Source: a bacterium (lineage in GTDB: Bacteria > Patescibacteriota > Patescibacteriia > UBA9934). From it: DNA of 64,000 nucleotides. A model generated the notes under the pieces. It saw only the letters and a program-made list of their open reading frames with translations. It had not been told where the DNA came from and did not search any database. The position numbers and the translations under genes were made by a program. Location: positions 202 through 64,201 of the forward strand of contig JAQCKO010000005.1 in assembly GCA_027592325.1 (NCBI GenBank). The letters are read 5' to 3'. The first letter of the stretch is position 1. Each line of letters begins with the position of its first letter. Below are positions 1-64,000 of this stretch, one piece after another.

Positions 1-1
1 T

Positions 2-259
2 CTATCACATAAACAGCTGAGCGGTAAGATGGTAAGGATATCATCTTGCACTTAGAACCCTGAGGCCGCTCTCGGGAGCTTGAAAGAGCAGTACGACCGC
101 CTACAGAATCGTATTGAACATCTCTACGAAGATAAGTTAGATCGTGAAATTGATCCAACGCGATACCGAGAACTTTCTATGAAGTATCGATCAGAACAAG
201 AAGCAGTTTTGGGGGAAATAACCGGTCATCACGAAGGAAACAAAAAAGCACGACCGTAG
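2..259 (+). pseudogene. C-terminal fragment resembling the coiled-coil tail of a large serine recombinase, with no usable start
   Basis: The frame ending at TAG 257-259 reads ...LKEQYDRLQNRIEHLYEDKLDREIDPTRYRELSMKYRSEQEAVLGEI.... An in-frame stop lies at 53-55 and no ATG or SD precedes it. It sits beside a tRNA gene. Confidence 0.25.
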
Positions 260-264
260 TCGTG
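240..264 (-). terminator. Intrinsic terminator downstream of tRNA-fMet
   Basis: The hairpin gcacgac-cgta-gtcgtgc at 247-264 is followed on the minus strand by a T-run, seen as caaaaaa at 241-246. Confidence 0.6.
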
Positions 265-270
265 CATCTT

Positions 271-347
<77 letters not shown>

Positions 348-384
348 AAAAGAGAGTACATGAAATAATCAAAATCGTCAACGT

Positions 385-2415
385 TTACCCTGTCAGCCGC
401 TTACTGCCTTCACGCTCTTTCATCCCTTCAAGAGGTATTGCAACAAAGAACGTTGTCCCCTCGCCTTCCTTTGATTCAAACCAGATACGCCCACCCGACT
501 TCTCAACGATCGACTTCGTCATGTAAAGACCAAGTCCATTTCCATCAATTTGTGCACGTTGCACATTCGTTGCGCGGTAGAGTTTGCTAAAAATCTTATG
601 CTGCTCCTCTGAGGGAATTCCATAGCCTTGATCTTGTACCGAAATCAACACATCAGAACCTGCTTCATGTATCTTCATGGCGACTTCTCCGTTTTCATGA
701 GAATATTTCACCGCATTTGATAAAAGGTTTTGAAAGACAATCCCCATCAATTTTTCATCAACACGCACCTTTGGCAGTACTTTATCAAACTCTGTTTTCA
801 GTACAATGCTGTTTTCTTTTGCCTCAACCTTCACTTGATCTAAGACCGTATGCGCAATATCACGCATATCGGCAAGGGTTGGTTCAATCGCAAAGGTTCC
901 TAGGTCGAGGCGTGATACATTTAACAGCGCGCGTACTAAATCAATCATATACGTCGTATTCTCCCCCAGATCGTGAAGATAGTCGCGCTGTTCGTCGCTG
1001 AGATCACCATCCTTTTCCAGCAGTTCAATATACCATTTCATCGCCGTCAACGGACCACGCAGCTGATGTGATGCAAGTGAAACGAATTCTGATTTCGCGC
1101 GATCAATATCTTTTTCAATGGTAATATCATGAAAAATGATCACAGCACCAATCATGCCATCAACACCTTCAATAGCCGTGACCGTTACGGAAACAGGGAA
1201 TACTGAACCGTCCTTTCGCGTGAACGCAATATCACGCGTCGAAAATCGTCCTTCGCCTGACATAATGTGATGAATAGGATGCTGCTCTGGTGGGATCGCC
1301 TCCCCTTTTTCAGAAACAATGCTCACGATATTTGTAAACGTATTTCCTATCAAATCACGCATAGAATATCCTAATAGCTGCACCGTGCTTTCGTTCGCGA
1401 GCGTAACTTCACCCGTCGGATTGATGACAACCAGTCCGTCTCCAATACTCGACAGAATTGCCTCATCCTTTGCCTTTGCTTCCCCGAGCCGGGCTTTTTC
1501 CTGCTCTAAATGATTCATCGCATCGACAAGCGCTGTTTTTGAACGTTGTAACTCGTGATTTTTATCTTCAACTTGATCAAGTGTATCTTTCAATTTTCGC
1601 GTTTTTACCTCAACCTCGTGTTTGATATTTCGGTACGATGATTGCAATTTTGACGTCATGTCATTAAACGCCCCTGCAAGCTCACCAATTTCATCATGCG
1701 ATTCGATGTTTGCACGTTTTGAGAGATTCCCATCAATAATCGCATCAACCGTTACGTGTAAGTGTTCTATGGAACGCGTAATTGAAAGCGTCAAATAAAA
1801 TGCAAAGGCGCCAATAAAAATGACGAGCGTAATAACCGAAACGACAAATGTATTCCCCCCAAAAAGTAAGGCTGCACGAGATTCTTGTACAAGGGTCGTC
1901 ATTTCAGAACGTATGCCATTTACAAGTTCATTGAAAAGCGCATCACTATTTGCCGAACTTGATACATACTCATTGATGTAGATTTCATTTGCGAGAGCAG
2001 CTTCCCCTTCTTGAAGTCGATTCATGATGAGAAACGCGACATCACGCACGTGCAAGTTTGATTGCTCGTACAGTCGAATGGCATTGAAAATCCTTGAATT
2101 ATCTACCCCATTCCGCGCCTCAACAACCGTAGTATCGAATGCTGTCACAGCGTTATTAAATGCATCAACCCACTTCTCGTCGCCGGTGATCATATACGCC
2201 ATCAATGCCTCGTGTTCTTCCTGCTCGGTACGGAGCAATTTGTTGAGCGTTTCAATGTCGCCAAAACGATGATCAATCAGCGAGAAAGCCGTACCTGTGA
2301 GATTGAGCGTATTGATAAAAACCACTCCAAGGACGCCGAGTAGCAATACAATAAAAACGAATCCGGAGAGCAACTTGGTTCCAAGAGAAATTGTACGTCC
2401 TTCTTGATGCGGCAT
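385..2415 (-). CDS. Sensor histidine kinase (TM-HAMP-PAS-HisKA-HATPase)
   Basis: The H-box is SHQLRGPLTAMKWYIELL and the G2 box is GNGLGLYMTKSIVEKSGGRIWFESKEGEGTTF. There is an N-terminal transmembrane segment. Confidence 0.9.
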   Translation of the reverse strand: MPHQEGRTISLGTKLLSGFVFIVLLLGVLGVVFINTLNLTGTAFSLIDHRFGDIETLNKLLRTEQEEHEALMAYMITGDEKWVDAFNNAVTAFDTTVVEARNGVDNSRIFNAIRLYEQSNLHVRDVAFLIMNRLQEGEAALANEIYINEYVSSSANSDALFNELVNGIRSEMTTLVQESRAALLFGGNTFVVSVITLVIFIGAFAFYLTLSITRSIEHLHVTVDAIIDGNLSKRANIESHDEIGELAGAFNDMTSKLQSSYRNIKHEVEVKTRKLKDTLDQVEDKNHELQRSKTALVDAMNHLEQEKARLGEAKAKDEAILSSIGDGLVVINPTGEVTLANESTVQLLGYSMRDLIGNTFTNIVSIVSEKGEAIPPEQHPIHHIMSGEGRFSTRDIAFTRKDGSVFPVSVTVTAIEGVDGMIGAVIIFHDITIEKDIDRAKSEFVSLASHQLRGPLTAMKWYIELLEKDGDLSDEQRDYLHDLGENTTYMIDLVRALLNVSRLDLGTFAIEPTLADMRDIAHTVLDQVKVEAKENSIVLKTEFDKVLPKVRVDEKLMGIVFQNLLSNAVKYSHENGEVAMKIHEAGSDVLISVQDQGYGIPSEEQHKIFSKLYRATNVQRAQIDGNGLGLYMTKSIVEKSGGRIWFESKEGEGTTFFVAIPLEGMKEREGSKRLTG

Positions 2416-2547
2416 ATTAGAGACCTACGTACAACGCTTCAAAATAAGCCACGAATAAAGTCCGGTTAGAACAACCATTGTGACAATTCCAATCGTATAG
2501 CCTTCTTGATGCTTCATAATCTTTTCTATTTTATCACGCCACGTTTT

Positions 2548-2581
2548 CAAAAAAACAAAAACAGAGCAAAAACGCTCTGGG
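2548..2581 (-). terminator. Intrinsic terminator after tRNA-Leu
   Basis: In minus sense the hairpin cagagc-guuuuu-gcucug is followed by a long U-run. Confidence 0.6.
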
Positions 2582-2668
2582 TGGTGCCGCGGGAGGGACT
2601 CGAACCCTCAAGCCCGTGAAGGCAACGAATTTTGAGTCCGTCGCGTATACCAGTTCCGCCACCGCGGC
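2582..2668 (-). tRNA. tRNA-Leu (anticodon CAA), class II with a long variable arm
   Basis: The 87-nt gene has acceptor GCCGCGG/CCGCGGC and an anticodon loop CTCAAAA, with a long variable arm and a CCA end. Confidence 0.85.
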
Positions 2669-3044
2669 ATTGGACGGAAGAATAAAGGGAAATAGATCCT
2701 TTGTCAACGCAGACTTGCCTTTTTCTCTGTTTTTCGATAGAATCTCGACACCAAAAGGACGAAAACGAAGACAAATCGATTAGATCCTTCGACGCATTAC
2801 GTTCGCTCAGGATAATGATATGATTTGAGCTAATGTTCTTTGCTTCTGTACAAGGAAGACAGGTAACGATACTATATTGAATGGAAATTTTTGGTCTCCT
2901 GCGAGGATCATCGTCTGGTATGATCATTGCGCAGGATTTTTCTTCCAGGAATGGTGCATAACGAGCTGCGGAGTAAGACGTATATAGATATACGTTGTCG
3001 AGCGGCGCAGCTATAAACTATTCCTGGGGGAAAAAGACAAGCAA

Positions 3045-3121
3045 GGCTGGGTAGCTCAGTTGGTTAGAGCGTGGGACTCATAAGCCCGAGGTCGAGGGTT
3101 CGACCCCCTCCCCAGCCACCA
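3045..3121 (+). tRNA. tRNA with CAT anticodon, elongator Met type (or Ile2-lysidine)
   Basis: The sequence GGCTGGGTAGCTCAGTTGGTTAGAGC...CTCATAA...GGTTCGACCCCCTCCCCAGCCACCA is close to elongator tRNA-Met architecture. Confidence 0.8.
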
Positions 3122-3125
3122 AGAG

Positions 3126-3149
3126 GAACCGATCAACTCGGTTCTTTTT
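3126..3149 (+). terminator. Intrinsic terminator after tRNA-Met
   Basis: The hairpin gaaccg-atcaact-cggttc is followed by ttttt. Confidence 0.7.
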
Positions 3150-3209
3150 GTTTGCAAAGCAAAGAGGAGCCCCGAAGGACTCCCCACGAATGTACCACGC
3201 TGGCACATG

Positions 3210-3617
3210 TCAGTTATGCACGAGCTGCCACTGGCGCCAACCGGTTGCGTGAACCTTGACCTCTACCCATTGACCCGCAAGATCTTTAGCCAATCTCATC
3301 ATGGTTTCATGCTCAACAAAGCTCCCGTCCCCGCCCATGACGAACTTGCTTTCTCGCGACTCCCCCTTTCCGACGTCGATCATGTACATCCTACCCCCTT
3401 TAACCATGGACAAGGAAGCAAGATGCGGATGCACGCTATCAAAGCTGACAAGAAGCAGATCATCCGTTTTGTAGTTGAAGGGTTCAGGCTTTTCCCCGAT
3501 CGGATACATGACGAGGTCTGATCCATTGTCATACGGACCTCCCGTCAAATAGATTTTCACGTCACACCCCCTTGGCAAGTGACGATGCATTTTAACATGC
3601 GAAACGGCTAGTGTCAA
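3210..3617 (-). CDS. Hypothetical protein, possibly a nucleoside 2-deoxyribosyltransferase-like fold
   Basis: The 135-aa ORF has a 4-nt ATGA overlap with the upstream gene. The motif KIYLTGGPYDNGSD...DLLLVSFD recalls the IYxAGP motif of the NDT/Rcl family. The match is weak. Confidence 0.35.
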   Translation of the reverse strand: MTLAVSHVKMHRHLPRGCDVKIYLTGGPYDNGSDLVMYPIGEKPEPFNYKTDDLLLVSFDSVHPHLASLSMVKGGRMYMIDVGKGESRESKFVMGGDGSFVEHETMMRLAKDLAGQWVEVKVHATGWRQWQLVHN

Positions 3618-4117
3618 CTGAGCAATGCTTCAAACCCTGCGGAAAGTCCGTAAACCAAAATGGCTGCAATCAGGAGACCAGTGAGAATTGCCGGCGCCGC
3701 GTATTTAAAGGGAATTTTGAGCGCAACGGCTGCAAACGTTGCCGTCCATAGGCCAGTTAGCGGGAGCGGGAGCGCCGTAAAGAGCGCGAGCGCAATCGAA
3801 CCATAGCGTTCGTAATTCTGTGCAAGTTTTGCGCGTGCGGAATCGAGCCTTGCGTCAATGACACGATGTAAAAAAGGAATCCGATGTTCAAGATCGTGTC
3901 GCAAATGATCAAGTCCAAAATAAAGGGGAGCAAGCGGAAGCGCGCCTCCTATCAGCCCCATAAGTAAAATAACGAGCGCGGGCAAATCGGTAAAGGCAAT
4001 TCCAAATGGAATACCTGCGCGAATTTCAAATAGTGGAAGTGCTGAAATAAGCCCAACGGCAATAGCGGGAGCTGAATCGGCTAGATTAGAAAAGGGGATC
4101 TCCATACCCGATGTCAT
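3614..4117 (-). CDS. Small polytopic membrane protein (COG2426 / small multidrug-export-like)
   Basis: It is hydrophobic and multi-TM (MEIPFSNLADSAPAIAVGLISALPLFEIRAGIPFGIAF...). The likely start is an internal Met, which reduces the overlap with dacA. Confidence 0.45.
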   Translation of the reverse strand: MTSGMEIPFSNLADSAPAIAVGLISALPLFEIRAGIPFGIAFTDLPALVILLMGLIGGALPLAPLYFGLDHLRHDLEHRIPFLHRVIDARLDSARAKLAQNYERYGSIALALFTALPLPLTGLWTATFAAVALKIPFKYAAPAILTGLLIAAILVYGLSAGFEALLS

Positions 4118-5069
4118 TTGGCCACCGATGCACACGAAAGGCCCACAGCCCAAGACCCGCAATATCGGCCGCACGCGCTTCGGTTGATTCTGCTCCAAGC
4201 GTCACAATATGCAAACGATTCCCATTGTGCTCCACCGTCGAGGCAAGCACATATCCAGCAAGTGGCAAAAACCCCGTCTTTCCAACGAGCATGTCATATT
4301 CACCTCTATTTACTGGAAGCTGAAGGGCTAAATTCGTGTTCTCAATTTCAATCGTTCTTCCACTTCGCTGCCGGATGATAACCGATTCTGCGGTCGTCCA
4401 TCTTGCAATCACCGGCACCTCCCCTGCTGCCTTCAGAAGCTTAACCAAGTCATGCGCCGTTGAAATATTCTGGCTGTCAACACCAGTAACATCGGTAAAC
4501 TGACTCAATATCATTCCAAGTTCTGTGGCTTTTTCATTCATGCGCGCGATAAATTCTTCTTCCGTCATGCCAGAGAATCGCATCAGCGCTTTCGTGGCCG
4601 TATTATCAGATCCTACCAAACTCGCCGCAAGCACATCTCCCAATTGTAGCGCATCATTAAACGCCAAATACACCCGACCGCCAAGGACCATATCTTCTTC
4701 CTGAAGGGTCACAAAATCGGCGACATTCGGATTCTGCTCCATGAACACAAGCGCGGTCATCAGCTTCGTGACGCTCCCAATGGACCGAATTTGATGGGGT
4801 TGCTCCCCCCAAAGCATATCCCCAGATGCGTCATCAATCACAATGCTGCTAAATCCGCTTGTCACAATTCCATAAGAATTCAGGTCTATTTTCTCCGGCG
4901 CTGCTACAGCCTCTCCACTTTCAGCATCCTCTGAAACTCCAACATATGCCGATGCTTCTACCGGCCGATACTCACCCGTCGCGCGCATTTCCATCACTGC
5001 TCCATCAACAGGAAAGAGCTGAAAGAGCGCCGCGCTCGTCATAATGCTTGCAAGAATTTTCAACATCAA
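4086..5069 (-). CDS. dacA: D-alanyl-D-alanine carboxypeptidase (S11, PBP5-like)
   Basis: It has a signal peptide plus the SxxK motif (SVTKLMT), the SDN motif and the KTG motif. Confidence 0.85.
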   Translation of the reverse strand: MMLKILASIMTSAALFQLFPVDGAVMEMRATGEYRPVEASAYVGVSEDAESGEAVAAPEKIDLNSYGIVTSGFSSIVIDDASGDMLWGEQPHQIRSIGSVTKLMTALVFMEQNPNVADFVTLQEEDMVLGGRVYLAFNDALQLGDVLAASLVGSDNTATKALMRFSGMTEEEFIARMNEKATELGMILSQFTDVTGVDSQNISTAHDLVKLLKAAGEVPVIARWTTAESVIIRQRSGRTIEIENTNLALQLPVNRGEYDMLVGKTGFLPLAGYVLASTVEHNGNRLHIVTLGAESTEARAADIAGLGLWAFRVHRWPNDIGYGDPLF

Positions 5070-5602
5070 CCTGATTTTACCATGTCTGAAAGAGATGTTT
5101 CTTCATGCAAGCGATCATAATCCGGCAGTTCTTTCGCACTTCCAAGACCAAGGTGCTGAAGCATATCTGCAGAAATTGTATATACGGTATGAAGATGATC
5201 GGCAGATTCGGTTTCATCAACCATACCGCGCATAAGCAAATTACGCAGAATCATACTCGAATTCACGCCGCGAATATGTTCAAGTTCCGGTTTCGTGATT
5301 GGACCTCGGTAGGCAATAATCGTCAGCGTTTCGAGCTGCGGCTTTGTAAGGCTGGACTCGTCATCGTCTTTTTTACCTGTCTCGATGAGTTCAGCATAGG
5401 CGGGATTCGTAACAAGTTTTAAGCCGGCTTCTGTTTCAATCAAATGAAGACCTGAATCACCAGATCGGGCATGACCTAGGGCATTCACAGCATCAGAAAA
5501 TTCGTCATTCGTCACATCAAGTTGGTGCTGTAAACGCGATTTCTGAACCTCACCCCCTGCGACATAAAGAAGGGCTTCTAATTGTGCGGCATACTTATTC
5601 AT
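5066..5602 (-). CDS. scpB: Segregation and condensation protein B
   Basis: ScpB winged-helix motifs are present (LEALLYVAGGEV, ETLTIIAYRGPITKPELEHIRGV). It has a 4-nt overlap with scpA. Confidence 0.85.
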   Translation of the reverse strand: MNKYAAQLEALLYVAGGEVQKSRLQHQLDVTNDEFSDAVNALGHARSGDSGLHLIETEAGLKLVTNPAYAELIETGKKDDDESSLTKPQLETLTIIAYRGPITKPELEHIRGVNSSMILRNLLMRGMVDETESADHLHTVYTISADMLQHLGLGSAKELPDYDRLHEETSLSDMVKSG

Positions 5603-6300
5603 ACACGAATGATTTCAATGTCTTCTTGTTGTTGACGAACACGGACGATTTGTTTTTTTACAAGTTCTAGGAGTGCAAGGAAACTTACCACAACATCTGC
5701 TTTCGAGCTCGCTCCTCTTGCGATGTCACGAAAACCAATCGTGCGGCGTTTTTGAAGCGTTTTTTGTAATCGCTTCATGCGCTCCTCTACCGATTCTATC
5801 CGTTCCATGGATCGCTTTTGCAGCGAGAAAAATGGTTCAAGTTTTTTAAGAAGGCTTAAAAATGATTCGCGCAGTGAGGATTCTGTCACATTCTTCGCCG
5901 GAGCGAATCGGCGCTCTTCTTCACTCGATTCCAGCTTCATGTGTTTCTCGCGGGCATATGCACGATTCGGTGAATGATAAAGTGCAAGAAATGTTTGAGA
6001 TGCGTCCTGAAATTGCTTATAGACCTCAAGCTGTTCTTTTAGATCTTCAATGCCTTCCTCTTCTTCCTCAATACGTAAGTATGGCAAGAGCTCGCGGCTT
6101 TTGAGGTAAATCAATCTACTCGCTGTGAGCAAAAAGTCTGCCCGCGCTGAAACTTCCGCCGGATGCGCCTCTAAATACGCCAAATAGTCATCGGTAATCT
6201 TCGCAAGGGCAATATCGGTAATCGATAATTTCTTGTCATTCAGAAGATCCAAAAGCAATTCCAGCGGCCCTGAAAATTGTTCCTGCTCGGTAGTGAACAT
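5599..6300 (-). CDS. scpA: Segregation and condensation protein A
   Basis: The N-terminus LELLLDLLNDKKLSITDIALAKITDDYLAYLE is typical of ScpA. Confidence 0.85.
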   Translation of the reverse strand: MFTTEQEQFSGPLELLLDLLNDKKLSITDIALAKITDDYLAYLEAHPAEVSARADFLLTASRLIYLKSRELLPYLRIEEEEEGIEDLKEQLEVYKQFQDASQTFLALYHSPNRAYAREKHMKLESSEEERRFAPAKNVTESSLRESFLSLLKKLEPFFSLQKRSMERIESVEERMKRLQKTLQKRRTIGFRDIARGASSKADVVVSFLALLELVKKQIVRVRQQQEDIEIIRV

Positions 6301-6344
6301 GGACGTATTTTAGCGCAAAACTAGGAAAAACAAAAACCCGCGCG

Positions 6345-6372
6345 AGGCGGATTTTTTTTCGAGCTGGGCGCA
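6345..6372. terminator. Hairpin plus T8/A-run, bidirectional terminator-like
   Basis: The motif aaaaacccgcgcgaggcggatttttttt lies between scpA and aspS. Confidence 0.4.
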
Positions 6373-6525
6373 GATATTGTCCACTTCATCTTCTGATGAT
6401 CGCTCCTAGATCTCTCACATGCGTTCCCGGCGGAGTCACGGCGGAGCCGGACGGGCCGGGCAAGCGGGAATTTACAAATTCCGGTCTGCCCTGCTCTGCC
6501 GGGAACGCAGTGAAGGATGTATTCA

Positions 6526-7968
6526 TCAACTATTATCCTCACCCTTCATCTCATCAATCGCCTGCTTTGCTTCATCGTCAAGCTTCAAATGCAAATCCAT
6601 GAGCACAGTGTCTGGCATTGGCGATGGCGCATTCATCATCAAATCTTTTGCATGACCATCTTTCGGGAAGGCAATCACCTCACGAATATTCGGCTCCCCC
6701 ATCATAAGCATGACAATGCGATCAATTCCAGGCGCAAATCCTCCGTGCGGCGGCGCACCGAATTCAAATGCCTCAAGCATATGTGCAAACTTTCTTTGTT
6801 GCTCTTCTTCTGAAATTTGAAGCAAATCGAAAATACGCTTTTGCATATCGCGCTCATGAATTCTAATTGAACCTGAGCTAAGCTCGTATCCGTTTAGAAC
6901 GAGGTCATAGGCATTTGCGCGAATTGAGAGCAAATCTTCGCCTTTCATGAGCTTCTCTTTATCTTCTTCTTTCACGCTACAGAATGGATGGTGCTGCGCT
7001 TGAATGCTGCCATCCTCTAGCCGTTCAAACATTGGGAAATCAACAATCCAGCAAAAAGCGAGCTCATTTGGGTCGTTTTTATCTTCCCGGAGGTCAGGCT
7101 TATCGGTTCCGTATTTTTCCATGGCTTCCGCATAGGTCATGCGTACAAATGGTGAAGAGGCAATCTTCTTTTCTGGATACAGCTCCGTAACCAGCTGAAC
7201 AAACATCTTCTCTGTGTACTGAAGTACATCCTCCTGCGTCACAAACGACATTTCAAAGTCAAGCTGAGTAAACTCTGGCTGACGATCCCCTCGAAGGTCT
7301 TCGTCACGCATACAACGCGCAATCTGGAAATAGCGCTCAAATCCAGCCACCATAGAAAGCTGCTTGAATTGCTGAGGAGACTGCGGGAGTGCGTAAAATT
7401 GCCCAGGATGAATACGTGATGGCACAAGATATTCGCGCGATCCTTCCGGCGTTCCCTTCATCATCATCGGAGTTTCAATTTCGATGAATTCGTTGTTATG
7501 CATGTATGATCGAAAGAACGTGATAATACGATCACGTTCACGAATATTTCTTTGCATCCGCGCACTGCGAAGGTCGAGATAGCGATACTTGAGGCGAAGC
7601 TCTTCATTAATTTCTGTCGTGTCTTTGTCGATTTCAAATGGCGGAGTTTTTGCCTTATTCAAAATCTTCATCGATGTCGCAAGAAGCTCAACCGTTCCTG
7701 TGGTGATATTCGTATTGATCTGCCGCTCTCCACGCGCTTGCACAACTCCTTCAACCTCAACAACAAATTCGCTGCGAAGCTCTTTTGCGCGTTCCATATC
7801 GTCTCCAAGATCGCTTGGAACGCAAACGATTTGCAGAAGTCCGTCTTTGTCGCGAAGGTCAAAAAACATCACCTTCCCCATATCGCGGCGGGCATGCACC
7901 CAACCAGCAACTTTGACGGTTTCTCCTACTTTTTCTACGGTCTCTTTGGTAAAAATGCGTGTATTCAT
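6526..7968 (-). CDS. aspS: Aspartyl-tRNA synthetase, bacterial-type but lacking the GAD insertion domain (~481 aa)
   Basis: The LPQSPQQFKQ motif, the class II motifs and an N-terminal OB fold are present. The start is taken at MNTRIF, an internal Met of the track ORF. Confidence 0.85.
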   Translation of the reverse strand: MNTRIFTKETVEKVGETVKVAGWVHARRDMGKVMFFDLRDKDGLLQIVCVPSDLGDDMERAKELRSEFVVEVEGVVQARGERQINTNITTGTVELLATSMKILNKAKTPPFEIDKDTTEINEELRLKYRYLDLRSARMQRNIRERDRIITFFRSYMHNNEFIEIETPMMMKGTPEGSREYLVPSRIHPGQFYALPQSPQQFKQLSMVAGFERYFQIARCMRDEDLRGDRQPEFTQLDFEMSFVTQEDVLQYTEKMFVQLVTELYPEKKIASSPFVRMTYAEAMEKYGTDKPDLREDKNDPNELAFCWIVDFPMFERLEDGSIQAQHHPFCSVKEEDKEKLMKGEDLLSIRANAYDLVLNGYELSSGSIRIHERDMQKRIFDLLQISEEEQQRKFAHMLEAFEFGAPPHGGFAPGIDRIVMLMMGEPNIREVIAFPKDGHAKDLMMNAPSPMPDTVLMDLHLKLDDEAKQAIDEMKGEDNS

Positions 7969-8017
7969 ACGGCTATAGATAGGCGAAATGTAACAGTTTA
8001 AGGGGTACTTGGCAAGA

Positions 8018-8788
8018 TTACACGAGTACTCCTTCCCAGTAAGGGGCGCGAAAATACCCTGGCACGTGCATTGCAACAAGATCCTGAATACATTTTGTGT
8101 ATTGCTTCACAATTGTTCGGTCCGCTGTAAGGACAAACATATCCTCATATGTAAGCTGCTGCGCCGCTTGCATCAAATCGAGCACCCTCAAATCAATACG
8201 CTCAGCTGTAAACCAGCGATGCCGATCTTTATTGCGACAATCGGCACAGACAACCCCGCCATAAGCAGGATGCCAGAATGGATCATTTCCGGACGTACGA
8301 CAGCTCGTGCAATGCTCAAATTCAATATCGTAACCAAGATGCGACATGAGGCGCAATAGTAGTCCTCCGTACAACAAGAGACGCTCACGGCGCGGAATTT
8401 CGCCTGCGCCGTCAAGAAAATTGAGCCAGGCTTCAAGCTCGGGATAAATAGCATCACGGCCACCAAGTTCCTGCAATGCACGATCTAAAAATGCGCAGCT
8501 TGAACTTGCCAAAAGGCGTGCATCAAAGGAACGATGTAGTCCGGAAAGACGTTGTTTGAGCTCCGCAGAAATAATCGTCATGTAGCGTCGTCCTTGAACG
8601 ACTTCAAGCGAAAGAATACGGAACGGCTCTAGTTGCGGCGCAAGTTTCGCCATACCTTTTTGTGCACCACGACCAATCACATCAATTTTTCCAAGGTCTG
8701 GTGTTAAAATTCGATAACGCCGATCTGACTCACGAAAAGGTGATACGGTAAGTACGATTCCAGTTGTTTTAATTGAAGACCAGGCCAT
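8018..8788 (-). CDS. recO: DNA repair protein RecO
   Basis: It has an N-terminal OB fold and the C-terminal zinc-finger motif CTSC...CADC. Confidence 0.8.
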   Translation of the reverse strand: MAWSSIKTTGIVLTVSPFRESDRRYRILTPDLGKIDVIGRGAQKGMAKLAPQLEPFRILSLEVVQGRRYMTIISAELKQRLSGLHRSFDARLLASSSCAFLDRALQELGGRDAIYPELEAWLNFLDGAGEIPRRERLLLYGGLLLRLMSHLGYDIEFEHCTSCRTSGNDPFWHPAYGGVVCADCRNKDRHRWFTAERIDLRVLDLMQAAQQLTYEDMFVLTADRTIVKQYTKCIQDLVAMHVPGYFRAPYWEGVLV

Positions 8789-8813
8789 TTAGGTTTTACA
8801 TTCTATGATGGAA

Positions 8814-8920
8814 TAGTACAGCTTACCTCATCTAGCGTCTCAGATCTGCGATACTCGCTCGACGTACGTTCTAGTACGCCTCGCTCTGTTTCTTGATCTT
8901 CACCACCATCTAAAGCAGTC
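8814..8920 (+). repeat. Copy 1 of the intergenic repeat family (plus orientation)
   Basis: TAGTACAGCTTACCTCATCTAGCGTCTCAGATCTGCGATACTCGCTCGACGTACG...TCTAAAGCA aligns base-for-base with the copy at 52400-52510. Confidence 0.8.
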
Positions 8921-8934
8921 TATACGATTCGCTA

Positions 8935-9324
8935 TTAACTCTCATCCAAATACGATTGCAGTATCAACATCGCTGCAAGGGCATCCTCGGGTGCGGTTGC
9001 TCCATACTCTTCTACTAGTCGCCGACTTTCTGCCGTCGTAAATTGCTCATCAACGGTATGAATGGGCATATTGCTCATCCCTTTTAGTTCTTCAATAAAC
9101 CCACGCACCCTCTTTGCCTGCGAGTCATCATGAAAGTCTCCTGCCTCTCCTGGGACACCGATGACGAGTTCATCAATGCCTTCTTCGCGGACAAGATCGA
9201 TAATGCGCTTTGCAAGATCATCGCCGCCTGGAATCACCTCAAGCGGCGTCGCAAGCTTGGTCTCATTATCCCCAAGCGCGAGGCCAACTTTCTTCTCCCC
9301 AAAATCGACTCCTAAATAACGCAT
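8935..9324 (-). CDS. ruvX: Putative pre-16S rRNA nuclease / Holliday-junction-resolvase-like YqgF
   Basis: MRYLGVDFGEKKVGLALGD...ELVIGVP has the RNase H fold. Confidence 0.85.
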   Translation of the reverse strand: MRYLGVDFGEKKVGLALGDNETKLATPLEVIPGGDDLAKRIIDLVREEGIDELVIGVPGEAGDFHDDSQAKRVRGFIEELKGMSNMPIHTVDEQFTTAESRRLVEEYGATAPEDALAAMLILQSYLDES

Positions 9325-9325
9325 A

Positions 9326-9772
9326 TTATTCTACTGGCTCACCAATGAAGACAAAATCTTCGCGCACCACTTCTTCTCCTACAACTCCTGCTCGATCATC
9401 GCTATAATCAAGGACTCCATCACCGTTATCAACGCGGATTAGTGCGGCATAGCTACTCCCAAGCTCCATACGCTCATCAAGATTAATGACAAGATTTTCG
9501 TGCACACCAGGTTCAAGATAGATCGATGCGCCAATTGGCTCAGACGGAGCAATGCTGAGCATGTTATGAATACTCACAAATCCTCCCGCAGAAAGGCTCA
9601 CCGAAGCGATTGCGGTATAACCATCCCCTGCTTGATCAGCAAGAGTGAGAGAGGCAGATTCAAGCATGTTTATGCGTGGTTCTTCCGGACCTGGACCAGA
9701 AAAAAACATCAAGACACCAATAACAATAATGGTAATGAGAGAAAGAATAATAAGGCCGATATCGTGTTTCAT
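9326..9772 (-). CDS. Hypothetical membrane-anchored or secreted protein
   Basis: The start is taken at MKHDIGLIILSLITIIVIGVLMF, which supplies an N-terminal TM segment. The rest has no recognisable domain. Confidence 0.5.
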   Translation of the reverse strand: MKHDIGLIILSLITIIVIGVLMFFSGPGPEEPRINMLESASLTLADQAGDGYTAIASVSLSAGGFVSIHNMLSIAPSEPIGASIYLEPGVHENLVINLDERMELGSSYAALIRVDNGDGVLDYSDDRAGVVGEEVVREDFVFIGEPVE

Positions 9773-9826
9773 ACATTGGAAATATAGCAAATACTTGCGT
9801 TTCTGCACATACTTCATCAACATTAT

Positions 9827-9855
9827 TTGACGCCGCAACATAACCTCGCTAGGAT
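9827..9855 (+). promoter_or_regulatory. Sigma70-like promoter (TTGACG-17-TAGGAT)
   Basis: The -35 element TTGACG is at 9827-9832. A 17-nt spacer separates it from the -10 element TAGGAT at 9850-9855. Confidence 0.4.
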
Positions 9856-9898
9856 TTACGTGTCCCGCAATCCCGCGGGTCATTACCAAGGAGTGCCC

Positions 9899-9991
9899 AT
9901 GAACGGACTCACCTTGTCCAATGCGCCACCCGGCTGGCGCGAGTCCGGAAACATCCACTCCACCCGTTGCCCTGCCAATAACTACGGTTAG
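9899..9991 (+). CDS. Orphan 30-codon ORF with a consensus Shine-Dalgarno (MNGLTLSNAPPGWRESGNIHSTRCPANNYG)
   Basis: AAGGAG at 9888-9893 lies 5 nt before the ATG. The ORF sits in a 360-nt gap between minus-strand genes, bracketed by a plus-strand promoter and terminator. It could instead be a structured sRNA. Confidence 0.35.
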   Translation: MNGLTLSNAPPGWRESGNIHSTRCPANNYG

Positions 9992-10081
9992 TTTTGAGAG
10001 TGCCATCATCGCAACACCCGGCTCGCGTCATGCGCTTGAGCAACATCTAGAGGGTGCCTTCTAAGTAGAAGCGCACCTCGG

Positions 10082-10116
10082 CGCCCTGACCATAGGTTAG
10101 GGCGTTTTCTTTTTTT
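10082..10116 (+). terminator. Strong intrinsic terminator (plus strand)
   Basis: The hairpin cgccctgacc-ata-ggttagggcg is 10 bp with one G:U pair and is followed by TTTTCTTTTTTT. Confidence 0.75.
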
Positions 10117-10134
10117 GACGTAGTAATGAATACC

Positions 10135-10923
10135 CTAAATCTGAACCTCGGGTTGTGGCGTGAGAATCTCGGGACCTTTTTCGGTAATCGCTATCGTTAC
10201 CTCAAAATGCGCTGCATGCTTTCCATCGACAGTCACAATTGTCCAGCCGTCATCGGCTTCCTGTACTTTATGCGTTCCAAGCGTAATCATTGGCTCGATG
10301 GCAATACACATACCGACCGCTAACGTACTGTCGCCAAAACGTTTTGCCCGATAATTGGGAATATTTGGGGGTTCATGCACAGCGTGGCCAACGCCGTGAC
10401 CAACAAGCGCCTTGACAATCCCGTACGTTTTTTGATCGATCGCATCTTCAACAGCGCCCGAGATATCGCTGACCATTTTCCCAGCAATCGCGGCATCCAC
10501 GCCCGCATACATGCTCGCACGCGTATCCCGCATGAGCTTCAGATGCTCTTCACGTACATTCCCAACCGGCACGGTTACCGCCATATCGGTACACAGGTCT
10601 TTATACCAACAGCCAATATCAAGACCAACAATATCGCCTTCCTCTAAGGCAATATCACGTGTTCCAACACCGTGCACAACTTCATGATTACGCGAAATAC
10701 AGACCGTGGAAGGAAATGGAATCTGACCGCCACCCTTATAACCAAGAAATGAGGGCTTCCCGCCGCCCTCTTCAATCACGTTTTTTGCAATTGCATCGAG
10801 CTCATGCATTTTTACGCCAGGCTTCACTAAATCAATTGCCGCCTGTAATGCGCGCGAAAGAAGTGCACCGCCTTCACGCATGTACTGAATGTCTTGTGCT
10901 GTTTTGATATTCGCCATAAGCAT
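10135..10923 (-). CDS. map: Methionine aminopeptidase type I
   Basis: The HGVGHAVHEPP and metal-ligand motifs are present. Confidence 0.9.
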   Translation of the reverse strand: MLMANIKTAQDIQYMREGGALLSRALQAAIDLVKPGVKMHELDAIAKNVIEEGGGKPSFLGYKGGGQIPFPSTVCISRNHEVVHGVGTRDIALEEGDIVGLDIGCWYKDLCTDMAVTVPVGNVREEHLKLMRDTRASMYAGVDAAIAGKMVSDISGAVEDAIDQKTYGIVKALVGHGVGHAVHEPPNIPNYRAKRFGDSTLAVGMCIAIEPMITLGTHKVQEADDGWTIVTVDGKHAAHFEVTIAITEKGPEILTPQPEVQI

Positions 10924-10979
10924 TTGTAGAACCGTTAAGAATAATCGTATGTCGTGGAAAAAGAGAATGAGACAGTGAA

Positions 10980-11537
10980 CTATAGGTCAAGGGCAGCGGC
11001 GATGCGCGCCTGTACCTCTTCAACGGTCCCAAGACCATCAATTTCATGGACAATGCCAAGGTGTTTATATGCTTCAATGACAGGAGCCGTTTTTTCTTCG
11101 CTCCATTGCAATCGTTTCTCGAGCATTTCTGGCGTATCATCACTGCGACCTTCTTTTTCTGCTCGCAACATAATCCGCTTCACAGACTCTTCTTTTGCTG
11201 CGGTGATAACAAGTACATGTGAGGGACTCAGAAATGTTCTCGATGCTTCATACTGTTCAATGAAACGAGGATATCCATCAATAATAAAGCCATGCTTTGC
11301 ATCATCTTTGGCAAGTCGTTGCTTCAGAATATTAGACGTTATTTCGTCAGAAACAAGATTACCCGCATCTTGAATTGCGAGAATCTCTTTTCCAATATCA
11401 CTTCCGGTCGCACCTTCATCACGTAAGAGTTGCCCCATGGAAAGCGCGGGAATACCAAGCTTTTCTGCAATCATATTTGCTTGAGTGCCTTTTCCACTCC
11501 CTTGAGGGCCTAAAATCACAATTTGTTTCATAATCAA
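10980..11537 (-). CDS. adk: Adenylate kinase
   Basis: The P-loop is GPQGSGKGTQ and an LID region is present. Confidence 0.9.
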   Translation of the reverse strand: MIMKQIVILGPQGSGKGTQANMIAEKLGIPALSMGQLLRDEGATGSDIGKEILAIQDAGNLVSDEITSNILKQRLAKDDAKHGFIIDGYPRFIEQYEASRTFLSPSHVLVITAAKEESVKRIMLRAEKEGRSDDTPEMLEKRLQWSEEKTAPVIEAYKHLGIVHEIDGLGTVEEVQARIAAALDL

Positions 11538-11579
11538 TATTCAGCCGCACTATAACAAATTGACGGCTTTCCGCAACCA

Positions 11580-11608
11580 AAAACAGCCCGTATGGGACTG
11601 TTTTTGCC
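11580..11608. terminator. Hairpin with flanking T-runs between secY and adk
   Basis: aaaacagcccgtatgggactgttttt reads as a terminator on both strands. Confidence 0.45.
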
Positions 11609-11619
11609 ATGACTTGTTA

Positions 11620-11699
11620 AACGCCTCATGGCTGCCTTAGATAGTGGTGACGATCGGGGATCGGAGATTGGAGCCGCTAGATGAGGTAGGCTGAGGTGT
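11620..11699 (-). repeat. Copy 2 of the intergenic repeat family (minus orientation, internally shortened)
   Basis: In minus sense it reads CAGCCTACCTCATCTAGCGGCTCCAATCT...TCTAAGGCA, directly after the secY TAA stop. Confidence 0.65.
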
Positions 11700-12944
11700 T
11701 TAAGACTTATCGTATTCGCGCATGGTGACTTGCGCTTCCACCTGCTTCACGATATCAATCACAACTGCCACAATAATGAGAATAGATGCTCCACCGACAA
11801 GAAGACTTTGACTTCCTGTCACTTCCTGCACAACAAGTGGCAATACGGCAATCGCTCCAAGAAAACCTGCTCCAACGAGCAAAATACGATTCTTCACCCA
11901 CTCAAGGTAGGTTGCTGTTTGTGTTCCTGGTCGAATTCCTGGAATGAATCCTCCTTGTTTTTGCAAATTCTCCGCAATTTGTTCCGGCTTGAAGATGACA
12001 CCCGCATAGAAGAAGGTGAATCCGAACACTAATGCAAAGTAAAGGATGGCATAGAAGGCACTGTTCCCAAAGAGTTCAATGACCCATCGCGCCGTATTTT
12101 GAAGGAATTCTGAACGTGCATCTAAGAAGTATTGTGCAATAAGTGGAGGGAAAATCATCACAGAAATCGAGAAGATAATAGGGATCATTCCACCCATGCT
12201 CACGCGTACAGGAAGCACCGAGCTTGACTGCATGCCTGCACCACCACGCGCATACTTGATGGCAATATTGCGCTGCCCTTCATTAACAATCACAACCGAA
12301 ACAATCGTGACGATGGTGAGGGCAATGAAGAGAATGATGTCAAAAAGATCATTTCGTGTGTACGTCGCAAGTGTTTGCTGCACGAAGGTTGGAAATCCTG
12401 CAATAATACCCGCCAGAATGAGAATCGAGATTCCATTTCCGACTCCACGCTCGGTAATCAACTCACCAATCCACATAAGGAACATTGTTCCAGCGGTCAT
12501 TGCGATGAGTGCGGCGACTATTTCAAGCCCTACAAGATCAATACTGACGCCACCTTGTGTGATGAGCGTAAGCACACCGTATCCTTGAACCAGAGCGAGC
12601 GGTACTACCGCGAAGCGCGTCCAGCGATTCAATTTCTGACGACCCTGTTCTTCTTTCTGCATTTCTTCTACGCTTGGGAAAATCATTCCAAGCAGCTGAA
12701 CAATGATTGACGCCGTAATATACGGAGCAACACCGAGCGCCACAACGGAAAGATTCGCTAGCGTTCCGCCAGAGAACACATTCAATAGCCCTAGGAATTG
12801 ATTACCAGCGAGAAGACCTGTGAGGTCCGTCTGGTCAATTCCAGGAATGGTGATATGTGCCGCGAGGCGGAAAATGGTGAGGGCTCCTAGAATAGCTAAA
12901 AGGCTATTACGAAGTTCGGTCATTTTCCAAATTCTCGCTAACAT
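11700..12944 (-). CDS. secY: Preprotein translocase SecY
   Basis: It is a 10-TM protein with conserved SecY motifs. Confidence 0.95.
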   Translation of the reverse strand: MLARIWKMTELRNSLLAILGALTIFRLAAHITIPGIDQTDLTGLLAGNQFLGLLNVFSGGTLANLSVVALGVAPYITASIIVQLLGMIFPSVEEMQKEEQGRQKLNRWTRFAVVPLALVQGYGVLTLITQGGVSIDLVGLEIVAALIAMTAGTMFLMWIGELITERGVGNGISILILAGIIAGFPTFVQQTLATYTRNDLFDIILFIALTIVTIVSVVIVNEGQRNIAIKYARGGAGMQSSSVLPVRVSMGGMIPIIFSISVMIFPPLIAQYFLDARSEFLQNTARWVIELFGNSAFYAILYFALVFGFTFFYAGVIFKPEQIAENLQKQGGFIPGIRPGTQTATYLEWVKNRILLVGAGFLGAIAVLPLVVQEVTGSQSLLVGGASILIIVAVVIDIVKQVEAQVTMREYDKS

Positions 12945-12946
12945 AT

Positions 12947-13384
12947 CTATGCGTTAATCGTTCCGCCCGCAGCAGTGATTTTTTCTGAAGCTGCCTTAGA
13001 AACTTTGCATCCGCTCACTTTGAGAGAAACAGTCACTTCTCCATCTGAGAGGATTTTTACACCATTTTTCTTCGTCGCGATAAGATTTTTCGCTTTAAGC
13101 GTATCCGGGGATACCAATTCCCCCTTCAGAAACACAGCTGCTAAATCACCCACATTTACGGTTGCAGGTTTATTATACGGGGAATTGAATCCGCGGAGCT
13201 TTGGTGTTGCAAGCATAAGCTTACGCATTCCAAGCCGCTGAAATCCGCTTGCACCTGATCGTGATTTTTGTCCCTTCATTCCGCGTCCTGATGTCTTTCC
13301 AAGGGTTGATCCGATTCCGCGTCCAAGGCGTTTTTTTGTCTTTTTTGAGCCGCTTTTTGGGCTCAGATTATGTAATGACAACAT
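12947..13384 (-). CDS. rplO: 50S ribosomal protein L15
   Basis: The sequence is conserved. No L30 gene sits between rpsE and rplO. Confidence 0.9.
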   Translation of the reverse strand: MLSLHNLSPKSGSKKTKKRLGRGIGSTLGKTSGRGMKGQKSRSGASGFQRLGMRKLMLATPKLRGFNSPYNKPATVNVGDLAAVFLKGELVSPDTLKAKNLIATKKNGVKILSDGEVTVSLKVSGCKVSKAASEKITAAGGTINA

Positions 13385-13390
13385 AGGGCG

Positions 13391-14041
13391 TTATTCTGCT
13401 TTTTTGTCAGATGATTTTTGTCCCTTCTTCGCCTTTAGTAAAGGCGCTTCAGATGCCTGTACAGCCTTCGCTGGAGTTTTTACCTGCTTAGGCTTGCTCA
13501 CATTGTTCGTAACATTACGTAGGCCAGATAGTGCATGCATCATTGCCTTCGCATTGTTGATTTTGCTTTTTGAACCAAGAATTTTTGATACAACATTCGG
13601 TACACCAGCAAATTCAAGGACCATACGAGCAGGTCCCCCTGATTTAAGCCCAGTTCCTTTTGGAGCTGGCTTAAGCATCACCTGCGCCGCACCAAATTTC
13701 ATGTCAATTCTGTGCGGGATTGTTTCATTAACAATAGGCACGGTGATAAGATTTTTCTTAGCCTGTCGGAATGCTTTTTCTACTGCTGCCGCTACATCGG
13801 TTCCTTTTGCAACACCCATTCCAACACGTCCTTTTTTATCGCCAATGATAAGACACGTACGAAAACTCATCCGTTTTCCTCCTTTCGTAACACGCGTTAC
13901 ACGAGCAAGTTCCAAAATCTTTTGCTCGAACTCACGCGGTTCACGTTTTTCACGACGACCATTTCCCTTTCGGCGACGTACACGACGCTCACTTGCGCCC
14001 GTGAAGCTTTTATTATCTTGTGTTTTTGTTTCTTCCGGCAT
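13391..14041 (-). CDS. rpsE: 30S ribosomal protein S5, with an R/K-rich N-terminal extension
   Basis: S5 dsRBD and C-terminal domains are present. Confidence 0.9.
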   Translation of the reverse strand: MPEETKTQDNKSFTGASERRVRRRKGNGRREKREPREFEQKILELARVTRVTKGGKRMSFRTCLIIGDKKGRVGMGVAKGTDVAAAVEKAFRQAKKNLITVPIVNETIPHRIDMKFGAAQVMLKPAPKGTGLKSGGPARMVLEFAGVPNVVSKILGSKSKINNAKAMMHALSGLRNVTNNVSKPKQVKTPAKAVQASEAPLLKAKKGQKSSDKKAE

Positions 14042-14043
14042 AT

Positions 14044-14406
14044 TTAGAATTGAATTCCTTCACTTCGCACACCTTCCGCAAGCGCTTTCACACGTCCGTG
14101 ATAAAGGAATGATCCGCGATCGTAAATGGCAGTCGTTATACCCGCCGCCTTTAATTTCGCGCCAAGTTCTTTTCCAACAAGCTCGGCAATCTCTAGAGGA
14201 GTTTTTCCCTCTACCGCAATTGTTTTGTCGAAGGCGCTCGCAAGCGTGACACCTGCAGCGTCATCGATTGCCTGCACAGATATATGCTTCTTTGTGCGCG
14301 CAACGCTAAGACGAGGACGATCAGCCGTTCCTTGAATGCGTGAACGCGTCCGCCCAGCACGTCGGAGCTTTTGCGCACGTTTTTTGATGAGTGCTTTTTT
14401 ATCCAT
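14044..14406 (-). CDS. rplR: 50S ribosomal protein L18
   Basis: The sequence is conserved. Confidence 0.9.
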   Translation of the reverse strand: MDKKALIKKRAQKLRRAGRTRSRIQGTADRPRLSVARTKKHISVQAIDDAAGVTLASAFDKTIAVEGKTPLEIAELVGKELGAKLKAAGITTAIYDRGSFLYHGRVKALAEGVRSEGIQF

Positions 14407-14411
14407 AGAGA

Positions 14412-14972
14412 TTATTCACCTTTGGCAGCCTTACCAGCCTTACGCCGAATGACTTCATGGTCATATTTGAAGCCTTTTCCTTTGTATGGCTCTGGTTTCT
14501 TGAGTGATCGAATTTCTGCAGCGGTTTGCCCGATAAGCTGTTTATCAATGCTCGTCAGTGTGAGCTTCATCCCTTCAACCACTGCATCGACTGATGCAGG
14601 AAGTTCGTAACGAACCTCGTGCGAAAATCCTAGACTCATAACAAGGGTCTTTCCTTGAAGAGCCATTTTGAATCCAACACCGTTAAGCTCAAGAACCTTG
14701 GTCCATCCTTTCGTCACACCAGTCACCATATTTTGTATGAGTGCCCGATATGTTCCCCAAATTGCTGAGCTTCCTGTTTCGTGACGCGCAACATTCAAAA
14801 CTTTTTTCCCCTCTTCTGTTTCGGTTATTTCAACCTTGATCTCTGCTGGAATGGTGAGCGTCAACTCTCCTTTGCTTCCTTTTACCGTAAGCATATCAGC
14901 GTTTAACGCTGCTTCTGCTCCTTCAAAGAATACGGGTTTATTTCCAATGCGTGACATATTAGAAGAGTTCAC
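14412..14972 (-). CDS. rplF: 50S ribosomal protein L6
   Basis: The sequence is conserved. Confidence 0.9.
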   Translation of the reverse strand: MNSSNMSRIGNKPVFFEGAEAALNADMLTVKGSKGELTLTIPAEIKVEITETEEGKKVLNVARHETGSSAIWGTYRALIQNMVTGVTKGWTKVLELNGVGFKMALQGKTLVMSLGFSHEVRYELPASVDAVVEGMKLTLTSIDKQLIGQTAAEIRSLKKPEPYKGKGFKYDHEVIRRKAGKAAKGE

Positions 14973-15351
14973 AAATTAGCTCGCCACCGAGTCGACGCTT
15001 TTTTGCTTCTGTTCCTGTCATCATACCGTTTGGTGTCGACAGAATAGAAAGCCCAAAACCGTTTTGTACCGATTTAATTTCTGTTGCTTTCACATAAACG
15101 CGTCGCCCTGGCTTACTTACACGTTTCACGCTTGAGAATGCCGGAGTGCGTCCATCGTACTTGAGGTGCATGCGAATGACTGGTCGTTTCTGAACTTCTA
15201 CTGTTTCTACGCGTTCAACGTATCCTTCCTTTTCAAGAATTTTGCTGATCGCAAATTTAACTTTCGAGAGAGGTACGTCAACGGTTTCCTTGCGTACAGC
15301 AGTAGCGTTTCGGAGACGTGTCAGCATGTCTGAGATTGGGTCTGTAGTCAT
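14959..15351 (-). CDS. rpsH: 30S ribosomal protein S8
   Basis: The start is taken at MTTDPISDMLTRLRNA, an internal Met. Confidence 0.9.
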   Translation of the reverse strand: MTTDPISDMLTRLRNATAVRKETVDVPLSKVKFAISKILEKEGYVERVETVEVQKRPVIRMHLKYDGRTPAFSSVKRVSKPGRRVYVKATEIKSVQNGFGLSILSTPNGMMTGTEAKKRRLGGELICELF

Positions 15352-15355
15352 ATGC

Positions 15356-15541
15356 TTACCAGCTTGCTTTCTTAACACCTGGGATTTCTCCCTTATTTGC
15401 GAGTTCACGGAAGCAGATACGGCAAAGTCCGAAATCTCGCATAAAGTAACGGTTTCGCCCACAATGCCAACACCGATTCACCTTCCGGCTCATATACTTT
15501 GGCGTCTTGTGTGACTTCGCGATTTGATTCTTTGTCGCCAT
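15356..15541 (-). CDS. rpsN: 30S ribosomal protein S14, zinc-binding type Z (61 aa)
   Basis: It carries the CxxC...CxxC zinc motif. Confidence 0.9.
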
Positions 15542-15543
15542 AT

Positions 15544-16086
15544 TTATTTATCTGACTTCTTAAATGGGAACCCCAGCGCTTCAAAGAGTGCCATACCTTC
15601 TTCCTTTGTTTCAGCGGACGTTTTGACCGTCACCTGAAGTCCGTGAATTTGATCTACGGCATCTGGACTGACTTCAGGAAATGCAAGATGTTCCTTAAAT
15701 CCGAAGTTGAAGTTTCCTGAACGATCAACAGTTGAGCGTTCAATACCGCGGAAGTCACGAATACGTGGAAATGTGACATTCACGAGCTTGTCGAGGAAGT
15801 CCCACATACGCTCGCCGCGGAGCGTAACCATTGCACCAACAACTTGTCCTTCACGGATTTTGAAGCCCGCTTCTGACTTACGAGCTTTGGTAATCACAGG
15901 CTTTTGACCAGAGATGAGCTCTAGTGTATCTGTAAGAATTTCGATGAATTTAGAATCTTTCTTCGCTGAAAGACGGGTATTCACCGTTACCTTTTCGATT
16001 TTTGGTACAGCATGCACATTCTTCACTCCAAGTGAATCCTGGAGTGCCTTTGCCGCTGTATCTTTGTAGAGGGTTTTAAGTGACAT
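15544..16086 (-). CDS. rplE: 50S ribosomal protein L5
   Basis: The sequence is conserved. Confidence 0.9.
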
Positions 16087-16093
16087 ACCTTTC

Positions 16094-16411
16094 TTAGTTC
16101 AAATCTTCTACACCTGTTTTTGTACGAAGAACGCGCACTTTCACTTGTTTTTCATCTTTTTCAATGAATTTGTATCCAATACGTCCTTCGCTATCGGTTC
16201 CGATAACGCGTACGTTTGATACGTGAAGTGGTGCATCGAATTCTACACGTTGCCCTTTTTCTCCTCCGCGAGCCTTCAGATGCTTAACTGCTTTATTTAC
16301 TCCTTCTACAACTACAGTATTCGCATCTTTAAGAACCTGGACAACTTTTCCAGTTTTCCCTTTCTCTTTTCCGGCGATCACGCGTACATTGTCGTTTACC
16401 TTTATCTTCAT
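16094..16411 (-). CDS. rplX: 50S ribosomal protein L24
   Basis: MKIKVNDNVRVIAGKEKGKTG contains a KOW domain. Confidence 0.9.
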   Translation of the reverse strand: MKIKVNDNVRVIAGKEKGKTGKVVQVLKDANTVVVEGVNKAVKHLKARGGEKGQRVEFDAPLHVSNVRVIGTDSEGRIGYKFIEKDEKQVKVRVLRTKTGVEDLN

Positions 16412-16419
16412 ACACGTCA

Positions 16420-16791
16420 TTAAAGCACCTCAGGAGCGAGTGAAACGATTTTTGAAAATCCAGCTGCACGAAGTTCACGCGCAACAGGTCCAAAAATACG
16501 TGTCCCCTTTGGCTCATTATTTTTACGATCGATGATTACCGCCGCATTTTCGTCAAAACGAATATACGATCCATCTGCGCGACGAGTTTCTTTGCGGGTT
16601 CGAACAATAACCGCATGCACAACGTCACTCTTTTTTACTGCATTATGTGGAGCTGCTTCTTTTACAACTGCCGTTACAATATCTCCAATACCTGCATTAC
16701 GCTTTTGATACCCACCAAGCACGCGAATAACCTTGAGTCGCTTTGCGCCGGTATTATCGGCTGACATGAGAACTGATTCATTCTGTACCAT
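16420..16791 (-). CDS. rplN: 50S ribosomal protein L14
   Basis: The sequence is conserved. Confidence 0.9.
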
Positions 16792-16799
16792 ATCCTAGG

Positions 16800-17057
16800 T
16801 TAGGCAATCTTACTTACAACGCGCCAAGTTTTAGACTTTGCGAGCGGTCGTGTTTCTTCAATGATAACCTTATCACCAGCCTTGTACGCATTCTCTTCAT
16901 CATGCGCCTTGTATTTTTTGCTGAGCGAAAACCGCTTAAGATACTTTGGGTGCTGGTGCGCGCGATCAACACGAACAACGACGGTTTTATCCATCTTGTC
17001 AGACACCACCACGCCATTTAGGCGTCGGCGTTTTAATTGTGTTTTTGTTTCTGACAT
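16800..17057 (-). CDS. rpsQ: 30S ribosomal protein S17
   Basis: The sequence is conserved. Confidence 0.9.
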
Positions 17058-17058
17058 A

Positions 17059-17259
17059 TTATTCGGTTTGAGCATTATTAAGCTCGGTAATGCGCGTCTT
17101 TATGCGTGCGATTTCTTTTCGAATTACTCCAAAAAGATGATTTTGCTTTAGCTGACCAATTGAATCCTTCGTTCGAAGGTTATAGAGCTCTGCTCGTTTC
17201 TCCTCGATCATCCCTTCAAGCTCTTCGATGGTTTTCTTTTCAAGATCTTTATATTCCAT
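17059..17259 (-). CDS. rpmC: 50S ribosomal protein L29
   Basis: The sequence is conserved. Confidence 0.85.
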
Positions 17260-17261
17260 AC

Positions 17262-17672
17262 TTAGCGTGAGATGAATTTTGTTTTCACGGGTAGCTTATG
17301 CATCGCGAGACGAAATGCTTCACGCGCCTGATCTTCCGTTACTCCGTCAATTTCGAACAGGATTGATCCAGCACGTACCGGCGACATGTAATAGTCAACG
17401 TTTCCTTTACCTTTACCCATCGGGGCTTCGGCTCCATGGCTTGTGACTGGTTTATGTGGAAAAACGCGAACCCATATTTTTCCTCCACGCTTTACAGAAC
17501 GCGTCATCGCTCGACGAGCGGCTTCAATTTGGCGAGCCGTCACCCAGCTTTCTGTCATTGCTTTCATTCCATACGACCCAAATGCAAGGTCTGTTTTACG
17601 TGTTGCAACGCGATCACCTTTCGTACGGCGCTTATGCTGTTTGCGCCACTTCAGCTTTTTTGGCATCAACAT
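17262..17672 (-). CDS. rplP: 50S ribosomal protein L16
   Basis: The sequence is conserved. Confidence 0.9.
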   Translation of the reverse strand: MLMPKKLKWRKQHKRRTKGDRVATRKTDLAFGSYGMKAMTESWVTARQIEAARRAMTRSVKRGGKIWVRVFPHKPVTSHGAEAPMGKGKGNVDYYMSPVRAGSILFEIDGVTEDQAREAFRLAMHKLPVKTKFISR

Positions 17673-17678
17673 ATACGC

Positions 17679-18383
17679 TTAATTACTATTTCGATTATTT
17701 CGGCGCTGTGGGCGCTTACGCACTTCACGCTCTACCGGTTCATCACCGAATACTTCTCCCTTGTAAATCCACACCTTAATTCCAATCGCTCCATAGATTG
17801 TACGCGCTGTAACGCGAGAAAAATCAACATCAGCGCGCAGATTGTGAAGCGGAATACTCCCCTCAGAAGTTGTTTCTGAGCGAGCAATTTCTGCTCCGTT
17901 TAGTCGGCCAGCGATCATAACCTTTACTCCTTTTGCCCCCGACTTCATGACACGCTCTGCAGCCATTTTCATCGAGCGACGAAACGGCATACGCTTTTCA
18001 ATCTCCTGAGCGATTTGAAGCCCAGTGATGCGTGCAGAAAGATTTGGTCGCGCTACTTCTTGAATATTAAGATGTACTTGAACTTTTTTCCCACGGTAAA
18101 ACTGCGATTTAATTTTCTTCTTCAAGTCTTCAATTCCCGCTCCTTGACGTCCAATGATATACCCAGGCTTTGCTGAGAAAATTGAAACGCGGACATCGTT
18201 TGAATTACGGTCAATCGATACATGATCAACACTGGCGTGGTGAAGCTCCTTTAGGAGGAATTCTCGGATCAAAACATCTTCCCGTAAAAACGGAATAAGA
18301 TTTTTCTTTCGAGCAAACCACTTAGAGTCCCAGCGGTAAATCGTTGAAAGACGGAAGAGCTTTGGATGAATCTTTTGTCCCAT
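17679..18383 (-). CDS. rpsC: 30S ribosomal protein S3
   Basis: The start is MGQKIHPKLFRL and a KH domain is present. Confidence 0.9.
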   Translation of the reverse strand: MGQKIHPKLFRLSTIYRWDSKWFARKKNLIPFLREDVLIREFLLKELHHASVDHVSIDRNSNDVRVSIFSAKPGYIIGRQGAGIEDLKKKIKSQFYRGKKVQVHLNIQEVARPNLSARITGLQIAQEIEKRMPFRRSMKMAAERVMKSGAKGVKVMIAGRLNGAEIARSETTSEGSIPLHNLRADVDFSRVTARTIYGAIGIKVWIYKGEVFGDEPVEREVRKRPQRRNNRNSN

Positions 18384-18384
18384 A

Positions 18385-18846
18385 TTACTTGCTTTCAGCT
18401 TTTTTTGTTGTCTTCTTTGCAACCTTTTTCTCTACAGCCTGCTCTTCTTTCTTTGCTACCACAGACTTCTTTGGCAGTTTCACCTCTTTCTTAGAAGATT
18501 GAGATGCTGTTTCTGCACGCTCCCCAACCACAATGGTGATATGAGATGAACGTTTACGAAGTGTAGATGCACGTCCAAATGCTCGAGGCATATAACGCTT
18601 AAGTGTTGGTCCTTCATCAACAAACGCTTCTGTAATGATGAATTCCTGCGTGTTGAGTCCAAAGTTATTTTCTGCATTCGCGACCGCAGAATTCAGTGCT
18701 TTGAGCACAGGCTGTGCTGCGCGCTTCTGCGAAAACATCAATTGATGCTGCGCTTGTTTTACAGGGAGACCACGCACCAAATCAACCACAAGTCGAACCT
18801 TGCGAGGAGCGATACGGATATATTTTGCTTTTGCCTTTACCTGCAT
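18385..18846 (-). CDS. rplV: 50S ribosomal protein L22 with a K-rich C-terminal tail
   Basis: The sequence is conserved. Confidence 0.9.
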   Translation of the reverse strand: MQVKAKAKYIRIAPRKVRLVVDLVRGLPVKQAQHQLMFSQKRAAQPVLKALNSAVANAENNFGLNTQEFIITEAFVDEGPTLKRYMPRAFGRASTLRKRSSHITIVVGERAETASQSSKKEVKLPKKSVVAKKEEQAVEKKVAKKTTKKAESK

Positions 18847-18849
18847 ATC

Positions 18850-19116
18850 CTATGATTTATCCTTTCCGGAATGTTTGACAAACTTTCGTGTTTTTGCGAA
18901 TTCACCCAGCTTGTGGCCAACCATATTTTCCACTACACGAACTTGAATAAATTCACGCCCATTGTGAACACCAAAGGTGAATCCAACCATTTCTGGTGTA
19001 ATGTCTGAGCTGCGAGCCCATGTTTTAATCACGGACTTGTCGCCAGCAGAAAGTTTTGAAACTTTCTTGGCAAGCTTCGCGTCTACGTAAGGTCCTTTTT
19101 TGAGACTTCGTGACAT
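18850..19116 (-). CDS. rpsS: 30S ribosomal protein S19
   Basis: The sequence is conserved. Confidence 0.9.
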
Positions 19117-19119
19117 ACC

Positions 19120-19953
19120 CTATTTCTTATTTCGGCGCTTCACAATAAAGCGATCCGTTATCTTATTTCTTCGTGTTTTGACACCAAGTGCCTTCTTACC
19201 AGTTGGCGTCTTTGGAGCTTTAAGACCAATTGGATTTGATCCTTCTCCACCTCCATGCGGGTGATCAACTGGGTTCATCGCCTTACCGCGAACGGTTGGA
19301 CGGATTCCACGATGACGTGTACGTCCCGCTTTCCCCCAACGAATAAGCCGCCAATCAGGATTTGAAACAGCACCAATTGTCGCCATACAATTCTTCTTTA
19401 CAAGACGAATTTCTCCTGATGGAAGCTTAAGTGTGGCCATATCACCTTCAACGGCCATAAGCACAGCACCGTTTCCAGCTCCTCGTGCCATTTGCGCACC
19501 CTTCCCTGCTTGTAGTTCAATATTGTAAACCGTCATTCCAGGTGGAATATGCTCAAGCTTGAATCGATTTCCAATATGAGGTTCCCCTTTTTTCTCAGAC
19601 GACACAATTGTCATGCCAACTTTGAGTGTTTGAGGAGCGAGAATGTAGCGCTTTTCTCCGTCCGCATACGTAAGGAGTGCGATACGCGCTCCACGATTTG
19701 GATCGTATTCAATTGTTTTCACGGTCGCAGGAATATCAAATTTATCGCGCTTGAAATCAATTTCACGAATGAAGCGTCTTGCTCCACCCCCTCGGTGACG
19801 TACGCGAATAACACCATCGTTTCCACGTCCTTTACGACGCACTGGCTTTGATACGAGGTTCTTTTCTGGCTTCTTTGACGTAATGTCATCGAATGTTTGC
19901 ACACTCGATTTACGACGTCCAGCCGTTGTTGGTTTATGTACGCGAATTCCCAT
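19120..19953 (-). CDS. rplB: 50S ribosomal protein L2
   Basis: The start is [14 protein letters not shown]. Confidence 0.9.
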
Positions 19954-19954
19954 A

Positions 19955-20338
19955 TTACACGCCTTCAAATACATCTACCGTCTTACCTTCTGGAAGGTAG
20001 ACGAGAGCTTTCTTATAATCACTGCGCTTTCCTGTCGTAAGCCCTATGCGTTTCTTTTTTCCGCGAACGCGAATAACATTCACTTTTTCGGGAAGAACAC
20101 CATACACCTCCTTAAAGGCTTGGCGCACAGCAATACGATTTGCATCCATCGCAACTTCGAAGACAATAACACCACTATCAGCTTGATGAGCTGTCTTTTC
20201 AGAAACGATTGGACGAACAAGCGTTCTAAGCGCCAATCGAGAGATACCTCGTTGTTTCTTTGAAACACTTACAGATGTTTTTGTTCCTTTCTTTTCAGCA
20301 GACTTTTTTGTCGCTGTTTTCTTTGCTTTCTCCGCCAT
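19955..20338 (-). CDS. rplW: 50S ribosomal protein L23 with an N-terminal K-rich extension
   Basis: The sequence is conserved. Confidence 0.85.
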
Positions 20339-20340
20339 AC

Positions 20341-20973
20341 TTACTTGCTATAGGTCTTTTGCATGCGTTCAATCGCCGCTTCTGAAGCAATCACATATGT
20401 GAACTTCAATAGATCACGAACATTGAGGCTTTCTGCAGAAATTGCTTCTGTCTTTGGAAGATTTTCAACCGCACGCGCCGCTTCTCGTTCCTCTTTTGTA
20501 AGAACAATAAGCGCTGTCGCATTTGCTCCCGGAAGAGCAGCTCGCATTTTTGCCGCCTGCTTTGTTTTTGTGTCATCGAACCGCATTTCATCAACCGCGA
20601 TAAATACATCGTTGTTTACTTTATCGCTGAGTACCATCCGAAGGGCCTCTTTACGCATTTTCTTATTTACCTTCTTTCCAAACACGCGGTTAAGCGTTGG
20701 ACCGAATGTAATACCTCCCCCAACCCAAATTGGTGAGCGGCGTGAACCATGACGCGCACGTCCTGTCCCCTTTTGTTTCCATGGTTTTTTTCCACCTCCA
20801 CGTACCTCGCTACGATCCTTGGTGCTGCTTATAAGTGATCGGCCATTTGCTAATTGTGCAACAAACACTTCGTGCACAACATGCGGCTTCACCTCGCGAG
20901 CAAAAAGGTCGTCCGAAAGCGTTACGCTACCGGTTTCTTTTCCTTCTAGGTTGTATCGCTTTACTTCTGCCAT
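20341..20973 (-). CDS. rplD: 50S ribosomal protein L4
   Basis: The sequence is conserved. Confidence 0.9.
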   Translation of the reverse strand: MAEVKRYNLEGKETGSVTLSDDLFAREVKPHVVHEVFVAQLANGRSLISSTKDRSEVRGGGKKPWKQKGTGRARHGSRRSPIWVGGGITFGPTLNRVFGKKVNKKMRKEALRMVLSDKVNNDVFIAVDEMRFDDTKTKQAAKMRAALPGANATALIVLTKEEREAARAVENLPKTEAISAESLNVRDLLKFTYVIASEAAIERMQKTYSK

Positions 20974-21581
20974 ACATTTCCGTCAGAGCTGAGAATGCTT
21001 ACAATACTTCCACGAGCTCCAGGAATAGCTCCTTTAATCGCTACCGTATTGTTTTCTTTATTAACCTCAACAATTTCGAGATTTTGAACCGTCACTTGAT
21101 TCCCTCCCATACGACCTGCCATGCGTACACCTTTAAATACACGCTGTGGGCCTCCTGCACCAATAGAACCTGGCATACGTAGCTGGTCTTTGTGACCGTG
21201 TGACGCTGGACTTCCTGAGAACTTGTGGCGCTTTACCACACCTTGAAATCCTTTTCCTTTCGAGGTTCCAACAACAGTTACAACGTCGCCAGATGTAAAG
21301 ACATCAGCAGCGAATACCGCCCCTTCAGAAGGAACGTCACCGTCAATAGGAAACTCACGCGTAAGCTCGAAAGATCCAAGCTCTTTCCATTCCCCCTTCT
21401 GTGCTTTCTTAATTTTTTTCTTCTCACCAAATCCAAGCACAATCGCTGTTTTACCAGCTGGATTTGTTTTGACAGCGGTTACGGTACATGGACCTGCGTC
21501 AACAAGTGTCACAGGCACAACCGTTCCGTCATCTTTGAAGATTTGCGTCATTTCGCGTTTTTTTCCAAGAAGGATTTTCAT
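20961..21581 (-). CDS. rplC: 50S ribosomal protein L3
   Basis: The start is taken at MKILLGKKREMTQIF. Confidence 0.9.
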   Translation of the reverse strand: MKILLGKKREMTQIFKDDGTVVPVTLVDAGPCTVTAVKTNPAGKTAIVLGFGEKKKIKKAQKGEWKELGSFELTREFPIDGDVPSEGAVFAADVFTSGDVVTVVGTSKGKGFQGVVKRHKFSGSPASHGHKDQLRMPGSIGAGGPQRVFKGVRMAGRMGGNQVTVQNLEIVEVNKENNTVAIKGAIPGARGSIVSILSSDGNVWQK

Positions 21582-21866
21582 ATTTATTGAATAGTGGAAA
21601 ATCACCTAACTTTTGCATCACAAAAGCTAGAAGTCACTTCTCAACGTCGTTAAGAAAAGGCTTCTAGCCCTAAAAACAAGCTCATTTGTCTTTTAGGTGG
21701 TGTGGTTTTTAATGATTCCTTTCTTTTGCGCCTTGATGCTATCTGAGGAAGGTTTTCACGAGGATCTTTCTTCCTTGTAGTCAGGGTGCGTTTGGGCACT
21801 TCTCGGCCTCTGCGAAGGGCTTATCCCTCGCACTGGCCGAGAAGCCAGTGTTACGCAAATGCGTAA

Positions 21867-22202
21867 TTACATTTTGATTTCAACATCCACGCCAGACGGG
21901 AGGTTGAGGGTCATGAGAGCATCGATAGTACTCTCCCCAGGATTCACAATGTCAATAAGACGCTTGTGAACGCGTACTTCGTATTGATCACGCGCTTTTT
22001 TGTAGACGAATGTTGAACGGTTTACCGTGTATCGGCGTTTTTCGGTAGGAAGCGGTACTGGACCGTGAACGGTCGCTCCACTTCTTTCCGCCGTTTTAAT
22101 AATCGTCTTGGTCGCCGTATCGATAATACGGTGATCATATGAGCGGATCTTAATACGAATACGCTGCTTTGCCTCCTCTTTATTGTTGTCTTGCGTGGTC
22201 AT
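21867..22202 (-). CDS. rpsJ: 30S ribosomal protein S10
   Basis: The sequence is conserved. Confidence 0.9.
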
Positions 22203-22228
22203 ATCGTAAAGAACAAATTACGTGAATG

Positions 22229-23407
22229 TTATTCAACAATCTTCGTTACAACTCCTGCACCAACAGTTCGTCCACCTTCACGAATAGCGAAACGCATCTG
22301 CTCTTCCATCGCTACTGGAACGATAAGGTTGATTGTTGCGTTTACGGTGTCGCCAGGCATAACCATCTCTGTTCCCTCAGGAAGAGCGGTTACTTCACCT
22401 GTTACATCTGTTGTTCGGATGAAGAATTGCGGTTTGTATCCCTTGAAGAATGGCTTGTGACGCCCACCTTCTTCTTTGGTAAGTGCATAAAGCTCAGCTT
22501 CAAACTTTGTATGCGGAGTTACTGTTCCTGTCTTTGCAAGAACCATTCCACGCTCTACATCTTCTTTCTTGATTCCACGAAGAAGAAGTCCAGCATTGTC
22601 TCCTGCCATACCTTTATCGAGCTGCTTGTTGAACATCTCGATTCCTGTAACAACAGTCTTCGTTGTGTCGCGAAGTCCAACCATTTCGATTTCATCGTTT
22701 AGGTTGATCATTCCACGCTCGATACGACCGGTTACAACCGTTCCACGGCCTTCAATTGAGAAAACATCCTCAATCGGCATAAGGAAATCCTTATCAGTAT
22801 CACGCTCTGGCGTAGGAATGTATTCATCGAGTGCTTTGAGAAGCTCAGCGATGTGACCCTGGTGAGTCGCATCTCCTTCAAGTGCCTTAAGCGCTGATCC
22901 ACGAATAATTGGTGTTTCTGCACCCGGATATTCGTACTGATTAAGAAGGTCTCGTACTTCCTCTTCCACAAGATCAACAAGCTCAGCGTCATCAACCATG
23001 TCGACTTTATTGAGGAAAACAACAATCTTAGGCACTCCAACTTGGCGTGCTAGAAGAATGTGTTCACGTGTCTGAGGCATAGGACCATCAGCCGCTGATA
23101 CCACAAGAATAGCGCCATCCATTTGCGCAGCACCTGTAATCATGTTCTTTACATAGTCCGCGTGACCTGGACAGTCAACGTGTGCATAGTGGCGTGCTTC
23201 ACTTTCATATTCAACGTGTGAAGTAGAGATGGTGATTCCACGCTCTCGCTCCTCAGGAGCTTTGTCGATTTGGTCGAATGCCTTCTTTTGTCCTCCTGGA
23301 GAGAACTGTAAAGAGAGTGTCGCCGTAAGCGTCGTCTTTCCGTGGTCAACGTGACCAATGGTTCCAACGTTAACGTGTGGCTTTGACCGGTCAAAATGTT
23401 CTGCCAT
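22229..23407 (-). CDS. tuf: Elongation factor Tu
   Basis: The motifs [14 protein letters not shown] and NKVD are present. The start is [13 protein letters not shown]. Confidence 0.95.
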
Positions 23408-23534
23408 AACGAAGTTAACTTCTAGGAAATTCCTTAAATTAAGTGCGGCGATTGTAACAAAATCCTTAAAATAATGCAAGTGCAACGTAGTAAAATTTTG
23501 TCAAGCTGATGCTTTAAAGCGTTTTTTGGCTAAA

Positions 23535-23562
23535 GCAAGAGAAAATCCCTAGTTTTCCAGGG
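23535..23562 (-). terminator. Intrinsic terminator after the Phd-like gene
   Basis: In minus sense the hairpin auccctgg-aaaa-cuagggau is followed by a U-rich tract. Confidence 0.5.
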
Positions 23563-23563
23563 A

Positions 23564-23983
23564 TTATTCTAGGCTTTCAAGATAGAAGCGTTCTTCGGCT
23601 TCAAATGCGCCATCAGGCTCCTCTTCACGTCCGGGAATTGGCTCATACGCCCGATCACCCGTCGTTGTCTGCGTCTTTTCGATAGGGATTCGTGTCTCAG
23701 TTTTGGCAACAGGAAGGCCAACTGGGGCTTCCTGCATAACCGACCCCGGTGCTTCCGATGATGCAGTAAGCGCTTCTTGTCTGGGCTCGTGCTTTTGCTC
23801 AGGTGGCGGTTGCAGTGCTGGAGAAGACGCAGCGTCCGCGACAGGCTGCCCGCCAGAGCGAAGCGATGCATACGTCTCAAACGGAACAATGACCACCGGA
23901 TGCTCGGCTGTTTCATTCGTCACAATCACAGTCTCACCCGTTTTCTGTGCAAGTCGCAAAATACGCGCAAATTGGTCGTTCAT
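23564..23983 (-). CDS. Protein with an N-terminal Phd/YefM-like (antitoxin-type) domain and a P/E/A-rich disordered tail
   Basis: FARILRLAQKTGETVIVTNETAEHPVVIVPFETYASL fits the Phd/YefM beta-alpha pattern. The C-terminal 80 aa are low complexity. Confidence 0.45.
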   Translation of the reverse strand: MNDQFARILRLAQKTGETVIVTNETAEHPVVIVPFETYASLRSGGQPVADAASSPALQPPPEQKHEPRQEALTASSEAPGSVMQEAPVGLPVAKTETRIPIEKTQTTTGDRAYEPIPGREEEPDGAFEAEERFYLESLE

Positions 23984-24124
23984 ATGTGGTGGTAAAAGGA
24001 TGTAGAGGTCGTAAAGGCGCAGAAGTTTTAATAGTTATAAAGGCTTCTACGCCATTATGCGCATCTTAGAGAAAAAGGTGAAAAGGGGCAAGCGGGGGTG
24101 CTCGAGATGTTGAAAAACGAAGGA

Positions 24125-24260
24125 TCGGCCTTCGGCCTCGTTGGAAGCGTTGGTTCCTCGTCACCCCTGCGCAGGCAGGGGTCCAGCGTATACCGATTGC
24201 ACTTCGATGGATTCCTGCTCCCTGCTGCGCAGGGACAGGCTTCGCAGGAATGACGAATAA
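24125..24260. repeat. Cluster of GC-rich REP-like hairpins (aatgacg family), copy R1
   Basis: The cluster includes acccctgc-gcag-gcaggggt and attcctgc...gcaggaatgacg. It is homologous to the cluster at 59961-60090. Confidence 0.75.
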
Positions 24261-24409
24261 TTACTGCATCCAACGGCTCTGCAGCCTCATACACGTTCAC
24301 CTCGAGCGAGTGAGCGCAGCGAACACAACGTCTTCAACGAGCAAGGAAAAGCCGATCTATCCAAAGAGAAATCCCCCGCTACCAGGTGGCATTGGGGGAT
24401 TACGAGAGC

Positions 24410-24877
24410 CTAGTTCCCCCTTCGCTTCGCGCGTACTCGAGCAATGAGCCCATTATCGCCGAAGAGCGCATGACTGGCGGAAGAGGGCGTTATGATCAAG
24501 CCTCCCGTGCGAACGACGAATTTCTGTCGAAAAACTCGCGCATGGAGGCCTGCTGGAATAGGATCCTGGCACAGGAGAGCCACGAGCGGGGCATAGTCGA
24601 TCTCCTCTTCGATGGCAGTCAGCATTTCTGCCCAGCACCACGTTACTGACGTATCCTTTCCCGTCCAAGGCAACAGGATGAGAATGTCCGGCCTCACACA
24701 CGCAACTTGCTCTGCCACCTCTTCTGGAAAGCGAGCTATGCACGGTCTTCTCATATCGGTATAGACCATTGATTCTTCCGTACTGCCCAACGGAAACCAC
24801 GCATCGAGCGCCCGCCTTCCCGCATCCGCTTGCGCACTCCCCGCTCCAAGAATGTATTGAACCGTCACATGGCGCAT
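24410..24877 (-). CDS. Hypothetical protein in a high-GC island, with a strong RBS
   Basis: In minus sense AAAAAGGAGAGGTAAGCA precedes the ATG. The protein reads MRHVTVQYILGAGSAQADAGRRALDAWFPLG.... It has no recognisable family. An overlapping alternative frame at 24453-24944 looks non-protein-like. Confidence 0.45.
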   Translation of the reverse strand: MRHVTVQYILGAGSAQADAGRRALDAWFPLGSTEESMVYTDMRRPCIARFPEEVAEQVACVRPDILILLPWTGKDTSVTWCWAEMLTAIEEEIDYAPLVALLCQDPIPAGLHARVFRQKFVVRTGGLIITPSSASHALFGDNGLIARVRAKRRGN

Positions 24878-25002
24878 TGCTTACCTCTCCTTTTTCAGAA
24901 TGAACGTTACAGGTAACCTTAGCGCATTTCACGCCTCGCGTCAACCTGACACAGAAATAAAACCTTTGAAGCCTTTACGACCTTTTACCGACTTTCCAAA
25001 CG

Positions 25003-25031
25003 AAAAACCCCAAGCTCCGCAGAGCCGGGGG
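25003..25031 (-). terminator. Intrinsic terminator after the alpha-CTD-like gene
   Basis: In minus sense the hairpin ccccggcucugcggagcuugggg is followed by UUUUU. Confidence 0.55.
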
Positions 25032-25056
25032 TACGACGAGGGCGACTGGGTGGAGC

Positions 25057-25545
25057 TCAGTTGCCGGGCAGCTGATCACGAATCTCAGCGATATCCATGT
25101 CAAGATTCAGAGCGAAATCATCCAATACCCTCTTGATCTCACGGAGGAGCTTGGTCCCTATGCCCTTCGTTTTGCGGATCTCAGCCTCGCTCTTCTCCGC
25201 AATATGCCAGACGTAGACAAACCCTGCATCCGACAGAATATTCTGTAGACGCACGGAAATTTCCAACTTCCCGACTGACTGGCTGAGCGCCTCCACCTTC
25301 GTGAGTGCCCTTGGGTTGCTCGGCAAATTATCTGCAGTCTGAGTCTGCGGAGCCTTCTTTGGTTCATCAGGAACGGGAAGGAGCATCAACGGACCGATGG
25401 TACGGGCTCCTACTCGCGTCGGTCGAACCTTAACGGTGACCACGACCCCCAGAAGTTGCAGCAAAGCCTCGAAGTCTTGTGTGTTCTCAGCTCCCTCGGG
25501 CAGCTCGATAACCTTGTCGCCAAACTCAATCTTGTACGTAGCCAA
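25057..25545 (-). CDS. Free-standing protein with a C-terminal RNA polymerase alpha-subunit CTD-like helix-hairpin-helix domain
   Basis: LEISVRLQNILSDAGFVYVWHIAEKSEAEIRKTKGIGTKLLREIKRVL parallels E. coli alpha-CTD [48 protein letters not shown]. The N-terminal 90 aa are unrelated to the RpoA NTD. Confidence 0.6.
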   Translation of the reverse strand: MATYKIEFGDKVIELPEGAENTQDFEALLQLLGVVVTVKVRPTRVGARTIGPLMLLPVPDEPKKAPQTQTADNLPSNPRALTKVEALSQSVGKLEISVRLQNILSDAGFVYVWHIAEKSEAEIRKTKGIGTKLLREIKRVLDDFALNLDMDIAEIRDQLPGN

Positions 25546-25601
25546 TGAACACCTCTTTTTGCAGCTTATGCTGCGCTTGAGTAATTGTCTTTCGACGAAC
25601 T

Positions 25602-25630
25602 ATCATACGAATTAAACAATGATTTGTCAA
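25602..25630 (-). promoter_or_regulatory. Near-consensus sigma70 promoter for the alpha-CTD-like gene
   Basis: In minus sense it reads TTGACA, a 17-nt spacer, then TATGAT. Confidence 0.55.
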
Positions 25631-25662
25631 CAAAAAAAGCAGGCCCGAAGGCCCACTCTTTT
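25631..25662 (-). terminator. Intrinsic terminator after fusA
   Basis: In minus sense the hairpin gggccuucgggccugc is followed by UUUUUUU. Confidence 0.6.
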
Positions 25663-25717
25663 ATTTGGCACATGCCATGCGCCGCTACTCGCTACTTTCT
25701 AATAGCTACTAGCTAAT

Positions 25718-27817
25718 TTACCCATTCCGCTTCTCCTTTATCTCTTTTGCCACATTATTTGGCACTTCTTGGTATTCATGGAATTCCATTGAATAGCTCG
25801 CACGTCCTTGCGTCATGCTGCGGAGCGATGTTGCGTATCCGAACATTTCAGAGAGAGGAACAATCGCGCGTACAATCTTAATATTTCCACGATCACTCAT
25901 TTCCTGAATTTGTCCGCGTTTTCCATTGAGGTCACCTACAACGGTTCCCATCGATTCTTCCGGCGTCACAACCTCAACTTTCATGGTTGGCTCAAGAAGT
26001 ACCGGACTTGCATTACGAAGAGCTTCTGCAAGCGCCATTGAACCTGCCATCTTGAAGGCTGCTTCATTTGAGTCCACTTCATGGTATGAACCATCGTAAA
26101 GACGTGCCCTTACATTAATGACCGGATATCCAGCAATAACCCCACGATCCATCGCTTCACGCATTCCCTTTTCAATCGCCGGAATATATTCCTTCGGAAT
26201 AGAACCTCCTTTAATTTCATCAACGAATTCAAATGTCTGTGCATCTTCATCCGCGCCTTCCACTGGAGCGAGCGGCTCAATACGGACCTTTGCGTGACCA
26301 TATTGTCCGCGTCCTCCAGACTGCTTAACGTACTTTCCTTCTGCTTCCGCGCTGCTCTTAATCGTTTCACGATAACTCACTTGCGGCTTTCCAACATTCA
26401 CTTCTACGCCGAATTCACGCTTCATACGGTCGATAATAATATCGAGGTGAAGCTCTCCCATTCCAGATACGATTGTCTGATTGGTTTCTTCATCGGTTCG
26501 CACACGGAAGGTTGGGTCTTCTTCTGCAAGCTTTGAAAGCGCGATTGAAAGCTTTTCTTGATCTGCTTTTGTTAGCGGTTCAAGCGCTTGCGAGATAACT
26601 GGTTCTGGGAAGGTAATTGACTCAAGCACGATTGGCTTTGCAGGGTCACAAAGTGTGTTTCCAGTCGTCGTATTTTTTAGTCCCACAGCTGCCGCAATTT
26701 CTCCGGCAAACACTTCGTTTACATCTTCACGTGAATTTGCATGAAGCCGCACAATACGTGAAACACGTTCCTTTTCTCCTGTTGACGCATTGAGTACATA
26801 TGTTCCTGCCTTCAGCATTCCTGAATACACACGGAAGAACGCAAGTTTTCCAACGAATGGGTCTGTTGCGATTTTGAACGCAAGCGCCGAAAACGGCTCT
26901 TCATCTGCTGCTTCTCGCTTTTGTACATTTGTCTCGTCGTCTGGGTGAAACCCTTCAACCGCTGGAATGTCAAGTGGTGATGGAAGATAGTCCACAACGG
27001 CATCGATCATCATTTGCACACCTTTATTTTTCAGTGCCGATCCACAAAGCACTGGAACGATATCTAGACGGATCGTTGCCGCGCGAAGGACACGCTTTAA
27101 ATCTTCTATCGCAATCTCTTCTCCGGCAAGATACTTCTCCATGAGCGATTCATCATTTTCCGCAATCGCTTCTACAAGTTTTGCACGCCATGTTTCTGCT
27201 TGCTCCTTGTACTCATCTGGAATATCGATTTCATCAACTTGACGTCCTTCTTCATCTCGGTACATGAAGGCCTTCATCTTCAAAAGATCGATAATCCCCT
27301 CAAACGCATCTTCTTTTCCGATCGGAAGCTGAATTGGATAGGCCTTCTTGGTAAGACGCGCGTGAATTGAATCAAGGTCTTTGAAGAAATCTGCCCCAGT
27401 TCGGTCTAGTTTATTGATATAACAAATACGCGGTACTTTGTACTTATCAGCTTGGTGCCAAACAGTTTCAGACTGCGGCTCTACACCTGCTACACCGTCG
27501 AATACGGTTACTCCGCCATCGAGTACGCGAAGTGAACGCTCTACCTCTACCGTAAAGTCTACGTGACCAGGTGTATCGATGATATTAATTCGGTGATCCT
27601 TCCAGAAACAGGTGGTTGCTGCAGCAGTAATGGTAATTCCGCGCTCACGTTCTTGCTCCATCCAGTCCATTTCCGCTTCCCCTTCATGAACCTCACCAAT
27701 GCGATGCTTTTTACCAGTGTAAAAGAGAACACGCTCGGTTGTGGTTGTTTTACCGGCATCAATATGGGCGATAATTCCGATATTACGTGTTCGCTCAAGG
27801 GGATATTGTCGGGGCAT
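25718..27817 (-). CDS. fusA: Elongation factor G
   Basis: The motifs [17 protein letters not shown] and the EF-G domain IV/V signature are present. Confidence 0.95.
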
Positions 27818-27867
27818 AACGTGTGATTAGTGAAAAGTGTTTAGGGAAATTGATCTGATTATAGTCG

Positions 27868-27892
27868 ATTTTCAGAAGCGAGAAAAACGCCA
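27868..27892 (-). terminator. Weak terminator or attenuator hairpin between rpsG and fusA
   Basis: In minus sense the hairpin aaacgcc-uuuu-ggcguuu is followed by a U-containing tract. Confidence 0.35.
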
Positions 27893-27900
27893 AAAGGCGT

Positions 27901-28371
27901 TTATCGTCGCGCAAAGTGCGCGAATGCGCGGTTTGCTTCCGCCATACGCTGCACGTCTTGTTTTTTCTTGATCGTTGGTCCTTCGTTCTCAGCCATCGCC
28001 ATGAGTTCGTTCGCAAGACGTATAGCCATTGGCTTTCCTTTTGCCTTACGCGCCGCTTCAAGCATCCACCGATAAACAAGGGCATAGCGTCGGTCTCCAC
28101 GTACAGGGATTGGCACTTGATAGTTTGCTCCACCAACACGACGAGACTTTACCTCAACGCTCGGCGCGCCGTTTTTGATTGCGAGATTAAAGATATCCAT
28201 TGCAGGTTTCTTTGTCTTGTCTTCCATGTACACAAAAGCATCGTATACAACACGTTCTGCAACAGATTTTTTTCCATCCATCATGACGTAATTAATCAGC
28301 TTCGTCACGAATGGACTTCCGTATTTTCGATCAGGCGCGAGTTCGCGCTTTGGGGCTTGTTTTCCACGCAT
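27901..28371 (-). CDS. rpsG: 30S ribosomal protein S7
   Basis: The sequence is conserved. Confidence 0.95.
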   Translation of the reverse strand: MRGKQAPKRELAPDRKYGSPFVTKLINYVMMDGKKSVAERVVYDAFVYMEDKTKKPAMDIFNLAIKNGAPSVEVKSRRVGGANYQVPIPVRGDRRYALVYRWMLEAARKAKGKPMAIRLANELMAMAENEGPTIKKKQDVQRMAEANRAFAHFARR

Positions 28372-28505
28372 AGTCTTATAGATAATATGTCTGGAATCTT
28401 CCCGCCGTAGTATGCGGTACTCCAGACGTTAATAGAGCTGTTAGCTGATAGCATTTAGTCGTTAGCCGAGGCTAATAGCTAATTGCTAACCGCTAATAGC
28501 TTTCG

Positions 28506-28925
28506 TTACTTTTTAGGCTTCTTTGTTCCGTACTTAGAACGACTCTGGTTGCGACCATCTACACCAGCGGTGTCATAGCGACCACGAACAACGTGATAAC
28601 GCACACCAGGAAGATCTTTTACACGTCCACCGCGAATTTGCACGATAGAGTGTTCCTGAAGATTATGTCCTTCCCCAGGGATATACGCATTCACTTCCAT
28701 TCCATTTGAAAGGCGAACACGCGCTACTTTTCGCAGCGCCGAGTTTGGCTTTTTTGGTGTCATGGTGAATACACGCGTACAGACACCGCGCTTAAACGGT
28801 GCGCCACGACGAAGTTCGGTCTTGCGACGATGAAGTGTGTCCATCGTGAATTGCATCGCTGGAGACTTCGATTTTTTTGATTTAGATGACCGTCCTTTTC
28901 GGACGAGCTGATTCATTGTTGGCAT
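28506..28925 (-). CDS. rpsL: 30S ribosomal protein S12
   Basis: The sequence is conserved, including the [10 protein letters not shown] motif. Confidence 0.95.
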
Positions 28926-29321
28926 AAAGATGGCCGAAAATTATCATAAACAAGATTTTTGGTCAAGGGGATTTGGTTGCTAGAGGTGGGAGGTTTGAGG
29001 TTGGAGGTTTGGGGTATGAAGAATATGGTTACAAGCACGAAAAACGCATCCTTCCGGGCTTGACCCAGAATCCATCGTTTTTCACTCGTTTGAATAGATC
29101 TTCCGCTATGCTCCCGCCTTCGCTCTTTGAGCTTCGGACGGGCAAGCTAGAATGCAAATTCCCTGACGAATGTGAGGGATCTACTCGAAATACCCGCACG
29201 TCAGTCGATGACCGCACCCTCCCCTTAGCCCCCGTCCGTCCAACGAAGGACGTCGCGGGGGATTGTCATTAATGACCAATTAAATACCAAGCTTCATTCC
29301 GCTTTTCACAAAGGAGGCTCT

Positions 29322-29483
29322 ATGCCTGTTCTTGATCCAGGAATTGGCACTTTCTTGTCGGTTGCCGCGCTGATGCTCATCGACATCCCGATTCTGATTC
29401 TCATCGACTTTCGTGATTTACAAACACAGAGAAGAACTGAACGCATCTCTCCCCTCGCCATTGTGCGAGGGAGCCATATTTGA
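29322..29483 (+). CDS. Small hydrophobic protein (53 aa, 1 TM) with a consensus SD
   Basis: AAGGAGG lies 5 nt upstream of the ATG. The protein reads MPVLDPGIGTFLSVAALMLIDIPILILIDF.... It is absent from the ORF track because it is under 60 aa. Confidence 0.4.
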   Translation: MPVLDPGIGTFLSVAALMLIDIPILILIDFRDLQTQRRTERISPLAIVRGSHI

Positions 29484-29497
29484 TATACTCCTCTTAT

Positions 29498-29677
29498 ATG
29501 AATAAACAAATCTTTACCTCACTTGGTGTACTCGCCCTAATTGTTGCCGGCCTTATGTGGATTGTCGGTGGAAATAATCCAAATCTTTCAGAACTCGCCG
29601 ATCTGTGGTGGCTCCCAATTCCACTTGGAGTTATTCTTATTCTCATTGGAATGAAGAAGGATAAGGGGGAAAAGTAA
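29498..29677 (+). CDS. Small membrane protein (about 59 aa, 2 TM)
   Basis: MNKQIFTSLGVLALIVAGLMWIVGG...WWLPIPLGVILILIGMKKDKGEK starts immediately downstream of the previous small ORF and is followed by a hairpin. Confidence 0.45.
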   Translation: MNKQIFTSLGVLALIVAGLMWIVGGNNPNLSELADLWWLPIPLGVILILIGMKKDKGEK

Positions 29678-29687
29678 AGGTAGACAG

Positions 29688-29727
29688 TGCAATAACAAAA
29701 CAGACCGACGGTCTGTTTTGTTATTGC
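29688..29727. terminator. Long hairpin between convergent genes
   Basis: caataacaaaacagaccg-acgg-tctgttttgttattg. Confidence 0.4.
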
Positions 29728-29735
29728 AAGCGGCT

Positions 29736-30401
29736 TTAGAAGCCCAAACTGAGCAGCGCGGTGCAAGATGTACCTACAATAGCGTCACAAGCGGCAAAAG
29801 ATGGAGCGCTCACAAAAAAGAAGACATCAAAAGGTGTGAGAATTGAAATGATGACAAGCAGCATTAATACTTGCGGTCCATACGTTGCAATCGCGATACG
29901 AAGCTGCGCCCACCTGGGCGCGGTCAAAAGTGCATCAACAAGCTTCGATCCATCCAGCGGATGAATTGGAATGAGATTAAAAACAAGCAAAAACAAGTTG
30001 ATGAGCACCATCAAGGTGAGAAAAATATGCAGGAGCGAAAGCTCGGCACCCACACCAAGCAAAATACGCAAAGCCACCGCTGCGAGCAAAGAAAGAAGCA
30101 GATTCGAACCAGGACCTGCGAGCGCAATCTTCACCGCATCCCACCTCGGATTATTGAGATTGTACGGATTAAACGGCACTGGTTTTGCCCACCCGAATCC
30201 TAGGAGCAATAGCATCACAAATCCCATTGGATCAATATGTGCGAGCGGATTCAATGTCAAACGCCCCAGTGCTTCTGCCGTTTTATCACCAAGCCTGCTC
30301 CCCACAAATGCATGCGCAAATTCATGAACGGTTAATGCGGTTACTATGACAATAACCCAAATGAGCAGCAAGGCTGGATTCGAGAGTAAATTCAAAATCA
30401 T
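29736..30401 (-). CDS. Site-2 protease family zinc metalloprotease (M50)
   Basis: It has the HEFAH motif, LNPLAHIDPMG and a multi-TM topology. Confidence 0.8.
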   Translation of the reverse strand: MILNLLSNPALLLIWVIVIVTALTVHEFAHAFVGSRLGDKTAEALGRLTLNPLAHIDPMGFVMLLLLGFGWAKPVPFNPYNLNNPRWDAVKIALAGPGSNLLLSLLAAVALRILLGVGAELSLLHIFLTLMVLINLFLLVFNLIPIHPLDGSKLVDALLTAPRWAQLRIAIATYGPQVLMLLVIISILTPFDVFFFVSAPSFAACDAIVGTSCTALLSLGF

Positions 30402-30404
30402 ACC

Positions 30405-30602
30405 CTACTTTTTTACCGAATGTTTCGGATCTTTGCAAAGTTGATGTCGATATCTATCGCTTGTCACAATGAATCCATAAACCAAACTTGCAATCATAAA
30501 ACCGACAAGCAGCCCTAAAAATATTGGCGAATCAATGAGCATCATCACTTCTGTGCGCATAAGTTTTACCAGCGATTCAATGCCTAAAAGAAAATTATTC
30601 AT
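30405..30602 (-). CDS. Small hypothetical membrane protein
   Basis: The hydrophobic 2-TM ORF sits immediately upstream of the M50 protease with a 4-nt gap. Confidence 0.35.
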   Translation of the reverse strand: MNNFLLGIESLVKLMRTEVMMLIDSPIFLGLLVGFMIASLVYGFIVTSDRYRHQLCKDPKHSVKK

Positions 30603-30616
30603 GATAAAATTGTACC

Positions 30617-31201
30617 ATGCGTTTACGCCATTTTTTTCTCTATCAAAAACGAGCACTCGGCGTTCTTGCCTCCGTGCTTTTCATTGGCGGCATTGGGCAT
30701 TTTTTTGTGCTTGAACCAACACGCGTCAATGGTACTTCCATGGCGCCCGCGCTCGAGAACAATGAGCGTATTCTGATGGAAAAATTGAGTCTGCTTGTTC
30801 GCGCACCGAAACGCGGACAGCTTGTAGGGGCTTTCGACGCACGCAATGAGCTACTTCTCGTAAAACGCGTTATTGCGCTTCCGGGTGAGCAAGTGGTCAT
30901 TCGCCGCGATGGGCTATACATTGTTGACCGCTACGGCATAGAAGCAAAGCTTGATGAACCATATGTAGACCAAGCCTTAAAAACGCTTCCAAAATATGGG
31001 CAAGAAGCTGTCTATCCTCTGCTACAAGATCATCAGTATTTTCTCATGGGCGATAATCGCGAAAGCAGCGTAGATTCGCGATCATTCGGGGCCGTACATA
31101 GATCAAACATTGTAGGAACGATTTTACGCATTCCTCTGATTGGACGAATTGGTACTACTTCTGATCCTTATTCTGCCCTCACATCAGCACCAATCGACTG
31201 A
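30617..31201 (+). CDS. lepB: Signal peptidase I
   Basis: The catalytic-dyad context is present in the S26 boxes GTSMAPA, VKRVIALPGE and GDNRESSVDSR. Confidence 0.85.
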   Translation: MRLRHFFLYQKRALGVLASVLFIGGIGHFFVLEPTRVNGTSMAPALENNERILMEKLSLLVRAPKRGQLVGAFDARNELLLVKRVIALPGEQVVIRRDGLYIVDRYGIEAKLDEPYVDQALKTLPKYGQEAVYPLLQDHQYFLMGDNRESSVDSRSFGAVHRSNIVGTILRIPLIGRIGTTSDPYSALTSAPID

Positions 31202-32478
31202 AGTTTTCCAAGTAAGTCTTCGTATCCCCGTTCTAAATGATCGAGCCCATCAAGTTTTGACGTCCCTTCCGCAAGAAGCGCTGCAATGACATACGCGAGC
31301 CCCGCACGAATATCGGGCACGGTCATATTTGCTGCCTTGAGTGTACTTGCACCTTTAATAACTGCTGAGTGACGATAATTTTGATCTTTGAAGCGACAAG
31401 GAAGCTCTCCCAAACATTTCGCAAAAAGCGAAATGTCTGCTCCCATTTCATTGAGTGTCTCTGTATATCCAAAACGTTCCTGATAGACCGTTTCATGCAC
31501 CACTGACGTTCCTTCCGCCTGTGTCAGCACCACAACAAATGGTTGCTGCCAATCAGTAGAAAACCCTGGATAAGTGTCCGTTTCGAGTTGTATCCCCTTA
31601 TACGCTTTCTGCCCACCTTTGAACAAAATGCCATCTTCTTGAATGTGATATTCTCCACCGATCATCCGTACAGCATTTAAAAAGGTGATCATATCTTCAT
31701 GGCGAGCTCCTTTCGCAAAAATTTCACCGCCTGTTGCAAGCGCAATGCAACCATAACTCGCCGCTTCAAGCCTATCCGGAATCACCGTGTGCTCGCATCC
31801 GGATAGTTTTGAAACTCCTTGAATTTCAATATGTCGTCCAACGCCGACTTCAATGATCGCTCCCATTTTTTGGAGCATCATAATAAGGCTAATAATCTCT
31901 GGCTCAATCGCTGCATTTTTAATAACTGTTCGTCCTTTCGCGAGCACGCCAGCAAATAACACCGTCTCAGTCGCACCTACGGATGGATACGGCAACTCAA
32001 TGAGAGCACCTTTTAATCCGTCTATTGCAGACACAAAAAAATCATCCTCGCGCACGTCGATCTTTGCCCCCATTTTTTCAAGTGCCATGAGATGAAAATT
32101 GACAGGACGAGGACCAATTTTATCGCCACCCAGCGTTGGCACGGTCGCCTCACCAACGCGATGCAAGAGCGGAGCTACAAGCAAAATTGAAAGACGATTT
32201 TTTCTTGAAAGCGCCATCGCAGACGCATCGGCAATCGATTTTGTCTGCAATGTGAGCGTGTGATCAGTGAGGTCGGTCATGGCACCAACGGTTCCAATCA
32301 GCTCGCGCGCAATGTCGGTTTCTTGCTGAAGTGGACTATTGTGCAATTTTACAACTTCTTCCGTCAACGTACTTGCAATAATCATTTTACTCGCCGCATT
32401 TTTTGCCCCGGCAATTTGCACTTCACCGTTGAGGGCTTTCCCGCCGGTAATTGAAAGATATTCCATAGATATGCCCAT
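31168..32478 (-). CDS. murA: UDP-N-acetylglucosamine 1-carboxyvinyltransferase
   Basis: The EPSP-synthase-like fold and the GAKNAASK motif are present. There is a 34-nt convergent overlap with lepB. Confidence 0.9.
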   Translation of the reverse strand: MGISMEYLSITGGKALNGEVQIAGAKNAASKMIIASTLTEEVVKLHNSPLQQETDIARELIGTVGAMTDLTDHTLTLQTKSIADASAMALSRKNRLSILLVAPLLHRVGEATVPTLGGDKIGPRPVNFHLMALEKMGAKIDVREDDFFVSAIDGLKGALIELPYPSVGATETVLFAGVLAKGRTVIKNAAIEPEIISLIMMLQKMGAIIEVGVGRHIEIQGVSKLSGCEHTVIPDRLEAASYGCIALATGGEIFAKGARHEDMITFLNAVRMIGGEYHIQEDGILFKGGQKAYKGIQLETDTYPGFSTDWQQPFVVVLTQAEGTSVVHETVYQERFGYTETLNEMGADISLFAKCLGELPCRFKDQNYRHSAVIKGASTLKAANMTVPDIRAGLAYVIAALLAEGTSKLDGLDHLERGYEDLLGKLQSIGADVRAE

Positions 32479-32555
32479 AATCTCATGTTCTTCAAGGAGC
32501 GTCTAGGTTGCATCGCTTTGCTCGTTGAAGACGTTAACATCGTACGTTTCAAAAA

Positions 32556-32580
32556 AAAATCACCGAAGGTGAATAACTGG
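32556..32580 (-). terminator. Hairpin plus U9 about 100 nt upstream of the murA start (leader terminator or end of an sRNA)
   Basis: In minus sense ucaccuucggugauuuuuuuuu. Confidence 0.4.
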
Positions 32581-32799
32581 GCGCGGCGCGTAACGCGAAA
32601 TTTGGTTCATACCACATGTGGGCGTAGCGAGCAGCTTGCGATGGAAAGAGCCCTTGCCCCATCTATCGGTCGATTGCACACCATGAACCGCTGAATCCCC
32701 GAGTCTTTCGGTGTCTAGAAAGGGTCGAACAATGTGATCATCGTTTTTATTGGATTCTCAAAAAATGCTTAGCCAATTCGCGTGTACGCGCGGCGCATA
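32581..32799. mobile_element. MITE-like element with 19/20-bp terminal inverted repeats
   Basis: The left terminus is GCGCGGCGCGTAACGCGAA at 32581-32599. The right terminus TTCGCGTGTACGCGCGGCGC at 32777-32796 is its reverse complement with 1 mismatch and 1 indel. The interior is about 177 nt. Confidence 0.5.
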
Positions 32800-32815
32800 G
32801 TAAGCGTACCATACT

Positions 32816-32856
32816 CAAAAAGAAAACGCCCACGAAGGGCGGCTTCTTTTTTTTCG
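32816..32856 (-). terminator. Intrinsic terminator after ndk (also reads as plus-strand)
   Basis: The hairpin cgccc-acgaa-gggcg has T-runs on both sides. Confidence 0.6.
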
Positions 32857-32865
32857 CTCAACAGA

Positions 32866-33324
32866 CTATCCAAGATGGTATTGATCGGTCAGTTTGTCGT
32901 AGCTGAAAACTTCTTCTTCTTTGAAGAAGCGTTTGATTTCTTCTTGCGCATTCTCAAGTGAATCAGAAGCGTGCACAATATTACCGGCAACACTCATGGA
33001 GAAGTCTGCGCGCACAGTTCCTGCATCGGCTTCGAGTGGATTTGTCGCACCGTTGACCTTGCGTACTTCATCAATAGCTCCTACCCCTTCAAAAACGATT
33101 CCAACAACTGGTGTTTGCATCATAAATTCAACGAGCCCCTTGTAAAAGGGCTTATCAACGTGGTGATGATAGTGGTCTGCAAGAACGGTCTCGTCAAGAT
33201 GAATAAGCTTCATTGCAACAATTTTGAGACCCTTTCGCTCGAAGCGAGAAAGAACCTCTCCAACGCGTTCACGTTGAACCGCATCAGGTTTGATTAGGAC
33301 AAGCGTTTTTTGTACATCTGCCAT
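32866..33324 (-). CDS. ndk: Nucleoside diphosphate kinase
   Basis: QKTLVLIKPDAVQR, the NIVHASDS active-site motif and the catalytic His are present. Confidence 0.9.
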   Translation of the reverse strand: MADVQKTLVLIKPDAVQRERVGEVLSRFERKGLKIVAMKLIHLDETVLADHYHHHVDKPFYKGLVEFMMQTPVVGIVFEGVGAIDEVRKVNGATNPLEADAGTVRADFSMSVAGNIVHASDSLENAQEEIKRFFKEEEVFSYDKLTDQYHLG

Positions 33325-33377
33325 AAATAAGTGGTTATTTGACCGAAGACTACGCGTTATTGGCATTTTCGTCAATC

Positions 33378-34226
33378 TCAAAGTGAGAAAAAGTCAATGT
33401 CAACTCGTCCATTTTTTACACGTAAACGAATATCGCCATGCAGATCTGTGCGATATATCTCTGTTTCGATTTCATCAAGTCGTTCAAGAACCGCCGTGTG
33501 CGGATGACCATAATTGTTTTCTCCGACTGATATCACACTGATTTCAGGGTCGATATGTTCTAAAAAGGCACTTGAACTTGATGTATTTGAACCTTGATGC
33601 CCTACTTTCAATACATTTATATCGCCAAGATACGGCATAATTGCCAGCTCTTGTGATGTCCCAATATCCCCCGTGAACAAAAATTGTACCCCAACTGCCT
33701 CAAGAAGGTAGACAAGTGAACCATCATTTGGATTTTCCGGATGCTCTTCAACGTCAATCGGATACAGGAGCGTCATTTTTGCACGATCGCTAAGATCGAT
33801 TTCAGAGAGAAAATGTGGAATACGTCCAATGTCATCAATGATCCTCAAGAATTCTTGATAGGTCTTTGTGCCGTACTCTTGTCCGCTATAAAACATGTGC
33901 TCAACGCTATAGCGCTCTAAAATGTGATTCAATCCAGTGACATGATCAGCATGAGGATGAGTATTGATGAGATACTCAATCGTGCGGTCCCATGGCGGCA
34001 TGACGGCTCCAATTTTTTCCAATATCGCTTCATTTGGACCACCATCGATGAGTACTTGACCATTTGGACTGTCAATAAAAATTGCATCCCCTTGCCCAAC
34101 ATCAAATATCCAAACGACCACATCGGTTTTTGCCCCAAAGGTGCCCCTGACGGACGATTGAATGATTAGACTGCACAGGAATACCAGGGTAAGTCCGAAG
34201 AGCAATGTTAACTTGTCCCGATTCAT
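33378..34226 (-). CDS. Metallo-beta-lactamase domain protein corresponding to the ComEC C-terminal domain
   Basis: The HxHxDH motif (NTHPHADHV) is present. A 4-nt ATGA overlap links it to the upstream competence-domain ORF. Confidence 0.75.
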   Translation of the reverse strand: MNRDKLTLLFGLTLVFLCSLIIQSSVRGTFGAKTDVVVWIFDVGQGDAIFIDSPNGQVLIDGGPNEAILEKIGAVMPPWDRTIEYLINTHPHADHVTGLNHILERYSVEHMFYSGQEYGTKTYQEFLRIIDDIGRIPHFLSEIDLSDRAKMTLLYPIDVEEHPENPNDGSLVYLLEAVGVQFLFTGDIGTSQELAIMPYLGDINVLKVGHQGSNTSSSSAFLEHIDPEISVISVGENNYGHPHTAVLERLDEIETEIYRTDLHGDIRLRVKNGRVDIDFFSL

Positions 34227-35533
34227 AGATTGATCGCCGAAAATGGGAGTGATTCTAGTGTGCGAATCAGTTCAAGCATGAGGTGAAGAAGGCTCCACGT
34301 GATAGATTCGACCGGAACGACCAGTCCCAAAACGCCGAATAATATCGTGTACGGGATAAGCGGCAAGACCAGCAGATTCACAAGTGGGCTTATGAGGGAA
34401 AATCGATCAAAACTGAAGACGATTATCGGCAATGTTGCGGCTGTTGCTGCGAATGTTGATGCGGCAGAATCACGAATTGAAAATGCTTCGGGTAGGAATG
34501 CAAGCCAACGCGAAAATTTGTCCCCAAAATAGACAAGACCAATCGTCGAGGCAAACGAAAGTTGAAAACCGATATCGTCACGCAACAAAAGTGGATTTAT
34601 AAGAAGCATGATTGTCGCAGCGCAGAGAAGGAGAATGAGTGGCGCAGATCGGCGTCCAATTGTTCTTGCAATAAGCACAATCGCCCCCATAACCGCTGCT
34701 CGAATAATAGGCGCATCTCCCCCAGCGAGTACCGCATACACACCAATCCCAACCATAATTACGGCAAAAATTTGCTGGCGTTTGAAGCCTAGAAAAAAGA
34801 GCATCCCTGAAAGGATAATCACTATGATGGCAACGTTATACCCGCTTGCGGCAACAATGTGTGTGGTGCCCGTTTCTTGAAATCGATTCTCCCAGCTCTC
34901 AGAGAAATCAGCCTCACCAAAGAGAAGACCATACAGAAGTGTCGCATGTGGCTCGCCGTACGAACGGTCAATGTGCGTCTGTACTCCTGCACGGAAGCGA
35001 TCGAGCTGACCAAAGACTGTATTTTGCGAATCAGTAATAATCTGCCCTTGCGGTTCACAGATTGTATAGACGTGTTTTGCTGCGAGGAATCGATCATAAC
35101 GAAAACCGTCAAACGGCTCAGGTACTTCAAGCGCACAAAAGACATCTATCCTATCACCAGCAAATACATCAGCACCTGAGCGATCGCGGACAAGCACGCG
35201 ACCCGGCAATGTTGACGTTTTTACATAAATATCTTGTCGTCCGTAGCGATCATCGACACTCATAACGCGTCCTAAAACGGCTGCTGATCCATGCAACTCT
35301 GGAGCGGACGAGATGGCAAGTAAATATCGACCAAATCCGAATCCGGCGAAAATAAGACCGAGCAGCGCAAATGCAAAAGTCAACCTTGACCGAACAAGAA
35401 AAAGATAGACAAGTACAATCCCTATCGATACAAGCAAAAAGAACAGTCGTGCATCAAATGAAAATGATGCGATGAGCGTTCCGACGAGGAATCCCGATGC
35501 CGCTGCTACAATCCATTTGTAGCCTCCTTGCAT
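34223..35533 (-). CDS. comEC: ComEC/Rec2 competence membrane channel (DUF4131 plus competence domain), lacking its MBL domain
   Basis: It is multi-TM and contains the competence core motif GTTHIVAASGYNV. Confidence 0.75.
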   Translation of the reverse strand: MQGGYKWIVAAASGFLVGTLIASFSFDARLFFLLVSIGIVLVYLFLVRSRLTFAFALLGLIFAGFGFGRYLLAISSAPELHGSAAVLGRVMSVDDRYGRQDIYVKTSTLPGRVLVRDRSGADVFAGDRIDVFCALEVPEPFDGFRYDRFLAAKHVYTICEPQGQIITDSQNTVFGQLDRFRAGVQTHIDRSYGEPHATLLYGLLFGEADFSESWENRFQETGTTHIVAASGYNVAIIVIILSGMLFFLGFKRQQIFAVIMVGIGVYAVLAGGDAPIIRAAVMGAIVLIARTIGRRSAPLILLLCAATIMLLINPLLLRDDIGFQLSFASTIGLVYFGDKFSRWLAFLPEAFSIRDSAASTFAATAATLPIIVFSFDRFSLISPLVNLLVLPLIPYTILFGVLGLVVPVESITWSLLHLMLELIRTLESLPFSAINL

Positions 35534-36813
35534 AACCCAATTCCGTACACCGATAGACCTGCTAATGCAAGTCGATCTGCATCGAGAAAACTTTTTCCAT
35601 CAAAAACGACAGGTGCCGAGAGGAGTGAAGCAACCTGCTGCCAATGCACCCCTCGATATTCATCCCATTCCGTCATCACAAGCAGCGCATCTTTTCCGTC
35701 CAGCATTTTTATAGGATCTTCTGCGAATTCTATCGCCTCGCCAAGCTCTTTTTTTGCATTCAATGCAGCCTTTGGATCATGCGCAACAATCTTCGCACCA
35801 CGTTCAAGAAGAAGCGGAATCAAGCGAAGCGATGGCGATTCGCGCACGTCGTCGGTTCCCTTATTAAACGCGAGCCCCCAAATTGCCAGACGTTTTCCAT
35901 GCAACGGACCAATACGTTTTTCAATCATTACCACAAATCTCTGCGCCTGCTTTTCATTTACCTCAATCACCGGATCGATAAGCTTAGATTCATACCCCTC
36001 ACGACGTGCGGCATCGGAAAGTGCGATAACATCTTTTGGAAAACAGGATCCACCGAAGCCCGCACCCGAACGCAAAAATGCCTTGCCAATGCGGGGATCC
36101 GTTTCTAGTACCAATTTTACATCGGCCATTGAGGCATCAAACACATCGGCAATATTCGCAATCTCATTTACAAGCGACAGTCGCGCTGCAAGCATGGTAT
36201 TCGCGGCATACTTCGCAATTTGTGCGCTTTCCACCGACATCGTCAATATCGGCGCATCTATGCCCTGATACACCTGCTCAAGCACTTCCGCAACTTCTTC
36301 ATTTTCTGTTCCAATCACAATACGATCAGGCCTCATAAAATCACTCACCGCCGACCCTTCGCGCAAGAACTCGGGATTCGAGGCGATAGAGATTTGATCA
36401 TTATTGAGCCGCTCACGAAGTTGCGGCCGCGAACCTGGCGGGACGGTACTCTTTACACAAAGAATTGTTTTTTCAATACGCGATCCGACATCTTTCGCAA
36501 CGGCGAAGACGGATGACAAATCACAGCTTCCATCTGCTCGTCGGGGCGTTGGAACGCAAACAAAAACAACATCCGGATTTGGCATACCGCTCAGTGCATC
36601 TTCTATGCCAATATGAAATGTCAACTTCCCTGTATGAAGACCTCCTTCAACAAGTTCTTTGAGTCCGGGTTCGTAAAATGGTATCTCCCCTTCCTTCAGC
36701 TTCTCAACTTTCTCGTCATCAATATCTACGGCCGCAACCTGATGTCCGAGCGTCACAAGCCCCGCAGCCTGCACTAAACCAACGTATCCAGTTCCAACAA
36801 CCAAAATTTGCAT
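35506..36813 (-). CDS. UDP-glucose/GDP-mannose dehydrogenase family protein
   Basis: There is an N-terminal Rossmann fold (VVGTGYVGL) and the catalytic motif GGSCFPKD. Confidence 0.85.
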   Translation of the reverse strand: MQILVVGTGYVGLVQAAGLVTLGHQVAAVDIDDEKVEKLKEGEIPFYEPGLKELVEGGLHTGKLTFHIGIEDALSGMPNPDVVFVCVPTPRRADGSCDLSSVFAVAKDVGSRIEKTILCVKSTVPPGSRPQLRERLNNDQISIASNPEFLREGSAVSDFMRPDRIVIGTENEEVAEVLEQVYQGIDAPILTMSVESAQIAKYAANTMLAARLSLVNEIANIADVFDASMADVKLVLETDPRIGKAFLRSGAGFGGSCFPKDVIALSDAARREGYESKLIDPVIEVNEKQAQRFVVMIEKRIGPLHGKRLAIWGLAFNKGTDDVRESPSLRLIPLLLERGAKIVAHDPKAALNAKKELGEAIEFAEDPIKMLDGKDALLVMTEWDEYRGVHWQQVASLLSAPVVFDGKSFLDADRLALAGLSVYGIGLCKEATNGL

Positions 36814-36819
36814 ATATAT

Positions 36820-37578
36820 CTAGCTTAGCAAACTGCGGTGATCTGTCGACCCCTCATAGCGAAGCACATAGCGCGAGGAAAAACGAGGGCTGCACGCGGT
36901 ACATGAACGCTGATCATAGAAGCGTCGACCAGTTGTAACCATATGTCCATTTGGACAACGATAGCGATGCTGTTTGGGCAGAACACGATGCGCGCGCGTT
37001 GATCGATGGATGATATCGTCCTCAGAAAATGTAGATCGCCAATGCGCGCCTTCTATCGCGCGGGACACATTCACTCCTTTTCGCACACGCAGCACACCCG
37101 GATTCACGCCCTGTTTTAAATAACGCAATTGCAGCATTTCTTCTTTTGAACACGCTTTTGGTTCAAAGCCATTTTGAGATCGGTATTCCTGAACACAATC
37201 CGCAACATTTGTGTTGAATACACGCCCATGTGGCATGCGGCGCGCTTTTCCATCGAAAGCAGGAGCCATATGCCAAAGTTCGTGCATGAGCGTTTCAAGC
37301 AGTTCACCGCGAAGGCCATGGTTCTCAACAAGAAGTCCGGCGTTCAATTGCAATAAATAAATGATATCTCGATGTTGATAATGAAAGGTCGGGAACATGG
37401 GGCGGAATGTTGTGCCGTCATAGGCATGCCGAAGCGGAGTGAGCTTGCCATGGGTTCTAACGCCGCCTTTTTTGATGAAAACGAGCACTTGATCAGGTCG
37501 AATATGCGAAAGCCGCGGCACAACTTGTACCGCGTCTTTGATCATGCGTTCGATTGTCGCCGGGGCGTCGAAAGACAT
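36820..37578 (-). CDS. SprT-like zinc metalloprotease domain protein
   Basis: The HELWH (HExxH) motif is followed by a Cys-rich zinc-ribbon tail (YRCPNGH...CTACS). The gene lies in a GC-rich block. Confidence 0.4.
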   Translation of the reverse strand: MSFDAPATIERMIKDAVQVVPRLSHIRPDQVLVFIKKGGVRTHGKLTPLRHAYDGTTFRPMFPTFHYQHRDIIYLLQLNAGLLVENHGLRGELLETLMHELWHMAPAFDGKARRMPHGRVFNTNVADCVQEYRSQNGFEPKACSKEEMLQLRYLKQGVNPGVLRVRKGVNVSRAIEGAHWRSTFSEDDIIHRSTRAHRVLPKQHRYRCPNGHMVTTGRRFYDQRSCTACSPRFSSRYVLRYEGSTDHRSLLS

Positions 37579-37671
37579 AATTTGAGCGTAGCATGGATTG
37601 ACATCCAGATCGATTCATGTTAGAAAGAATGGTCCTTTCAAATCTCGTTCAACCCCTCACCTGAGGCCCAA

Positions 37672-38121
37672 ATGACTACCAACCATGAAGCCATCGATGA
37701 TCTGGTCGAGCTCTTCCGGCAAGCCTTCGATGCATCTAGGATGTGGCGTAAGGCCAACAGTATACTGTATCGGCTTGCCGACGGCTGCGGATCTGCACGA
37801 ATCACTCCCCGGAGTGAAGAAGAGGGCGCGCAACCACCAAGCGTAGTAATCGATATGCCTTGGAATCGTCAGCCCGGCACAACCGTTGTCGGCGTCTGCC
37901 TTGTCTTCCTGAATCACTACCCCTCGCGCATCGTCCTGCACAATGATGTTGCGCTGCACGAGGGTAAACCGTATGAAACCGATCTCACTGGTCAGACGCC
38001 CGAGGCGATCGTCGCGCGCGTAATGCAGCTCATCGAGCAGTGGTCTCGTGAGGGCAGGTTCAAGCGATGCGCGAGCCGCGAGCCATATCATCAACATTCT
38101 CTGGAAGATGATGGAAGGTGA
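37672..38121 (+). CDS. Hypothetical protein (frame ambiguous)
   Basis: This 149-aa ORF lies in a 58% GC block. An antisense ORF at 37657-38097 is of equal length. The plus-strand frame looks more protein-like. Confidence 0.25.
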   Translation: MTTNHEAIDDLVELFRQAFDASRMWRKANSILYRLADGCGSARITPRSEEEGAQPPSVVIDMPWNRQPGTTVVGVCLVFLNHYPSRIVLHNDVALHEGKPYETDLTGQTPEAIVARVMQLIEQWSREGRFKRCASREPYHQHSLEDDGR

Positions 38122-38443
38122 ACGTGGCGGCGCTGTGCGTATCTATGTCCAGCAACCGCACGTTGGAGGCCCGGGCCGTGATGAGGTGGATCCAATCGTA
38201 GCGCAAATAGCGGTCTACCTACGCCCTCGAACACGCCATCCGGCGCCGGTTCGGGGGCGTGTTTCGTTTTGGTTATTTGTAGAATGGAAAAAGTAGACAG
38301 TAGAAAGTGATAAAAGCGCACCGTAGTACGCTTTTATCATCCTGATCGAGCCTTTGGAGAGCTGAAGGATCTATTCGAATCGAGAGATTGCCACGTCGTT
38401 CACTACGTTCACTCCTCACAATGACAATTTGATATGTCCGAAT

Positions 38444-38569
38444 CAAAGAACGCCTCAGATTGCTTTAGATGCAGGTGCGCCCGCGAGCACCGAAATGTGC
38501 CGTACTGAGCGTACGGTGAATAAGGCGCGGAGCTGCAAGCCTGCAGATGAAATAATCTGAGGCGTCCTA
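38444..38569 (-). repeat. Copy 3 of the intergenic repeat family (divergent), enclosed in a 13-bp inverted repeat
   Basis: The element starts at the leuS TAG stop. In minus sense it reads TAGGACGCCTCAGATT...CATCTGCAGGCTTGCAGCTCCGCG.... The outer inverted repeat is gacgcctcagatt / aatctgaggcgtc. Confidence 0.55.
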
Positions 38570-41557
38570 AACGACAAAGTTCACCAGCTTGTCTGGGACA
38601 AAAATAACCTTCTTCACCTCCCCTTCAAGATACTTCGCCACATGTTCTTCCGCGCGTGCGGCTGCTTCTACCTTCGCTTGATTTGACCCAGCATCCATTT
38701 CAAGTGTTGCGCGTAATTTTCCATTCACCTGCACAGCGATGGTTACTACATCGTCTTTTGTAAGCTCCTCGCTGAATTCCGGCCAGCTGAGCGATTCTAA
38801 AATCTCGTTTCCACCGGTTTTTTCATAGAGCTCATTCGCCACATGCGGCGCAAATGGAACAAGCGTGCGCAAGAACGTATGAAGTGAATCTTTCGAAACC
38901 GATTTTGCCTTATGAAGCTCATTCACATAACTCATCATGGCTGCAACGGCGGTATTGAATGACATTGATTCAATATCAGTGTTGACTTTTTTGAGCATTT
39001 TGTGAAGGGCCGAAGTCAGCTCTTTCGATGCATCATTCGCGATGAATTCCTCAAGGCGCATTACGCGGTCTAAAAATCGCTTTACTCCCATTACCCCATT
39101 TTCACTCCAAGGCGCCGGCTCGGAGAATGGCCCCAAGAAAAGCTCGTACATGCGAAGCGTATCAGCCCCAAAATTCGTGACGATGTCATCAGGATTCACC
39201 ACATTCCCCTTGCTCTTGCTCATTTTCGATCCATCCTCAGCAAGAATAAGCCCGTGACTTCGGCGCGAATGATACGGTTCAGAAACCGGCACATGCCCGC
39301 GATCATGCAGGAATTTATTCCAGAAGCGTGAGTACAAAAGGTGAAGCGTTGTATGCTCCATTCCGCCATTATAAAGATTCACCGGCATCCAGTACTTGAG
39401 CGCCTCTTCACTCGCAAATGCCTCGCTATTGTGCGGATCGGTATAGCGAAGGAAATACCAGCTGGATCCTGCCCAGTTTGGCATGGTATCGGTTTCGCGC
39501 TTCGCTGGACCACCACAAGACGGACATTCGGTATTCACCCAGTCATTAATCGCTGCGAGCGGTGATTCTCCATCATCGGTTGGAAGATATGCATCAATTT
39601 CAGGAAGCACAACCGGTAGCTGGTCGTCAGGAATCGGCACCCAATCACACGCTTCACAGTGAACAAGAGGAATCGGCTCTCCCCAGTAGCGCTGGCGCGA
39701 GAATACCCAATCCCGAAGCTTATACGTCGTCGCCTTTTCTCCTTTGCCAAGCTCTTCGAGCTTGCTGGTAATCCCAGCAATACCTTCTGCGACCGTCATA
39801 CGATCGAATGCACCCGAGTTCACAAGTTTGCCGTCTTTTGCAATAAAGGCTTCATGATCAAGATTAGCCTCATCACCATCAACCACCTGCTTCACCGGCA
39901 AATCATATTTCTTCGCAAAGGCAAAGTCGCGCTCATCATGCGCAGGAACGGCCATCACCGCGCCAGTTCCATAATTCATGAGCACATAATCGGCAACCCA
40001 AATTGGCACATATTCCCCAGTAAGAGGATGCTTGGCATAGGCCCCAGTGAATACGCCGGTTTTTTCTTTCGCGGCATCGCCACGCTCGATATCGGTTTTC
40101 TTTGCCGATGCTTCAATATACGTCTCAACATCCGCGCTCTGCTCATCCGTCGCAAGCTGAAGCGCAAGCGGATGTTCTGGTGCGAGGACCATATAGGTGA
40201 CACCGTAAAGCGTATCAGGACGCGTGGTGAAGACTTCGATTGTCGGCTGAAGGGCATCAAGAAGCGCCACACGATAATCCTCAAGCTCGACGCGGGTTTC
40301 TTCCTCCGTCTGCTCCTTGGGGTACTTTCCAGTTTTTCTATTGATATACAACGAACGAATAGGGAAAAATTCATCCACTGGTTCATGCACCTTGGTCGAC
40401 AGCTGAATGGGTCGCTTACATTCTGTCACCTTTTCTGTTCCATCAGGAAAAATACAAACAAAGACATCATGCCAATGTCCCTCAATAACACCGCCACGCG
40501 CTTCGGCAAGCCCTTTGTAATGCGCGAGCATACGATCGGCAATTTCTCGCTGCGAAAGCGCTGCCTCCTCTTCCTCGGTGACAACGCTCCTTCGCACTTC
40601 AGCCGGGTCCATATCAACCCCTTCGAGTACAAAGGCGGAGTCCATCCCGAGCACCGGAACATCTACATTTCCAGCGTACACCTGTGCCTTCATGCGTGCA
40701 TTTTCAACTAAATCACTTCCCTCATTCACCTCATGCGAATGCATCCCATAATCAACTGCCTCGCGAAGCGCAATATTGCTCCCCTCGCAAACAAAACGAT
40801 TCCGCTCGAGCTTTGCCTCATTTCCCGTCGCCACGAGAACTTCCCGTACCTCACCAAGATCAAATCGAATTTTTGCTCCTTCACTACGCCCAATCCAGTC
40901 TACCTGCTGCTTGGCAATTTTCGGAAGAAAATCGACGGTTTCAAGATCATCAATAAGCCGATCGGCAAATTTAGTAATCGCAATCATCCACTGTTCTTTT
41001 TCGCGCATTTCAACCTCTCCCCCGCAACGTTCGCACGCAGCATTCACCACCTCTTCATTTGCAAGCCCAATTTTGCATGACGTACACCAATTAATCGCTA
41101 TCGTATCTTTATACGCGAGCCCAGCTTTGAAGAACTCTAAAAATTGCCACTGCGTCCATTTGTAATACGCGGGGTCGGTGGTATTCACTTCGCGCGACCA
41201 ATCGAACGAAAGTCCGAGACTTTTGAGCTGACGCCGGAAATTATCGATATTCTCCTTAGTCACGTCTTGCGGCTTCCGGCCCGTTTTGATGGCATAATTC
41301 TCGGTTGGAAGACCAAAGGCATCCCATCCGATTGGATAGAGCACATTATATCCCTCCATGCGGCGCTTACGCGCGATCACGTCAAGCGCGGTATAGCTGC
41401 GCGGATGCCCAACGTGAAGACCTGCTCCAGATGGGAATGGAAATTCAACCAGCAAATAATACGGGTCTTTTTTCGAATCGTTCTTAGCTTCGAAGATTTT
41501 TGCCTCTTCCCAAGTTTTTTGCCATTTTTTATCAATATCGCTGTGATTGTAGCTCAT
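38567..41557 (-). CDS. leuS: Leucyl-tRNA synthetase
   Basis: The HMGH-like motif (GLHVGHPRSY), KMSKS, and the editing and anticodon-binding domains are present. The start is taken at MSYNHSDIDKKWQKTW. The track ORF extends 45 codons further upstream. Confidence 0.9.
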   Translation of the reverse strand: MSYNHSDIDKKWQKTWEEAKIFEAKNDSKKDPYYLLVEFPFPSGAGLHVGHPRSYTALDVIARKRRMEGYNVLYPIGWDAFGLPTENYAIKTGRKPQDVTKENIDNFRRQLKSLGLSFDWSREVNTTDPAYYKWTQWQFLEFFKAGLAYKDTIAINWCTSCKIGLANEEVVNAACERCGGEVEMREKEQWMIAITKFADRLIDDLETVDFLPKIAKQQVDWIGRSEGAKIRFDLGEVREVLVATGNEAKLERNRFVCEGSNIALREAVDYGMHSHEVNEGSDLVENARMKAQVYAGNVDVPVLGMDSAFVLEGVDMDPAEVRRSVVTEEEEAALSQREIADRMLAHYKGLAEARGGVIEGHWHDVFVCIFPDGTEKVTECKRPIQLSTKVHEPVDEFFPIRSLYINRKTGKYPKEQTEEETRVELEDYRVALLDALQPTIEVFTTRPDTLYGVTYMVLAPEHPLALQLATDEQSADVETYIEASAKKTDIERGDAAKEKTGVFTGAYAKHPLTGEYVPIWVADYVLMNYGTGAVMAVPAHDERDFAFAKKYDLPVKQVVDGDEANLDHEAFIAKDGKLVNSGAFDRMTVAEGIAGITSKLEELGKGEKATTYKLRDWVFSRQRYWGEPIPLVHCEACDWVPIPDDQLPVVLPEIDAYLPTDDGESPLAAINDWVNTECPSCGGPAKRETDTMPNWAGSSWYFLRYTDPHNSEAFASEEALKYWMPVNLYNGGMEHTTLHLLYSRFWNKFLHDRGHVPVSEPYHSRRSHGLILAEDGSKMSKSKGNVVNPDDIVTNFGADTLRMYELFLGPFSEPAPWSENGVMGVKRFLDRVMRLEEFIANDASKELTSALHKMLKKVNTDIESMSFNTAVAAMMSYVNELHKAKSVSKDSLHTFLRTLVPFAPHVANELYEKTGGNEILESLSWPEFSEELTKDDVVTIAVQVNGKLRATLEMDAGSNQAKVEAAARAEEHVAKYLEGEVKKVIFVPDKLVNFVV

Positions 41558-41574
41558 ACTTCTGCTCAAATAAG

Positions 41575-41592
41575 ATAGCGCTACTGTAGCGC
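41575..41592. promoter_or_regulatory. Perfect 7-1-7 palindrome GCGCTAC-T-GTAGCGC about 20 nt upstream of the leuS start
   Basis: The operator-like dyad lies between candidate -35 and -10 elements. Confidence 0.35.
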
Positions 41593-41911
41593 GCTCATTG
41601 ACGTTCTGTAAAGGATTTCGCACCCTTTCTTTCGCAAAGGAGGTGCCCATGCGGTACTTGAACCCAAGGAATGTCCTTGAGGACTTTCCCATATGGCTGA
41701 TCGATGAATGGGGGATTGCTCATCATTGTTATCGCAATTGCCCTCATCGCATATAATTTCGCGATGCTGAAGTATTCAAAGATTGAACGCAGGTTCAACC
41801 TTCAGGCGCACCGGTGCTTTCGTACTGGTGTCGTCACGCTCCCGTTCACGGTAGACATGTTCATGCTCGCCTTGTGGAGCATCGCGCGCCGTATGGTGAC
41901 GCGCATCTTGC

Positions 41912-41945
41912 CGCCTAGCAGTAGCTGGGCGGCTTTTCTTTTGTG
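41912..41945 (+). terminator. Intrinsic terminator (plus) inside track ORF 41704-42090
   Basis: The hairpin gccgcc-tagcagtagctg-ggcggc is followed by TTTTCTTTT. Confidence 0.55.
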
Positions 41946-42340
41946 GCGTGAGCAGCGAATCCATATTGGATCGGGGCCTTCCAGGTTCCGCAATAAGCTT
42001 CATCTAGCGCTACACTTGCATTCCATGCAAGGACGCGTCCAAGACGTATCGATTACTCTACGGAGTACTCAGTGTTCATATATGACTTGACGTGTTTTTC
42101 TCTGGCGTATAGGCTTCTTGCAGATATGTACGCATTTGTATATACAAACTGGTTTTTCCACCGTGCTCGATTTTATCGAGCAACTTGAGGTTATCCGCGC
42201 ACATATCTTTAAAAGACCAATTGATATTTGCCCGGATAGGGCATTTTTTCATTCTATGAGACAGCAATCACCACAATATTGGCATGGCTTTCGACGTTCT
42301 TTTAGGCGCCGGTAGCTTAGTTTTTGAGATGAATGTCGAA

Positions 42341-42375
42341 AAACGAGCTGCTAAGGCTCGTTTTTCTTCGGTCAT
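42341..42375 (+). terminator. Strong intrinsic terminator (plus) upstream of the real start of the 42425 gene
   Basis: The hairpin aaaaacgagc-tgctaag-gctcgttttt has an 11-bp stem and is followed by CTTC. Confidence 0.6.
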
Positions 42376-42424
42376 GGTCCATGGGAATTCTCCGATGGAC
42401 CAACTCGCAGACAAGGGAGCAATC

Positions 42425-43561
42425 ATGCCATTTTGTGTGACGCATAGGCCAGATCTTTCCATCGATGATCTGCTGCAGCTTATGAGGTCTGGAAAGCCCG
42501 TCTACAAGACGCCACATGCAGGAAATTTCTACCCGAATAACCTTGCACTTGCTGCGCTTGGCATTCCTATGAAGCTGGTTGACCACAATCGTGGAGAAAA
42601 GGATAAAAACTTTCATCCGCATGTGGTGGTCATGAATGGTGCGCAGTATGAAGTGGCTAACCCAACCTTACTTTCCGCAGGAGCAGCCCTTCTAACGGTA
42701 CCGGAATCATTGCGCGGGTACGCGCTTCCTGGCGATACGGCAGCCGAATTCCACTACCGAACGTTACGCGCAGCGATTCCAACCATGGACGGAGAACTGT
42801 GGTCACGTTCCGTCGGTAGGCGTGGTGGACCGATGTACGAACTCTGCGCCATTGTCGCAGAAATCGCGCCACAGCTCTTCACGCGCTACATGCATGAAGA
42901 TGGATCTACACGCCTCGTCACAGCGCGTGAGGCGAGGCTGCTGATCGCGAACGAGCATATTCAAGGGCTGCGTGGGAACCGAGAAGGTGTCGTCATCCCG
43001 AATGTCGTCTGTATTCTCGCGGACGGACTCGTAGATACCTACCTGTACCGCACCGAGGAAGTCTACAGCCTTTCGGGACCCGACATGTTCAGATACATCA
43101 AGCACATGCAAGATCAGCTTGATATGCTATTCGCAGCAGCTCAGGATAGGGTCAGCTGGAATGTACCTGAAACGATCACCATGAATATGGTGAATGTGAG
43201 CCCAATGAGGTTCACTGTACCAAGGCGTAGACAAGCAGCCCTCGATGCCGTCATGAACGCCTACCTTTCTGTCATCGCCGCTGACAGTCAGTGGAATCAG
43301 ATCATGCGGGAGGCAAATCCAGCGTCACGGCGAGCGCTCGCCGCTAGCCGAAAGGCAGAACGCGCCGTGCTCATTGTGGCACTGAGGGAAGCGCTTCAAG
43401 GCTGCTCCGAAATCCTCTACCGCATTGAGGATGGTGTATTCACGAGCCAATACGATCTTCTGAGGACGGGTGACGAAATGTACATCCATCCCTGGGCGAT
43501 GACGGCTTCCATGCGAGATATTGAAAAAGCATCGACTTTCATGATGAAGTTGATGCATTAA
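42425..43561 (+). CDS. Hypothetical protein of 378 aa with no recognisable domain
   Basis: AGGGAG lies 5 nt upstream of the ATG (MPFCVTHRPDLSIDDLLQLMRSGKPVYKTPHAGNFYPNN...). The region is about 56% GC. The track ORF extends upstream across the terminator, so the internal start is preferred. Confidence 0.5.
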   Translation: MPFCVTHRPDLSIDDLLQLMRSGKPVYKTPHAGNFYPNNLALAALGIPMKLVDHNRGEKDKNFHPHVVVMNGAQYEVANPTLLSAGAALLTVPESLRGYALPGDTAAEFHYRTLRAAIPTMDGELWSRSVGRRGGPMYELCAIVAEIAPQLFTRYMHEDGSTRLVTAREARLLIANEHIQGLRGNREGVVIPNVVCILADGLVDTYLYRTEEVYSLSGPDMFRYIKHMQDQLDMLFAAAQDRVSWNVPETITMNMVNVSPMRFTVPRRRQAALDAVMNAYLSVIAADSQWNQIMREANPASRRALAASRKAERAVLIVALREALQGCSEILYRIEDGVFTSQYDLLRTGDEMYIHPWAMTASMRDIEKASTFMMKLMH

Positions 43562-43594
43562 CCTCCGGCGCCAAACGGGCGCCGGCCCCCTTCT

Positions 43595-44536
43595 ATGCTT
43601 CCGATTATCGATTTACACCAAGACCTTCTCTCACATCTCAAATACAGAGCAAAGCTCGGTCAACATGATCAGTCGAGTTTTGAAATGGCTGCAGAAGCAA
43701 ATATTCGCTGTCTTATTGCAACCGCCTTTCCTCTTCCACCAAGGAATAATTTCTATGATCCAATAACAAATCAACAAATTGAAGAAGAGCTCGCGGAATA
43801 TCAACACTATTGCAAAAAATCAGAGGTATGGAATCTTATTCGCAACAAGAGCGATTTCGAGCAGGCGCTTCAAGGACCAAAACGCGGGATTATTTCGCAT
43901 ATCGAAGGGATTCATGTGCTAACTCGTCCTATCGATGAATTGCTTTCCGACTGGTATGCGCTAGGACTCCGTTCACTTGGACCAGTTTGGAATTTGGAAA
44001 CACCGCTTGGCGGAGGAACACATGCGGATGGAATTGGACTTACAGAAGATGGAGAAAAAGCGATTCGATTTGCTGAAACAAACGGGATGATTCTTGACTT
44101 CGCTCATATGAATCAAGAAACATTTTTTGATACTGTCGCTATTTGGAGCGGCCCCATCTATATCAGTCATGGAAATTGTTCCGCGATTTGTATGAATAAG
44201 CGAAATTACTCTGATGCACAATTGCAAATCATCAAAGAACGTGATGGGGTCATAGGGCTCTTTCTTGCCGCAAAATATGTCGATGCTTCTGGCAAAGCTG
44301 AAATTTATGATGTAATTCGTCATGCAAAACACATGAAACAAATGATTGGTGCAGAGCATATCGCTATTGGCAGTGACTTTGGCGGCATCTTGAGTGGATG
44401 TGTCAATGGACTTCGATCTGTTCTCGATCTGCCATTTTTGCTTGAACAATTCAAGCTTCATGGATTCACTGAGGAAGAGGTTGAAGGCATTGCCTATAAA
44501 AATGCTGCTCGTGTTATACGAAAAATGCTCAAATAA
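43595..44536 (+). CDS. Membrane dipeptidase (peptidase M19 family)
   Basis: The N-terminus is DLHQD. The GSDFGG motif and the His/Asp metal ligands of the renal-dipeptidase family are present. Confidence 0.7.
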   Translation: MLPIIDLHQDLLSHLKYRAKLGQHDQSSFEMAAEANIRCLIATAFPLPPRNNFYDPITNQQIEEELAEYQHYCKKSEVWNLIRNKSDFEQALQGPKRGIISHIEGIHVLTRPIDELLSDWYALGLRSLGPVWNLETPLGGGTHADGIGLTEDGEKAIRFAETNGMILDFAHMNQETFFDTVAIWSGPIYISHGNCSAICMNKRNYSDAQLQIIKERDGVIGLFLAAKYVDASGKAEIYDVIRHAKHMKQMIGAEHIAIGSDFGGILSGCVNGLRSVLDLPFLLEQFKLHGFTEEEVEGIAYKNAARVIRKMLK

Positions 44537-44565
44537 AAATGAGCCTCAGCCGAGGCTCATTTTTA
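44536..44565. terminator. Bidirectional intrinsic terminator between the dipeptidase gene and gdhA
   Basis: aaaaatgagcctc-agcc-gaggctcattttt. Both stop codons overlap its flanks. Confidence 0.75.
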
Positions 44566-45762
44566 TTTCTTCGCTTCGTGTAGCCGCTCGAGAGCAAGAA
44601 CAAATGCCGCTTTTCTAAGATCCACGCCATACTTCTCACTACGTTCATACACCGCGTCTGCCGCTTTTTGCATCAGATCCTGAAGCTTTTCATCAACATC
44701 TTTCGCACTCCATCGCTCTTCTTTCATATTCTGATCCCATTCAAAATAACTCACGGTGACACCGCCCGAATTCGCAAGCACATCTGGCACCACATGTATC
44801 CCCCGATCAAAAAATATGTCATCTGCCTCTGGTGTTGTTGGCCCATTTGCCAGTTCGAGGATCATTTTTGCCTTCACGTCCCTCGCATTTTCCACCGTGA
44901 GGACATTTTCTAGCGCTGCCGGCACAAGAAGATCACATTCGAGCGCGAGGAGCTGCTGATTTGAGATATTCTCTGCACATTCAAAATCTTGTACCAAGCC
45001 TGTTGCATCTTTGTGTATCCCAACCGCAGCAATATCGAGTCCATCTGCCTGCATAATCGCTCCGCGTGAGTCAGAAACGGCAAGGACTTTGAGGCCATTC
45101 TTCGCACAAATCTCGGCAAACATACGCCCAGCATTTCCAAAGCCTTGAATCACCACCGTCTTGATTGGGGCGTCGAGGAGCGTTTCGGTAAGCGCGTTCA
45201 ACACATAATATCCCCCCATTGCTGTTGCCGTGCTGCGTCCTTCACTCCCGCCCGCCTCAATGGGCTTCCCTGTCACGACGGCTGGATGCCCAAATTCATC
45301 GGCAATCCAGGCCATTTCACGTGGTGAAGTATTCACATCAGGAGCAGGAACATCAATTTCTGGCCCGATCACGCCGCGCATCGCCTTGGTCCAGCTGCGC
45401 GTAAGACGCTCGATCTCCGCCTCGGAAAGCTCTTTTGGATTCACCGTCACGCCCCCTTTTCCGCCGCCCATAGGAATCCCGGCAACAGCCGTTTTAACAC
45501 TCATCCACGTCGCAAGCGCACGCACCTCGTCAAGATCAACTGCCTGGTGATAGCGAATGCCGCCTTTAAATGGACCGCGCCAGTCATTATGCTGAACACG
45601 ATACCCTTCGATCATGAGTAAGGATTCATCATCACGAATAAGCGGTAAATTCACCTTCACCTCACGCATTGGATGACGAAGGAGTTCAACCGTTTCTTCT
45701 TGAATGCCAGCGATTTCTGCTGCGCGGGAAATTTGTTTGAGAGCGTTATTGAAGGCGGACAT
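44563..45762 (-). CDS. gdhA: NADP-specific glutamate dehydrogenase
   Basis: The GGGKGG motif and the catalytic Lys region are present. The start is taken at MSAFNNALKQ. The upstream track extension translates a C/A-rich leader. Confidence 0.9.
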   Translation of the reverse strand: MSAFNNALKQISRAAEIAGIQEETVELLRHPMREVKVNLPLIRDDESLLMIEGYRVQHNDWRGPFKGGIRYHQAVDLDEVRALATWMSVKTAVAGIPMGGGKGGVTVNPKELSEAEIERLTRSWTKAMRGVIGPEIDVPAPDVNTSPREMAWIADEFGHPAVVTGKPIEAGGSEGRSTATAMGGYYVLNALTETLLDAPIKTVVIQGFGNAGRMFAEICAKNGLKVLAVSDSRGAIMQADGLDIAAVGIHKDATGLVQDFECAENISNQQLLALECDLLVPAALENVLTVENARDVKAKMILELANGPTTPEADDIFFDRGIHVVPDVLANSGGVTVSYFEWDQNMKEERWSAKDVDEKLQDLMQKAADAVYERSEKYGVDLRKAAFVLALERLHEAKK

Positions 45763-45832
45763 AGGGGGAGTTAGGAATTTGGAGTTGGGAGTTGGGGTTT
45801 GTGGGTCAGGTCCAGGTTGGAGTTTCATTACG

Positions 45833-45905
45833 GTGTACTTGCTGGTACATGAACGAGCAACGCACATTTAAGCCTGCAAATGCGGTGAGCCGTGACGTTT
45901 TCCTA
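45833..45905 (-). repeat. Copy 4 of the intergenic repeat family
   Basis: The element starts at the trxB TAG stop. In minus sense it reads TAGGAAAACGTCACGGCTCACCGCATTTGCAGGCTTAAATGTGCGTTGCTCGTTCATGTACCAGCAAGTAC. Confidence 0.8.
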
Positions 45906-46832
45906 CTCCTCATGCGCCAAAAAGCGCTCCGCCTCTAAAGCCGCCATGCAGCCAGTTCCTGCTGCTGTCACCGCTTGACGATAGTGCGGATCCATCACAT
46001 CACCGGCGACAAAAAGACCTTCAATATTCGTCCTCGTTGAATCTGGCGCATGCTTTGCATACCCCCGCTCATCAAGTTCAATCACGTCTTTCACTAAATC
46101 GACATTCGGCTTATGCCCAATCGCCACAAAGAATCCATCGGTTTCTATTTCTGACTCTTCACCGGTTTCATTATTGAGAATCTTCACCTTTTCGAGTTTC
46201 TTCTCACCAATCAGCTCCTTCGCCTCAGTACGAAACAGGAAGGTAATTTTTGGATTATTCATCGCGCGGCTTAACATGATTTTCGATGCTTTCATATTCT
46301 CCTCATCACCGCGTACAAGAACAATCACTTCAGAAGCAAATTTTGTAATGAATATTGCTTCTTCCATGGCAGAATCGCCCGCCCCAACCACGACAACTTT
46401 TTTATCACGGAAGAAAAATCCATCACATGTAGCGCAAGCAGAAACACCGCGGCCTTTCAGCTTTTCTTCCCCAGGAATACCAAGCCACCTTGCCGAAGCC
46501 CCCGTTGCAAGCACAATCGTCTTTGCCTGATACGTTTTACCTGTCGTTTTAATTGTATACGGGCGTGAGCTAAAATCAATTTCTTCAACAAATGCCCCAA
46601 CCATTTCTGTACCAAACCGCTCCGCTTGTTTTTTGAATTTCTCCATGAGCTCAGGCCCCATAATCCCCGCTTCTTCCCCTGGCCAATTTTCGACATCTGA
46701 TGTTGTCATGAGCTGACCGCCTGGTTCTTTTCCTGAAAATAAGATTGGTTTTAAATCTGCGCGCGACGCATAAATCGCCGCAGTGTATCCCGCTGGGCCT
46801 GATCCAATAATGGCAATATCTCGAATATCCAT
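45903..46832 (-). CDS. trxB: Thioredoxin reductase
   Basis: The motifs GSGPAGYTAAIY, CATCDG and GAGDSA are present. Confidence 0.9.
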   Translation of the reverse strand: MDIRDIAIIGSGPAGYTAAIYASRADLKPILFSGKEPGGQLMTTSDVENWPGEEAGIMGPELMEKFKKQAERFGTEMVGAFVEEIDFSSRPYTIKTTGKTYQAKTIVLATGASARWLGIPGEEKLKGRGVSACATCDGFFFRDKKVVVVGAGDSAMEEAIFITKFASEVIVLVRGDEENMKASKIMLSRAMNNPKITFLFRTEAKELIGEKKLEKVKILNNETGEESEIETDGFFVAIGHKPNVDLVKDVIELDERGYAKHAPDSTRTNIEGLFVAGDVMDPHYRQAVTAAGTGCMAALEAERFLAHEE

Positions 46833-46833
46833 A

Positions 46834-47142
46834 TTACATGTGAGACTCAAGTCGCGCCTTTAGCTCCTCTGCTGTTTTTGTCCCAGAAAACCGATCAACT
46901 TCTTTCCCACCTTTGAAAATAAGAAATGTCGGAAGACTCATGATATTGTATTCACGAACAAGCGGTAAATGGTCATCAGCATTGACTTTTCCGATCGCAA
47001 CACCCTCCATTTCCTCTGCAAGCTGCTCGATGATCGGTCCCATCACCTTACAAGGTCCACACCACGGGGCATGAAAATCAATCAAAACAGGGGTTTCCGC
47101 TTGAAGAACAAATTGTTGAAATGTGTCATTTGTAAGATCCAT
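46834..47142 (-). CDS. trxA: Thioredoxin
   Basis: The WCGPCK motif is present. Confidence 0.9.
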   Translation of the reverse strand: MDLTNDTFQQFVLQAETPVLIDFHAPWCGPCKVMGPIIEQLAEEMEGVAIGKVNADDHLPLVREYNIMSLPTFLIFKGGKEVDRFSGTKTAEELKARLESHM

Positions 47143-47255
47143 AGATTATTTCATGTTTTTAACGTTATAGCATAAGACGCTTGTACGATGTAGGGAAGGA
47201 TACAAAGTATCGTGATTCATGAATGAGGTGTATGGGTTAAGGTTTGGATCTCGAT

Positions 47256-47290
47256 TAAAAGAATCCCCCGCATGTTTGCGAGGGGTTCTT
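47256..47290. terminator. Bulged hairpin with flanking T-runs between infB and trxA
   Basis: tcccccgca-tgtt-tgcgagggg is followed by ttctttttcg. Confidence 0.5.
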
Positions 47291-47432
47291 TTTCGAGCTG
47301 AGCACCAGAGTTGTCAACGGATAGGTTATCGCTATTTTTGTGGAAAGTGAAGGTCTCTCTACCGTGGACCGACGGGGTTTCGACATGTCCCTCCGAAGCT
47401 CTGCAAGAGCGTAGGGAGAAAAAGCGAAGTGG

Positions 47433-47507
47433 GAAGCTGACTTTCTGGTACATTGAGCGAGCACCGCAGATTTAGCCTGCAAATGTAGTGAGCTGTGCCG
47501 TCTCCTA
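47433..47507 (-). repeat. Copy 5 of the intergenic repeat family
   Basis: The element starts at the infB TAG stop. In minus sense it reads TAGGAGACGGCACAGCTCACTACATTTGCAGGCTAAATCTGCGGTGCTCGCTCAATGTACCAGAAAGTCAGC. Confidence 0.8.
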
Positions 47508-49529
47508 CAAATTCTTCGCTCCATGTACCTCGAGCGTTCGCTCCTTCACTTCCTCCGTGTAGAATTCAAGTACATCTCCCACTTCAATCTTCGCCTTTCC
47601 TGCAAGTTCCATCCCAAATTGTGTTCCTTGCTGCACTTCTTTCACATCCACTTTTCCAGCCTGAAGCCCAATCACTTTTCCTTCCGCTAAAATCTCGCCC
47701 GCACGCGTCACACGAGCTGTTGCACCAAGCTGAATGACGCCTTTTTTCACCTGACCACCAATCACCATGCCCTTTACGGTTTTCTTAAAAACCGCAAGCA
47801 CCTCGGCTGTTCCAAGCTCGATGTACACATGTTCTGCGGGAATCAGCAGGCGTAGCTTGTCAACAACATCTTCAAACAACTTATAAATGACGTTGTACGA
47901 ATGAATTGAAATATTCTTATCGCGCGCAAGTGACTCTGCCGCACTCGTCGCCTTGACATTGAAGGCAATGAGCATAGCTCCTGTTGCTTCCGCATTTAAG
48001 ACCTCTGCATCATTCACATTTCCAAGCCCTTTTTGCACCACTTTTGCTCCAACGTATGGGTTGTCGATTTTTTCAACCATTCCGAGAATCGCTTCAAGTG
48101 ATCCTAGCACATCCGATTTAATAATGAGGTTCAGTGTAATACGTTCCTTCTCCGTATCTTCATCTTGCGATTTCACCTGCTTTGTTACAGAAACATCATT
48201 CACCCCTGCTTTGCGCGTTGGTTGTGATTTGAGTTTTTCGAGATTCTTGACGTCTTCAGGAACCTCAAGCACATCTCCGACCGAAGGTGCTTCTTTGAAG
48301 CCTAAAATACGCACAGGTGTTGATGGCGCTGCCTCATTTGCATCTTGTCCATCCCATGTCTTCATGGCGCGTACTTTTCCAAAATTGACTGCACGTACAC
48401 CAAGCACATCTCCGCGTTTCAATGTACCTGTTTGCACCAAAACAGTCGCAACTGGCCCCTGCCCTTTGTCGACATGCGATTCGATAATCGTTCCAATCGC
48501 GCGGCGATGTGGATCGGCAACAATTGTCTCCTTTTCCATATCAGCAACAAGAATAAGCATGTCGAGCAGCTGATCAACATGCTGACCTGTTTTCGCTGAA
48601 ACAGGTACACAAATGGTTTTTCCACCCCAATCTTCTGGAACAAGTCCGTGTTCACCAAGCTGTCCTTTTACCATCTCGGCATTTGCGCCTTCTTTATCAA
48701 TTTTGTTAATCGCAACAACAAACGGAAGGCCTGCTGCCTTAATAATATCGATTGCCTCGCGCGTTTGCGGTTGAATTCCATCATCAGCAGCAACGACTAA
48801 GATCGCAATATCAGCAACTTTTGCTCCGCGCGATCGCATCACCGTAAAGGCTTCGTGACCAGGAGTGTCGATGAATGTCAAAAGACGATCGTTGCGTACC
48901 GCTTGATACGCCCCAATATGCTGTGTGATTCCCCCATGCTCACCAGAAACGACATTCGCGCTTCTGATCGTATCGAGGAGCAATGTTTTTCCATGATCAA
49001 CATGGCCCATGACAACAATCACCGGCGGCCGTGCCTCACGAATCGCCCCTTCTTCAGAAAGCGCTTCTTCCAATCGATCAACACCATCTTCATCCTTTAA
49101 CGATTCTGCGCCTTCAATTTCCGTAATATACCCAAGATCTTCCGCGATGATTGTCGCCGTCTCGAAATCAATCCGTTCATTCAAACTGGCAAGCACTCCT
49201 GCACGCATCAGCTCTTTCATTACATCAGAAAGGGACATATTCAAGCGTTCAGCAAATTCACGCACCGTAAGCGTTTGTGGGATGCTGATCTTCTCTGCGG
49301 TTCCGTCTTGCACGCGTTTTTTACGATCGAGACGTGCCTGCTGCTCAACTTTTTTGCGCTGCAAATCTTGACGATGCTTGTACTGACGCCATGCATATTG
49401 CACGCGTCCCACATCGCGATCGGGAATTTTGAGCGCTTTTTCTCCAATATCAAACCCAAGCAGCGGAAGCTTAGAGCGTAGCTCGTCTGGCGAAACGCGC
49501 ATTCGGCGCGCAAGTTCGGAAATATTCAT
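47505..49529 (-). CDS. infB: Translation initiation factor IF-2
   Basis: The G domain ([17 protein letters not shown]) and the C-terminal domains are present. Confidence 0.95.
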   Translation of the reverse strand: MNISELARRMRVSPDELRSKLPLLGFDIGEKALKIPDRDVGRVQYAWRQYKHRQDLQRKKVEQQARLDRKKRVQDGTAEKISIPQTLTVREFAERLNMSLSDVMKELMRAGVLASLNERIDFETATIIAEDLGYITEIEGAESLKDEDGVDRLEEALSEEGAIREARPPVIVVMGHVDHGKTLLLDTIRSANVVSGEHGGITQHIGAYQAVRNDRLLTFIDTPGHEAFTVMRSRGAKVADIAILVVAADDGIQPQTREAIDIIKAAGLPFVVAINKIDKEGANAEMVKGQLGEHGLVPEDWGGKTICVPVSAKTGQHVDQLLDMLILVADMEKETIVADPHRRAIGTIIESHVDKGQGPVATVLVQTGTLKRGDVLGVRAVNFGKVRAMKTWDGQDANEAAPSTPVRILGFKEAPSVGDVLEVPEDVKNLEKLKSQPTRKAGVNDVSVTKQVKSQDEDTEKERITLNLIIKSDVLGSLEAILGMVEKIDNPYVGAKVVQKGLGNVNDAEVLNAEATGAMLIAFNVKATSAAESLARDKNISIHSYNVIYKLFEDVVDKLRLLIPAEHVYIELGTAEVLAVFKKTVKGMVIGGQVKKGVIQLGATARVTRAGEILAEGKVIGLQAGKVDVKEVQQGTQFGMELAGKAKIEVGDVLEFYTEEVKERTLEVHGAKNL

Positions 49530-49703
49530 GGGCGCAGACTACCGTTTTTCAGGCTTTTTGGCAAGTTTTGTCGCATTCATGCATTGGTACATCTTCCATA
49601 CCTGCAAGATCGGCCAAGCAACCCAGCATCGGGATGCGTCGCTAGGTGCAATAAGCCGAAGTAACTTGCTTTTTTGCTTCAAAACCATATACGCTGCCAG
49701 CAT

Positions 49704-50411
49704 ATGGAACAAAAAGAAGGCTTTCTTCTCATCAATAAGCCCGCTGGGATTACCTCGCATGATGTCGTCGACAAGCTGCGAAAAATTATCGGGATTAAGA
49801 AAATCGGTCATGCCGGCACGCTCGACCCCTTTGCAACCGGCCTTCTTTTAATGGCGATTGGACGTGGCGCAACAAAGCGTATTTCTGAATTCGTTGGCCT
49901 TCCGAAAACCTACCGAGCAACGTTTGTGCTCGGCGAGACAACCGAAACCCTCGACACAGAAAAAGAAGTTGTTCAAGACCCAAACTGGAATAACCTCGTT
50001 ATTTCAGACGATCATATCAATGAGGCAATCACCGGTATGATTGGCCCCTCAAAACAAATCCCACCAATGTATTCCGCGATCAAAAAAGGCGGAAAAAAAC
50101 TCTATGAACTCGCGCGAGAAGGGAAAGAAATTGTCCGCGACGCTCGCCCTATTACGATTCATCGCTTTCAATTACTTCAGCCGGCAAAGCGATTTAAAGA
50201 ACGCATTGAGCTTGAGGTTGAGCTTTCTGTTTCCTCGGGAACGTATGTTCGCGCAATCGCACGCGATCTTGCTGAAAAACTCGGTACCACAGGCTACACA
50301 TCTGTCCTTCACCGCACGGCGATAGATCAGTATTCAATCGATCGCGCAATCAATCTACAAGAACTTACATCCGATAATTGGCATTTAGGCCTATTTGAGC
50401 CACAAAATTGA
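49704..50411 (+). CDS. truB: tRNA pseudouridine(55) synthase
   Basis: HAGTLDPFATGLL contains the catalytic Asp. Confidence 0.9.
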   Translation: MEQKEGFLLINKPAGITSHDVVDKLRKIIGIKKIGHAGTLDPFATGLLLMAIGRGATKRISEFVGLPKTYRATFVLGETTETLDTEKEVVQDPNWNNLVISDDHINEAITGMIGPSKQIPPMYSAIKKGGKKLYELAREGKEIVRDARPITIHRFQLLQPAKRFKERIELEVELSVSSGTYVRAIARDLAEKLGTTGYTSVLHRTAIDQYSIDRAINLQELTSDNWHLGLFEPQN

Positions 50412-50494
50412 CGCTCATTTCACGCGCATGCTAGGCTTTTTACAATCGGAATTTTTCGATTGTACTTGTTTGATTTACTGGTAGCCATCGATCT

Positions 50495-52015
50495 ATGACA
50501 ATCTCAATACTTATCATTGGCCTCTTTATTGGAGGGGCATCTGGATACTTTGGACGCAAATACGCGACAAAAGACAAAATCGCTTCGGCAGAAAAGCACG
50601 CTGATGAACTTCTTCAATCAGCAAAACAGGAAAAGTCGGAACTCATTCTCGCAGCAAAAGAAGAAGCGCTAAAGCTAAAAGAAGCGGCAAAAGAGGTAGA
50701 ATCTGAAACACGAAACGAACTAAAAGAGATGGAACGCACGCTTCGCAGCCGCGAAGAGCGTTTTGCAGCTCAATTATTAGAATTGCAAAAAAAGCAAGAT
50801 ACCATCGATAAAACCGCTCGCGAGGCAGAAGCCCTCCGACTTACATTAAAAGAAGAACGTGACGAAATCCGAATAACCTTGGAAATGGTTGCTGGACTTT
50901 CCACTGAGGAGGCACTCAAATCCCTCGAAGATACCGTCGAACAGGAATATCAAGAAGCGCTGCTTTCACGCGTCAAAAAGCTTGAACGACAAAATGAGGA
51001 AGCCGTTGAGGCAGAGGCGCGAAAGATCCTTGCCCTCGCGATGCAGCGCTTTGCAAGCTCGCAATCTGTTGATCACTCCACGACCATGGTCGAGCTTCCG
51101 AGCGACGACATGAAAGGGCGGATCATTGGAAAAGAAGGTCGGAACATCAAGGCACTTGAGCGGCTTACGGGCTGTGAGCTTATTGTCGATGACACACCTG
51201 GCATGATTATGGTGAGCGGATTTTCTCCCGTGAGGCGTCAGGTCGCCAGACTTGCCATTGAGGACTTAGTGAAAGATGGACGCATTCAACCAGCGCGCAT
51301 TGAGGCCGCGATTGAAAAAGCAAAGAAAGATCTCGCCAAAGATATGCGGAAAGCTGGAGAAGAAGCGCTCATGGAACTTGGTATCCCCGTTTCATCTATC
51401 GATCCCAAACTGATTTCTATTCTAGGCCGACTAAAATTCCGCACAAGCTATGGACAGAATGTTCTGCAGCACTCAATCGAAGTTGCGCGTATTTCTGGGA
51501 TGATTGCTGCAGAAATTGGGGCTGATGTTTTCAATTGTAAAAAAGGAGGATTGTTCCATGACATTGGAAAAGCTGTTGACCACGATATGCAAGGAGCGCA
51601 TCCTGAAATCGGCTACAATATTATGAAGAAATTCGGTTTCCCTGAAGAGCTTTGTTATCAGTCTATTGCTCATCATGAAGATAAACCGCGCACACTAGAA
51701 GGTACCATTGTAAAAGCTGCCGACGCTATTAGCGGAGCGCGTCCAGGAGCACGCCGAAATTCCATCGAGGAATATATTCAGCGTCTTGAAAACCTTGAAA
51801 AAACAGCAAATGAATTTGAGGGCGTGGAAAAAGCGTATGCGATTCAAGCTGGCCGCGAAGTGCGCGTATTTGTGCACCCACAAAAGGTTGATGATTATGG
51901 CGCGCACAAATTGGCGAATATGATTGCGAAGAAAATTGAAAACGATCTCACCTACCCGGGAGAGGTAAAAGTGACCATTATTCGCGAGACACGTATTTCA
52001 GAATTTGCCCGTTAA
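50495..52015 (+). CDS. rny: Ribonuclease Y
   Basis: It has an N-terminal TM segment, a coiled coil, a KH domain (GRIIGKEGRNIKALE) and an HD domain. Confidence 0.9.
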   Translation: MTISILIIGLFIGGASGYFGRKYATKDKIASAEKHADELLQSAKQEKSELILAAKEEALKLKEAAKEVESETRNELKEMERTLRSREERFAAQLLELQKKQDTIDKTAREAEALRLTLKEERDEIRITLEMVAGLSTEEALKSLEDTVEQEYQEALLSRVKKLERQNEEAVEAEARKILALAMQRFASSQSVDHSTTMVELPSDDMKGRIIGKEGRNIKALERLTGCELIVDDTPGMIMVSGFSPVRRQVARLAIEDLVKDGRIQPARIEAAIEKAKKDLAKDMRKAGEEALMELGIPVSSIDPKLISILGRLKFRTSYGQNVLQHSIEVARISGMIAAEIGADVFNCKKGGLFHDIGKAVDHDMQGAHPEIGYNIMKKFGFPEELCYQSIAHHEDKPRTLEGTIVKAADAISGARPGARRNSIEEYIQRLENLEKTANEFEGVEKAYAIQAGREVRVFVHPQKVDDYGAHKLANMIAKKIENDLTYPGEVKVTIIRETRISEFAR

Positions 52016-52080
52016 CCCACAGGGATAATTGTAATTATTCGGAAGATTGGTAAAATACCTGAAATTTTTGTCAAAGAAAT

Positions 52081-52395
52081 ATGAATAAAGCAATACTCGC
52101 CCTCCGCATTGCTGAACATCTTGGAATACAGAAGAAAGAAGCTGAAGCATTTATTGCTGCTTTTCAGCAGATTACCACAGAAACACTCGGAAACAACGAA
52201 GATGTTACCATCGCCGGCTTTGGGACATTTTCAAGTCGTGTACGTTCTGCACGCCGCGGTGTGAACCCTCGAAACCCATCAGAAATGATTGACGTACCAG
52301 CAGTTAAGGTTCCAAAATTCAAAGCTGGTAAAGCCCTCAAGGATTCCCTGAAGGCGAGTATGAAGGGGTCAAGCGGTGAGGTGGAGCTTAGTTAG
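52081..52395 (+). CDS. hup: HU family DNA-binding protein
   Basis: GFGTFSSRVRSARRGVNPRN marks the arm region. Confidence 0.85.
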   Translation: MNKAILALRIAEHLGIQKKEAEAFIAAFQQITTETLGNNEDVTIAGFGTFSSRVRSARRGVNPRNPSEMIDVPAVKVPKFKAGKALKDSLKASMKGSSGEVELS

Positions 52396-52399
52396 TGCG

Positions 52400-52510
52400 T
52401 AGAAAACAGAACAGCTTCCCTCATCTAGCGGCTCGAATCTGTGATACTCGCTCAACGTTCGCTTAAGTATGTCTTGTTTCGTTTCTCGGTTTTTATCGCT
52501 GTCTAAGGCA
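52400..52510 (+). repeat. Copy 6 of the intergenic repeat family (plus orientation)
   Basis: TAGAAAACAGAACAGCTTCCCTCATCTAGCGGCTCGAATCTGTGATACTCGCTCAACGTTCGC...TCTAAGGCA starts 4 nt after the hup stop. Confidence 0.8.
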
Positions 52511-52844
52511 ATATGTGCTCTTCAAGCTGAAAGTTTCGTCTGGTATTGCTTATCATCCTGAGCGAGCAAAGCGAGTTGAAGGATCTATGCGAACATGACG
52601 AAACACGTGAAAACGCCCGCGAGTCCTTGGCTCGCGGGCGTTGCGTTTAGGGGTGAGGATGAGGTGAGGCTACTCCTTCAAGAAGAGGTCGAGGATGAAT
52701 TCGACCTGTCCCAGGACAGTAGCATCGCTACCGTCGCGGAGTTCATCGACAATCGTCCTCTTTACTGCATAGCGACAAGCTATTCCACCTATGTGTATAT
52801 TCTCTGTCAACCAAAAAGAACGGTCAAAGCCGCTCGTTTACTCG

Positions 52845-52885
52845 CTGGATTCCGGGTCAAGCCCGGAATGACGATTTGTTTAGAT
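52845..52885. repeat. REP-like hairpin (aatgacg family), copy R3
   Basis: attccggg-tcaa-gcccggaat plus gacg. Confidence 0.6.
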
Positions 52886-52892
52886 AAGAGGA

Positions 52893-53011
52893 CCGCTCAG
52901 ATTGCCTGAGATGACGGTGCAATTCGAGGACCAAAGTGAGGCGTACTTTCTGGTACGTTGAACGAGGACCGGAGAATTAAGCCGTCAGATTAGGTAAGCT
53001 GTGCGGTCCTA
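52893..53011 (-). repeat. Copy 7 of the intergenic repeat family
   Basis: The element starts at the proS TAG stop. In minus sense it reads TAGGACCGCACAGCTTACCTAATCTGACGGCTTAATTCTCCGGTCCTCGTTCAACGTACCAGAAAGTACGCCTCAC...CATCTCAGGCAATCT. Confidence 0.8.
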
Positions 53012-54256
53012 GACGTTCTCTTCCACCAACATCTGCGCGGCTCGTTCTACCGCCTCTCCCAAATCCCAAATACCGCTCTCTCCGCTTGAGCGATCTTTCC
53101 ACTCAACCCCGCCAGCCTCAAGCGATTTTTTTGACACCAAAATGCGTACTGGGCATCCAATCAAATCGGCATCTTTGAGTTTTGCTCCTGGCGATGCATC
53201 AGCGCGGTCGTCGAAAAGCACCTCAAGACCAGCATCCTGCAAATCAGCGTAGAGGCTCTCTGCCTGCGCCATTTCATCTTCTCCTAATGCAACCAAATGC
53301 ACATGATACGGCGCCACTTCTTTTGGCCAAACCATTCCGTCATCGTCTGCAAGCACCTCGACAATCGATCCCATTAAACGCGAAATACCAATTCCATAGC
53401 AGCCCATAATCACATCGATATTCTTCCCTTCCGCACTATTCACGGTGAAATCGAATGCATGTGAGAATCGACATTCAAGCGGGAAAATATTCCCCACCTC
53501 AATCGCCTTTTTTATCTCATATTTCTCCTCATTCGCATGATCCGCTTCTTCAATAACCTCTTTGTTGAACGCTTCTCCCGTTTCGCGATCAATGTAAATA
53601 TGATCTTCGCCGGCTTCGGTCGCTACCTGAAATTCATGCGAATGCTTTTCGGTGAACACACCTCCCGAAGCTGCCGCAACAATAGCGTCAAGTCCGCAAC
53701 GTTTGTACACATTCAAATAGGCCTCTTTCATGCGTTCGTAATAGGCAAGAAAATCTTCTTCGGTAAGATGAAAGCTATACAAATCTTTCATAAGAAATTC
53801 ACGCCCGCGCAAAATCCCTGACTTTGCCCGTGGTTCATTCCGGAATTTATCGCGCATCTGATAAACGGCAACGGGAAAATCTTTATACGAATTTGCAAAG
53901 CTTTGCACAAGCGGCGTAATCACCTCTTCTGCCGTCGAGCTTAGCGCATATTCTTTCGATCCTGACCCTTCCGTTTTGAACAGCACATCGATTTTTTCCC
54001 AACGACCCGTCGCGTCATAAAGCGCTTTGGGATGAAGGAGAGGCATCGTTATTTCTTGCGCTCCAGTAGCATCCATTTCTTCTCGCACAATGGCTTCGAT
54101 CTTTCGAAGCGTACGAAGGCCAAGCGGCAAAAAGCTATACACTCCCGCAGCAAGCTGCTGCACAAATCCTGCCTGTGCTAAAAAGCGGGCATTTTTGCTA
54201 TCACTATCGGCTGGCGCTTCTTTGCGCGTTTTGGTAAACATCTTCGAATATCGCAT
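53009..54256 (-). CDS. proS: Prolyl-tRNA synthetase, short form without the INS editing domain
   Basis: Class II motifs and a ProRS anticodon-binding domain are present. The protein is about 415 aa. Confidence 0.85.
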   Translation of the reverse strand: MRYSKMFTKTRKEAPADSDSKNARFLAQAGFVQQLAAGVYSFLPLGLRTLRKIEAIVREEMDATGAQEITMPLLHPKALYDATGRWEKIDVLFKTEGSGSKEYALSSTAEEVITPLVQSFANSYKDFPVAVYQMRDKFRNEPRAKSGILRGREFLMKDLYSFHLTEEDFLAYYERMKEAYLNVYKRCGLDAIVAAASGGVFTEKHSHEFQVATEAGEDHIYIDRETGEAFNKEVIEEADHANEEKYEIKKAIEVGNIFPLECRFSHAFDFTVNSAEGKNIDVIMGCYGIGISRLMGSIVEVLADDDGMVWPKEVAPYHVHLVALGEDEMAQAESLYADLQDAGLEVLFDDRADASPGAKLKDADLIGCPVRILVSKKSLEAGGVEWKDRSSGESGIWDLGEAVERAAQMLVEENV

Positions 54257-54267
54257 ACACATGGAGC

Positions 54268-55398
54268 TTAACGCTTGTTAAAGCGTGTGGCAAGGAAGGT
54301 TGAAATTGGAACCGTGAGAATAAGCGCCATGGTCCCTGCAATGGTGCGAACGAATTCCTCCGCAACAAGCTCTTCATTGAGGAACCTCAGCATGGTTATA
54401 TCGTCATTTAACAGAAAAAGTAGGAATAGCGGCAACGCAACTCCTACATAGGCAAGCACGAGCGTATTCACCACCGATGCAATATGATGCCGCCCAATAC
54501 GCATGGCGCGCTGATAAATGTCTTTATCTTCCAAATTCCCGTTCACTTCACGAAGCTCGGTAACGGTCTCTGCCTGCGTAATCGCAATATCGTCAAGAAC
54601 ACCAACGGCACCAAGAATCATTCCTGCGAGCAGAATTCCGCGCGGAATCACAAACTCTTGCGCTTCAAAGTAAAGAAGCACGGTTTCTTCTGAGGCAAGT
54701 CCCGAAAGTGAGGCAAGACCGGTGAACAGCCAAGCAAAAAATGCCGCAAGAGCAAGGCCAATAAGGGTGGATAGATATGCAAGCGCCGTACTTTTATTCA
54801 CGCCATGCGCCAAATGCATATTAACCCCAAGAATAACCGCTGACGCAATGATGGTCATGGATATCGGGTTTGCTCCGGCAAGAATGGATGGGAGAAGGAA
54901 GAAAAAGATAATCGCAAGGGTCGCAAGAAGACCCAAAATTGCAAGTAAACCGCGCTGATACCCAATGAGGACAATAAGTGCCCCAAAAAGAAGGGCGATG
55001 AAAAGAAGTGCGGGAATACGCACAATATCGACCAAAAACACCTGCACAGGTTCGCCATCTTGTAGAATAACCTGCAAATACACGCTGTCTCCAACCGAAA
55101 TATTATATCGAAGCCCTTCGACTAATGCTTCTGCTGTATCAACGGTATATTGTGCTCCATCTGCTTCCGCAATGAATTTGACTTGCCGCTGCCCGCCTAT
55201 CTCGCGGTCATCGACAATATTCACAATTTGCGCCTTCACTTCAAAACTTTCCACCTTAGGAAGCGATCCCTCTGCAAAATCCTCACCAAACAGCTCCTCT
55301 CCTTCTCCGGGCAAAAATGCTTCATTAGGATTTTGTGCATACACAGGCGCACCGGCAAAGAGAAGCACTCCAAATAGGGCAAAAAACCATCTTTTCAT
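54268..55398 (-). CDS. YibE/F family membrane protein
   Basis: It has a signal peptide, an extracellular domain and a multi-TM C-terminal half typical of YibE/F. Confidence 0.55.
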   Translation of the reverse strand: MKRWFFALFGVLLFAGAPVYAQNPNEAFLPGEGEELFGEDFAEGSLPKVESFEVKAQIVNIVDDREIGGQRQVKFIAEADGAQYTVDTAEALVEGLRYNISVGDSVYLQVILQDGEPVQVFLVDIVRIPALLFIALLFGALIVLIGYQRGLLAILGLLATLAIIFFFLLPSILAGANPISMTIIASAVILGVNMHLAHGVNKSTALAYLSTLIGLALAAFFAWLFTGLASLSGLASEETVLLYFEAQEFVIPRGILLAGMILGAVGVLDDIAITQAETVTELREVNGNLEDKDIYQRAMRIGRHHIASVVNTLVLAYVGVALPLFLLFLLNDDITMLRFLNEELVAEEFVRTIAGTMALILTVPISTFLATRFNKR

Positions 55399-55437
55399 AC
55401 TTTCCCATTGTAACATTTTCTGATACGATTTCATCGT

Positions 55438-56358
55438 ATGAAGCAACTGCCCTGGATTATTTTGATTATTGCAACGCTAGTGCTTGCAGGTTTTTTTGCA
55501 CTACGTGCTGATACAATTGCGCCGGAAGAAGAAATTGATGTCGCGACAACCATATTCCCGTTTTACGATATAACGCGCAATATTGTTGGCGATACCCTCT
55601 CGGTTGATTATTTGCTTCCAGCAGGCGCGTCGCCGCATACCTACGAACCAACGCCACGTGATGTCCACGTGCTCGCATCCGCGAAGGCTCTTTACACCGT
55701 TCACGAAAATTTTGACGGATGGGCCGTGCCACTCGGGGTGACACAAGGTATCGATACGATTGATTTGTCTACCGTCGTAGAACTCATCGAATTTACCGAT
55801 GCCGATCGTGACGAAAATCACGAAGATGACGATGATTCCGAGCAAACGCATGAAGGAGACGATCCGCATTACTGGTTAAGTTTCAACAACGCCACCATGC
55901 TTACGGCTGCCATTCGCGACGACCTAGCAGAACGCTTTCCTGAGCATGCAGCGATTTTCATGGACAACGCAGCTCGTTACATAGATGAATTGCAGCGTGC
56001 AAAACGTCAGGCAGAGCTTGCCATGACCGGAGTCGAGAATCCGCATCTTATAACCATGCATGGTGCATGGGCCTACTTTGCGACAGATTTAAACCTTGAA
56101 ATTGTCGGAAGCTTTGAACCGGAAGCAGGTCAAAGTCCAACTGCTCGTGACCTAGAAGAAGTATCAGAACTTGTCAAGCAATACGGAATCACCACCATTT
56201 ACACTGAACCTCAACTTTCAGAAGCGGCCGTTGCAAGTTTCGCGAATGATACAAGGCTAAACATTGCCATTCTTGACCCACTTGGAGGCCTTCCAGGGCG
56301 TGAGACTTTTATTGATTTAATGCTCTACAATGTCAACACCGTCGCTGACACACAATAA
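55438..56358 (+). CDS. znuA: Zinc/manganese ABC transporter substrate-binding protein (cluster A-I)
   Basis: The TroA-like fold carries an acidic His-rich loop DENHEDDDDSEQTHEGDDPHYW. Confidence 0.8.
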   Translation: MKQLPWIILIIATLVLAGFFALRADTIAPEEEIDVATTIFPFYDITRNIVGDTLSVDYLLPAGASPHTYEPTPRDVHVLASAKALYTVHENFDGWAVPLGVTQGIDTIDLSTVVELIEFTDADRDENHEDDDDSEQTHEGDDPHYWLSFNNATMLTAAIRDDLAERFPEHAAIFMDNAARYIDELQRAKRQAELAMTGVENPHLITMHGAWAYFATDLNLEIVGSFEPEAGQSPTARDLEEVSELVKQYGITTIYTEPQLSEAAVASFANDTRLNIAILDPLGGLPGRETFIDLMLYNVNTVADTQ

Positions 56359-57073
56359 ACGCCACCTAAACGCCATCGAACTTGAACGCATTACAACCTA
56401 TTATGGGGAGGAAAAAGTACTCGATCGTATTTCTTTTAGCGTAAAAAAAGGAGATGTTGCTGCGATCATTGGCCCGAATGGATCAGGAAAAACAACACTT
56501 GTCAAAGTCATTGTTGGGCTCATTACTCCGCAGAATGGTCGCGTTCAGCTGTTCGGAAAAAAACCGCAAAGCCTTCATGGCCGCATTGGCTATGTTCCGC
56601 AACGGTTTACATTCGACCGTCACTTCCCCATCTTGGTGGATGAGTATCTCAATCTCGCTCGCGCACAACGCACCAATACCAAGGCATTACAAAAAGCTAT
56701 TTCAGAAGTAGGGCTTCAACCGAGTATTCTGCATGAACGCATTGGGACGCTTTCTGGTGGTCAACTTCAACGTATTCTCATCGCACAAGCGATTTTAAAT
56801 ACACCAGATATTTTGATTCTTGATGAACCTTCAACGGGTATCGACATTGTTGGTGAAGCCGTGTTTTATGAGATTTTGAAGCACCTGAACGAAGAACATG
56901 GAACGACCATTATTATGGTGTCTCATGACGTTTCGCGCATCGCAAATATCGTCACCAAGGTCATCTGCCTCAATAAAAAACTTATTTGCGCCGGGCCGCC
57001 ACGCCAAGCGCTGACAGAGAAGCGTCTCAAAGAACTCTACGGCCCTCACACCAATCATCACGAGCATCACTAA
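56330..57073 (+). CDS. znuC: Metal ABC transporter ATP-binding protein
   Basis: Walker A is GPNGSGKTT and the signature motif is LSGGQLQR. Confidence 0.85.
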   Translation: MSTPSLTHNKRHLNAIELERITTYYGEEKVLDRISFSVKKGDVAAIIGPNGSGKTTLVKVIVGLITPQNGRVQLFGKKPQSLHGRIGYVPQRFTFDRHFPILVDEYLNLARAQRTNTKALQKAISEVGLQPSILHERIGTLSGGQLQRILIAQAILNTPDILILDEPSTGIDIVGEAVFYEILKHLNEEHGTTIIMVSHDVSRIANIVTKVICLNKKLICAGPPRQALTEKRLKELYGPHTNHHEHH

Positions 57074-57074
57074 T

Positions 57075-57884
57075 ATGGCGCTAATCGAAATTTTTTCCTC
57101 CACCTTCATGCTACGTGCGCTCATAAGCGGTCTTTTTGTGGGAGCGTTGCTTGCAGCACTTGGAGTATTTACCACTCTCCGCCGCATGAGTTTTTTCGGA
57201 GAAGGCATCGCTCACGCGTCGCTTGCTGGAATTGCAATAGGATTATTGTCTGGCTTTGCTCCGCTTCCCATTGCTGTCATTTGGGGTCTCCTTATTGCTC
57301 TTCTCATCTATTTGCTCGAAGAAAAGAGTGTCATTTCATCCGATAGCCTGATTGGGATTTTTTTTACGTCTTCGATGGCGTTTGGTGTCATATTGATCGG
57401 TTTTATCCCAGGATATCAGCCAGAACTACTATCGTTTCTTTTCGGGAACATCCTCACCATTCAGAATAGCGATGTATTACTCATCACCATTCTATGTACC
57501 GTTGGCCTAGCCTGGCTCTCTGTTGCCCAAAGACAGCTCGCTTATCTTTCTTTTTCAGAAGAGAGTGCCATCGTTGGTGGAATTTCAAAAACGGCCTTCC
57601 TGTTGCCGTTTTATCTACTTACCTCCGTCGCTATTGTCCTTGGAGTAAAAATTCTTGGAATTATTCTCGTTTCTGCCCTCATGATCATTCCCGCCGCTAC
57701 CAGCCGAAACATGACGCATTCATTCCGAGGCTATGTTATAGGATCAATTGTCATTGCTGAGCTTTCTGTTTTTCTTGGCCTGATTGCATCGTACAGTCTT
57801 GATCTTCCCTCAGGTGCCACGATTGTTCTCACTGGATCAAGCCTCTTCCTCTTCAGTCTTTTTTCAAAGGCTCTTACATCATAA
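57075..57884 (+). CDS. znuB: Metal ABC transporter permease (ABC-3 family)
   Basis: It is an 8-TM ZnuB-like protein. Confidence 0.85.
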   Translation: MALIEIFSSTFMLRALISGLFVGALLAALGVFTTLRRMSFFGEGIAHASLAGIAIGLLSGFAPLPIAVIWGLLIALLIYLLEEKSVISSDSLIGIFFTSSMAFGVILIGFIPGYQPELLSFLFGNILTIQNSDVLLITILCTVGLAWLSVAQRQLAYLSFSEESAIVGGISKTAFLLPFYLLTSVAIVLGVKILGIILVSALMIIPAATSRNMTHSFRGYVIGSIVIAELSVFLGLIASYSLDLPSGATIVLTGSSLFLFSLFSKALTS

Positions 57885-58106
57885 CGACAGGAACGCAAGA
57901 TCACCTCCTGCCTGCACAGCACGGCTGATGAAATAAAACGCCAAAAAGAAGATCCCAACACCCATGGTAATGCATCCAATCATTACGACTCCCTGTGCGC
58001 CGCCGTCGTCTTTCACAAATCCAATAACAATATACCCAGCAAAACCGAGTAATATCGCAAGTGGCACTGAAACGAGAACGATTCCAATAAGCAAAAATGC
58101 AATCAT
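57879..58106 (-). CDS. Small membrane protein (75 aa, 2 TM)
   Basis: MIAFLLIGIVLVSVPLAILLGFAGYIVIG... Confidence 0.35.
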   Translation of the reverse strand: MIAFLLIGIVLVSVPLAILLGFAGYIVIGFVKDDGGAQGVVMIGCITMGVGIFFLAFYFISRAVQAGGDLAFLSL

Positions 58107-58177
58107 ATGCCTGTAGGGTATAGGTTTTAGGGATTAGGGTCTAGGGCTAAACTTATTTTCAATGTTATACTCCGGTA

Positions 58178-59953
58178 ATGCAAAAACCGGAGGACATCAC
58201 TATCAAACAAATTTGGCGCATGATTGCGCCGTCTATCAAGAAGGAATGGAAATATATTCCCTTGTTTTTTGTCTTTGCGGCACTCATGACAGCGATTTCT
58301 GTTTCAGAACCGTATATTTATGGACGCATCATCGATATTGTTGTTAGTGGCGCCGGAACAGGATCACTCGCAGAAGTGCTCAATCGCGTTTTTCCATTCC
58401 TTGCAGCTTGGGGAGGTGTTCTTATTGGTGAACTCATTACAAGTGCCGTATTTGTGTATACCGTCTGGCTTTTTGGGAATATTTGGCAAGGCGATTTACT
58501 CAATCGCCTGTATCAACATATCCTCCGCCTCGATCTTAGCGCATTTGAGAAACAAAAAAGTGGTGAGGTTTCGCAGCGCTATTTAAGTGCATGGCATGCC
58601 TTTTGGATGACGGCCAGTTTTATTACCAAAGATGCTCTTGAAGCGACCTTCCGGTTTATTTTCGGTGTTGCACTTGGACTCTTTCTTAGCCCTACCCTCA
58701 CCCTCGTGACAGTAGCGACCCTGCCATTCGTTCTTTTTGTTGCCTATTTCAACTATCGCATTTCAAAAGAAGATCAGGATGTTTACAATACGTATTGGGA
58801 AAAATCGAGCGGCTATATAACCGACACCTTTGCCAATATCAAAACGGTGAAAAGCTATTCAGCCGAGAATCGAAGCGCGAAGTTGCAACTCCAGAATTAT
58901 TTGGAAGCTGTTAAACATCAATTACGCGCCAATAAAAAATGGGCCATCGCAGATGGTCTCATTGGAATGGTCTATACAACCGGCCGCCTGGCGATTTTCA
59001 TCGTCGGTATTATCCTTGTCACAAATGGATCAACGACGGTGGGAACTATTGTCGCATTCATAGGAATAACGAATTTCATTTATGGTGCGCTTGAGCGGGT
59101 AACCGGAGGTCTCATTGAAATAACCGATCGTTTAAGTAAAATTCGAAAAATTACCCAACTGTATTACACGCAAGGTGCAATCCAAGAAATTGATGATCCG
59201 ATTGCGCCAAAAACGCTTTCCGGGGCGATTGAGCTTCAGGATGTTTCATTTCGATATACAAAGAATAAGACGATTCTCGATAATGTGAGTCTAACCATAG
59301 AACCTGGATCCACGATTGCGATTGTTGGGGAAAGTGGTGCTGGGAAATCGACTCTCGTGAAGCTCCTTATGCGCTTTTACGACGTAAGCGAAGGTGCTAT
59401 TTTGATGGATGGTCACGATATTCGTGAGATGAGTCTTGCTTCGCTGCGTGGAAATATTGGGTTTGTAATGCAAGAACATATTCTTTTCCATGATTCGATT
59501 GAGGCGAATATTCGGTATGCGAAACCTGGCGCGAAGAAAAAAGAGATTATTGCTGCGGCGAAGCGTGCACAGGCGCATGACTTCATCGAAAACCTTGAAA
59601 AAGGCTATAAAACTATTGTCGGTGACAGGGGCATTCGACTCTCAGGCGGAGAAAAGCAGCGCATTGCCCTCGCGCGTGTATTCCTCGAGGACCCACCGAT
59701 TTTGATCCTCGACGAAGCGACAAGTGCCCTCGACAGTAAAACAGAATATGAGCTGCAAATGGCGCTTGAAGAGGTGATGAAAGACCGTACCAGTATTGTG
59801 ATTGCGCATCGCCTCTCAACCGTCATGCAGGCTGATGTGATTATTGTCATGGATGAAGGAAAGATTGTCGACAACGGAACGCATACCGAACTTATTAAAA
59901 AGAGTGGCCCATATAAAGAGTTTTGGCAAATACAGGCTGGCGGATACGTTTAG
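58178..59953 (+). CDS. ABC transporter permease/ATP-binding protein (exporter type, MsbA-like)
   Basis: There are six TM segments. Walker A is GESGAGKST, the signature motif is LSGGEKQR and Walker B is ILILDEATSALD. Confidence 0.9.
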   Translation: MQKPEDITIKQIWRMIAPSIKKEWKYIPLFFVFAALMTAISVSEPYIYGRIIDIVVSGAGTGSLAEVLNRVFPFLAAWGGVLIGELITSAVFVYTVWLFGNIWQGDLLNRLYQHILRLDLSAFEKQKSGEVSQRYLSAWHAFWMTASFITKDALEATFRFIFGVALGLFLSPTLTLVTVATLPFVLFVAYFNYRISKEDQDVYNTYWEKSSGYITDTFANIKTVKSYSAENRSAKLQLQNYLEAVKHQLRANKKWAIADGLIGMVYTTGRLAIFIVGIILVTNGSTTVGTIVAFIGITNFIYGALERVTGGLIEITDRLSKIRKITQLYYTQGAIQEIDDPIAPKTLSGAIELQDVSFRYTKNKTILDNVSLTIEPGSTIAIVGESGAGKSTLVKLLMRFYDVSEGAILMDGHDIREMSLASLRGNIGFVMQEHILFHDSIEANIRYAKPGAKKKEIIAAAKRAQAHDFIENLEKGYKTIVGDRGIRLSGGEKQRIALARVFLEDPPILILDEATSALDSKTEYELQMALEEVMKDRTSIVIAHRLSTVMQADVIIVMDEGKIVDNGTHTELIKKSGPYKEFWQIQAGGYV

Positions 59954-59960
59954 AAAATAC

Positions 59961-60090
59961 GATCGTTATTCGTCATCCCTGCGAAGGCAGGGATCCATCC
60001 CGCCCTTCGCGAAGAGCGGGATCCAGCGTATGCAAGATAATTTGATAGATTCCCGCCTTCGCGGGAATGACGCATTCGCGTCTATAAGAA
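59961..60090. repeat. Cluster of three GC-rich REP-like hairpins (aatgacg family), copy R2
   Basis: The hairpins are atccctgc-gaag-gcagggat, atcccgc...gcgggat and attcccgc-cttc-gcgggaatgacg. They yield spurious ORFs such as ...DSRLRGNDA.... Confidence 0.75.
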
Positions 60091-60091
60091 A

Positions 60092-60118
60092 AACACCCAC
60101 GAATCGTGAGTGTTTTTC
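60092..60118 (-). terminator. Intrinsic terminator after the tRNA-Arg/tRNA-Lys pair
   Basis: In minus sense the hairpin acacucacg-auu-cgugggugu is followed by UUUUU. Confidence 0.65.
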
Positions 60119-60194
<76 letters not shown>

Positions 60195-60198
60195 GCCC

Positions 60199-60275
60199 TG
60201 GTGCAGCGTGAGGGATTCGAACCCCCGACCTTCTGGTCCGAAGCCAGACGCTCTATCCAGCTAAGCTAACGCTGC
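60199..60275 (-). tRNA. tRNA-Arg (anticodon TCG)
   Basis: The cloverleaf has a CTTCGGA anticodon loop, a GGTTCGAATCC T-arm and a CCA end. Confidence 0.75.
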
Positions 60276-60331
60276 GGATATTTAGGTGCCGAGATCATAC
60301 GTGTTTTTGAAAGAAAGGTCAAGACAATTGT

Positions 60332-60589
60332 CTACTTCTTCCACCGCTTCAGGCGAGGAATCCCGCGGGTGAGAAGCCATGCCATCCATTTGCTCATACC
60401 CTGTTCTTGCATTTTCTCAATACAAAACACTTGCATCTCTTTTGCATTTTTTAAATCATTCTTCAGGAATTCACCATTCCGATAACAAAGCGAGCAATAC
60501 GTCTCACTTTTTGACCCGTCTTTTTCACTGCCACCATGCCCAGGGTCTTGTTTCATGGGCATACCGCAGCTTTGACAGAAATGTTGCAT
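60332..60589 (-). CDS. Zinc-ribbon domain protein
   Basis: The motif MQHFCQSCGMP...YCSLCY contains two CxxC pairs. Confidence 0.45.
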   Translation of the reverse strand: MQHFCQSCGMPMKQDPGHGGSEKDGSKSETYCSLCYRNGEFLKNDLKNAKEMQVFCIEKMQEQGMSKWMAWLLTRGIPRLKRWKK

Positions 60590-60590
60590 A

Positions 60591-61283
60591 TTACCACCCA
60601 AGCTCTTCAAGAGCAGCCGCCGCGGCATTCAGCTGCGCCTCTTGCTTGCTCGTGCCTTTCCCTTCTGCAACCAAATTCTTCTCAAGGAACGCTCCGATTG
60701 TGAACGTTTTTTGATGATCAGGACCAACTTCATCGAGTACTTTGTACGCAGGTGTCACGGAGCGTCGTGACTGCGCTTCTTCTTGAAAACGACTTTTTGG
60801 ATCGATATATAGCTTTTTGTCGAGAATTTCTTGAAGGCCGCTGAGAATATGCGCATCAATAAATTTCTTCGCCTCATCCCATCCAAAATCAAGATACAGC
60901 GAACCAATAACGGATTCCATCGTATTTGCAAGAATATAGCGCCGCGCCTTCGAATCTGTATCTTGCGCTTCCCCACGGGAGAGGTACAAGTAATCTTCTA
61001 TCTGTAATTCCCGTGCAACTTTTGCCAAATTTTGCCCATTCACAAGCGCTGCACGCCAGTTTGTGAGCTCGCCTTCTGGATTCTCGTAATGCTCGAATAA
61101 GTGCTCCGTGACCACAAGTTCTAGTACTGCATCGCCTAAAAATTCAAGACGCTCGTTATGTCCTAACTCAAAACTTGGGTGCTCATTCAAGTACGAACGA
61201 TGCACAAAAGCTTGCTTCAAGAGACCTCCCTCTTTATATGCAACCCCCAATTTTTCCGCTGCCTCTAGAAAGTTCTTTTCCAT
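60591..61283 (-). CDS. rnc: Ribonuclease III
   Basis: The signature is ERLEFLGDAVLELVV and a C-terminal dsRBD is present. Confidence 0.9.
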   Translation of the reverse strand: MEKNFLEAAEKLGVAYKEGGLLKQAFVHRSYLNEHPSFELGHNERLEFLGDAVLELVVTEHLFEHYENPEGELTNWRAALVNGQNLAKVARELQIEDYLYLSRGEAQDTDSKARRYILANTMESVIGSLYLDFGWDEAKKFIDAHILSGLQEILDKKLYIDPKSRFQEEAQSRRSVTPAYKVLDEVGPDHQKTFTIGAFLEKNLVAEGKGTSKQEAQLNAAAAALEELGW

Positions 61284-61325
61284 ATGTACTAGAAATTAAC
61301 TGTTAACAGTTTACAAGTAACCGAG

Positions 61326-61874
61326 CTACTCCTTTGTCTGTTTTTCTTGCAAATCGTCCGTTCCGCGCTCCTGCACTTCAGCGACAACATCCTTAGACTG
61401 CGACGCTTCACTTGCAAGGTTTTTCTCATTTTGTGTGTCGATCTGCTTTCGCTCACCTTTGTTCACCATATCTTTGTATACGGCACCGAGGACGCCATTG
61501 ACGAATTTTCCAGATGCATCTCCTCCGAAAGCCTTCCCAAGTTCTATGGCTTCGTTGATTGCGACCTTCGCAGGAATCGCTTCATCGAATTTGAGTTCAA
61601 ACACGCCAAGACGCAGAATATTTCTATCCGTTATTGCCATTTCAGCGACTGGCCATTCAGGTGCAAAGTGCGCAAGAATTTCATCAATATCATCCTGACG
61701 TTCTGCAACAGCATTCACTTGTCGTTCAACGTAGCCGCCTTCATCGAAATCTTTTGCGAATTCTTCTTTAATATATTCGATGATCGTTGGAAGTCGCTCA
61801 TCATCAAAACCGCGAAAGTCCCACTCAAAGAGGGCTTGCATGGCCATGGTACGAGCTAGGTGCCGGTTAGACAT
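61326..61874 (-). CDS. nusB: Transcription antitermination factor NusB, with a C-terminal acidic extension
   Basis: The motif is [11 protein letters not shown]. Confidence 0.8.
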
Positions 61875-61952
61875 ACGTTTCGTTAATGTACGATGAGATT
61901 ATAACAAAAGGCTCGGCTATGCGCTATTGTAGCTAAATCGAAAAACCGAGGA

Positions 61953-62201
61953 TTACTCCTCGGTCTTCTCAGAGCCATTCGAAGGCTTCTTTGCGTTCTT
62001 CTTTGGTGCCGGCTTCTTTGTCTTTGTCTCAGTCTTCTTTACTTCCGCCGCTGCAGGCACTCCTGTGGTTGCGTTGTGGTGATGAGGAAGACGTGGCTCA
62101 CCGGTTACTTTGTCGATGACAATATGCGTCGGCTTCAGCTTATGATGCTGCCTGCGACGACGTACTTTTGCCTTCGAATTACGAAATGCTGGTACTGACA
62201 T
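61953..62201 (-). CDS. rpmF: 50S ribosomal protein L32 with a K-rich C-terminal tail
   Basis: MSVPAFRNSKAKVRRRRQHHKL...TGEPRLPHHH matches L32. Confidence 0.65.
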   Translation of the reverse strand: MSVPAFRNSKAKVRRRRQHHKLKPTHIVIDKVTGEPRLPHHHNATTGVPAAAEVKKTETKTKKPAPKKNAKKPSNGSEKTEE

Positions 62202-62410
62202 AGATGGACGCAATAGTACAGAAATGGGTGGATTTTGTCAAGAAAGAGTCATGCCTCTTGCGGCATTGCTCTATTCTGATCTGTTATGCTCACTCACTAT
62301 TGGGAATAGTACACTTCACTTTTTTGTGTCACATTGACGAATGCTATAGCAATCTTCGTGTCCCAGTGTCATGATTCTATTGGAGAAAATGAAATATGGT
62401 TACGAGATTT

Positions 62411-62444
62411 AAGCAAAAACGAGCCATAACGGCTCGTTTTTGCT
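62411..62444 (-). terminator. Intrinsic terminator after gyrA
   Basis: In minus sense the hairpin gcaaaaacgagcc-guua-uggcucguuuuugc is followed by UU. Confidence 0.55.
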
Positions 62445-62468
62445 TGTCACCTGAACGTGGCTACTCGC

Positions 62469-64000
62469 CTATTTCTTCTTCACCGCCTTCATCGCTGGCT
62501 TTTCTTCCTGGACTTCTTTCTCAACCTCCTTTTCAACAATTTCTACTTCCTTTGCTGCGTCCCCAAGGACCGTTACCGTTGTCACCTTATCGCCTGCTTT
62601 TTTGAAGCGCATGACGCGTACTCCTTGCGTGGTACGCCCAAGCTTTGAAACCGATTTAATTGCAATGCGAATGACCTGACCCGCCTCTGAAATCACCAAT
62701 AAATCACGTTCAGAATCACTGCTCACCACGCGTGCAGAAACAAATGGACCTGTTTTTGCGGTCAATTTTGCCGTACGAATTCCCATTCCTCCACGCTTTT
62801 GAGCCTTATATTCCTTTAACTGGGTACGCTTTCCGTATCCATTTGCTGACACAACAAGTAGCATTTTCTCTTTTTCTTCTAAGAGAATACTCATACCGAC
62901 AACTTGATCATCTCCTTTCAGCTTAATTCCACGCACACCAGACGCCGTGCGTCCCATCGCGCGAATATCGCTTTCAGGAAAACGAATTGCCATGGCATTC
63001 GCCGTTACCAGCATGACATCGCTTTTTCCATCGCTTGCCTTCACCCACTCTAAACTATCTCCATTATTGAGTTTAATCGCAATAAGCCCAGAACGACGCA
63101 CGTTCGCAAAATCTTCCAATTTTGTTTTTTTAATCGTTCCTGCGGTTGTCACCATGACAATGTATTTTGCCCCTTCTAAATCGCGTGAACGCATCATGGC
63201 CGTAACCTTTTCTCCTGCAGAAAGCTGAAGAAAATTCACAATAGCTTGTCCTTTTGCAGTACGCGATGCTTCTGGAAGCTCGTAGACTTTTAGCTGAAAC
63301 ACACGCCCTCGAGATGTGAAGAACATCAAATCTTGATGCGTTGTCGCTGTAAAGACAGATTCAACAATGTCTTCTTCCTTCGCCTTTAAGCCCGTGACAC
63401 CCTTCCCGCCTCGGCCTTGTTTTTTAAAAGTGTCTGGAGAAATGCGCTTAATATATCCGTCCTTCGTCATCATGACGACCGTAGATTCATCAGGAATAAT
63501 GTCCTCTACTCGGAACTCCTTTATGCCTGTTTTTGTCACCTTCGTCCGACGAGGTTCGGCATATTTATCGCGAAGCTCGACAACTTCTGTGCGAATCACC
63601 GAAAGCATTCTCTCCTCTGACTTCAAAATAGCTTCAAGCTCAGCAATGAGCTTCATTTTTTCTTCATATTCTTGCTCAATACGCAGACGTTCAAGATTGG
63701 CAAGATTCTGCAAACGCATTTCAAGAATGGCAATCGCCTGGCGATCAGTCATCTTGAATTTCTTCATGAGGTTCACCTTCGCCTCATCTTTATCTTTTGA
63801 TTTTTTAATCGTCTCAATGACTGCATCAATATTTTCAAGAGCGATTTTCAGCCCTTCAAGAATATGCGCGCGGTCACGTGCTTTTTCAAGATCAAATTCT
63901 GTCCGGCGTCGAACAACTTCTTTTCGATGCTTAATATACTCCTCCAAAATTGTCTTCAGCCCAAGCACACGCGGCTGAATCCCATCGATGAGAGCAACCA
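62469..64000 (-). CDS. gyrA: DNA gyrase subunit A, C-terminal part (partial; continues beyond the window edge)
   Basis: Beta-pinwheel repeats of the GyrA CTD are present (QGRGGKGV...). The frame stays open to position 64000. Confidence 0.9.
   Translation of the reverse strand, partial: VALIDGIQPRVLGLKTILEEYIKHRKEVVRRRTEFDLEKARDRAHILEGLKIALENIDAVIETIKKSKDKDEAKVNLMKKFKMTDRQAIAILEMRLQNLANLERLRIEQEYEEKMKLIAELEAILKSEERMLSVIRTEVVELRDKYAEPRRTKVTKTGIKEFRVEDIIPDESTVVMMTKDGYIKRISPDTFKKQGRGGKGVTGLKAKEEDIVESVFTATTHQDLMFFTSRGRVFQLKVYELPEASRTAKGQAIVNFLQLSAGEKVTAMMRSRDLEGAKYIVMVTTAGTIKKTKLEDFANVRRSGLIAIKLNNGDSLEWVKASDGKSDVMLVTANAMAIRFPESDIRAMGRTASGVRGIKLKGDDQVVGMSILLEEKEKMLLVVSANGYGKRTQLKEYKAQKRGGMGIRTAKLTAKTGPFVSARVVSSDSERDLLVISEAGQVIRIAIKSVSKLGRTTQGVRVMRFKKAGDKVTTVTVLGDAAKEVEIVEKEVEKEVQEEKPAMKAVKKK

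Follow-up and report, generated by a model that had tools for sequence, protein, structure and literature searches.

Copies of a hairpin-forming repeat between housekeeping genes

The window, i.e. the whole 64-kb stretch of DNA analyzed here, carries core housekeeping genes and tRNA genes of a small Uhrbacteria-like (candidate phyla radiation) genome. Dispersed among them are eight copies of a repeat of ~120 bases, which together occupy 830 nt (about 1.3% of the window) and represent a previously undescribed family of hairpin-forming DNA repeats. Over the 10 kb that follow on this contig, there is no copy. Bit scores below refer to covariance model R2 and E-values to the model named.

2941–3038 (−): short copy of 98 nt, newly found (R1, E 1.3e-07; R2, 72.5 bits, E 6e-17)
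8806–8928 (+): full-length, decaying copy in the ruvX/recO spacer (R2, 104.5 bits)
11621–11706 (−): secY copy with an internal deletion, both arms present without the apical part (R2, 58.4 bits, E 8e-13)
38450–38572 (−): full-length copy at leuS with a 15-bp outer stem (R2, 104.4 bits)
45829–45905 (−): trxB copy, 5′ half only (nhmmer, E 1.9e-15; R2, 45.8 bits)
47406–47508 (−): infB copy, 5′ half only (nhmmer, E 7e-17; R2, 42 bits)
52399–52521 (+): full-length, decaying copy after hup (R2, 101.5 bits)
52892–53014 (−): full-length copy at proS, the best preserved (R2, 130.6 bits, E 5e-34)

All seven copies proposed in the initial annotation are real (nhmmer profile, E 1e-32 to 4e-12), and covariance models R1 and R2 also recover them (E 5e-34 to 5e-08), which bears out a single homologous family. 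A covariance-model scan, as suggested there, additionally revealed the eighth copy, at 2941–3038(−). The refined coordinates differ from those first given, and two copies comprise 5′ halves only. A degenerate 33-nt core pattern matches four copies, compared to none in 100 shuffles. Possible GGAATAGTAC fragments, assigned to positions near 62232 and 62345, do not belong to the family (nhmmer, E 0.47; no covariance-model match); GGAATAGTAC actually lies at 62303 and GCAATAGTAC at 62210, and the 10-mer with one mismatch occurs weakly above chance (13 matches versus 7.7 expected).

That no named element had been recognized agrees with Rfam, in which no family matches the element even at E ≤ 10. 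Likewise, the plasmid collection and the viral contigs hold no match. That the copies resemble one another by chance, or belong to a known IS, to a tRNA-derived element or to integron attC sites, is refuted by the results, and nothing was found in its favor. Chance similarity is rejected by E-values down to 1e-34 and by the absence of the core pattern from shuffles. ARAGORN and Rfam detect only five ordinary tRNAs, none overlapping a copy, and the attC core sites (RYYYAAC/GTTRRRY) are absent by inspection, the neighbors being housekeeping genes.

Association with stop codons

The link to TAG stops is genuine and extends to other genomes; copies usually begin right at the TAG that ends a housekeeping gene. 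As originally described, four copies begin at the TAG that terminates leuS (38567–38569), trxB (45903–45905), infB (47505–47507), and proS (53009–53011). After the hup stop TAG (52393–52395), the element supplies a TAG of its own 4 nt further on (52400–52402), while the secY TAA (11700–11702) abuts the copy at 11621–11706(−). The trxB half-copy occupies the entire 74-nt spacer to the gdh start at 45828, and the homologous portion of the infB half-copy spans ~47433–47507.

Of ~23 distinct copies, 14 directly follow a coding gene in sense. In these 14, the hairpin foot lies 0–7 nt from the stop or encloses it (15 nt in one copy), and the stops are TAG in 11, TAA in three, and TGA in none. Given a window background of 18 TAG among 72 stops (25%), our own binomial estimate for this excess is about 4e-5. 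In many copies, the TAG of the 5′ foot is the very codon at which the gene upstream terminates. It also occurs in copies without an upstream coding gene (8806–8928; L097, 12090–12212) and is absent from several others (L088, L089, L002). If the element simply inserted 3′ of TAG, stops would be used less often than they are: the window offers 181 intergenic TAG sites versus 18 TAG stops.

Both orientations relative to neighboring genes had been noted and do occur, but among the seven original copies only 8806–8928(+) is antisense to its neighbors, ruvX (8935–9324(−)) and recO (8018–8788(−)), both assigned by Pfam. A distance of 7 nt separates its 3′ foot from the ruvX TAA, and the minus strand reads TAA-TAG. 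Three copies of the family are antisense directly upstream of tRNA genes. The short copy at 2941–3038(−), which has no upstream coding gene, lies between the divergent tRNA-Leu (2582–2668, minus) and tRNA-Met (3045–3121, plus), with ~11 nt between its hairpin foot and the 5′ end of tRNA-Met.

Copies occupy 3′ untranslated regions, the hairpin foot being at the stop. Of the six sense copies in the window, five are located upstream of a separate terminator-like hairpin, i.e. between stop and terminator, which implies that they are transcribed together with the gene:

11580–11605, approximate (−): terminator-like hairpin AAAAACAGTCCC-loop-GGGCTGTTTT, between the secY copy and adk
38308–38339 (−): terminator-like hairpin ~110 nt downstream of the leuS copy
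47265–47284 (−): terminator-like hairpin downstream of the infB half-copy
52613–52647 (+): downstream of the hup copy, a G+C-rich hairpin ACGCCCGCGAG-loop-CTCGCGGGCGT and then TGCGTTT; read by eye as the putative hup terminator
52818–52835 (−): terminator-like hairpin downstream of the proS copy

The role as transcript 3′-end structure or terminator that had been considered is not supported by this arrangement, nor by the element itself: the 12 nt past the hairpin are not U-rich (T 0.32 versus 0.27), and mismatches show no preference for G·U (see below).

A five-helix hairpin with strong covariation

The defining feature of the element, missed in the initial annotation, is its long irregular hairpin. 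Each intact copy forms a single hairpin of 98–123 nt with five helices. Covariation is strong: in the R2 alignment (26 model matches, including three mirror, one duplicate, and four weak matches), 90.3% of cells pair compared to 31–39% with slid partners, and compensatory changes occur in 33 of 34 pairs, values reached in none of 500 shuffles. Conservation peaks in the center, UCUGCGG..CUCGCUCAAC-GUAC-loop-GUAC-GUCUCGCUUU..CCUCGA, and is lowest at the termini. Also conserved, in nearly all copies, are two internal loops that are symmetric and pyrimidine-rich (CAUCU/AUCUA and CUCGCU/CUCGCU), while the outer stem is variable yet paired, even among copies of one genome. In L087, the outer stem reaches 10 nt into locus-specific coding sequence, which is copied into the 3′ arm.

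Near-perfect hairpins are retained at 25–30% sequence divergence within one genome. The best preserved copy (52892–53014) is Watson–Crick paired in 33 of 34 model pairs, with its apical GTAC-loop-GTAC stem at ~52942–52957, and folds as RNA with −44.3 kcal/mol (z −5.05) and as DNA with z −2.8 on one strand and −4.5 on the other. It differs from the leuS copy (RNA fold −59.3 kcal/mol, z −6.2) by nine compensated pairs and two one-sided changes. The secY copy folds with −21.3 kcal/mol (z −2.9) and the tRNA-flanked copy at 2941–3038(−) as DNA with z −3.8. Of the decaying copies, the hup copy retains 25 of 34 Watson–Crick pairs and folds no better than shuffles, and the ruvX/recO copy, which also gives a mirror match at 8813–8935(−) (E 5e-05), folds with z +1.35. 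Generally, both DNA strands fold well, and G·U mismatches (23) do not outnumber A·C mismatches (29), leaving no RNA-only signature.

Distribution in other genomes

Other Uhrbacteria-like metagenome contigs also contain members of the family, and weak matches extend to further Patescibacteria. In other genomes, members follow unrelated housekeeping genes (ychF, rpsF, smpB, tpiA, recJ, an rnhA-like gene, hup, and tsf); on short metagenome contigs, copies lie at contig ends. Judged by eye, the cores of organisms with 36% identical HU proteins are ~80% identical. In contrast, the syntenic proS-hup-infB-trx-trxB loci of six relatives (L003, L020, L023, L094–L096) carry no copy, indicating that the insertions in the window are lineage-specific. 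As had been proposed for comparison, we inspected these copy-free orthologues: they end at the same residues within 1–2 amino acids, mostly at a TAA with a terminator directly behind it.

Comparison to known repeats

In our best reading, the closest precedent is the GTAG-tagged REPs mobilized by RAYT/TnpA-REP tyrosine HUH Y1 transposases; the termini of these REPs supply TAG stops. Their terminal TAG is often the stop codon of the flanking ORF, and the phyla in which GTAG repeats are listed do not include CPR bacteria (PMC3733652). Both groups are high-copy extragenic hairpins with a TAG-containing tag at the 5′ foot, lack target-site duplications, lie close to or overlap gene ends, and are patchy among related genomes. 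REPs, however, are single stem-loops of 20–40 nt forming inverted dimers or BIME clusters, whereas our elements are five-helix hairpins of 98–123 nt with conserved internal loops and mostly singletons. Moreover, their tag reads NTAG; a G precedes the TAG in only five of ~14 copies, and the G or AG is paired. No RAYT gene was found in the ~73 kb covered of the 82.9-kb contig.

In length and whole-length folding, the element resembles Correia (NEMIS/CREE), RUP, and ERIC/IRU, MITE-like palindromic repeats of 100–170 nt, without sequence similarity to any of them. It shares with them the intergenic position, co-transcription with neighbors, and truncated or internally deleted variants. Such repeats can be substrates of RNase III or RNase E and can change the stability of an mRNA. 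Correia and RUP differ in that they duplicate a TA target site and conserve their terminal inverted repeats; in our element, the termini are least conserved and no duplication is seen. Mycobacterial MIRUs lie inside operons, oriented with transcription, and their ends extend over the stop and start codons of adjacent genes. This coincidence of repeat boundary and upstream stop codon is shared by our element, but MIRUs are tandem direct-repeat units with small ORFs and no hairpins. Integron attC sites are likewise imperfect palindromes downstream of genes, with structure conserved above sequence, conserved unpaired bases, and presumed recognition on single-stranded DNA. Their outer R boxes are conserved around a variable center, the reverse of the present element, which neighbors core housekeeping genes and tRNAs rather than cassettes, with no integrase present.

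A mobile palindromic repeat as the favored interpretation

We favor, at a probability of roughly 60%, a REP/MITE-like mobile palindromic repeat, i.e. a non-coding, non-autonomous interspersed family of the kind of REP, ERIC, Correia, and RUP. Truncated and decaying copies in both orientations are signs of such behavior, and the patchy distribution fits the mobile origin suggested initially. A classical MITE with TA/TAG target-site duplication is not seen, the 3′ flanks being AA, TT, TC, TC, CC, and TG versus TA at the 5′ flank. Several observations count against mobility. The conserved center and variable ends are the reverse of transposase-recognized terminal inverted repeats, and the many fully compensated pairs between copies of the same genome do not result from simple copy-and-decay. 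Further, gene calls with Pfam hits reveal no transposase of any kind in ~73 kb of the contig, and no empty-site polymorphism was found. The extension of the L087 stem into coding sequence, the copies lacking TAG, and a use of stop codons far beyond a rule of any harmless TAG also sit uneasily with this reading.

It is possible, though rather doubtful, that the repeat serves the host as a cis-acting RNA module of 3′ untranslated regions, which would be compatible with a mobile origin. It might act as a 3′-exonuclease barrier with the UAG inside the foot, as a site of processing by RNase III or RNase Y, or by slowing ribosome release to tune the upstream gene. REPs of E. coli within about 15 nt of a stop codon reportedly stall ribosomes, transcribed Correia elements are cut by RNase III, and the window encodes both RNase III (60591–61283) and RNase Y (50495–52015). 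The sense copies with the stop at or inside the stem foot, their transcription ahead of a terminator, the strong covariation, the conserved, strand-asymmetric internal loops, and the near-perfect hairpins of diverged copies are all in line with such a module. Against it stand the equal tolerance of G·U and A·C, the missing U-tract, the antisense copies within the ruvX–recO pair and upstream of tRNA genes, the loss of the whole 3′ arm in two window copies, and the same gene ends without copies in six relatives.

The balanced mismatches, the folding of both DNA strands, the compensated changes between same-genome copies, and the outer stem that varies by locus yet pairs, as in L087, would be expected of a site acting at the DNA level. 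Such a cruciform or single-strand hairpin would recruit a protein of the nucleoid, of DNA topology or of replication, much like BIMEs, to which IHF and gyrase bind. Hairpin-templated (template-switch) correction during replication would maintain and extend the palindrome. We consider this improbable: such correction alone would erase the mismatched internal loops that nearly all copies keep, no binding protein is known, and the TAG bias and tight abutment to stops are left unexplained. Independently transcribed small-RNA genes are more improbable still. The structured core is conserved and the 8806 copy carries a −10-like AATAGT at its 5′ edge, but most copies start at the upstream stop codon, where a promoter would not fit, sites resembling promoters show no enrichment (21 found versus 22.3 expected), truncated copies exist, and the 3′ foot lacks a terminator.

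For the mobile palindromic repeat, a mobilizing enzyme is purely conjectural. The propagation machinery would recognize the hairpin with its loops, a requirement that would preserve structure across diverging copy lineages. Most likely, the enzyme would be of the single-strand-DNA HUH/Y1 type, as for REP-RAYT and IS200/IS605, inserting beside a short 5′ tag without target-site duplication. Insertions would survive chiefly where harmless, right after a stop codon or beside tRNA genes, and, being co-transcribed, may secondarily affect mRNA processing. Our best explanation is that the family multiplied in this Uhrbacteria-like lineage of Patescibacteria and is patchy elsewhere. Its behavior matches that of REP- and MITE-type selfish palindromes known from other bacteria, which would make it a new family of a known kind of element.

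Eight copies of one repeat family in the window

The window is the reverse complement of positions 4034-68033 of an 82,852-bp metagenome scaffold (MEHR18-1_SAMN03444948_METAG-scaffold_479, ENA ERZ23495042). No other protein in a collection of 5.8 billion is more than 69% identical to its prolyl-tRNA synthetase (ProRS), and the named protein neighbors are Candidatus Uhrbacteria (Patescibacteria/candidate phyla radiation). Pfam confirmed the gene names assigned earlier to recO, ruvX, secY, adk, leuS, gdh, trxB, trx, infB, proS, hup, and rny. The NCBI MAG GCA_027621985.1 encodes an identical histidine kinase and carries the same repeat copy as the window at 2941-3038.

A profile built from the seven copies claimed in the initial annotation recovers all of them (E 1e-32 to 4e-12) and has no further significant match in the window. 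The family is also detected by a repeat scan of the window, and a degenerate 33-nt core pattern matches four copies compared with none of 100 shuffles. A covariance model of the element (R2) adds an eighth copy; across the 10 kb of contig sequence outside the window start, it detects no copy. The window copies are as follows:

2941-3038 (-), copy added by R2, antisense, upstream of a tRNA gene
8806, antisense copy
11621-11706, copy following secY, both arms present, apical part missing
38450-38572, copy following leuS
45829-45905, copy following trxB, 5′ half only
47406-47508, copy following infB, 5′ half only (homologous part about 47433-47507)
52399-52521, copy following hup
52892-53014, copy following proS

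The two half-copies are more closely related to each other than to any other copy (84% over 31 nt); both carry CATTTGCAGGCT and end just past the apical stem. This kinship suggests either duplication of one truncated copy or a half-element subfamily.

Two short motifs listed earlier as possible fragments, GGAATAGTAC and GCAATAGTAC, had been given wrong coordinates; they are located at 62303 and 62210, respectively, and are recognized by neither the profile nor the covariance model. In total, GGAATAGTAC occurs twice and GCAATAGTAC once (8810-8819, 62210-62219, and 62303-62312). These sites are not fragments of the hairpin element. The minus strand of the motif reads GTACTATTCC and may represent a −10-like promoter motif; two sites lie 10-25 nt upstream of the start codons of recO and rpmF.

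Each full copy is a single hairpin with a conserved center

Every full copy forms a single long irregular hairpin, the key feature that the initial annotation overlooked. Copies measure 98-123 nt and comprise five helices with 34 model pairs. The folds of the two best copies reach -59 and -44 kcal/mol (z -6.2 and -5.0), and both also fold well as DNA on either strand. The conserved-structure check by RNAalifold on five window copies returned five helices with 34 pairs, and 15 of these pairs show compensatory changes. In the R2 alignment, which contains 26 matches (three of them mirror matches, one a duplicate, and four weak), standard pairs occupy 90.3% of the cells compared with 31-39% when the partners are slid by 1-3 columns, double (compensatory) changes occur at 33 of the 34 pairs, and none of 500 shuffles attains the observed pairing values; this alignment was fitted by the model, which favors structure, but the margin is nevertheless very large.

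Conservation peaks in the center of the hairpin, formed by UCUGCGG..CUCGCUCAAC, an apical GUAC-loop-GUAC stem, and GUCUCGCUUU..CCUCGA. Two symmetric pyrimidine-rich internal loops are likewise conserved, with CAUCU opposite AUCUA and CUCGCU opposite CUCGCU. In contrast, the outer 8-15 bp are the most variable part from copy to copy while pairing is kept, which is the inverse of the pattern in terminal-repeat transposons. A comparison of the proS and leuS copies, which belong to one genome, gives 22 identical pairs out of 34, nine with two-sided changes that still pair, and only two altered on a single side. Among the mismatches, an RNA-type bias is absent (23 G·U vs 29 A·C). Conversion of A·C to G·U on the transcribed strand holds for the copy at 8806 and fails for the one at 11621 and for those of L002 and L087 (L numbers denote loci and contigs of other genomes searched), so that no consistent trend emerges.

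The outer stems copy locus-specific coding sequence. An origin of the outer stem as a pre-existing host terminator with the element in its loop was rejected, because the outer stems are mutually related (G/A-R-A-C-G-Y-C) and separate terminator-like hairpins are found downstream.

The hairpin foot is located at stop codons and tRNA boundaries

The initial statements on stop codons proved exact to the base. Fourteen distinct copies are placed in sense behind a real coding gene, namely leuS, trxB, infB, proS, hup, secY, ychF, rpsF, smpB, tpiA, recJ, an rnhA-like gene, a second hup, and tsf. In these copies, the hairpin foot either encloses the stop or is 0-7 nt away from it, except for the second hup copy (L085), whose foot is 15 nt downstream; in both L087 copies, the stem extends 10 nt into the coding sequence. 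The stops are TAG in 11 copies, TAA in three, and TGA in none, with the TAG at the hairpin foot, compared with 41 TAA, 18 TAG, and 13 TGA among 72 window genes. Assuming that the other genomes share a similar background, the binomial estimate for this TAG excess is about 4e-5.

Most copies carry a TAG at the 5′ foot, preceded by G (5), T (3), C (2), or A (4), and the G or AG of this TAG is usually paired. It is missing in L088, L089, and L002. Copies with no coding gene upstream (8806; L097 12090) have a TAG at the foot as well, so in that subfamily the TAG belongs to the element. Moreover, the window contains 181 intergenic TAG sites vs 18 TAG stops; thus, insertion after any harmless TAG alone fails to explain that half the copies use stops. 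The L002 copy begins 2 nt past a tRNA CCA end, while the copies at 2941 and in L088 and L089 are located 5-11 nt upstream of a tRNA 5′ end and, like the one at 8806, are antisense.

Two roles had been proposed earlier for the position at stop codons, a transcript 3′-end structure and a MITE with a TA/TAG target preference, and neither is borne out. The T fraction in the 12 nt past the hairpin is 0.32 vs a background of 0.27, without a U-tract, and a separate terminator-like hairpin lies further downstream of every sense window copy except the trxB half-copy (five copies). Consequently, the element is part of the 3′ untranslated region rather than being the terminator. As for a TA/TAG target-site duplication, none is consistent: the 5′ flank is TA and the 3′ flanks are AA, TT, TC, TC, CC, and TG, and TA...TA flanks are readable only for 11621 and L047. 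A SECIS/PYLIS-type recoding signal after the UAG was rejected, as readthrough of the proS TAG stops after 7 codons (by eye) and copies also occur by tRNAs and in antisense.

Copies are patchily distributed and lineage-specific

The core pattern matches nine contigs in JGI metagenomes, eight with clear members and one by chance; one of the source organisms is also Uhrbacteria-like and holds three copies in a 21-kb stretch. A degenerate 31-nt core had no match in the GTDB representatives (one genome per species), a set that does not include the source organism and its close kin. Among 80 listed loci of rather distant Patescibacteria, chosen by ProRS alignment and no more than 61% identical in ProRS, one holds a clear member that directly follows a tRNA (L002, Uhrbacteria UBA11717), and four further members are weak (L047, two in L021, and L062). 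The two L021 matches, at 4965-5060 (-) and 5062-5168 (+) with E values of 1e-4 and 3e-3, are adjacent and inverted between divergent genes of a Staskawiczbacteria MAG and would be REPIN-like if real. Scanned viral contigs and plasmids searched by BLAST contain no member, and a full-text literature search returned no account of repeats of this kind in CPR or Patescibacteria.

Six relatives (L003, L020, L023, L094-L096) have no copy in their syntenic proS-hup-infB-trx-trxB regions. A check of the relatives' stops showed that, with the copy absent, the gene ends differ by no more than 1-2 residues; most of the stops are TAA, and an ordinary terminator hairpin follows directly. This absence marks the window copies as lineage-specific insertions. 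By eye, about 80% of core positions agree between organisms with HU proteins of 36% identity, which points to horizontal spread or very strong constraint. In a second Uhrbacteria-like genome (L097), a unit of element plus terminator occurs twice in direct orientation (11071-11260 and 12090-12270), flanking an unrelated 248-aa minus-strand gene that by eye resembles a lytic-transglycosylase lipoprotein. The hairpins of the two units differ, with the apical stem completely exchanged, whereas their terminators show about 90% identity by eye.

Neighboring repeats and gene calls

Two ORFs that the public record lists as genes, both near copies, look spurious. The 104-aa ORF at 52595-52909 (+) has inverted element copies on both sides, holds a strong terminator-like hairpin (52613-52647) and a GGATTCCGGG repeat, and has no Pfam match; the 126-aa ORF at 2547-2927 (-) overlaps tRNA-Leu (2582-2668). 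A second small palindromic repeat, ATCCTGAGCGAGCAAAGCGAGTTGAAGGAT, is found just downstream of the hup copy at 52555-52584 (+), with a 76% inverted match at 2776-2816 beside the 2941 copy; AGCGAG, complementary to the CUCGCU motif of the main element, appears twice in this repeat. A third, GGATTCYGGGTCAAGCCCGGAAKG, occurs at 52847-52870 (+), just downstream of the proS copy, and at 29050-29073 (-) (two found vs zero expected). Three bidirectional intrinsic terminators (7054-7080, 42339-42365, and 62415-62441) share AAAAACGAGC-loop-GCTCGTTTTT. A covariance-model match of 22 bits at 28429-28501 was rejected as a member; at this place the rpsL-rpsG spacer contains an imperfect palindrome of another kind, rich in GCTATTAGC and GCTAAC motifs. 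LeuS (38567-41692 (-)) is unusually long with 1041 aa, and its insert at residues 286-377 has a weak Ham1p_like Pfam match (E 4e-4).

A probable selfish palindromic repeat, forming a new family of a known kind

The evidence fits a REP/MITE-like palindromic repeat that is selfish and non-autonomous, given its patchy lineage-specific presence, high local density, truncated or decaying copies, occurrence in both orientations, unrelated flanking genes across genomes, and lack of G·U bias. The GTAG-tagged REP superfamily is the closest documented precedent. Termini of these REPs often supply the TAG stop of the flanking ORF (PMC3733652), as the TAG at the hairpin foot does in 11 of the 14 copies following a coding gene. 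However, REPs are short single stem-loops of about 20-40 nt, which neither the size nor the five helices of the element match. REPs also carry an unpaired GTAG (GTRG) at one end; the TAG of the element, a candidate counterpart, is variably preceded and usually partly paired. They frequently form inverted dimers or clusters (REPIN, BIME), whereas the window copies are singletons with the sole exception of the inverted pair 52399/52892, 370 nt apart. Finally, a RAYT (Y1 transposase) gene flanked by the repeats is typical of REPs, and none is among the gene calls examined here; the Pfam-annotated calls, covering about 73 kb of the 82.9-kb contig, contain neither Y1_Tnp nor any other transposase and no autonomous parent IS. 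Because size and dimers do not match, and an unpaired GTAG and an associated RAYT are at best candidate features, we do not file the element as a REP and call it a new family of the broader palindromic-repeat kind.

Classical MITEs such as Correia and RUP generate target-site duplications and are best conserved in their terminal inverted repeats, whereas the element lacks the former and varies most in its outer stem. Intrinsic terminators have a U-tract directly after the stem, which is absent here. Integron attC sites are distinguished by the core sites RYYYAAC ... GTTRRRY, absent from the element ends by inspection, and by a cassette/integrase context instead of leuS, infB, proS, secY, trxB, hup, and tRNAs. 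With functional RNAs the element shares covarying helices, but it lacks a G·U-over-A·C signature, a fixed orientation to transcription, and conservation at the orthologous loci of the six relatives. Rfam 15 returned only five tRNAs at gathering thresholds and, at E ≤ 10, no match overlapping the hup or proS copy; the leuS copy has only a sub-threshold antisense chance match (E 0.01).

Conservation of the core with its asymmetric loops, together with the persistence of pairing, indicates recognition of a hairpin on one strand. A putative HUH/Y1 single-strand enzyme, as RAYT or IS200/IS605 TnpA, would mobilize such a selfish repeat; we infer this from the missing target duplication and the short 5′ tag, as such enzymes produce. 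A secondary RNA-level role is plausible, with the hairpin acting as a 3′-exonuclease barrier, as an RNase III or RNase Y target, or by slowing ribosome release at the stop, although present evidence does not favor it as the primary explanation. REPs located within about 15 nt of a stop codon are reported to cause ribosome stalling in E. coli.

We also keep an improbable reading alive, in which a putative dedicated Patescibacteria protein reads the element as a structured module of RNA or ssDNA whose foot deliberately encloses the stop. Such a module would be either a 3′-UTR device coupling UAG termination to mRNA processing or decay, or a new hairpin-guided class of single-strand transposon that would rebuild its own outer stem from flanking sequence and have stop codons and the boundaries of tRNA genes as its targets. 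Compensatory changes within one genome, stems that reach into and copy coding sequence, and a core more conserved than host proteins would fit either version, and the over-representation of stop codons and the duplicated L097 units are further reasons for retaining it.

Bacteria of the candidate phyla radiation have very small, streamlined genomes and are thought to be poor in repetitive DNA. Here, a hairpin repeat makes up about 1.3% of a 64-kb stretch of mostly housekeeping genes and is placed exactly on the stops of essential genes, among them leuS, infB, and proS. The covariance model is ready for annotating such genomes and helps to avoid false gene calls, and the repeats help to explain assembly breaks at copy sites. 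The family thereby takes the concept of a palindromic repeat donating a TAG stop beyond Proteobacteria-type REPs, to a hairpin of much greater size in a distant lineage. Its partner enzyme, if found, could be a new ssDNA or RNA hairpin-recognizing protein.

Follow-up and report, generated by a model that had tools for sequence, protein, structure and literature searches.

The gap that follows map in a genome of Candidatus Uhrbacteria (CPR/Patescibacteria) is, on balance, probably the site of an independently transcribed gene for a non-coding, structured small RNA (sRNA) of about 255 nt. We analyzed a stretch of 64,000 nt of this genome, hereafter called the window, in which the predicted transcript (positions 9860-10116, plus strand) is bounded by a promoter and a terminator and has strand-specific folding. 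A preliminary description of the same DNA had noted a gap of 360 nt between two minus-strand genes and had proposed that it carries a plus-strand unit encoding a micro-protein, an sRNA, or a dual-function RNA. The gap is indeed present (9773-10134, 362 nt). Judging from its sequence, this appears to be a discrete transcription unit on the plus strand, as had been proposed, with a promoter, a 5' hairpin, a core domain, and a terminator that are conserved in a second species. In other words, it has in silico the features of a generic stand-alone sRNA gene, i.e., promoter, terminator, strand-specific folding, and structural conservation. Among the three readings offered, we favor the sRNA as the best fit to the invariant stems, the nearly free loops, and the pair-preserving changes of the terminator that are detailed below.

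Genomic context and annotation of the locus

The top protein matches of the methionine aminopeptidase (Map) encoded next to the gap come from metagenome-assembled genomes of Uhrbacteria, and GCA_027621985.1 as well as two metagenome contigs have an identical locus. The gene order on the minus strand is secY, adk, map (10135-10923), the gap, the gene of a DUF7282 protein, ruvX, recO, and aspS. The gap is bounded by the ATG of the DUF7282 gene (9772, minus strand) and by the stop codon of map (10135). The latter gene is convergent with the RNA unit, and its stop codon lies 18 nt past the T-run of the unit's terminator.

The public annotation masks the RNA locus, because gene callers run a false N-terminal extension of the DUF7282 protein, 79 codons long, through the gap. 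In these calls the reading frame stretches to position 10009 (226-227 aa). We aligned five homologues of the protein (150-160 aa), all of which have the Met encoded at 9772 as their first residue; in the over-long call of 227 aa, the DUF7282 domain of Pfam covers residues 119-205. Hence, the extension is an artefact of choosing the longest ORF. With the start set by the homologue alignment, the gene spans 9326-9772 (minus strand) and encodes a membrane-anchored protein of 148 aa with the Pfam domain.

A protein search returned one closer relative, P0002, whose Map is 87% identical to that of the window. Its contigs, L084-L086, hold a homologue of the RNA unit (hereafter the L086 homologue), which also lies on the strand convergent with map. 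Two more distant loci, L113 and L115, where Map is 74% and 73% identical, respectively, have a unit at the same place; they are analyzed further below together with the outgroups.

Promoter and terminator of the unit

The preliminary description had reported a plus-strand promoter-like element, TTGACG-17-TAGGAT. Our promoter scan recovered it at 9827-9855 as a sigma-70-type promoter, with a predicted transcription start at about 9860-9862. Taken alone, a match of this quality (9/12) is at chance level, with 23 sites per 20 kb vs 26.7 expected from shuffled sequences. The relatives have a promoter at the matching site, which reads TTGACG-17-TAGGCT in L086, TTGACA-17-TACTAT in L113, and TTGACA-17-TAGGAT in L115. 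The hexamers and the spacing of 17 nt are maintained in these relatives, while the sequence of the promoter spacer has diverged. The tRNA-Leu gene of the window has a similar promoter (TTGACA-17-TATTCT, 2707-2679), ending 11 nt before the gene, which indicates that the organism uses this class of sigma-70-type promoter. No promoter was predicted on the minus strand inside the unit.

At the other end, a terminator scan identified a plus-strand intrinsic terminator with a 12-bp stem (10080-10106) and a T-run that extends to 10116. This is the strong terminator that had first been placed at 10082-10116, and it ranked first in positions 1-20000. It is conserved in the L086 homologue, where 6 of the 11 comparable pairs differ and all pairing is kept, with one double change and five changes via G·U. 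Since G·U pairs in the terminator work only on the plus strand, this must be the strand of the terminator. Read from the minus strand, the hairpin has no U-tract and would be a poor terminator for map. We also considered an attenuator or a leader peptide, and rejected both since, in the window and in L086, what comes after the terminator is map, which runs on the other strand and is reached at its 3' end. Transcription of the unit would start near 9860 and end at the intrinsic terminator.

Predicted structure and its conservation in a second species

The GC-rich interior noted earlier was borne out, as the unit has a G+C content of 57-61%, vs 47% for the window. Folding gave z-scores of -3.69 (plus strand) and -1.61 (minus strand) in the window, and of -4.20 in the L086 homologue. 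The minimum free energy (MFE) and consensus folds both consist of separate local domains, without a stem closing the 5' and 3' ends. The first of these domains is a 5'-terminal hairpin, H1 (9862-9881, plus strand), with a stem CCCGC/GCGGG at 9864-9879 and a loop, AAUCCC, that is wholly unpaired in the predicted ensemble. It is followed by a constrained core domain of 72 nt, H2 (9890-9961, plus strand), in which four stacked helices (GGAGUG/CACUCC, AUG/CAU, CGGACUC/GAGUCCG, and GCGCC/GGCGC) are interspersed with variable internal and apical loops. Two further hairpins of the MFE structure precede the terminator on the plus strand: H3 (10021-10041, GCUC-GCGU...GCGC-GAGC), which has a counterpart in L086, and H4 (10052-10078).

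The conservation of this architecture in relatives had been put forward as a way to check the unit, and one other species keeps it. The L086 homologue has the promoter hexamers with their 17-nt spacing, the 5' hairpin H1, the 72-nt domain H2, H3, the terminator, and also AAGGAGTGCCCATGA. The architecture of H1 and H2 is predicted alike from the two sequences. The stem of H1 is identical in both, the sole difference being one loop base (U to G), and H3 has kept its stem, in which a C-G replaces one U·G, while its loop differs. At the position of H4, L086 has a hairpin of similar size and other sequence, for which a comparison pair by pair is impossible.

The substitutions in the 5' domain (H1 and H2) between the window and L086 follow the predicted structure closely: none of the 54 paired sites changed, vs 16 of the 46 unpaired ones (Fisher p = 7e-7). 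All 16 substitutions of the domain are at unpaired positions, such that the loops change at 35%, and the 26 pairs of H1 and H2 (21 of them in H2) are all identical and intact. As no pair varies between the two species, covariation is absent from the domain (0 compensatory pairs), and its modeled structure is supported by thermodynamics and by the placement of the substitutions in these two species. We propose that the function of the RNA would reside in these first ~105 nt, i.e., in H1 and the four helices of H2, with the stems held by selection. The 3' half may be a loosely constrained spacer made of hairpins and ending in the terminator.

The surroundings of the unit differ in the second species. 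In L086, the DUF7282 gene is not adjacent to it, and the unit is adjoined by extra DNA with 67% G+C that carries small ORFs led by a Shine-Dalgarno (SD) sequence.

The short open reading frame

The SD-like AAGGAG (9888-9893), the ATG 5 nt after it at 9899, and the 30-codon frame that follows (9899-9991, plus strand, with the TAG at 9989-9991) are all present as first described. The frame encodes MNGLTLSNAPPGWRESGNIHSTRCPANNYG and lies within H2; a coding function is improbable for it. Still, it raises the question of whether the unit is a small mRNA or a dual-function RNA, whose peptide of 30 aa (32 aa in the relative) would be translated when H2 opens and would have its own function. The frame of L086 has 32 codons, with an in-frame indel of 6 nt and the same TAG, and it retains the consensus SD, the spacing of 5 nt, and the AUG. 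The two peptides are identical at 65% of their residues. Furthermore, the invariance of the stems could also come from a combined constraint on peptide and structure, as expected if each base is held by both its codon and its pairing. Despite these points, we consider a translated peptide quite unlikely, for the following reasons.

The changes in the ORF between the two species are spread over the codon positions 1, 2, and 3 in proportions of 6:7:8, with 6 synonymous and 10 non-synonymous codons. For calibration, the same pair of species gives 20:13:125 in map and 19:9:87 in adk. Outside the helices, a hand count on alignment A6 revealed changes at 6/19, 7/19, and 8/19 of the sites at the first, second, and third positions. 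In other words, the rate of change at unpaired codon sites is 32-42% whichever the position, and the second positions change almost as fast as the third positions of map (125/261). Since a change at the second position is always non-synonymous and these positions vary near the rate of map third positions, amino-acid constraint is undetectable in the ORF. The conservation of the ORF in relatives, raised in the preliminary description, thus turns out to be of two kinds: the frame is kept in one homologue, but the pattern of codon changes has no coding signature. As to the retention of the open frame, the probability of no premature stop was 0.66 in simulations, which becomes 0.22 when multiplied by 1/3 for the in-frame indel, and 0.07 if the same stop is required. 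Retention by chance (0.07-0.22) is hence only weakly unlikely.

The predicted fold is also at odds with translation. The GGAG of the SD-like sequence provides the 5' side of the helix that closes H2, where it pairs with CACUCC (9956-9961). In the thermodynamic prediction of the full-transcript ensemble, its probability of being unpaired is 0.00-0.01, vs about 0.5 for the AUG. The peptide MNGLTLSNAPPGWRESGNIHSTRCPANNYG is hydrophilic, with no hydrophobic or transmembrane stretch and no partner gene. Searches of Pfam and NCBIfam placed it in no family, and a collection of 5.8 billion proteins yielded no homologue. In the sister lineages, an ORF is missing from L113 and is limited to six codons, after an AAAGGAGG, in L115. 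Two other queries were run: the sense frame of 54/56 aa gave no match, and the spurious antisense ORF, used as a protein query, returned only the ORF of L086 itself. Hence, of the three readings proposed at the outset, the sRNA is the one that fits best, and the micro-protein is disfavored by the flat codon pattern, the sequestered GGAG, and the lack of a homologue or family. Because the GGAG of the SD is in the closing helix and the codons are without constraint at the protein level, its most likely role is that of an RNA in its own right, not of an mRNA.

Long-range complementarity and known RNA families

The unit had also been described as having long-range complementarity in its interior. 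The complementary arms exist, with 11 pairs and one bulged U, although the first of them had been placed about 8 nt away from its real position; they lie at 9937-9948 and 10018-10028. As a conserved feature, the long-range helix could not be upheld, since its CCGG:CCGG part is lost in L086 and the local helices are both preferred and conserved. The fold with the long-range helix has -92.0 kcal/mol vs -94.7 kcal/mol for the MFE in the window, and -89.5 vs -104.5 kcal/mol in L086, where forcing the residual 8 bp of the helix costs 15 kcal/mol. The window has a 13-nt direct repeat, CACCCGGCTSGCG, at 9927 and 10015, which is missing in L086. The long-range helix of the window seems to be partly a product of this local repeat.

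No known family of non-coding RNA matches the region. A search of the whole window with Rfam 15 at gathering thresholds identified 5 tRNAs only. At E <=10, positions 9700-10200 gave terminator-like or noise matches of at most 24 bits, far under the cut-offs, and no match at E <=0.01 was found in the homologue and the analogous loci. ARAGORN found no tmRNA.

One might nevertheless suspect a divergent housekeeping RNA (RNase P RNA, SRP RNA, 6S RNA, or tmRNA), most of all an RNase P RNA. The P4 helix (AGUCCGG / CCGGCU, with a bulged U) and the regions CR-I to CR-V are universally conserved in bacterial RNase P RNA. In the window, GAG-U-CCGG can pair with CCGG-CUC, within a GAGUCCGG/CCGGCUC context, to give a helix that is P4-like down to its bulged U, and the AUCGCAACA ahead of this helix resembles J2/4 of RNase P. 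However, L086 reads GAGUCCGAG / CACUGUGCUC at the putative P4 arms, such that the CCGG/CCGG core is gone, and the arms are about 70 nt apart, which is too short for a specificity domain. No RNaseP model matches, nor does any other Rfam model for a housekeeping RNA even at E = 10. As the sole homologue has lost the P4 core, we dropped the idea of an RNase P RNA. The other housekeeping RNAs have hallmarks of their own: a tRNA-like domain and a tag ORF in tmRNA, the GGAA/AGCA of domain IV in SRP RNA, and an end-to-end rod with a central bubble in 6S RNA. We compared these motifs with the region by eye, in addition to the analyses by Rfam and ARAGORN, and none fits; the predicted fold has no SRP domain IV GGAA/AGCA motif and no 6S-like end-to-end rod. 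The housekeeping explanation is thus already effectively refuted, and we regard it as extremely improbable.

Distribution and origin of the unit

To the blastn and nhmmer analysis of 80 loci around map, the GTDB representatives with a Map 50-73% identical to that of the window contributed nothing similar after map. In most outgroups, the DUF7282 gene directly abuts map, starting 3-15 nt after it, or overlaps it. There are four exceptions, all without a homologue of the RNA: L007 and L002 have spacers of 38 nt and 115 nt, respectively, whereas L012 and L116 have a small extra ORF. Since map abuts or overlaps the DUF7282 gene in the outgroups examined, save for these four, we regard the unit as an insertion.

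The gaps of L113 and L115 are at exactly this site and have 325-365 nt. On the strand convergent with map, they hold a promoter, a structured body, and an intrinsic terminator. The folding z-scores of the bodies are -4.7 in L113 and -2.6 in L115, vs -0.5 for the opposite strand of L115. In the tree of Map, the window and L086 on one side, and L113 and L115 on the other, are sister pairs within one clade, and the nearest outgroups are without the unit. Because the four unit-bearing lineages make up one clade and the nearest outgroups lack the unit, the simplest explanation of these sequences would be a single insertion of about 360 nt at the junction of map and the DUF7282 gene in the common ancestor of this Uhrbacteria clade. 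The origin of the locus would then be datable, as an insertion into a formerly coupled gene pair.

The bodies of the units have little in common across the clade. Beyond the -10 box, not one collinear 7-mer is common to the transcribed bodies in L113 and L115, despite their Map being 88% identical. Neither can be significantly aligned to the RNA of the window; gapped local alignment against shuffled sequences gave p = 0.03 for the pair of window and L115, with no significance for the other pairs. A few collinear k-mers recur across the units (CAAGGAG, CCGGAAA, CACTCCACC, and CCAATAA), and they are suggestive only. A covariance model of the 5' domain (R1), run with filters off, matched neither L113 and L115, nor seven other relatives, nor any other part of the window. 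We found no second copy of the unit in the window or in the fetched loci, and no homologue of the RNA in two viral scans. A metagenome scan with AAGGAGTGCCCATGANCGG returned at least 26 loci, and all those listed were ordinary chance matches to an SD followed by ATG. From these comparisons, the promoter, site, orientation, and terminator function are clade-wide, and the constrained 5' domain is specific to the lineage of the window and L086. As L113 and L115 share the promoter and the site but have unrelated bodies, the conserved property of the locus might be transcription and not one specific RNA.

The clade-restricted insertion, its high G+C content relative to the genome, the adjoining 67% G+C DNA with SD-led small ORFs in L086, and the unrelated bodies of the sister lineages would fit a functionless relic, i.e., a decaying inserted gene or mobile element whose promoter and terminator survive by chance. 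Such a relic would not be expected to have strong, patterned purifying selection in the 5' domain or changes that preserve the pairs of the terminator. The candidates for its source were also rejected. A pseudogene remnant is not apparent, as the three-frame translations of the four bodies match no Pfam family. A MITE or other mobile element would require traces that we did not find: inverted repeats are lacking, the window and the fetched loci yielded no second copy, and no target duplication is convincing, since TTWTTTGACG (9/10), the only direct repeat at the flanks, does not exceed chance level and is missing from L086. Hence, we consider a relic very unlikely.

Possible modes of action

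The 5' domain of the sRNA may act in trans as a riboregulator that binds a protein or other RNAs, a possibility to which we give, overall, slightly less than an even chance. The recognized surface would consist of rigid helices, including the sequestered mimic of a translation-initiation region. Searching the window for targets with a complementarity of at least 11 nt, we found 12, vs 6.4 expected; none was on the mRNA strand at a start site or with the conserved part of the RNA. The geometry of the locus would in addition allow an effect in cis, as any transcript reading through from map into DUF7282-ruvX-recO would have the whole RNA as its antisense.

The latter effect could be the whole function of the unit. 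It would then be a convergent insulator or antisense module that uncouples DUF7282-ruvX-recO from map, with its promoter, together with stable hairpins, opposing the highly expressed ribosomal-protein/secY-adk-map operon by transcriptional interference and its transcript pairing with the read-through, such that the body of the RNA matters little. Several observations go in this direction. Outgroups have map and the DUF7282 gene arranged as a coupled operon, with the two genes abutting or overlapping. Each of the four lineages with a unit has it right after the map stop and convergent with map, and all four keep both promoter and terminator, even if the body of L113 has no relation to that of L115, nor either of them to that of the window. 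By its very position, the RNA is complementary over its full length to any read-through. However, a role purely in cis leaves unexplained why 54 stem positions are invariant while the loops change at 35%. It also fits poorly with L086, where the DUF7282 gene is not beside the unit, and with the hairpin of the terminator, which lacks the U-tract on the minus strand that would make it useful to map. We thus regard a purely cis-acting unit as unlikely, though it is the main rival, and we retain the sRNA with a constrained 5' domain as the preferred reading.

In a broader scenario, which we find rather doubtful, the end of the ribosomal-protein/secY-adk-map operon may be a conserved launch site, with one inherited outward promoter for highly structured RNAs whose bodies are replaced or remodeled in each lineage. 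In the window and L086, this would have given rise to a new riboregulator, possibly dual-function, whose rigid SD/AUG-mimic domain binds a component of the translation apparatus. If this is true, few regulatory RNAs of the Candidate Phyla Radiation would have been defined before it. If the units of the sister lineages are related, they would provide a natural case of rapid birth and turnover of sRNAs behind a conserved promoter. For this radiation, regulatory RNAs are an essentially unexplored subject, and in the searchable literature we found no description of sRNAs in CPR, Patescibacteria, Saccharibacteria, or Uhrbacteria. In this context, the locus is a candidate with defined ends and a constrained core of 105 nt.

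Comparison with known systems

The window copy resembles RNase P RNA in that it can form a long-range helix with a bulged U, but it differs in having no Rfam match, no CR-I to CR-V, and no S-domain, and in that the helix is not kept in L086. The mRNAs of type I toxin-antitoxin systems and the 5' structures that sequester an SD also have a short ORF with the SD locked in a stable helix. In contrast to the toxin mRNAs, the peptide is here hydrophilic, there is no overlapping gene for an antisense RNA, and no repeat copies were found.

Dual-function sRNAs are exemplified by SR1/SR1P of B. subtilis, SgrS/SgrT of E. coli, and RNAIII/hld of S. aureus. The unit shares with them a structured RNA with a short, SD-led ORF that is retained in a relative. 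The known peptides are conserved in their amino acids, whereas here there is no coding signature and the SD is fully sequestered.

Finally, the unit is like generic trans-acting sRNA genes in being intergenic and about 250 nt long, and in having a sigma-70-type promoter, a 5' stem-loop, a structured body, and a U-tailed terminator. It also has their narrow phylogenetic range and their fast turnover between sister lineages. It differs from them in its host, a CPR bacterium, and in the nature of the conserved parts, which are helices and not a single-stranded seed. From its sequence, the RNA would thus be placed outside any curated family, as the product of a lineage-restricted small RNA gene known from two species.

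Units at the same junction in sister lineages

The predicted small RNA (plus strand, 9860-10116) lies at the map/DUF7282 junction. Two sister lineages of the same clade, L113 and L115, both carry a unit there, in the same position and orientation as in the window (L113:1603-1927 and L115:1195-1559, each on the minus strand of its locus). In each, a structured body of ~250-300 nt lies between a sigma-70-type promoter, which is conserved, and an intrinsic terminator. The two bodies have no alignable sequence with each other, nor does either align with the window RNA. The Map proteins of L113 and L115 are 88% identical, yet their unit bodies cannot be aligned, and the -10 box forms a sharp limit of conservation among these units. 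Elsewhere in the window, tRNA-Leu (2668-2582) is preceded on the minus strand by a near-consensus promoter, TTGACA-17-TATTCT (2707-2679), which ends 11 nt before the gene. Its presence indicates the use of canonical sigma-70-type promoters in this CPR organism.

Repeat and gene annotation at the window locus

The window copy of the RNA contains a 13-nt direct repeat (9927-9939 and 10015-10027: CACCCGGCTGGCG / CACCCGGCTCGCG) that is confined to this copy. Much of the long-range complementarity put forward in the preliminary description seems to stem from this repeat. In the public annotation of this genome, the adjacent DUF7282 protein is given 226-227 aa (three records, GCA_027621985.1 among them). 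The first 79 codons of this call (9773-10009, minus strand), which run antisense through the RNA gene, are an artefactual extension, since homologues begin at the Met encoded at 9772.

Variation at the junction among relatives

The only true homologue of the unit lies in a second species, on contig L086, where the DNA upstream of it (L086:1236-1550, minus strand of the locus) is not that of the DUF7282 gene. This stretch has 67% G+C, against about 48% for the genome, and encodes a terminator hairpin and two small ORFs of 52 aa (MRKLIGGDVV...) and 36 aa, each with a strong SD. It had no match among the sequences retrieved for comparison, and the contig ends at it; a foreign origin or a chimeric assembly could account for it.

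In L116 and L012, two relatives that fall outside the clade with the unit, a small ORF on map's strand, and no RNA unit, lies between map and the DUF7282 gene. The gene call for this ORF in L116 (2285-2494) gives 69 aa, and it belongs to no Pfam family; by eye, the L012 gap sequence (~4790-4985) resembles it. Upstream of adk, L116 carries a 135-aa ORF with a weak RVT_1 match.

Other intergenic regions of the window

Two further stretches lack a convincing ORF. The first (23984-24452; 469 nt, 54% G+C) is upstream of the gene at 23564-23983. Its minus strand carries a terminator-like hairpin (24134-24118), and an Rfam search gave nothing at E ≤1; the stretch could be a leader or a further small RNA. 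The second (38122-38566; 445 nt, 52% G+C) has a 14-bp hairpin at 38339-38308 on the minus strand. Finally, the 387-nt gap at 32479-32865 holds a GC-rich hairpin, CGCCC...GGGCG (32827-32841), which, with T-runs flanking it on both strands, looks like a bidirectional terminator.

Follow-up and report, generated by a model that had tools for sequence, protein, structure and literature searches.

In bacterial RNA polymerase, docking on DNA and on activators is the textbook role of a tethered module, the C-terminal domain of the alpha subunit (alpha-CTD). In RpoA, it is preceded by a flexible linker and the alpha N-terminal domain, and the gene belongs to the alpha operon (rpsM-rpsK-rpsD-rpoA-rplQ). 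The domain is also reused outside RpoA, namely in helicase fusions, nuclease fusions, tandem arrays and small phage proteins, such as those of Rhodococcus phage Finch, Mycobacterium phage Mithril and many uncultured Caudovirales. Our literature search found no study of stand-alone alpha-CTD proteins. Here, we describe a gene for such a protein in a stretch of 64,000 nucleotides of bacterial DNA (GCA_027592325.1, JAQCKO010000005.1:202-64201; hereafter, the window) from an 82.8-kb scaffold. The host is an uncultured, small-genome bacterium, probably of the Candidate Phyla Radiation (CPR/Patescibacteria), an assignment that we infer because ribosomal protein L30 is missing.

The location of the gene is between fusA and tuf. 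As originally predicted, these two genes, both on the minus strand, are not adjacent, but they are separated by 2,310 bp and not by 1.9 kb. The gap contains three separately transcribed small genes and one repeat element (Table 1), and no tRNA gene was found in it. The real tuf product has 392 aa; a 418-aa ORF with a TTG start is an upstream extension of the same gene. A rise in GC content in the gap was also predicted correctly, but GC reaches 0.55-0.58 in 300-nt windows and not 58-60%, and the rise extends beyond 24300-24900, with all of 23600-25550 lying above the window mean of 0.47. A non-coding RNA in the GC-rich stretch was considered and rejected, as Rfam returned only chance-level matches at both the gathering threshold and E <= 10. 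In the account that we favour with about even confidence, an accessory insertion of 2.3 kb, specific to this lineage, interrupts the str operon. It comprises one polymorphic MITE-like repeat and three monocistronic units, all of which are equipped with a promoter and a terminator-like hairpin, and the alpha-CTD protein would be a free-standing transcription factor or a competitor of the polymerase's own alpha-CTDs.

Table 1. Features of the fusA-tuf region, with positions counted from the first nucleotide of the window (L001, contig of the nearest relative; L002, contig that shares the 225-bp insertion)
Feature	Position	Strand	Basis
fusA (EF-G, 699 aa), upstream boundary of the insertion	25718..27817	-	ORF; Pfam GTP_EFTU, EFG_III, EFG_IV and EFG_C in the identical L002 gene
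Intrinsic-terminator-like hairpin GGGCC-TTCG-GGCC(T), then GC + T7, directly 3' of fusA	25632..25654	-	Read from sequence; not listed by consensus scan
Promoter of alpha-CTD gene, TTGACA-17-TATGAT	25602..25630	-	11/12 consensus matches; best site in region
Leader motif TCGTCGAA, begins 3 nt after the -10 hexamer; fits T[CT]GTCG[AC][AT]	25591..25598	-	Same position in four other family promoters
Stand-alone alpha-CTD protein gene (162 aa, TTG start, NCBI locus O3B64_01770)	25057..25545	-	ORF, Pfam, homologs, AlphaFold, Foldseek
N-terminal domain, residues 1-58, predicted beta-hairpin + two helices, family-specific	25372..25545	-	Alignments; AlphaFold pLDDT 73-87
Alpha-CTD domain, residues ~81-156	25078..25305	-	PF03118, PDB phmmer, Foldseek
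Terminator-like hairpin + T-run 3' of the alpha-CTD gene stop; kept at start of L001 contig	25004..25033	-	Scan and comparison
Slot promoter TTGACG-17-TAAGGT, within 46 nt that match L001 with a single mismatch	24916..24944	-	Read and comparison
ORF155, ORFan in variable slot, uncalled by NCBI	24410..24877	-	ORF, coding signal, composition
Terminator-like hairpin AATCCCCC...GGGGGATT + T-rich tail 3' of ORF155; kept in L001	24363..24401	-	Read and comparison
MITE-like insertion of 225 bp, imperfect ~22-bp terminal inverted repeats	24120..24344		Assembly comparison; DNA fold z = -3.5
Inner 99-bp palindromic unit with TCGTCAYYCCTGCG ends ("REP")	24158..24256		4 matches versus 0.04 expected; sister copy at 59970-60073
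Promoter region of Phd-like gene, TTGCCC-17-TAAGAT or TTCACC-17-CATAAT; block kept in L001	24054..24091	-	Read and scan
Phd-like gene (139 aa, O3B64_01765): conserved N-terminal 44 aa, variable Pro/Ala/Glu-rich linker, conserved acidic C-terminus ...EERFYLESLE	23564..23983	-	ORF, alignment
Terminator-like hairpin AATCCCTGG-AAAA-CTAGGGATT 3' of Phd-like gene	23535..23565	-	Consensus scan
tuf (EF-Tu, 392 aa), downstream boundary of the insertion	22229..23407	-	ORF

The C-terminus of the product of the gene at 25057-25545 is an alpha-CTD, as had been proposed: residues 85-142 match PF03118 with 43.0 bits (cut-off, 23.8; E = 3.7e-11), and a phmmer search of PDB returned 7ye1_A (E = 5e-11), every match at E <= 0.01 being the CTD of an RpoA. 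The predicted near-consensus promoter and terminator of this gene, a hairpin followed by a T-run, were likewise found. An AlphaFold model built from 12 family sequences had a pLDDT of 82 overall and >90 in the CTD (94-97 over most of the domain); prediction from the single sequence gave a pLDDT of only 35. In Foldseek, the model superposed on 9zum, 1z3e, 3n4m and 1lb2, solved alpha-CTDs of Caulobacter, Escherichia coli and Bacillus subtilis, with an rmsd of 0.7-1.0 Å over 64-67 residues and a target TM score of 0.84-0.93. The protein has three parts, an N-terminal domain of ~58 aa, a flexible linker of ~20 aa and the helix-hairpin-helix domain of the alpha-CTD. Compared with the alpha-CTDs of E. 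coli and Caulobacter crescentus RpoA (9zum, 1lb2 and 3k4g), it has the same fold and 34-44% identity over ~65 residues and shares the helix-hairpin-helix motifs, the preceding flexible linker and the equivalents of R265, N268, G296 and K298. In E. coli, these residues and S299 are the DNA-contact residues of the '265 determinant'; the window protein has L at the S299 equivalent.

In contrast to RpoA, the window protein does not have the alpha N-terminal domain. Its N-terminal 73 residues have no Pfam match and therefore match neither PF01000 nor PF01193, and the unrelated domain of ~58 aa found instead gave nothing below E = 0.25 when its profile was compared with PDB sequences. The full-length RpoA models (TIGR02027 and NF003513) score only 41-51 bits against cut-offs of 228-302, with profile positions ~228-323 alone being matched, and the gene is a single gene outside the alpha operon. 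The small phage proteins are likewise short, with the alpha-CTD as their sole recognisable domain, but their likeness to the window protein lies in the alpha-CTD part only (TM about 0.4 on the query and 13-24% identity). A word-indexed homolog search of 5.8 billion proteins returned only the window protein itself.

On the basis of alignments made in this analysis, we defined a family of 150-225-aa proteins consisting of the N-domain, a linker and the alpha-CTD. An N-domain HMM finds 13 of the best 150 representatives, one of which carries two N-domains; the window protein scores 58.9 bits (E = 3.5e-18) against this model, in which it is itself included. Full-length relatives, P0019 and P0073 (MFA5945370.1), align to query residues 4-160, and P0073 likewise has the alpha-CTD as its sole recognisable domain. 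Identity across 11 members is 27-32% (28% for P0073), and the window protein aligns with them over its full length, including the YVW(Q/H)xAEK and C-terminal ...DQLP signatures. In the family alignment, the R265 equivalent is nearly invariant and the G296 equivalent invariant, whereas the K298 position (K/R/H/S/G/Q) and the S299 equivalent are variable; because of this variation, DNA binding is perhaps not universal in the family. A scan of a genome collection with the alignment recovered mostly canonical rpoA and one true member, identical to P0019, and did not recover the present metagenome-assembled genome.

At ten independent loci, including that in the window, the family genes are single genes with differing neighbours, and no neighbour was shared among the loci compared. 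None of the nine non-window loci lies between fusA and tuf. One family locus is located 2-4 kb from a SIR2-HerA pair, and at another, the family gene adjoins a Fic gene. Searches of the other loci and their small neighbours with ORF155, the 186-aa ORF of the nearest relative (ORF186) and the Phd-like protein by tblastn and blastp yielded nothing, and a conserved three-gene module was therefore rejected. A phage or defence origin was also rejected: PHROG gave no significant match, the sole PADLOC match was a weak one to PglW through its alpha-CTD-like region, and a search of phage GenBank records gave only two from Staphylococcus that match the CTD alone.

The promoter of the alpha-CTD gene is followed by a short leader motif. 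The strict promoter-plus-leader pattern, defined after inspection of the data, is present at 5 of the 10 independent loci of the family and absent from the rest of the 1.06 Mb of fetched loci, with 0.03 occurrences expected per shuffle. Of the two family loci fetched after the motif had been defined, L099 carries only the core GTCGAA together with a hairpin, and no such element is present at L100. The motif is no obvious alpha-CTD site, because it is not A/T-rich. The gene is probably autoregulated or post-transcriptionally controlled through this conserved element at the start of its transcript.

The middle unit of the insertion is an ORFan. It occupies a conserved expression slot that is filled differently in different relatives. 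The promoter, ribosome-binding sequence and terminator of the slot are conserved around unrelated ORFs, ORF155 in the window and ORF186 in the nearest relative. Despite shared-looking motifs (VRPD/VRPG and FRQK/FRGK), detectable homology of the two ORFs was rejected (BLASTP E = 27; z = -0.9 and 0.6 in shuffle-controlled global and local alignments). In line with the original prediction, ORF155 is preceded by a Shine-Dalgarno sequence (GGAGAGG, 6 nt before the ATG) and matches no family, toxin families included, and no match to the 29-nt slot promoter was obtained in a metagenome scan.

The predicted REP cluster is located within a single 225-bp insertion/deletion polymorphism. The insertion is present in the window and in L002. 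Other assemblies of the same population (L003 and L004) lack it, although the site is otherwise 99.9-100% identical, and a further contig (L005) breaks at its edge. Copies in the window are limited to two complete inner units and a solo terminal repeat (32520-32536). With its terminal inverted repeats, non-coding nature, several copies and insertion polymorphism, the element is MITE/REP-like: as with known intergenic repeats of this type, it is short, strongly self-complementary and found at several intergenic sites in a presence/absence manner. It differs from them in that no clear target-site duplication and no transposase partner were identified; the filled site reads TTTTCC/TT...TT/CGTTTTT and the empty site TTTTCC-AC-CGTTTTT, so that no duplication can be assigned unambiguously.

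The third unit encodes a protein whose N-terminus resembles Phd/YefM antitoxins. This part of the original prediction holds as a weak match (PF02604, E = 1.8e-4), but the score of 21.7 bits is below the gathering threshold of 29.8 bits. Residues 4-41 align to profile positions 12-48, leaving the first beta-strand of the profile uncovered, and the profile is matched in the same way by a relative (P0004; E = 2e-3, 18.2 bits); in contrast to Phd/YefM proteins, a variable, low-complexity stretch of ~50 residues lies between the two conserved ends, and a separate promoter and terminator serve the gene. A two-sequence profile recovered no Phd/YefM chain from PDB, the search of 5.8 billion proteins gave one homolog, and the alignment gave nothing in the metagenome scan. 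Judging from the ratio of synonymous to non-synonymous differences from the nearest relative (14:4 in the N-terminus, 12:22 in the linker and 16:9 in the C-terminus), the gene is genuine, with purifying selection acting on its two ends, and its product may possibly be an orphan Phd/YefM-type antitoxin-like regulator. As predicted, the gene has no toxin gene beside it: downstream come a terminator-like hairpin and then tuf, and ORF155, with its own terminator, lies 426 nt upstream. Doc phosphorylates EF-Tu, the Phd-like gene lies next to tuf, and a Fic gene lies near one family member; a Doc/Fic link is speculative because it is based on one locus. In the account that we favour, the ORF155 and Phd-like units would be passengers unrelated to the alpha-CTD unit.

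As for the function of the alpha-CTD protein, the sequence and the model most likely point to a free DNA-binding regulator or alpha-CTD competitor. As in RpoA, the alpha-CTD module would bind A/T-rich, UP-element-like DNA in its minor groove, while oligomerisation or partner contact would be the task of the N-domain; on this view, the protein would be a transcription factor in its own right, or it would compete at such sites with the polymerase's own alpha-CTDs. The loci provide no co-occurrence evidence for any function, and the high GC3 and tRNA adjacency described below hint at a mobile gene whose role could be quite another one. Alternatively, the protein may be a decoy that titrates proteins docking on the alpha-CTD (activators, Spx-like factors, phage takeover or ADP-ribosylating proteins) rather than DNA, and thereby modulates host transcription or shields the polymerase during infection. 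The modelled fold, which cannot be told apart from alpha-CTD structures in complex with Spx, CAP and sigma region 4, would suit this role, as would the existence of small phage-encoded alpha-CTD-only proteins, the SIR2-HerA and Fic genes at two loci and an atypical composition suggestive of mobility. We nevertheless regard it as unlikely: no consistent link to defence genes was seen across the ten loci, searches of viral contig collections and of sequenced phages gave no relatives at the sensitivity applied, and the best-kept residue is the equivalent of the DNA-contacting Arg265 and does not belong to the activator-contact patches. The original prediction also raised a split alpha subunit, in which rpoA would encode the N-terminal assembly domain alone and the present gene would supply the CTD in trans. 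The domain-linker-CTD layout does resemble alpha, and rpoA, as had been noted, is not at its usual place after spc-secY-adk-map; the cluster terminates at map, and rpoA was found neither in the window, including a Pfam scan of ten larger ORFs, nor in the ~10 kb fetched beyond it. A tblastn search of the window with E. coli RpoA also yielded nothing, but this search was insensitive because it missed the alpha-CTD gene as well. Absence from one scaffold is uninformative on the structure of rpoA, and the idea is unsupported and extremely improbable given the small N-domain devoid of alpha-NTD families, the RpoA model score of 41 bits against 228, the absence of family genes beside rpoA, rpsD, rplQ or other ribosomal-protein genes at the nine other loci, the sparse distribution of the family, the member with a duplicated N-domain, the wide reuse of the CTD and a codon composition foreign for a supposed core gene.

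A different question is where the segment came from. The GC3 of the alpha-CTD gene and ORF155 is 0.63 and 0.58, respectively, compared with 0.33-0.50 in 31 trusted window genes, and their codon log-likelihood is below that of every trusted gene. Family genes are GC3 outliers at 9 of the 10 loci, and a tRNA gene lies within 700 nt at 5 of the 9 non-window loci. With the variable slot and the MITE polymorphism in the same gap, these features would fit a horizontally transferred remnant of a mobile element, made up of the segment or, at a minimum, of the alpha-CTD gene plus ORF155, whose genes serve the element and not the host. This explanation deserves consideration but is somewhat doubtful, since the family loci showed neither an integrase or transposase gene nor one of a phage, viral and PHROG matches were absent, and the loci share only the single alpha-CTD gene and no gene block; it concerns origin and is compatible with the regulator or competitor favoured above. 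The Phd-like gene, the promoter of the slot and the terminator of the alpha-CTD gene also occur in the nearest relative, and the insertion is therefore older than the split of the two lineages. The proposed acquired island is thus half right, although the stretch is indeed a non-core, lineage-specific addition, as indicated by the atypical composition of the two genes, by the location of the nine other family loci outside any fusA-tuf gap and by the absence of homologs of ORF155 and the single homolog of the Phd-like protein. It is also rather improbable that ORF155 is no gene but a chance open frame in a GC-rich spacer, or that the slot makes a non-coding RNA. The NCBI pipeline did not call it, no homolog was found in 5.8 billion proteins, and a 163-aa ORF overlaps it in another frame. 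However, the codon log-likelihood is -0.10 in frame 0 against -0.73 and -0.53 in frames 1 and 2, the overlapping ORF scores worse in its own frame (-0.47), the conserved promoter, Shine-Dalgarno sequence and terminator flank an ORF starting at the same place in the relative, and Rfam gave no match.

Current understanding is unchanged by the present results, and ORF155, the Phd-like gene and the repeat amount to no more than common accessory content. We consider it a very remote prospect that a free trans-acting alpha-CTD protein is a regular part of promoter recognition in these small-genome bacteria, replacing a CTD missing from RpoA or adding a third, untethered reader of UP elements, its gene being a mobile, self-regulated single-gene cassette that inserts beside highly transcribed loci (tRNA genes and fusA/tuf). 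The consistent GC3 excess and tRNA adjacency do raise the possibility of a single-gene mobile cassette. In organisms with very few recognisable transcription factors, a detached alpha-CTD joined to a small N-domain without matches, with its own conserved promoter and leader, would offer a natural test of what an untethered alpha-CTD may be: a competitor, a decoy or an autonomous factor.

On the minus strand the genes run rpsL, rpsG, fusA, the gap, tuf and rpsJ, followed by the S10 and spc genes, secY, adk and map. No L30 gene lies between those for S5 and L15, which abut; the lack of L30 is typical of bacteria of the Candidate Phyla Radiation (CPR, Patescibacteria), and the organism is therefore probably CPR-like. 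The cluster stops at map, and no infA, rpmJ, rpsM, rpsK, rpsD, rpoA or rplQ was found after it, whether in the window or in a further 10 kb that was fetched, confirming that rpoA is absent from its usual position after the spc genes. Because fusA ends at 25718 and tuf starts at 23407, the gap measures 2,310 bp, not the 1.9 kb of the original prediction. The tuf product has 392 aa, and a longer ORF with a TTG start is an artefact of the ORF listing. The GC content was also predicted differently: instead of a block of 58-60%, we found a lower peak and a rise over the whole of 23600-25550 (0.51-0.58 in 300-nt windows, against a window mean of 0.47). The three predicted ORFs were recovered at their positions in the ORF listing, and Rfam and tRNA scans of the gap gave no match. 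Each of the three genes has promoter- and terminator-like signals of its own and thus appears to form a separate transcription unit. The 139-aa and alpha-CTD proteins are identical to O3B64_01765 and O3B64_01770 of the MAG GCA_027621985.1, and proteins of the region also match an 82.8-kb ENA scaffold.

Coordinates and signals of the features discussed (window positions unless a contig, L, is named)
Feature	Location	Detail or basis
alpha-CTD gene	25057-25545 (-)	162 aa
Promoter TTGACA-17-TATGAT	5' of alpha-CTD gene	11/12 positions of consensus
Hairpin and T-run	3' of alpha-CTD gene stop codon	consensus scan
ORF155	24410-24877 (-)	
Promoter TTGACG-17-TAAGGT and Shine-Dalgarno GGAGAGG	5' of ORF155	read from sequence
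Terminator-like hairpin AATCCCCC...GGGGGATT	3' of ORF155	read from sequence
Phd-like gene	23564-23983 (-)	139 aa
Promoter-like block 5', hairpin 3'	Phd-like gene	sequence reading and consensus scan
Hairpin, then T7	directly 3' of fusA	read from sequence
Upstream region of tuf	23408-23540	
S5 and L15 genes	12947-14041	
map	10135-10923	
225-bp element	24120-24344	
Sister copy of palindromic unit	59970-60073	~100 bp
Solo copy of terminal repeat	32520-32536	
Gene-free segment	32479-32865	~390 bp
Fic/Doc-family gene	L006 9151-9723; L007 3258-4035 (here with the 55-aa ORF)	
tRNA-Val	L006 9790-9866	
tRNA-Ala	L010 44-119	
tRNA-Glu	L012 7141-7215	
tRNA-Glu	L096 1850-1924	
tRNA-His and tRNA-Arg	L099 20-171	
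Small ORFs beside family genes	L009 5451-5843; L012 3882-4340, 5038-5640	
Gene after family gene	L098 1200-1350	similar promoter and leader

The alpha-CTD predicted at the C-terminus of the 162-aa protein is well supported. Residues 85-142 match PF03118 with 43 bits (Pfam cut-off, 23.8), and the significant sequence matches in the PDB are RpoA CTDs, the best being Caulobacter RpoA (E=5e-11). An AlphaFold model built with a 12-sequence family alignment has a pLDDT of 82 overall and 94-97 over most of the CTD, and fits known alpha-CTD structures with deviations of 0.7-1.0 A. The residues that we take to be equivalent to R265, N268, G296 and K298 of Escherichia coli are kept (VRLQN, GIGTK), R265 corresponding to R99. 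Disorder is predicted for residues 60-77. A beta-hairpin and two helices make up a small predicted domain at residues 1-58 (pLDDT 73-87), for which neither Pfam nor the PDB sequences gave a match. The near-consensus promoter and the terminator ascribed to this gene were both borne out.

A HMMER search of 1.84 billion representatives yielded 976 matches at E<=1e-3. Among the best 150 of these, an N-domain HMM selected 13 representatives of 150-225 aa, which are all built of N-domain, linker and alpha-CTD (the N-domain is doubled in one) and share the signatures IG...PDV...L...A at the N-terminus, ALGRL, YVW(Q/H)xAEK in the CTD and ...DQLP at the C-terminus. One member is named "alpha C-terminal domain-containing protein" by NCBI. 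Many other top matches carry 2-8 alpha-CTD copies, and Pfam scans of nine such proteins revealed arrays of 2-6 copies, and also alpha-CTDs fused to ResIII/helicase or T5orf172 domains; predicted phage structures also include small alpha-CTD proteins. Because of these fusions, arrays and phage proteins, the alpha-CTD can be regarded as a widely reused module beyond RNA polymerase. In the proteins P0005-P0013 the domain occurs in 3-6 tandem copies, with fusions to a T5orf172 nuclease-like domain and, in a protein of 1,433 aa, to ResIII/Helicase_C. The model of PglW, a BREX kinase, matches the alpha-CTD region weakly. Our literature search found no published functional work on stand-alone alpha-CTD proteins.

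The genomic context of the family was compared at nine other independent loci (L006, L009, L010, L012 and L096-L100), the window making ten. The neighbours differ at each of the nine: they include Fic and NUDIX genes, methyltransferase and NusA genes, TsaD and AspRS-like genes, an NYN-domain gene, ABC transporter genes and glycosyltransferase genes, and a SIR2-HerA pair lies a few kb from one family gene. At none of the nine is the family gene located between fusA and tuf or beside rpoA, and no further copy of ORF155 or of the Phd-like gene was found near the other family members compared. A tRNA gene lies within 700 nt of the family gene at five of the nine loci, far above the expectation from tRNA density. 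The family genes also have an elevated GC3 (0.63-0.88, versus roughly 0.4-0.65 for neighbours), the highest or near-highest at nine of the ten loci; in the window, where 31 trusted genes span 0.33-0.50, the family gene has 0.63. Sampled ribosomal-protein and elongation-factor genes of the window reach only 0.33-0.48, and therefore the excess is not expression-linked codon bias. Composition and tRNA adjacency suggest horizontal transfer of the alpha-CTD gene on its own, as a one-gene unit, which would explain its unusual location between fusA and tuf. In the genome encoding the family member P0019, a Fic/Doc-family gene directly precedes tRNA-Val and the alpha-CTD gene; on L007, a 55-aa ORF lies just upstream of this Fic/Doc-family gene. 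Some small ORFs of unknown family that stand beside family genes are likewise GC3-rich, for example on L009 and L012.

The family promoters share a further feature. A strict composite pattern (TTGAC[AT], 15-18 nt, TANNNT, 1-9 nt, T[CT]GTCG[AC][AT]), defined post hoc from eight loci, is present at five of the ten independent family promoters, and the 1.06 Mb of DNA fetched contain no other instance (0.03 expected per shuffle). A short hairpin often begins at the motif: GTC-GAAA-GAC in the window, TTGTC-GCAA-GACAA in L098 and GTCGA-N5-TCGAC in L012 and L099. On L098, a similar promoter with its leader (TTGACA, 17 nt, TACGTT, then CTGTCGCAA) also precedes the gene that follows the family gene, a hint that a small regulon, not the family gene alone, may carry the leader motif. 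Taken alone, the leader 8-mer occurs in the window about as often as expected (28 observed, 27 expected). Of two loci fetched after the pattern was defined, neither fits it strictly: core and hairpin are found on L099, nothing of the kind on L100. The shared pattern is a lead, not a proven element.

The middle of the gap is variable. As predicted, ORF155 belongs to no known family and has a strong ribosome-binding site; it has no homolog among 5.8 billion proteins and was not called by NCBI. In a codon model trained on window genes its frame scores -0.10, against -0.73 and -0.53 for the other frames, and the absolute scores of ORF155 and the alpha-CTD gene are both below those of every trusted gene. 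The probability that ORF155 is no true gene is minor, yet appreciable. In L001, a contig of the nearest relative, the flanks are 76-88% identical to the window and the promoter, Shine-Dalgarno region and terminator are kept, and the ORF that they frame (186 aa) has no detectable similarity to ORF155. We read this slot as a conserved expression site whose content is probably exchangeable or very fast-evolving.

The adjacent "REP cluster" proved to contain a palindromic unit, which forms part of a single polymorphic insertion of 225 bp. This element is present in the window and L002; two further assemblies from the same population, otherwise 99.9-100% identical there, lack it, and a third contig breaks exactly at its edge. 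Over ~22 bp the two ends of the element show imperfect complementarity, it folds better than 200 of 200 shuffles (z = -3.5), and no clear target-site duplication is visible at it. Inside lies a 99-bp palindromic unit with TCGTCAYYCCTGCG ends, whose sister copy, with TCGTCAYCCCTGCGAAGGC-type inverted ends, is beside tRNA-Lys and tRNA-Arg; a solo copy of the terminal repeat was also found. The gene-free segment between the EPSP synthase and NDK genes is hairpin-rich and has no Rfam match at E<=0.01.

The third ORF is a real gene, judging from its divergence from L001: the ratio of synonymous to non-synonymous differences is 14:4 over the first 44 codons, 16:9 over the last 44 and 12:22 in the linker, which also holds a 10-residue indel. 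It lies directly upstream of tuf in L001 too. The predicted absence of an adjacent toxin gene holds; the antitoxin fold is less certain, since the Phd/YefM match (residues 4-41) scores 21.7 bits, under the Pfam threshold of 29.8. P0004, the sole homolog, matches equally weakly, and a two-sequence profile found no Phd/YefM chains in the PDB. We would describe the product as a small orphan protein whose N-terminus may be of Phd/YefM type. Past the terminator-like hairpin of this gene, the upstream region of tuf contains TTGACA and a possible TTGCAT-17-TACAAT promoter, none of which passed the consensus scan.

The absence of rpoA after map had led to the proposal that the alpha-CTD protein is part of a split alpha subunit. 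An rpoA with the NTD only, if true, would be a major finding. We found no support for a split: in the NCBIfam rpoA models only the last ~75 positions are matched, with scores far under the cut-offs, and at none of the nine other loci does the family gene accompany rpoA. The other proposal, that the stand-alone protein is an alpha-CTD mimic, may be right. From homology, we prefer to read the protein as a free-standing alpha-CTD factor. In such a factor the conserved Arg265-type surface would mediate DNA binding, the N-domain may serve oligomerisation or docking, and the protein would work as an autonomous regulator or competitor at UP-like sites.

Follow-up and report, generated by a model that had tools for sequence, protein, structure and literature searches.

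The spacer between ndk and murA in the DNA analysed here, a stretch of 64 kb to which we refer as the window, very probably carries a free-standing gene for a structured non-coding RNA that has its own promoter and terminator, acts in trans, belongs to a family found in Uhrbacteria and is not a transposable element. Comparison of related loci shows a conserved and covarying RNA with several predicted helices, accompanied by promoter-like and terminator signals and located at a syntenic position among housekeeping genes. The best reading of this RNA is a previously uncatalogued family within a CPR lineage, for which Rfam holds no match. The initial annotation had seen in the same segment a MITE-like element with terminal inverted repeats (TIRs) and had offered a structured leader or small RNA as the fallback. 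The presumed TIRs pair with each other as P1, the helix that closes the RNA, and the palindrome CCACATGTGG noted in the interior is a small conserved hairpin, P4.

Much of bacterial diversity belongs to the CPR (Patescibacteria), whose genomes are very small and of which hardly any members have been cultured. Judged by sequence affinity, the window genome is a member of the Patescibacteria close to Candidatus Uhrbacteria. The closest relatives of its MurA share 75-76% identity with it and carry Uhrbacteria or Parcubacteria names.

The ndk-murA spacer and the RNA family

The identities of ndk and murA were confirmed, and the Pfam domains NDK and EPSP_synthase are both found on the same contig (ENA ERZ23495042 scaffold_479). 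Both genes lie on the minus strand, so that transcription of the spacer runs from high to low coordinates. The spacer measures 399 nt, and public records call no gene in it. Along the minus strand, the ndk stop codon is followed by the ndk terminator hairpin with its U-run, a -10-like element, the RNA itself (from 32796 to 32581), a hairpin with a U9 tract, a further spacer and the murA start codon. About 30 nt, with the -10-like element inside, separate the ndk terminator hairpin from the RNA, whereas 84 nt lie between the U9 tract and the murA start codon. The terminator attributed earlier to ndk was recovered as a terminator-like hairpin in our scan. The hairpin-U9 had been described as lying upstream of murA; its location is confirmed by a terminator-like site on the minus strand, but its role is better read as that of the RNA's own 3' terminator. 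The coordinates of all parts are collected in Table 1.

Table 1. Predicted parts of the RNA and flanking features, in the order of the minus strand (positions in the window)
Feature	Position	Strand	Description and basis
ndk	32866-33324	-	Conserved 5' neighbour of the RNA; identity confirmed
ndk terminator hairpin	32827-32841	-	Terminator scan, scores on both strands; parts ndk from the putative RNA promoter
Promoter-like extended -10	32803-32811	-	TGGTACGCT overlapping TATGGT; putative, 6-11 nt upstream of P1
Covariance-model match	32572-32798	-	127.7 bits, E=4.5e-38
Putative primary transcript	32551-32796	-	~245 nt, begins with the first nucleotide of P1 and stops with the U9 tract
Structured part of the RNA	32581-32796	-	~216 nt
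P1, 5' strand	32773-32796	-	GCGCCGCGCGUACACGCGAAUUGG (right-hand "TIR"); folds, distal AAUUGG/CCAAUU covaries (helix 1)
J1/2 junction	32758-32772	-	Family ...UGAAAG; window deviates, UUUUGA(G); alignments A2 and A4 with consensus
P2, 5' strand	32752-32757	-	GAAUCC; helix 2, 99.2% paired
P2b hairpin	32728-32745	-	AACGAUG-AUCA-CAUUGUU; family CUGCG-N6-CGCAG; helix 3
Helix 4 and P2c hairpin	32700-32727	-	CGA..CUUUC-loop-GAAAG..UCG; helices 4 and 5
P2, 3' strand	32693-32698	-	GGAUUC; pair count on the covariance-model alignment
J2/3	32687-32692	-	AGCGGU; columns invariant or near-invariant
P3, long irregular hairpin	32625-32686	-	Folds; cognate-partner pairing
P3 tip	32647-32660	-	(N)GGGC-NNNN-GCUC(N), conserved G-U pair; helix 6
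P4 hairpin	32611-32624	-	Contains palindrome CCACATGTGG; helix 7, family pattern CCC-ACAU(n)-GGG
P1, 3' strand	32581-32605	-	CCAAAUUUCGCGUUACGCGCCGCGC (left-hand "TIR"); same basis as the P1 5' strand
Intrinsic terminator	32551-32572	-	Hairpin UCACCUUCGGUGA followed by U9; terminator scan (32572-32560, then T9)
murA	31168-32466	-	3' neighbour of the RNA in the window genome; identity confirmed

The arms of the inverted repeat were found where the initial annotation had placed them, GCGCGGCGCGTAACGCGAA at 32581-32599 and its partner at 32777-32796. In the repeat search, the gapless inverted core comprises 17 nt with 82% complementarity (32576-32592 with 32785-32801); allowing one bulge of 1 nt yields the arms of 19 and 20 nt reported before, and RNA folding lengthens the helix to ~20-24 bp (32773-32796 with 32581-32605). 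The palindrome was likewise located, at 32612-32621. The interior had been described as having no ORF, which is roughly true: a mechanical ORF of 69 aa (32485-32694, plus strand) enters the element, yet no ORF is conserved among the homologues. As many as 37 pairs of inverted repeats that measure 16 nt or more and lie no farther than 400 nt apart occur in the window, and the minus-strand fold z-score of the element is -2.3 to -2.6. Taken alone, the inverted repeat and the fold are thus barely beyond chance, and their significance rests entirely on the comparison with relatives.

Near-perfect inverted termini around ~177 nt without a gene are the hallmark that led to the reading as a MITE-like, non-autonomous transposable element, in which the 19-20-bp arms would be terminal inverted repeats. 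When further copies were sought, however, the 19-mer terminus was found once in the 64-kb window and its 12-mer core only at the two arms. Flanking target-site duplications were not found either, as no direct repeat of 3-10 nt lies within 3 nt of either end. The RNA has no blastn match in the phage and plasmid collections and no true match among viral contigs, where two pattern matches are attributed to chance since the covariance model does not score them.

To place the segment among its relatives, 80 murA loci from species-representative genomes, later supplemented by metagenome and assembly loci, were searched with iterated nhmmer and a covariance model (R1). Besides the window, homologous RNAs are present at the same syntenic position in 22 Uhrbacteria loci. 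The combination of nhmmer and the covariance model gives one copy per locus in 22 loci; with L011, a short variant picked up by the HMM but not by the covariance model, the number of distinct members rises to 23. The covariance model detected no second copy in any locus, the window included, and no more distant members were returned by a group-B HMM or by regular-expression searches over all collected loci. A pattern scan of metagenomes led to 22 loci, nine of which hold true members, two of them with new sequences. The comparison shows a family of predicted RNAs that a subclade of Candidatus Uhrbacteria has conserved at one place in the chromosome.

This position is defined by the order comEC - MBL-fold gene - ndk - RNA - ... 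- murA - ... - rpsL/rpsG/fusA. In most Uhrbacteria ndk is located upstream of murA, with a gap that varies from 9 nt to more than 3 kb. All ndk-murA spacers of 370-640 nt hold a recognisably homologous segment of ~230 nt, which is characterized by the blocks GUAAUUGGCC, UGAAAGGAUCC, CUGCG-N6-CGCAG, GCGGGGAUCCAGCGGU, GGGC-N4-GCUC and GCCCACAUGUGGCAGAGGACCAAUU, is preceded by GATAAT or TATAGT and is followed by a terminator. The family RNA is accordingly ~230 nt long, and 46 of its positions are at least 90% conserved. It stands directly 3' of ndk and on the same strand in 21 of the 23 loci, usually at a distance of ~100 nt and almost always at 40-300 nt, and remains beside ndk (38-300 nt away) where other genes separate ndk from murA. 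The exception is L011, in which the RNA is found beside murA and 1.4 kb from ndk. In L007 the whole unit of promoter and RNA lies between the two genes in reverse orientation and is directed towards the 3' end of ndk.

About half of the examined Uhrbacteria loci have no such RNA at the syntenic position. Loci in which the ndk-murA gap is very short or a protein gene directly follows ndk are devoid of it there. Gaps of 9-95 nt in some of these relatives resemble the empty sites of a transposable element. Against such an origin, each related locus has one copy that is always syntenic, and the divergence of the RNA tracks that of the host genes: the window copy shares 45-53% RNA identity with other members, at a MurA identity of 69-76%.

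Secondary structure and covariation

The MFE folds of individual members converge on one architecture. The closing helix P1 joins both ends and leads via J1/2 into P2, which encloses two to three hairpins; J2/3, P3, P4 and J4/1 (family consensus AGAGGA) follow. The support for this model from compensatory change was quantified by a pair count on the covariance-model alignment of 22 sequences, with 31 pairs in seven helices and 500 shuffles. Standard pairs fill 92.6% of the cells against a shuffled mean of 80.9%, the observed percentage being somewhat inflated since the alignment was fitted to the core helices of the model. Both sides have changed in 21 of the 31 pairs (shuffled mean 11.4), and the covariation score amounts to 0.404 (shuffled mean 0.191). 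For each of the three measures, none of the 500 shuffles reaches the observed value. In a control in which the 3' partners were slid by 1-3 columns, pairing falls to 29-46%.

The individual helices illustrate how the pairing has been maintained. In P2, the combination GGAUCC/GGAUCC is replaced by the compensatory GAAUCC/GGAUUC in seven sequences including the window. P2b (helix 3) is 100% paired with five pair types and shows double changes at four of its five pairs, the window copy being fully compensated, and in P2c all five pairs have undergone double changes. One pair of helix 6, at the tip of P3, is G-U in 19 of 20 cells. Variants of P4 among the relatives include CCCCAAUAGGGG, CCUACAUAGG and CCCUCAUGGGG.

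Neither outer P1 nor the P3 stem formed part of the covariance model, so that the alignment was not fitted to them. Their column registers shift from sequence to sequence, which defeated the evaluation of these pairs by RNAalifold or by alignment column; alignment-free tests of cognate against non-cognate duplexes were used for that reason. The outer P1 strands pair with their own partner at -24.7 kcal/mol versus -14.2 kcal/mol with the partner of other species (permutation p<1e-4), and a strand's own partner is always among the best four of 20. For the window, the cognate outer P1 duplex reaches -30.1 kcal/mol, the median of its row being -11.8. Similarly, the two halves of P3 pair at -14.2 kcal/mol with their own partner and at -9.0 kcal/mol with that of other species (permutation p<1e-4). 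P3 forms a long hairpin in all 20 folded members; in L109 it has shrunk to a hairpin of ~14 nt. Every helix is retained in the window copy despite its low identity to the other members.

These observations bear directly on the arms that had been taken for TIRs. Their sequence varies among species and yet stays complementary to the partner within the same locus, which indicates the covariation of a helix rather than a conserved end bound by a transposase. Together with the covarying interior helices and the presence of promoter-like and terminator signals of its own, this leaves the MITE-like reading with hardly any credibility, and we retain that of an RNA gene.

The strand from which this RNA is read follows from the pairs themselves. 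About 72 of the 661 paired cells (~11%) are G-U, and these would be A-C mismatches on the opposite strand, so that the minus strand of the window is the sense strand. The orientation of the promoter and the terminator agrees with this. A scan of all column pairs of alignment A4 revealed no convincing pseudoknot, as the signals are all explained by the split between groups A and B (e.g., A211-U216 to G-C).

The window copy departs from the family in two junctions that are among the most conserved ones, with UUUGAG in place of UGAAAG and AUGAA in place of AGAGGA. In combination with a promoter that appears to be the weakest of the family, these deviations raise the possibility that the window copy is drifting.

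Transcription signals and the neighbouring genes

Promoters and terminators were called by consensus matches only, with at least four of six matches for a -10-like hexamer; by this measure, such a hexamer ends 4-11 nt before P1 in all 23 members. A TTGnnn motif is often present 16-18 nt farther upstream, and in most members a strong -10 (GATAAT or TATAGT) is combined with a -35-like TTGnnn at a fixed distance from P1. The 5' end of the window transcript may lie up to ~7 nt farther upstream than the first nucleotide of P1. At the other end, a script finds a terminator after P1 in 18 of the 23 members, to which the window (terminator scan) and two members assessed by eye can be added, giving ~21 of 23. 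The terminator hairpin is located 8-25 nt from P1.

Such signals matter for the question whether the RNA has an existence separate from its neighbours. It might be derived or processed from the 3'-UTR of ndk through read-through of the terminator and have no promoter of its own, a scenario suggested by its place immediately 3' of ndk on the same strand in nearly all loci and by the weak promoter of the window copy. We consider this highly improbable, because a terminator-like hairpin stands between ndk and the RNA, with equivalent hairpins at this place in other loci, because most members possess the strong -10 and -35-like elements, and because the RNA is inverted in L007 and far removed from ndk in L011.

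A second neighbour-dependent scenario concerns the gene downstream. As a riboswitch, or another leader acting in cis on murA or further cell-wall genes, the RNA would use the hairpin-U9 as a ligand-controlled terminator. It lies upstream of murA in nine of the 23 loci and of ddl in one, the terminator comes directly after the structured domain, and the conservation of the junctions is comparable to that of riboswitch aptamers. In ten other loci, however, the downstream gene encodes an unrelated, uncharacterised protein of ~430 aa without a known domain and in one an FMN reductase, while the inverted copy of L007 faces the 3' end of ndk. Except in L011, the position of the RNA follows ndk and not murA. 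Moreover, P1 with its 20-25 bp does not overlap the terminator stem, so that no alternative anti-terminator pairing is evident, and inspection of the folds shows no other pairing by which the terminator and P1 could compete. Finally, -10-like hexamers were recognised by eye just upstream of murA start codons, between the RNA terminator and the gene. A role as leader or riboswitch is therefore unlikely. Of the fallback offered by the initial annotation, the small RNA withstands the comparison, given its own -10-like element and terminator, but the leader does not, given the varying downstream gene and the inverted copy.

The ~430-aa protein is found in 25 loci but not in the window, and has no Pfam, NCBIfam or PDB match. 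It is present irrespective of the RNA, which indicates that the two are not associated.

Proposed function and comparison with known systems

The RNA was compared with the 4227 covariance models of Rfam 15. At gathering thresholds, only tRNAs are found in the window, and in a permissive scan of the window region no score exceeds 21.7 bits, the matches either lying on the flanking terminators or just touching the ends of the RNA. At E<=1, nothing is found in six related loci. For two typical members there is no match on the RNA strand at E<=10, with three low-scoring matches on the opposite strand for L005 and none for L014. ARAGORN predicts no tmRNA. In the literature we found nothing on this RNA, nor on CPR non-coding RNAs beyond rRNA and tRNA.

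Several traits would suit a known housekeeping RNA (6S RNA, RNase P RNA, SRP RNA or tmRNA) that has diverged so far in CPR that Rfam misses it: the 5' and 3' ends are paired, promoter and terminator belong to the RNA itself, the length is ~200-280 nt, the long closing stem recalls 6S RNA, and in many members P1 is immediately followed by (A/G)CCA, which resembles the 3' end of tRNA and tmRNA. This explanation is nonetheless very unlikely in view of the negative results of Rfam at E<=10 on the RNA strand of two typical members and of ARAGORN. The NCCA tail is missing from group B, L032 and the window copy, and inspection reveals no T-arm, SRP domain-IV motif or partner for an RNase P P4 pseudoknot. 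A P3 of only ~14 nt in L109 is incompatible with the terminal stem of 6S RNA, and the absence from about half of the Uhrbacteria loci is unlike the distribution of a universal RNA.

Individual resemblances were followed up and rejected as well. The (A/G)CCAAAA at the end of P1 recalls a tmRNA or tRNA-like tail, but the tail is not universal, a T-arm is lacking and ARAGORN is negative; in addition, the A-run of this motif belongs to the A-tract of the terminator, which counts against the tmRNA idea. RNase P was considered because the block UGAAAGGAUCC resembles GGAAAGUCC, yet the partner of GGAUCC lies in the middle of the molecule, there is no long-range pseudoknot of the P4 type, and Rfam gives no match. 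For an SRP or Alu-like RNA, suggested by GUAAU and GUGAAA, neither a domain-IV motif nor an Rfam match was found. Mimicry of the sarcin-ricin loop of 23S rRNA is considered a coincidence, as the 8 nt matched by AGAGGACC are split between a junction and P1. The inverted repeats could also recall the a1/a2 repeats of a retron msr-msd, but there is no reverse transcriptase gene nearby.

We propose the following mechanism for the RNA as an independent gene. Transcription would start on its own from the -10-type promoter and would end at the RNA's own hairpin-U9 terminator. P1 would clamp both ends of the product, which should protect it from exonucleases and make it stable. Together, the P2 domain and the invariant nucleotides of the junctions may build a compact tertiary core; acting in trans, this core would most likely provide a platform to which a protein or a small ligand binds. 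A ribonucleoprotein or a regulatory RNA thus appears to be the most likely case, and a catalytic RNA seems less likely.

Beyond this, we tentatively consider that the family could be an undescribed class of complex-folded RNA, seen here for the first time and specific to one CPR lineage (Candidatus Uhrbacteria), whose junction core does a job, be it specific binding of a ligand or protein or catalysis, unlike that of any catalogued RNA family. The invariant core of this class would comprise UGAAAG, AGCGGU and AGAGGA together with the GGAUCC helix, the ACAU loop and the GGGC-N4-GCUC tip. If true, such a novel biochemical core would be notable in genomes of ~1 Mb that keep little dispensable sequence. 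Compensatory changes uphold the architecture across genera at only ~50% RNA identity, and this level of conservation is within the range usual for riboswitches, ribozymes and RNP scaffolds. Since the RNA can be synthesised, it is open to in-line probing, pull-downs and structural work, and the covariance model can now be used to survey CPR genomes. A practical lesson of the locus is that inverted repeats which look like TIRs may, in a compact genome, form the closing helix of an RNA gene. Its interest is moderate at present and would become high if the conserved core has a new biochemical function.

In comparison with known systems, the RNA shares with MITEs the short inverted termini around a non-coding segment of ~180 nt in an intergenic spacer. 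Unlike MITEs, it occurs once per locus at a syntenic place, lacks a target-site duplication, and possesses termini that covary instead of being conserved and a structured, covarying interior. Transcription-terminating riboswitches ahead of cell-envelope genes, such as the glmS ribozyme-riboswitch (RF00234), likewise combine a complex conserved fold with an intrinsic terminator that follows it, and the RNA is, as envelope-gene riboswitches are, often located upstream of a gene for peptidoglycan precursors (murA or ddl). It differs from them in the lack of an Rfam match, the inconsistent downstream gene and the one inverted copy; moreover, its very long P1 is not in competition with the terminator, and the downstream gene apparently has its own promoter. 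6S RNA (RF00013) is also a stand-alone RNA of ~200 nt with its own promoter and terminator whose ends are joined in a long, bulged closing stem. The interior of the RNA described here, however, is made up of a branched P2 domain, P3 and P4 instead of a central bubble followed by a terminal stem, P3 as the candidate for that stem is almost dispensable in L109, and Rfam reports no match.

The closest analogy is offered by the orphan large structured non-coding RNAs that have emerged from comparative genomics, such as the raiA motif RNA and the lineage-specific Bacteroidales-1 and Chloroflexi-1 RNAs. The RNA matches none of them in sequence or structure (cmscan with Rfam 15) and is set apart by its Uhrbacteria host and by the neighbourhood comEC - MBL-fold gene - ndk - RNA. 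What it has in common with them is a predicted independent transcription, a length of ~200 nt or more, multi-helix junctions with many invariant nucleotides, strong covariation, and a lineage-restricted occurrence without a known function at conserved positions among housekeeping genes.

Inverted repeats elsewhere in the window

Two related near-palindromic elements of about 120 nt each are found in the window. Both contain CCTCAGATTGC...GCAATCTGAGG and a central CGTAC...GTACG hairpin, and each directly follows the stop codon that ends an ORF on the minus strand. As a repeated REP-/MITE-like element, or else a long bidirectional terminator, this pair provides better candidates than the element at 32556-32856, for which the MITE-like reading of the initial annotation has been rejected. 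A further, GC-rich inverted repeat adjoins the tRNA-Lys and tRNA-Arg genes.

Locations of the features discussed (L numbers, related Uhrbacteria ndk/murA loci)
Feature	Location	Strand	Details
First near-palindromic element	window 38447-38568		29-nt arms
ORF adjoining it	window 38567-41692	-
Second near-palindromic element	window 52889-53010		37-nt arms
ORF adjoining it	window 53009-54262	-
GC-rich inverted repeat	window 59968-60075		32-nt arms, 81% complementarity, CCCTGCGAAGGCAGGG...
tRNA-Lys and tRNA-Arg	window 60119-60275	-
Interval protein, examples	L006:2585-3877; L014:1375-2646; L105:1565-2863
Mechanically called ORF	window 32485-32694	+	69 aa
Inverted RNA and its -10 element	L007:1262-1492	minus, of locus
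Altered junction	window 32758-32763		UGAAAG to UUUGAG
Altered junction	window 32606-32610		AGAGGA to AUGAA
CCA-like tail, examples	L005:3940-3951; L001:1643-1654
Corresponding position, window	window 32575-32580		CCAGUU only

Coding potential and putative murA promoters in the ndk-murA interval

In 25 related loci, both with and without the ~245-nt structured RNA gene, the ndk-murA interval encodes proteins of one conserved family, about 410-530 aa long; the family is absent from the window and has no sequence match in Pfam, NCBIfam or PDB. Its invariant pattern, C-R...R-x-K-x3-S-x3-K-L...D-R-R-G-x-R, may resemble RelA/SpoT-type nucleotidyltransferase motifs. The 69-aa ORF that overlaps the murA start on the opposite strand and extends into the RNA is almost certainly no genuine gene, and homologues do not conserve it. 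Upstream of murA, the spacers of the window (32467-32550) and their equivalents in L001, L005, L002, L012, L023 and L032 were viewed by eye; -10-like hexamers (e.g., GGTAGAAT) end approximately 9-22 nt before the ATG, suggesting very short-leadered or leaderless murA mRNAs in these organisms.

Variation within the RNA family

Two of the most conserved junction motifs of the family are replaced in the window copy, in which every helix is intact; the altered junctions could represent correlated tertiary changes or functional drift. The copy in L007 is the sole one inverted, together with its -10 element, relative to ndk and murA. Between this copy and a terminator downstream of it lie about 130 nt of unusual, C-rich sequence.

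Directly 3' of the long closing helix P1, some 13 members, including most of group A (one of the two sequence groups of the family), carry (A/G)CCAAAA, which is missing from group B, L032 and L030. This stretch, in form like a discriminator base followed by CCA, may serve in processing or as a CCA-related signal, or may simply represent the terminator's A-tract.
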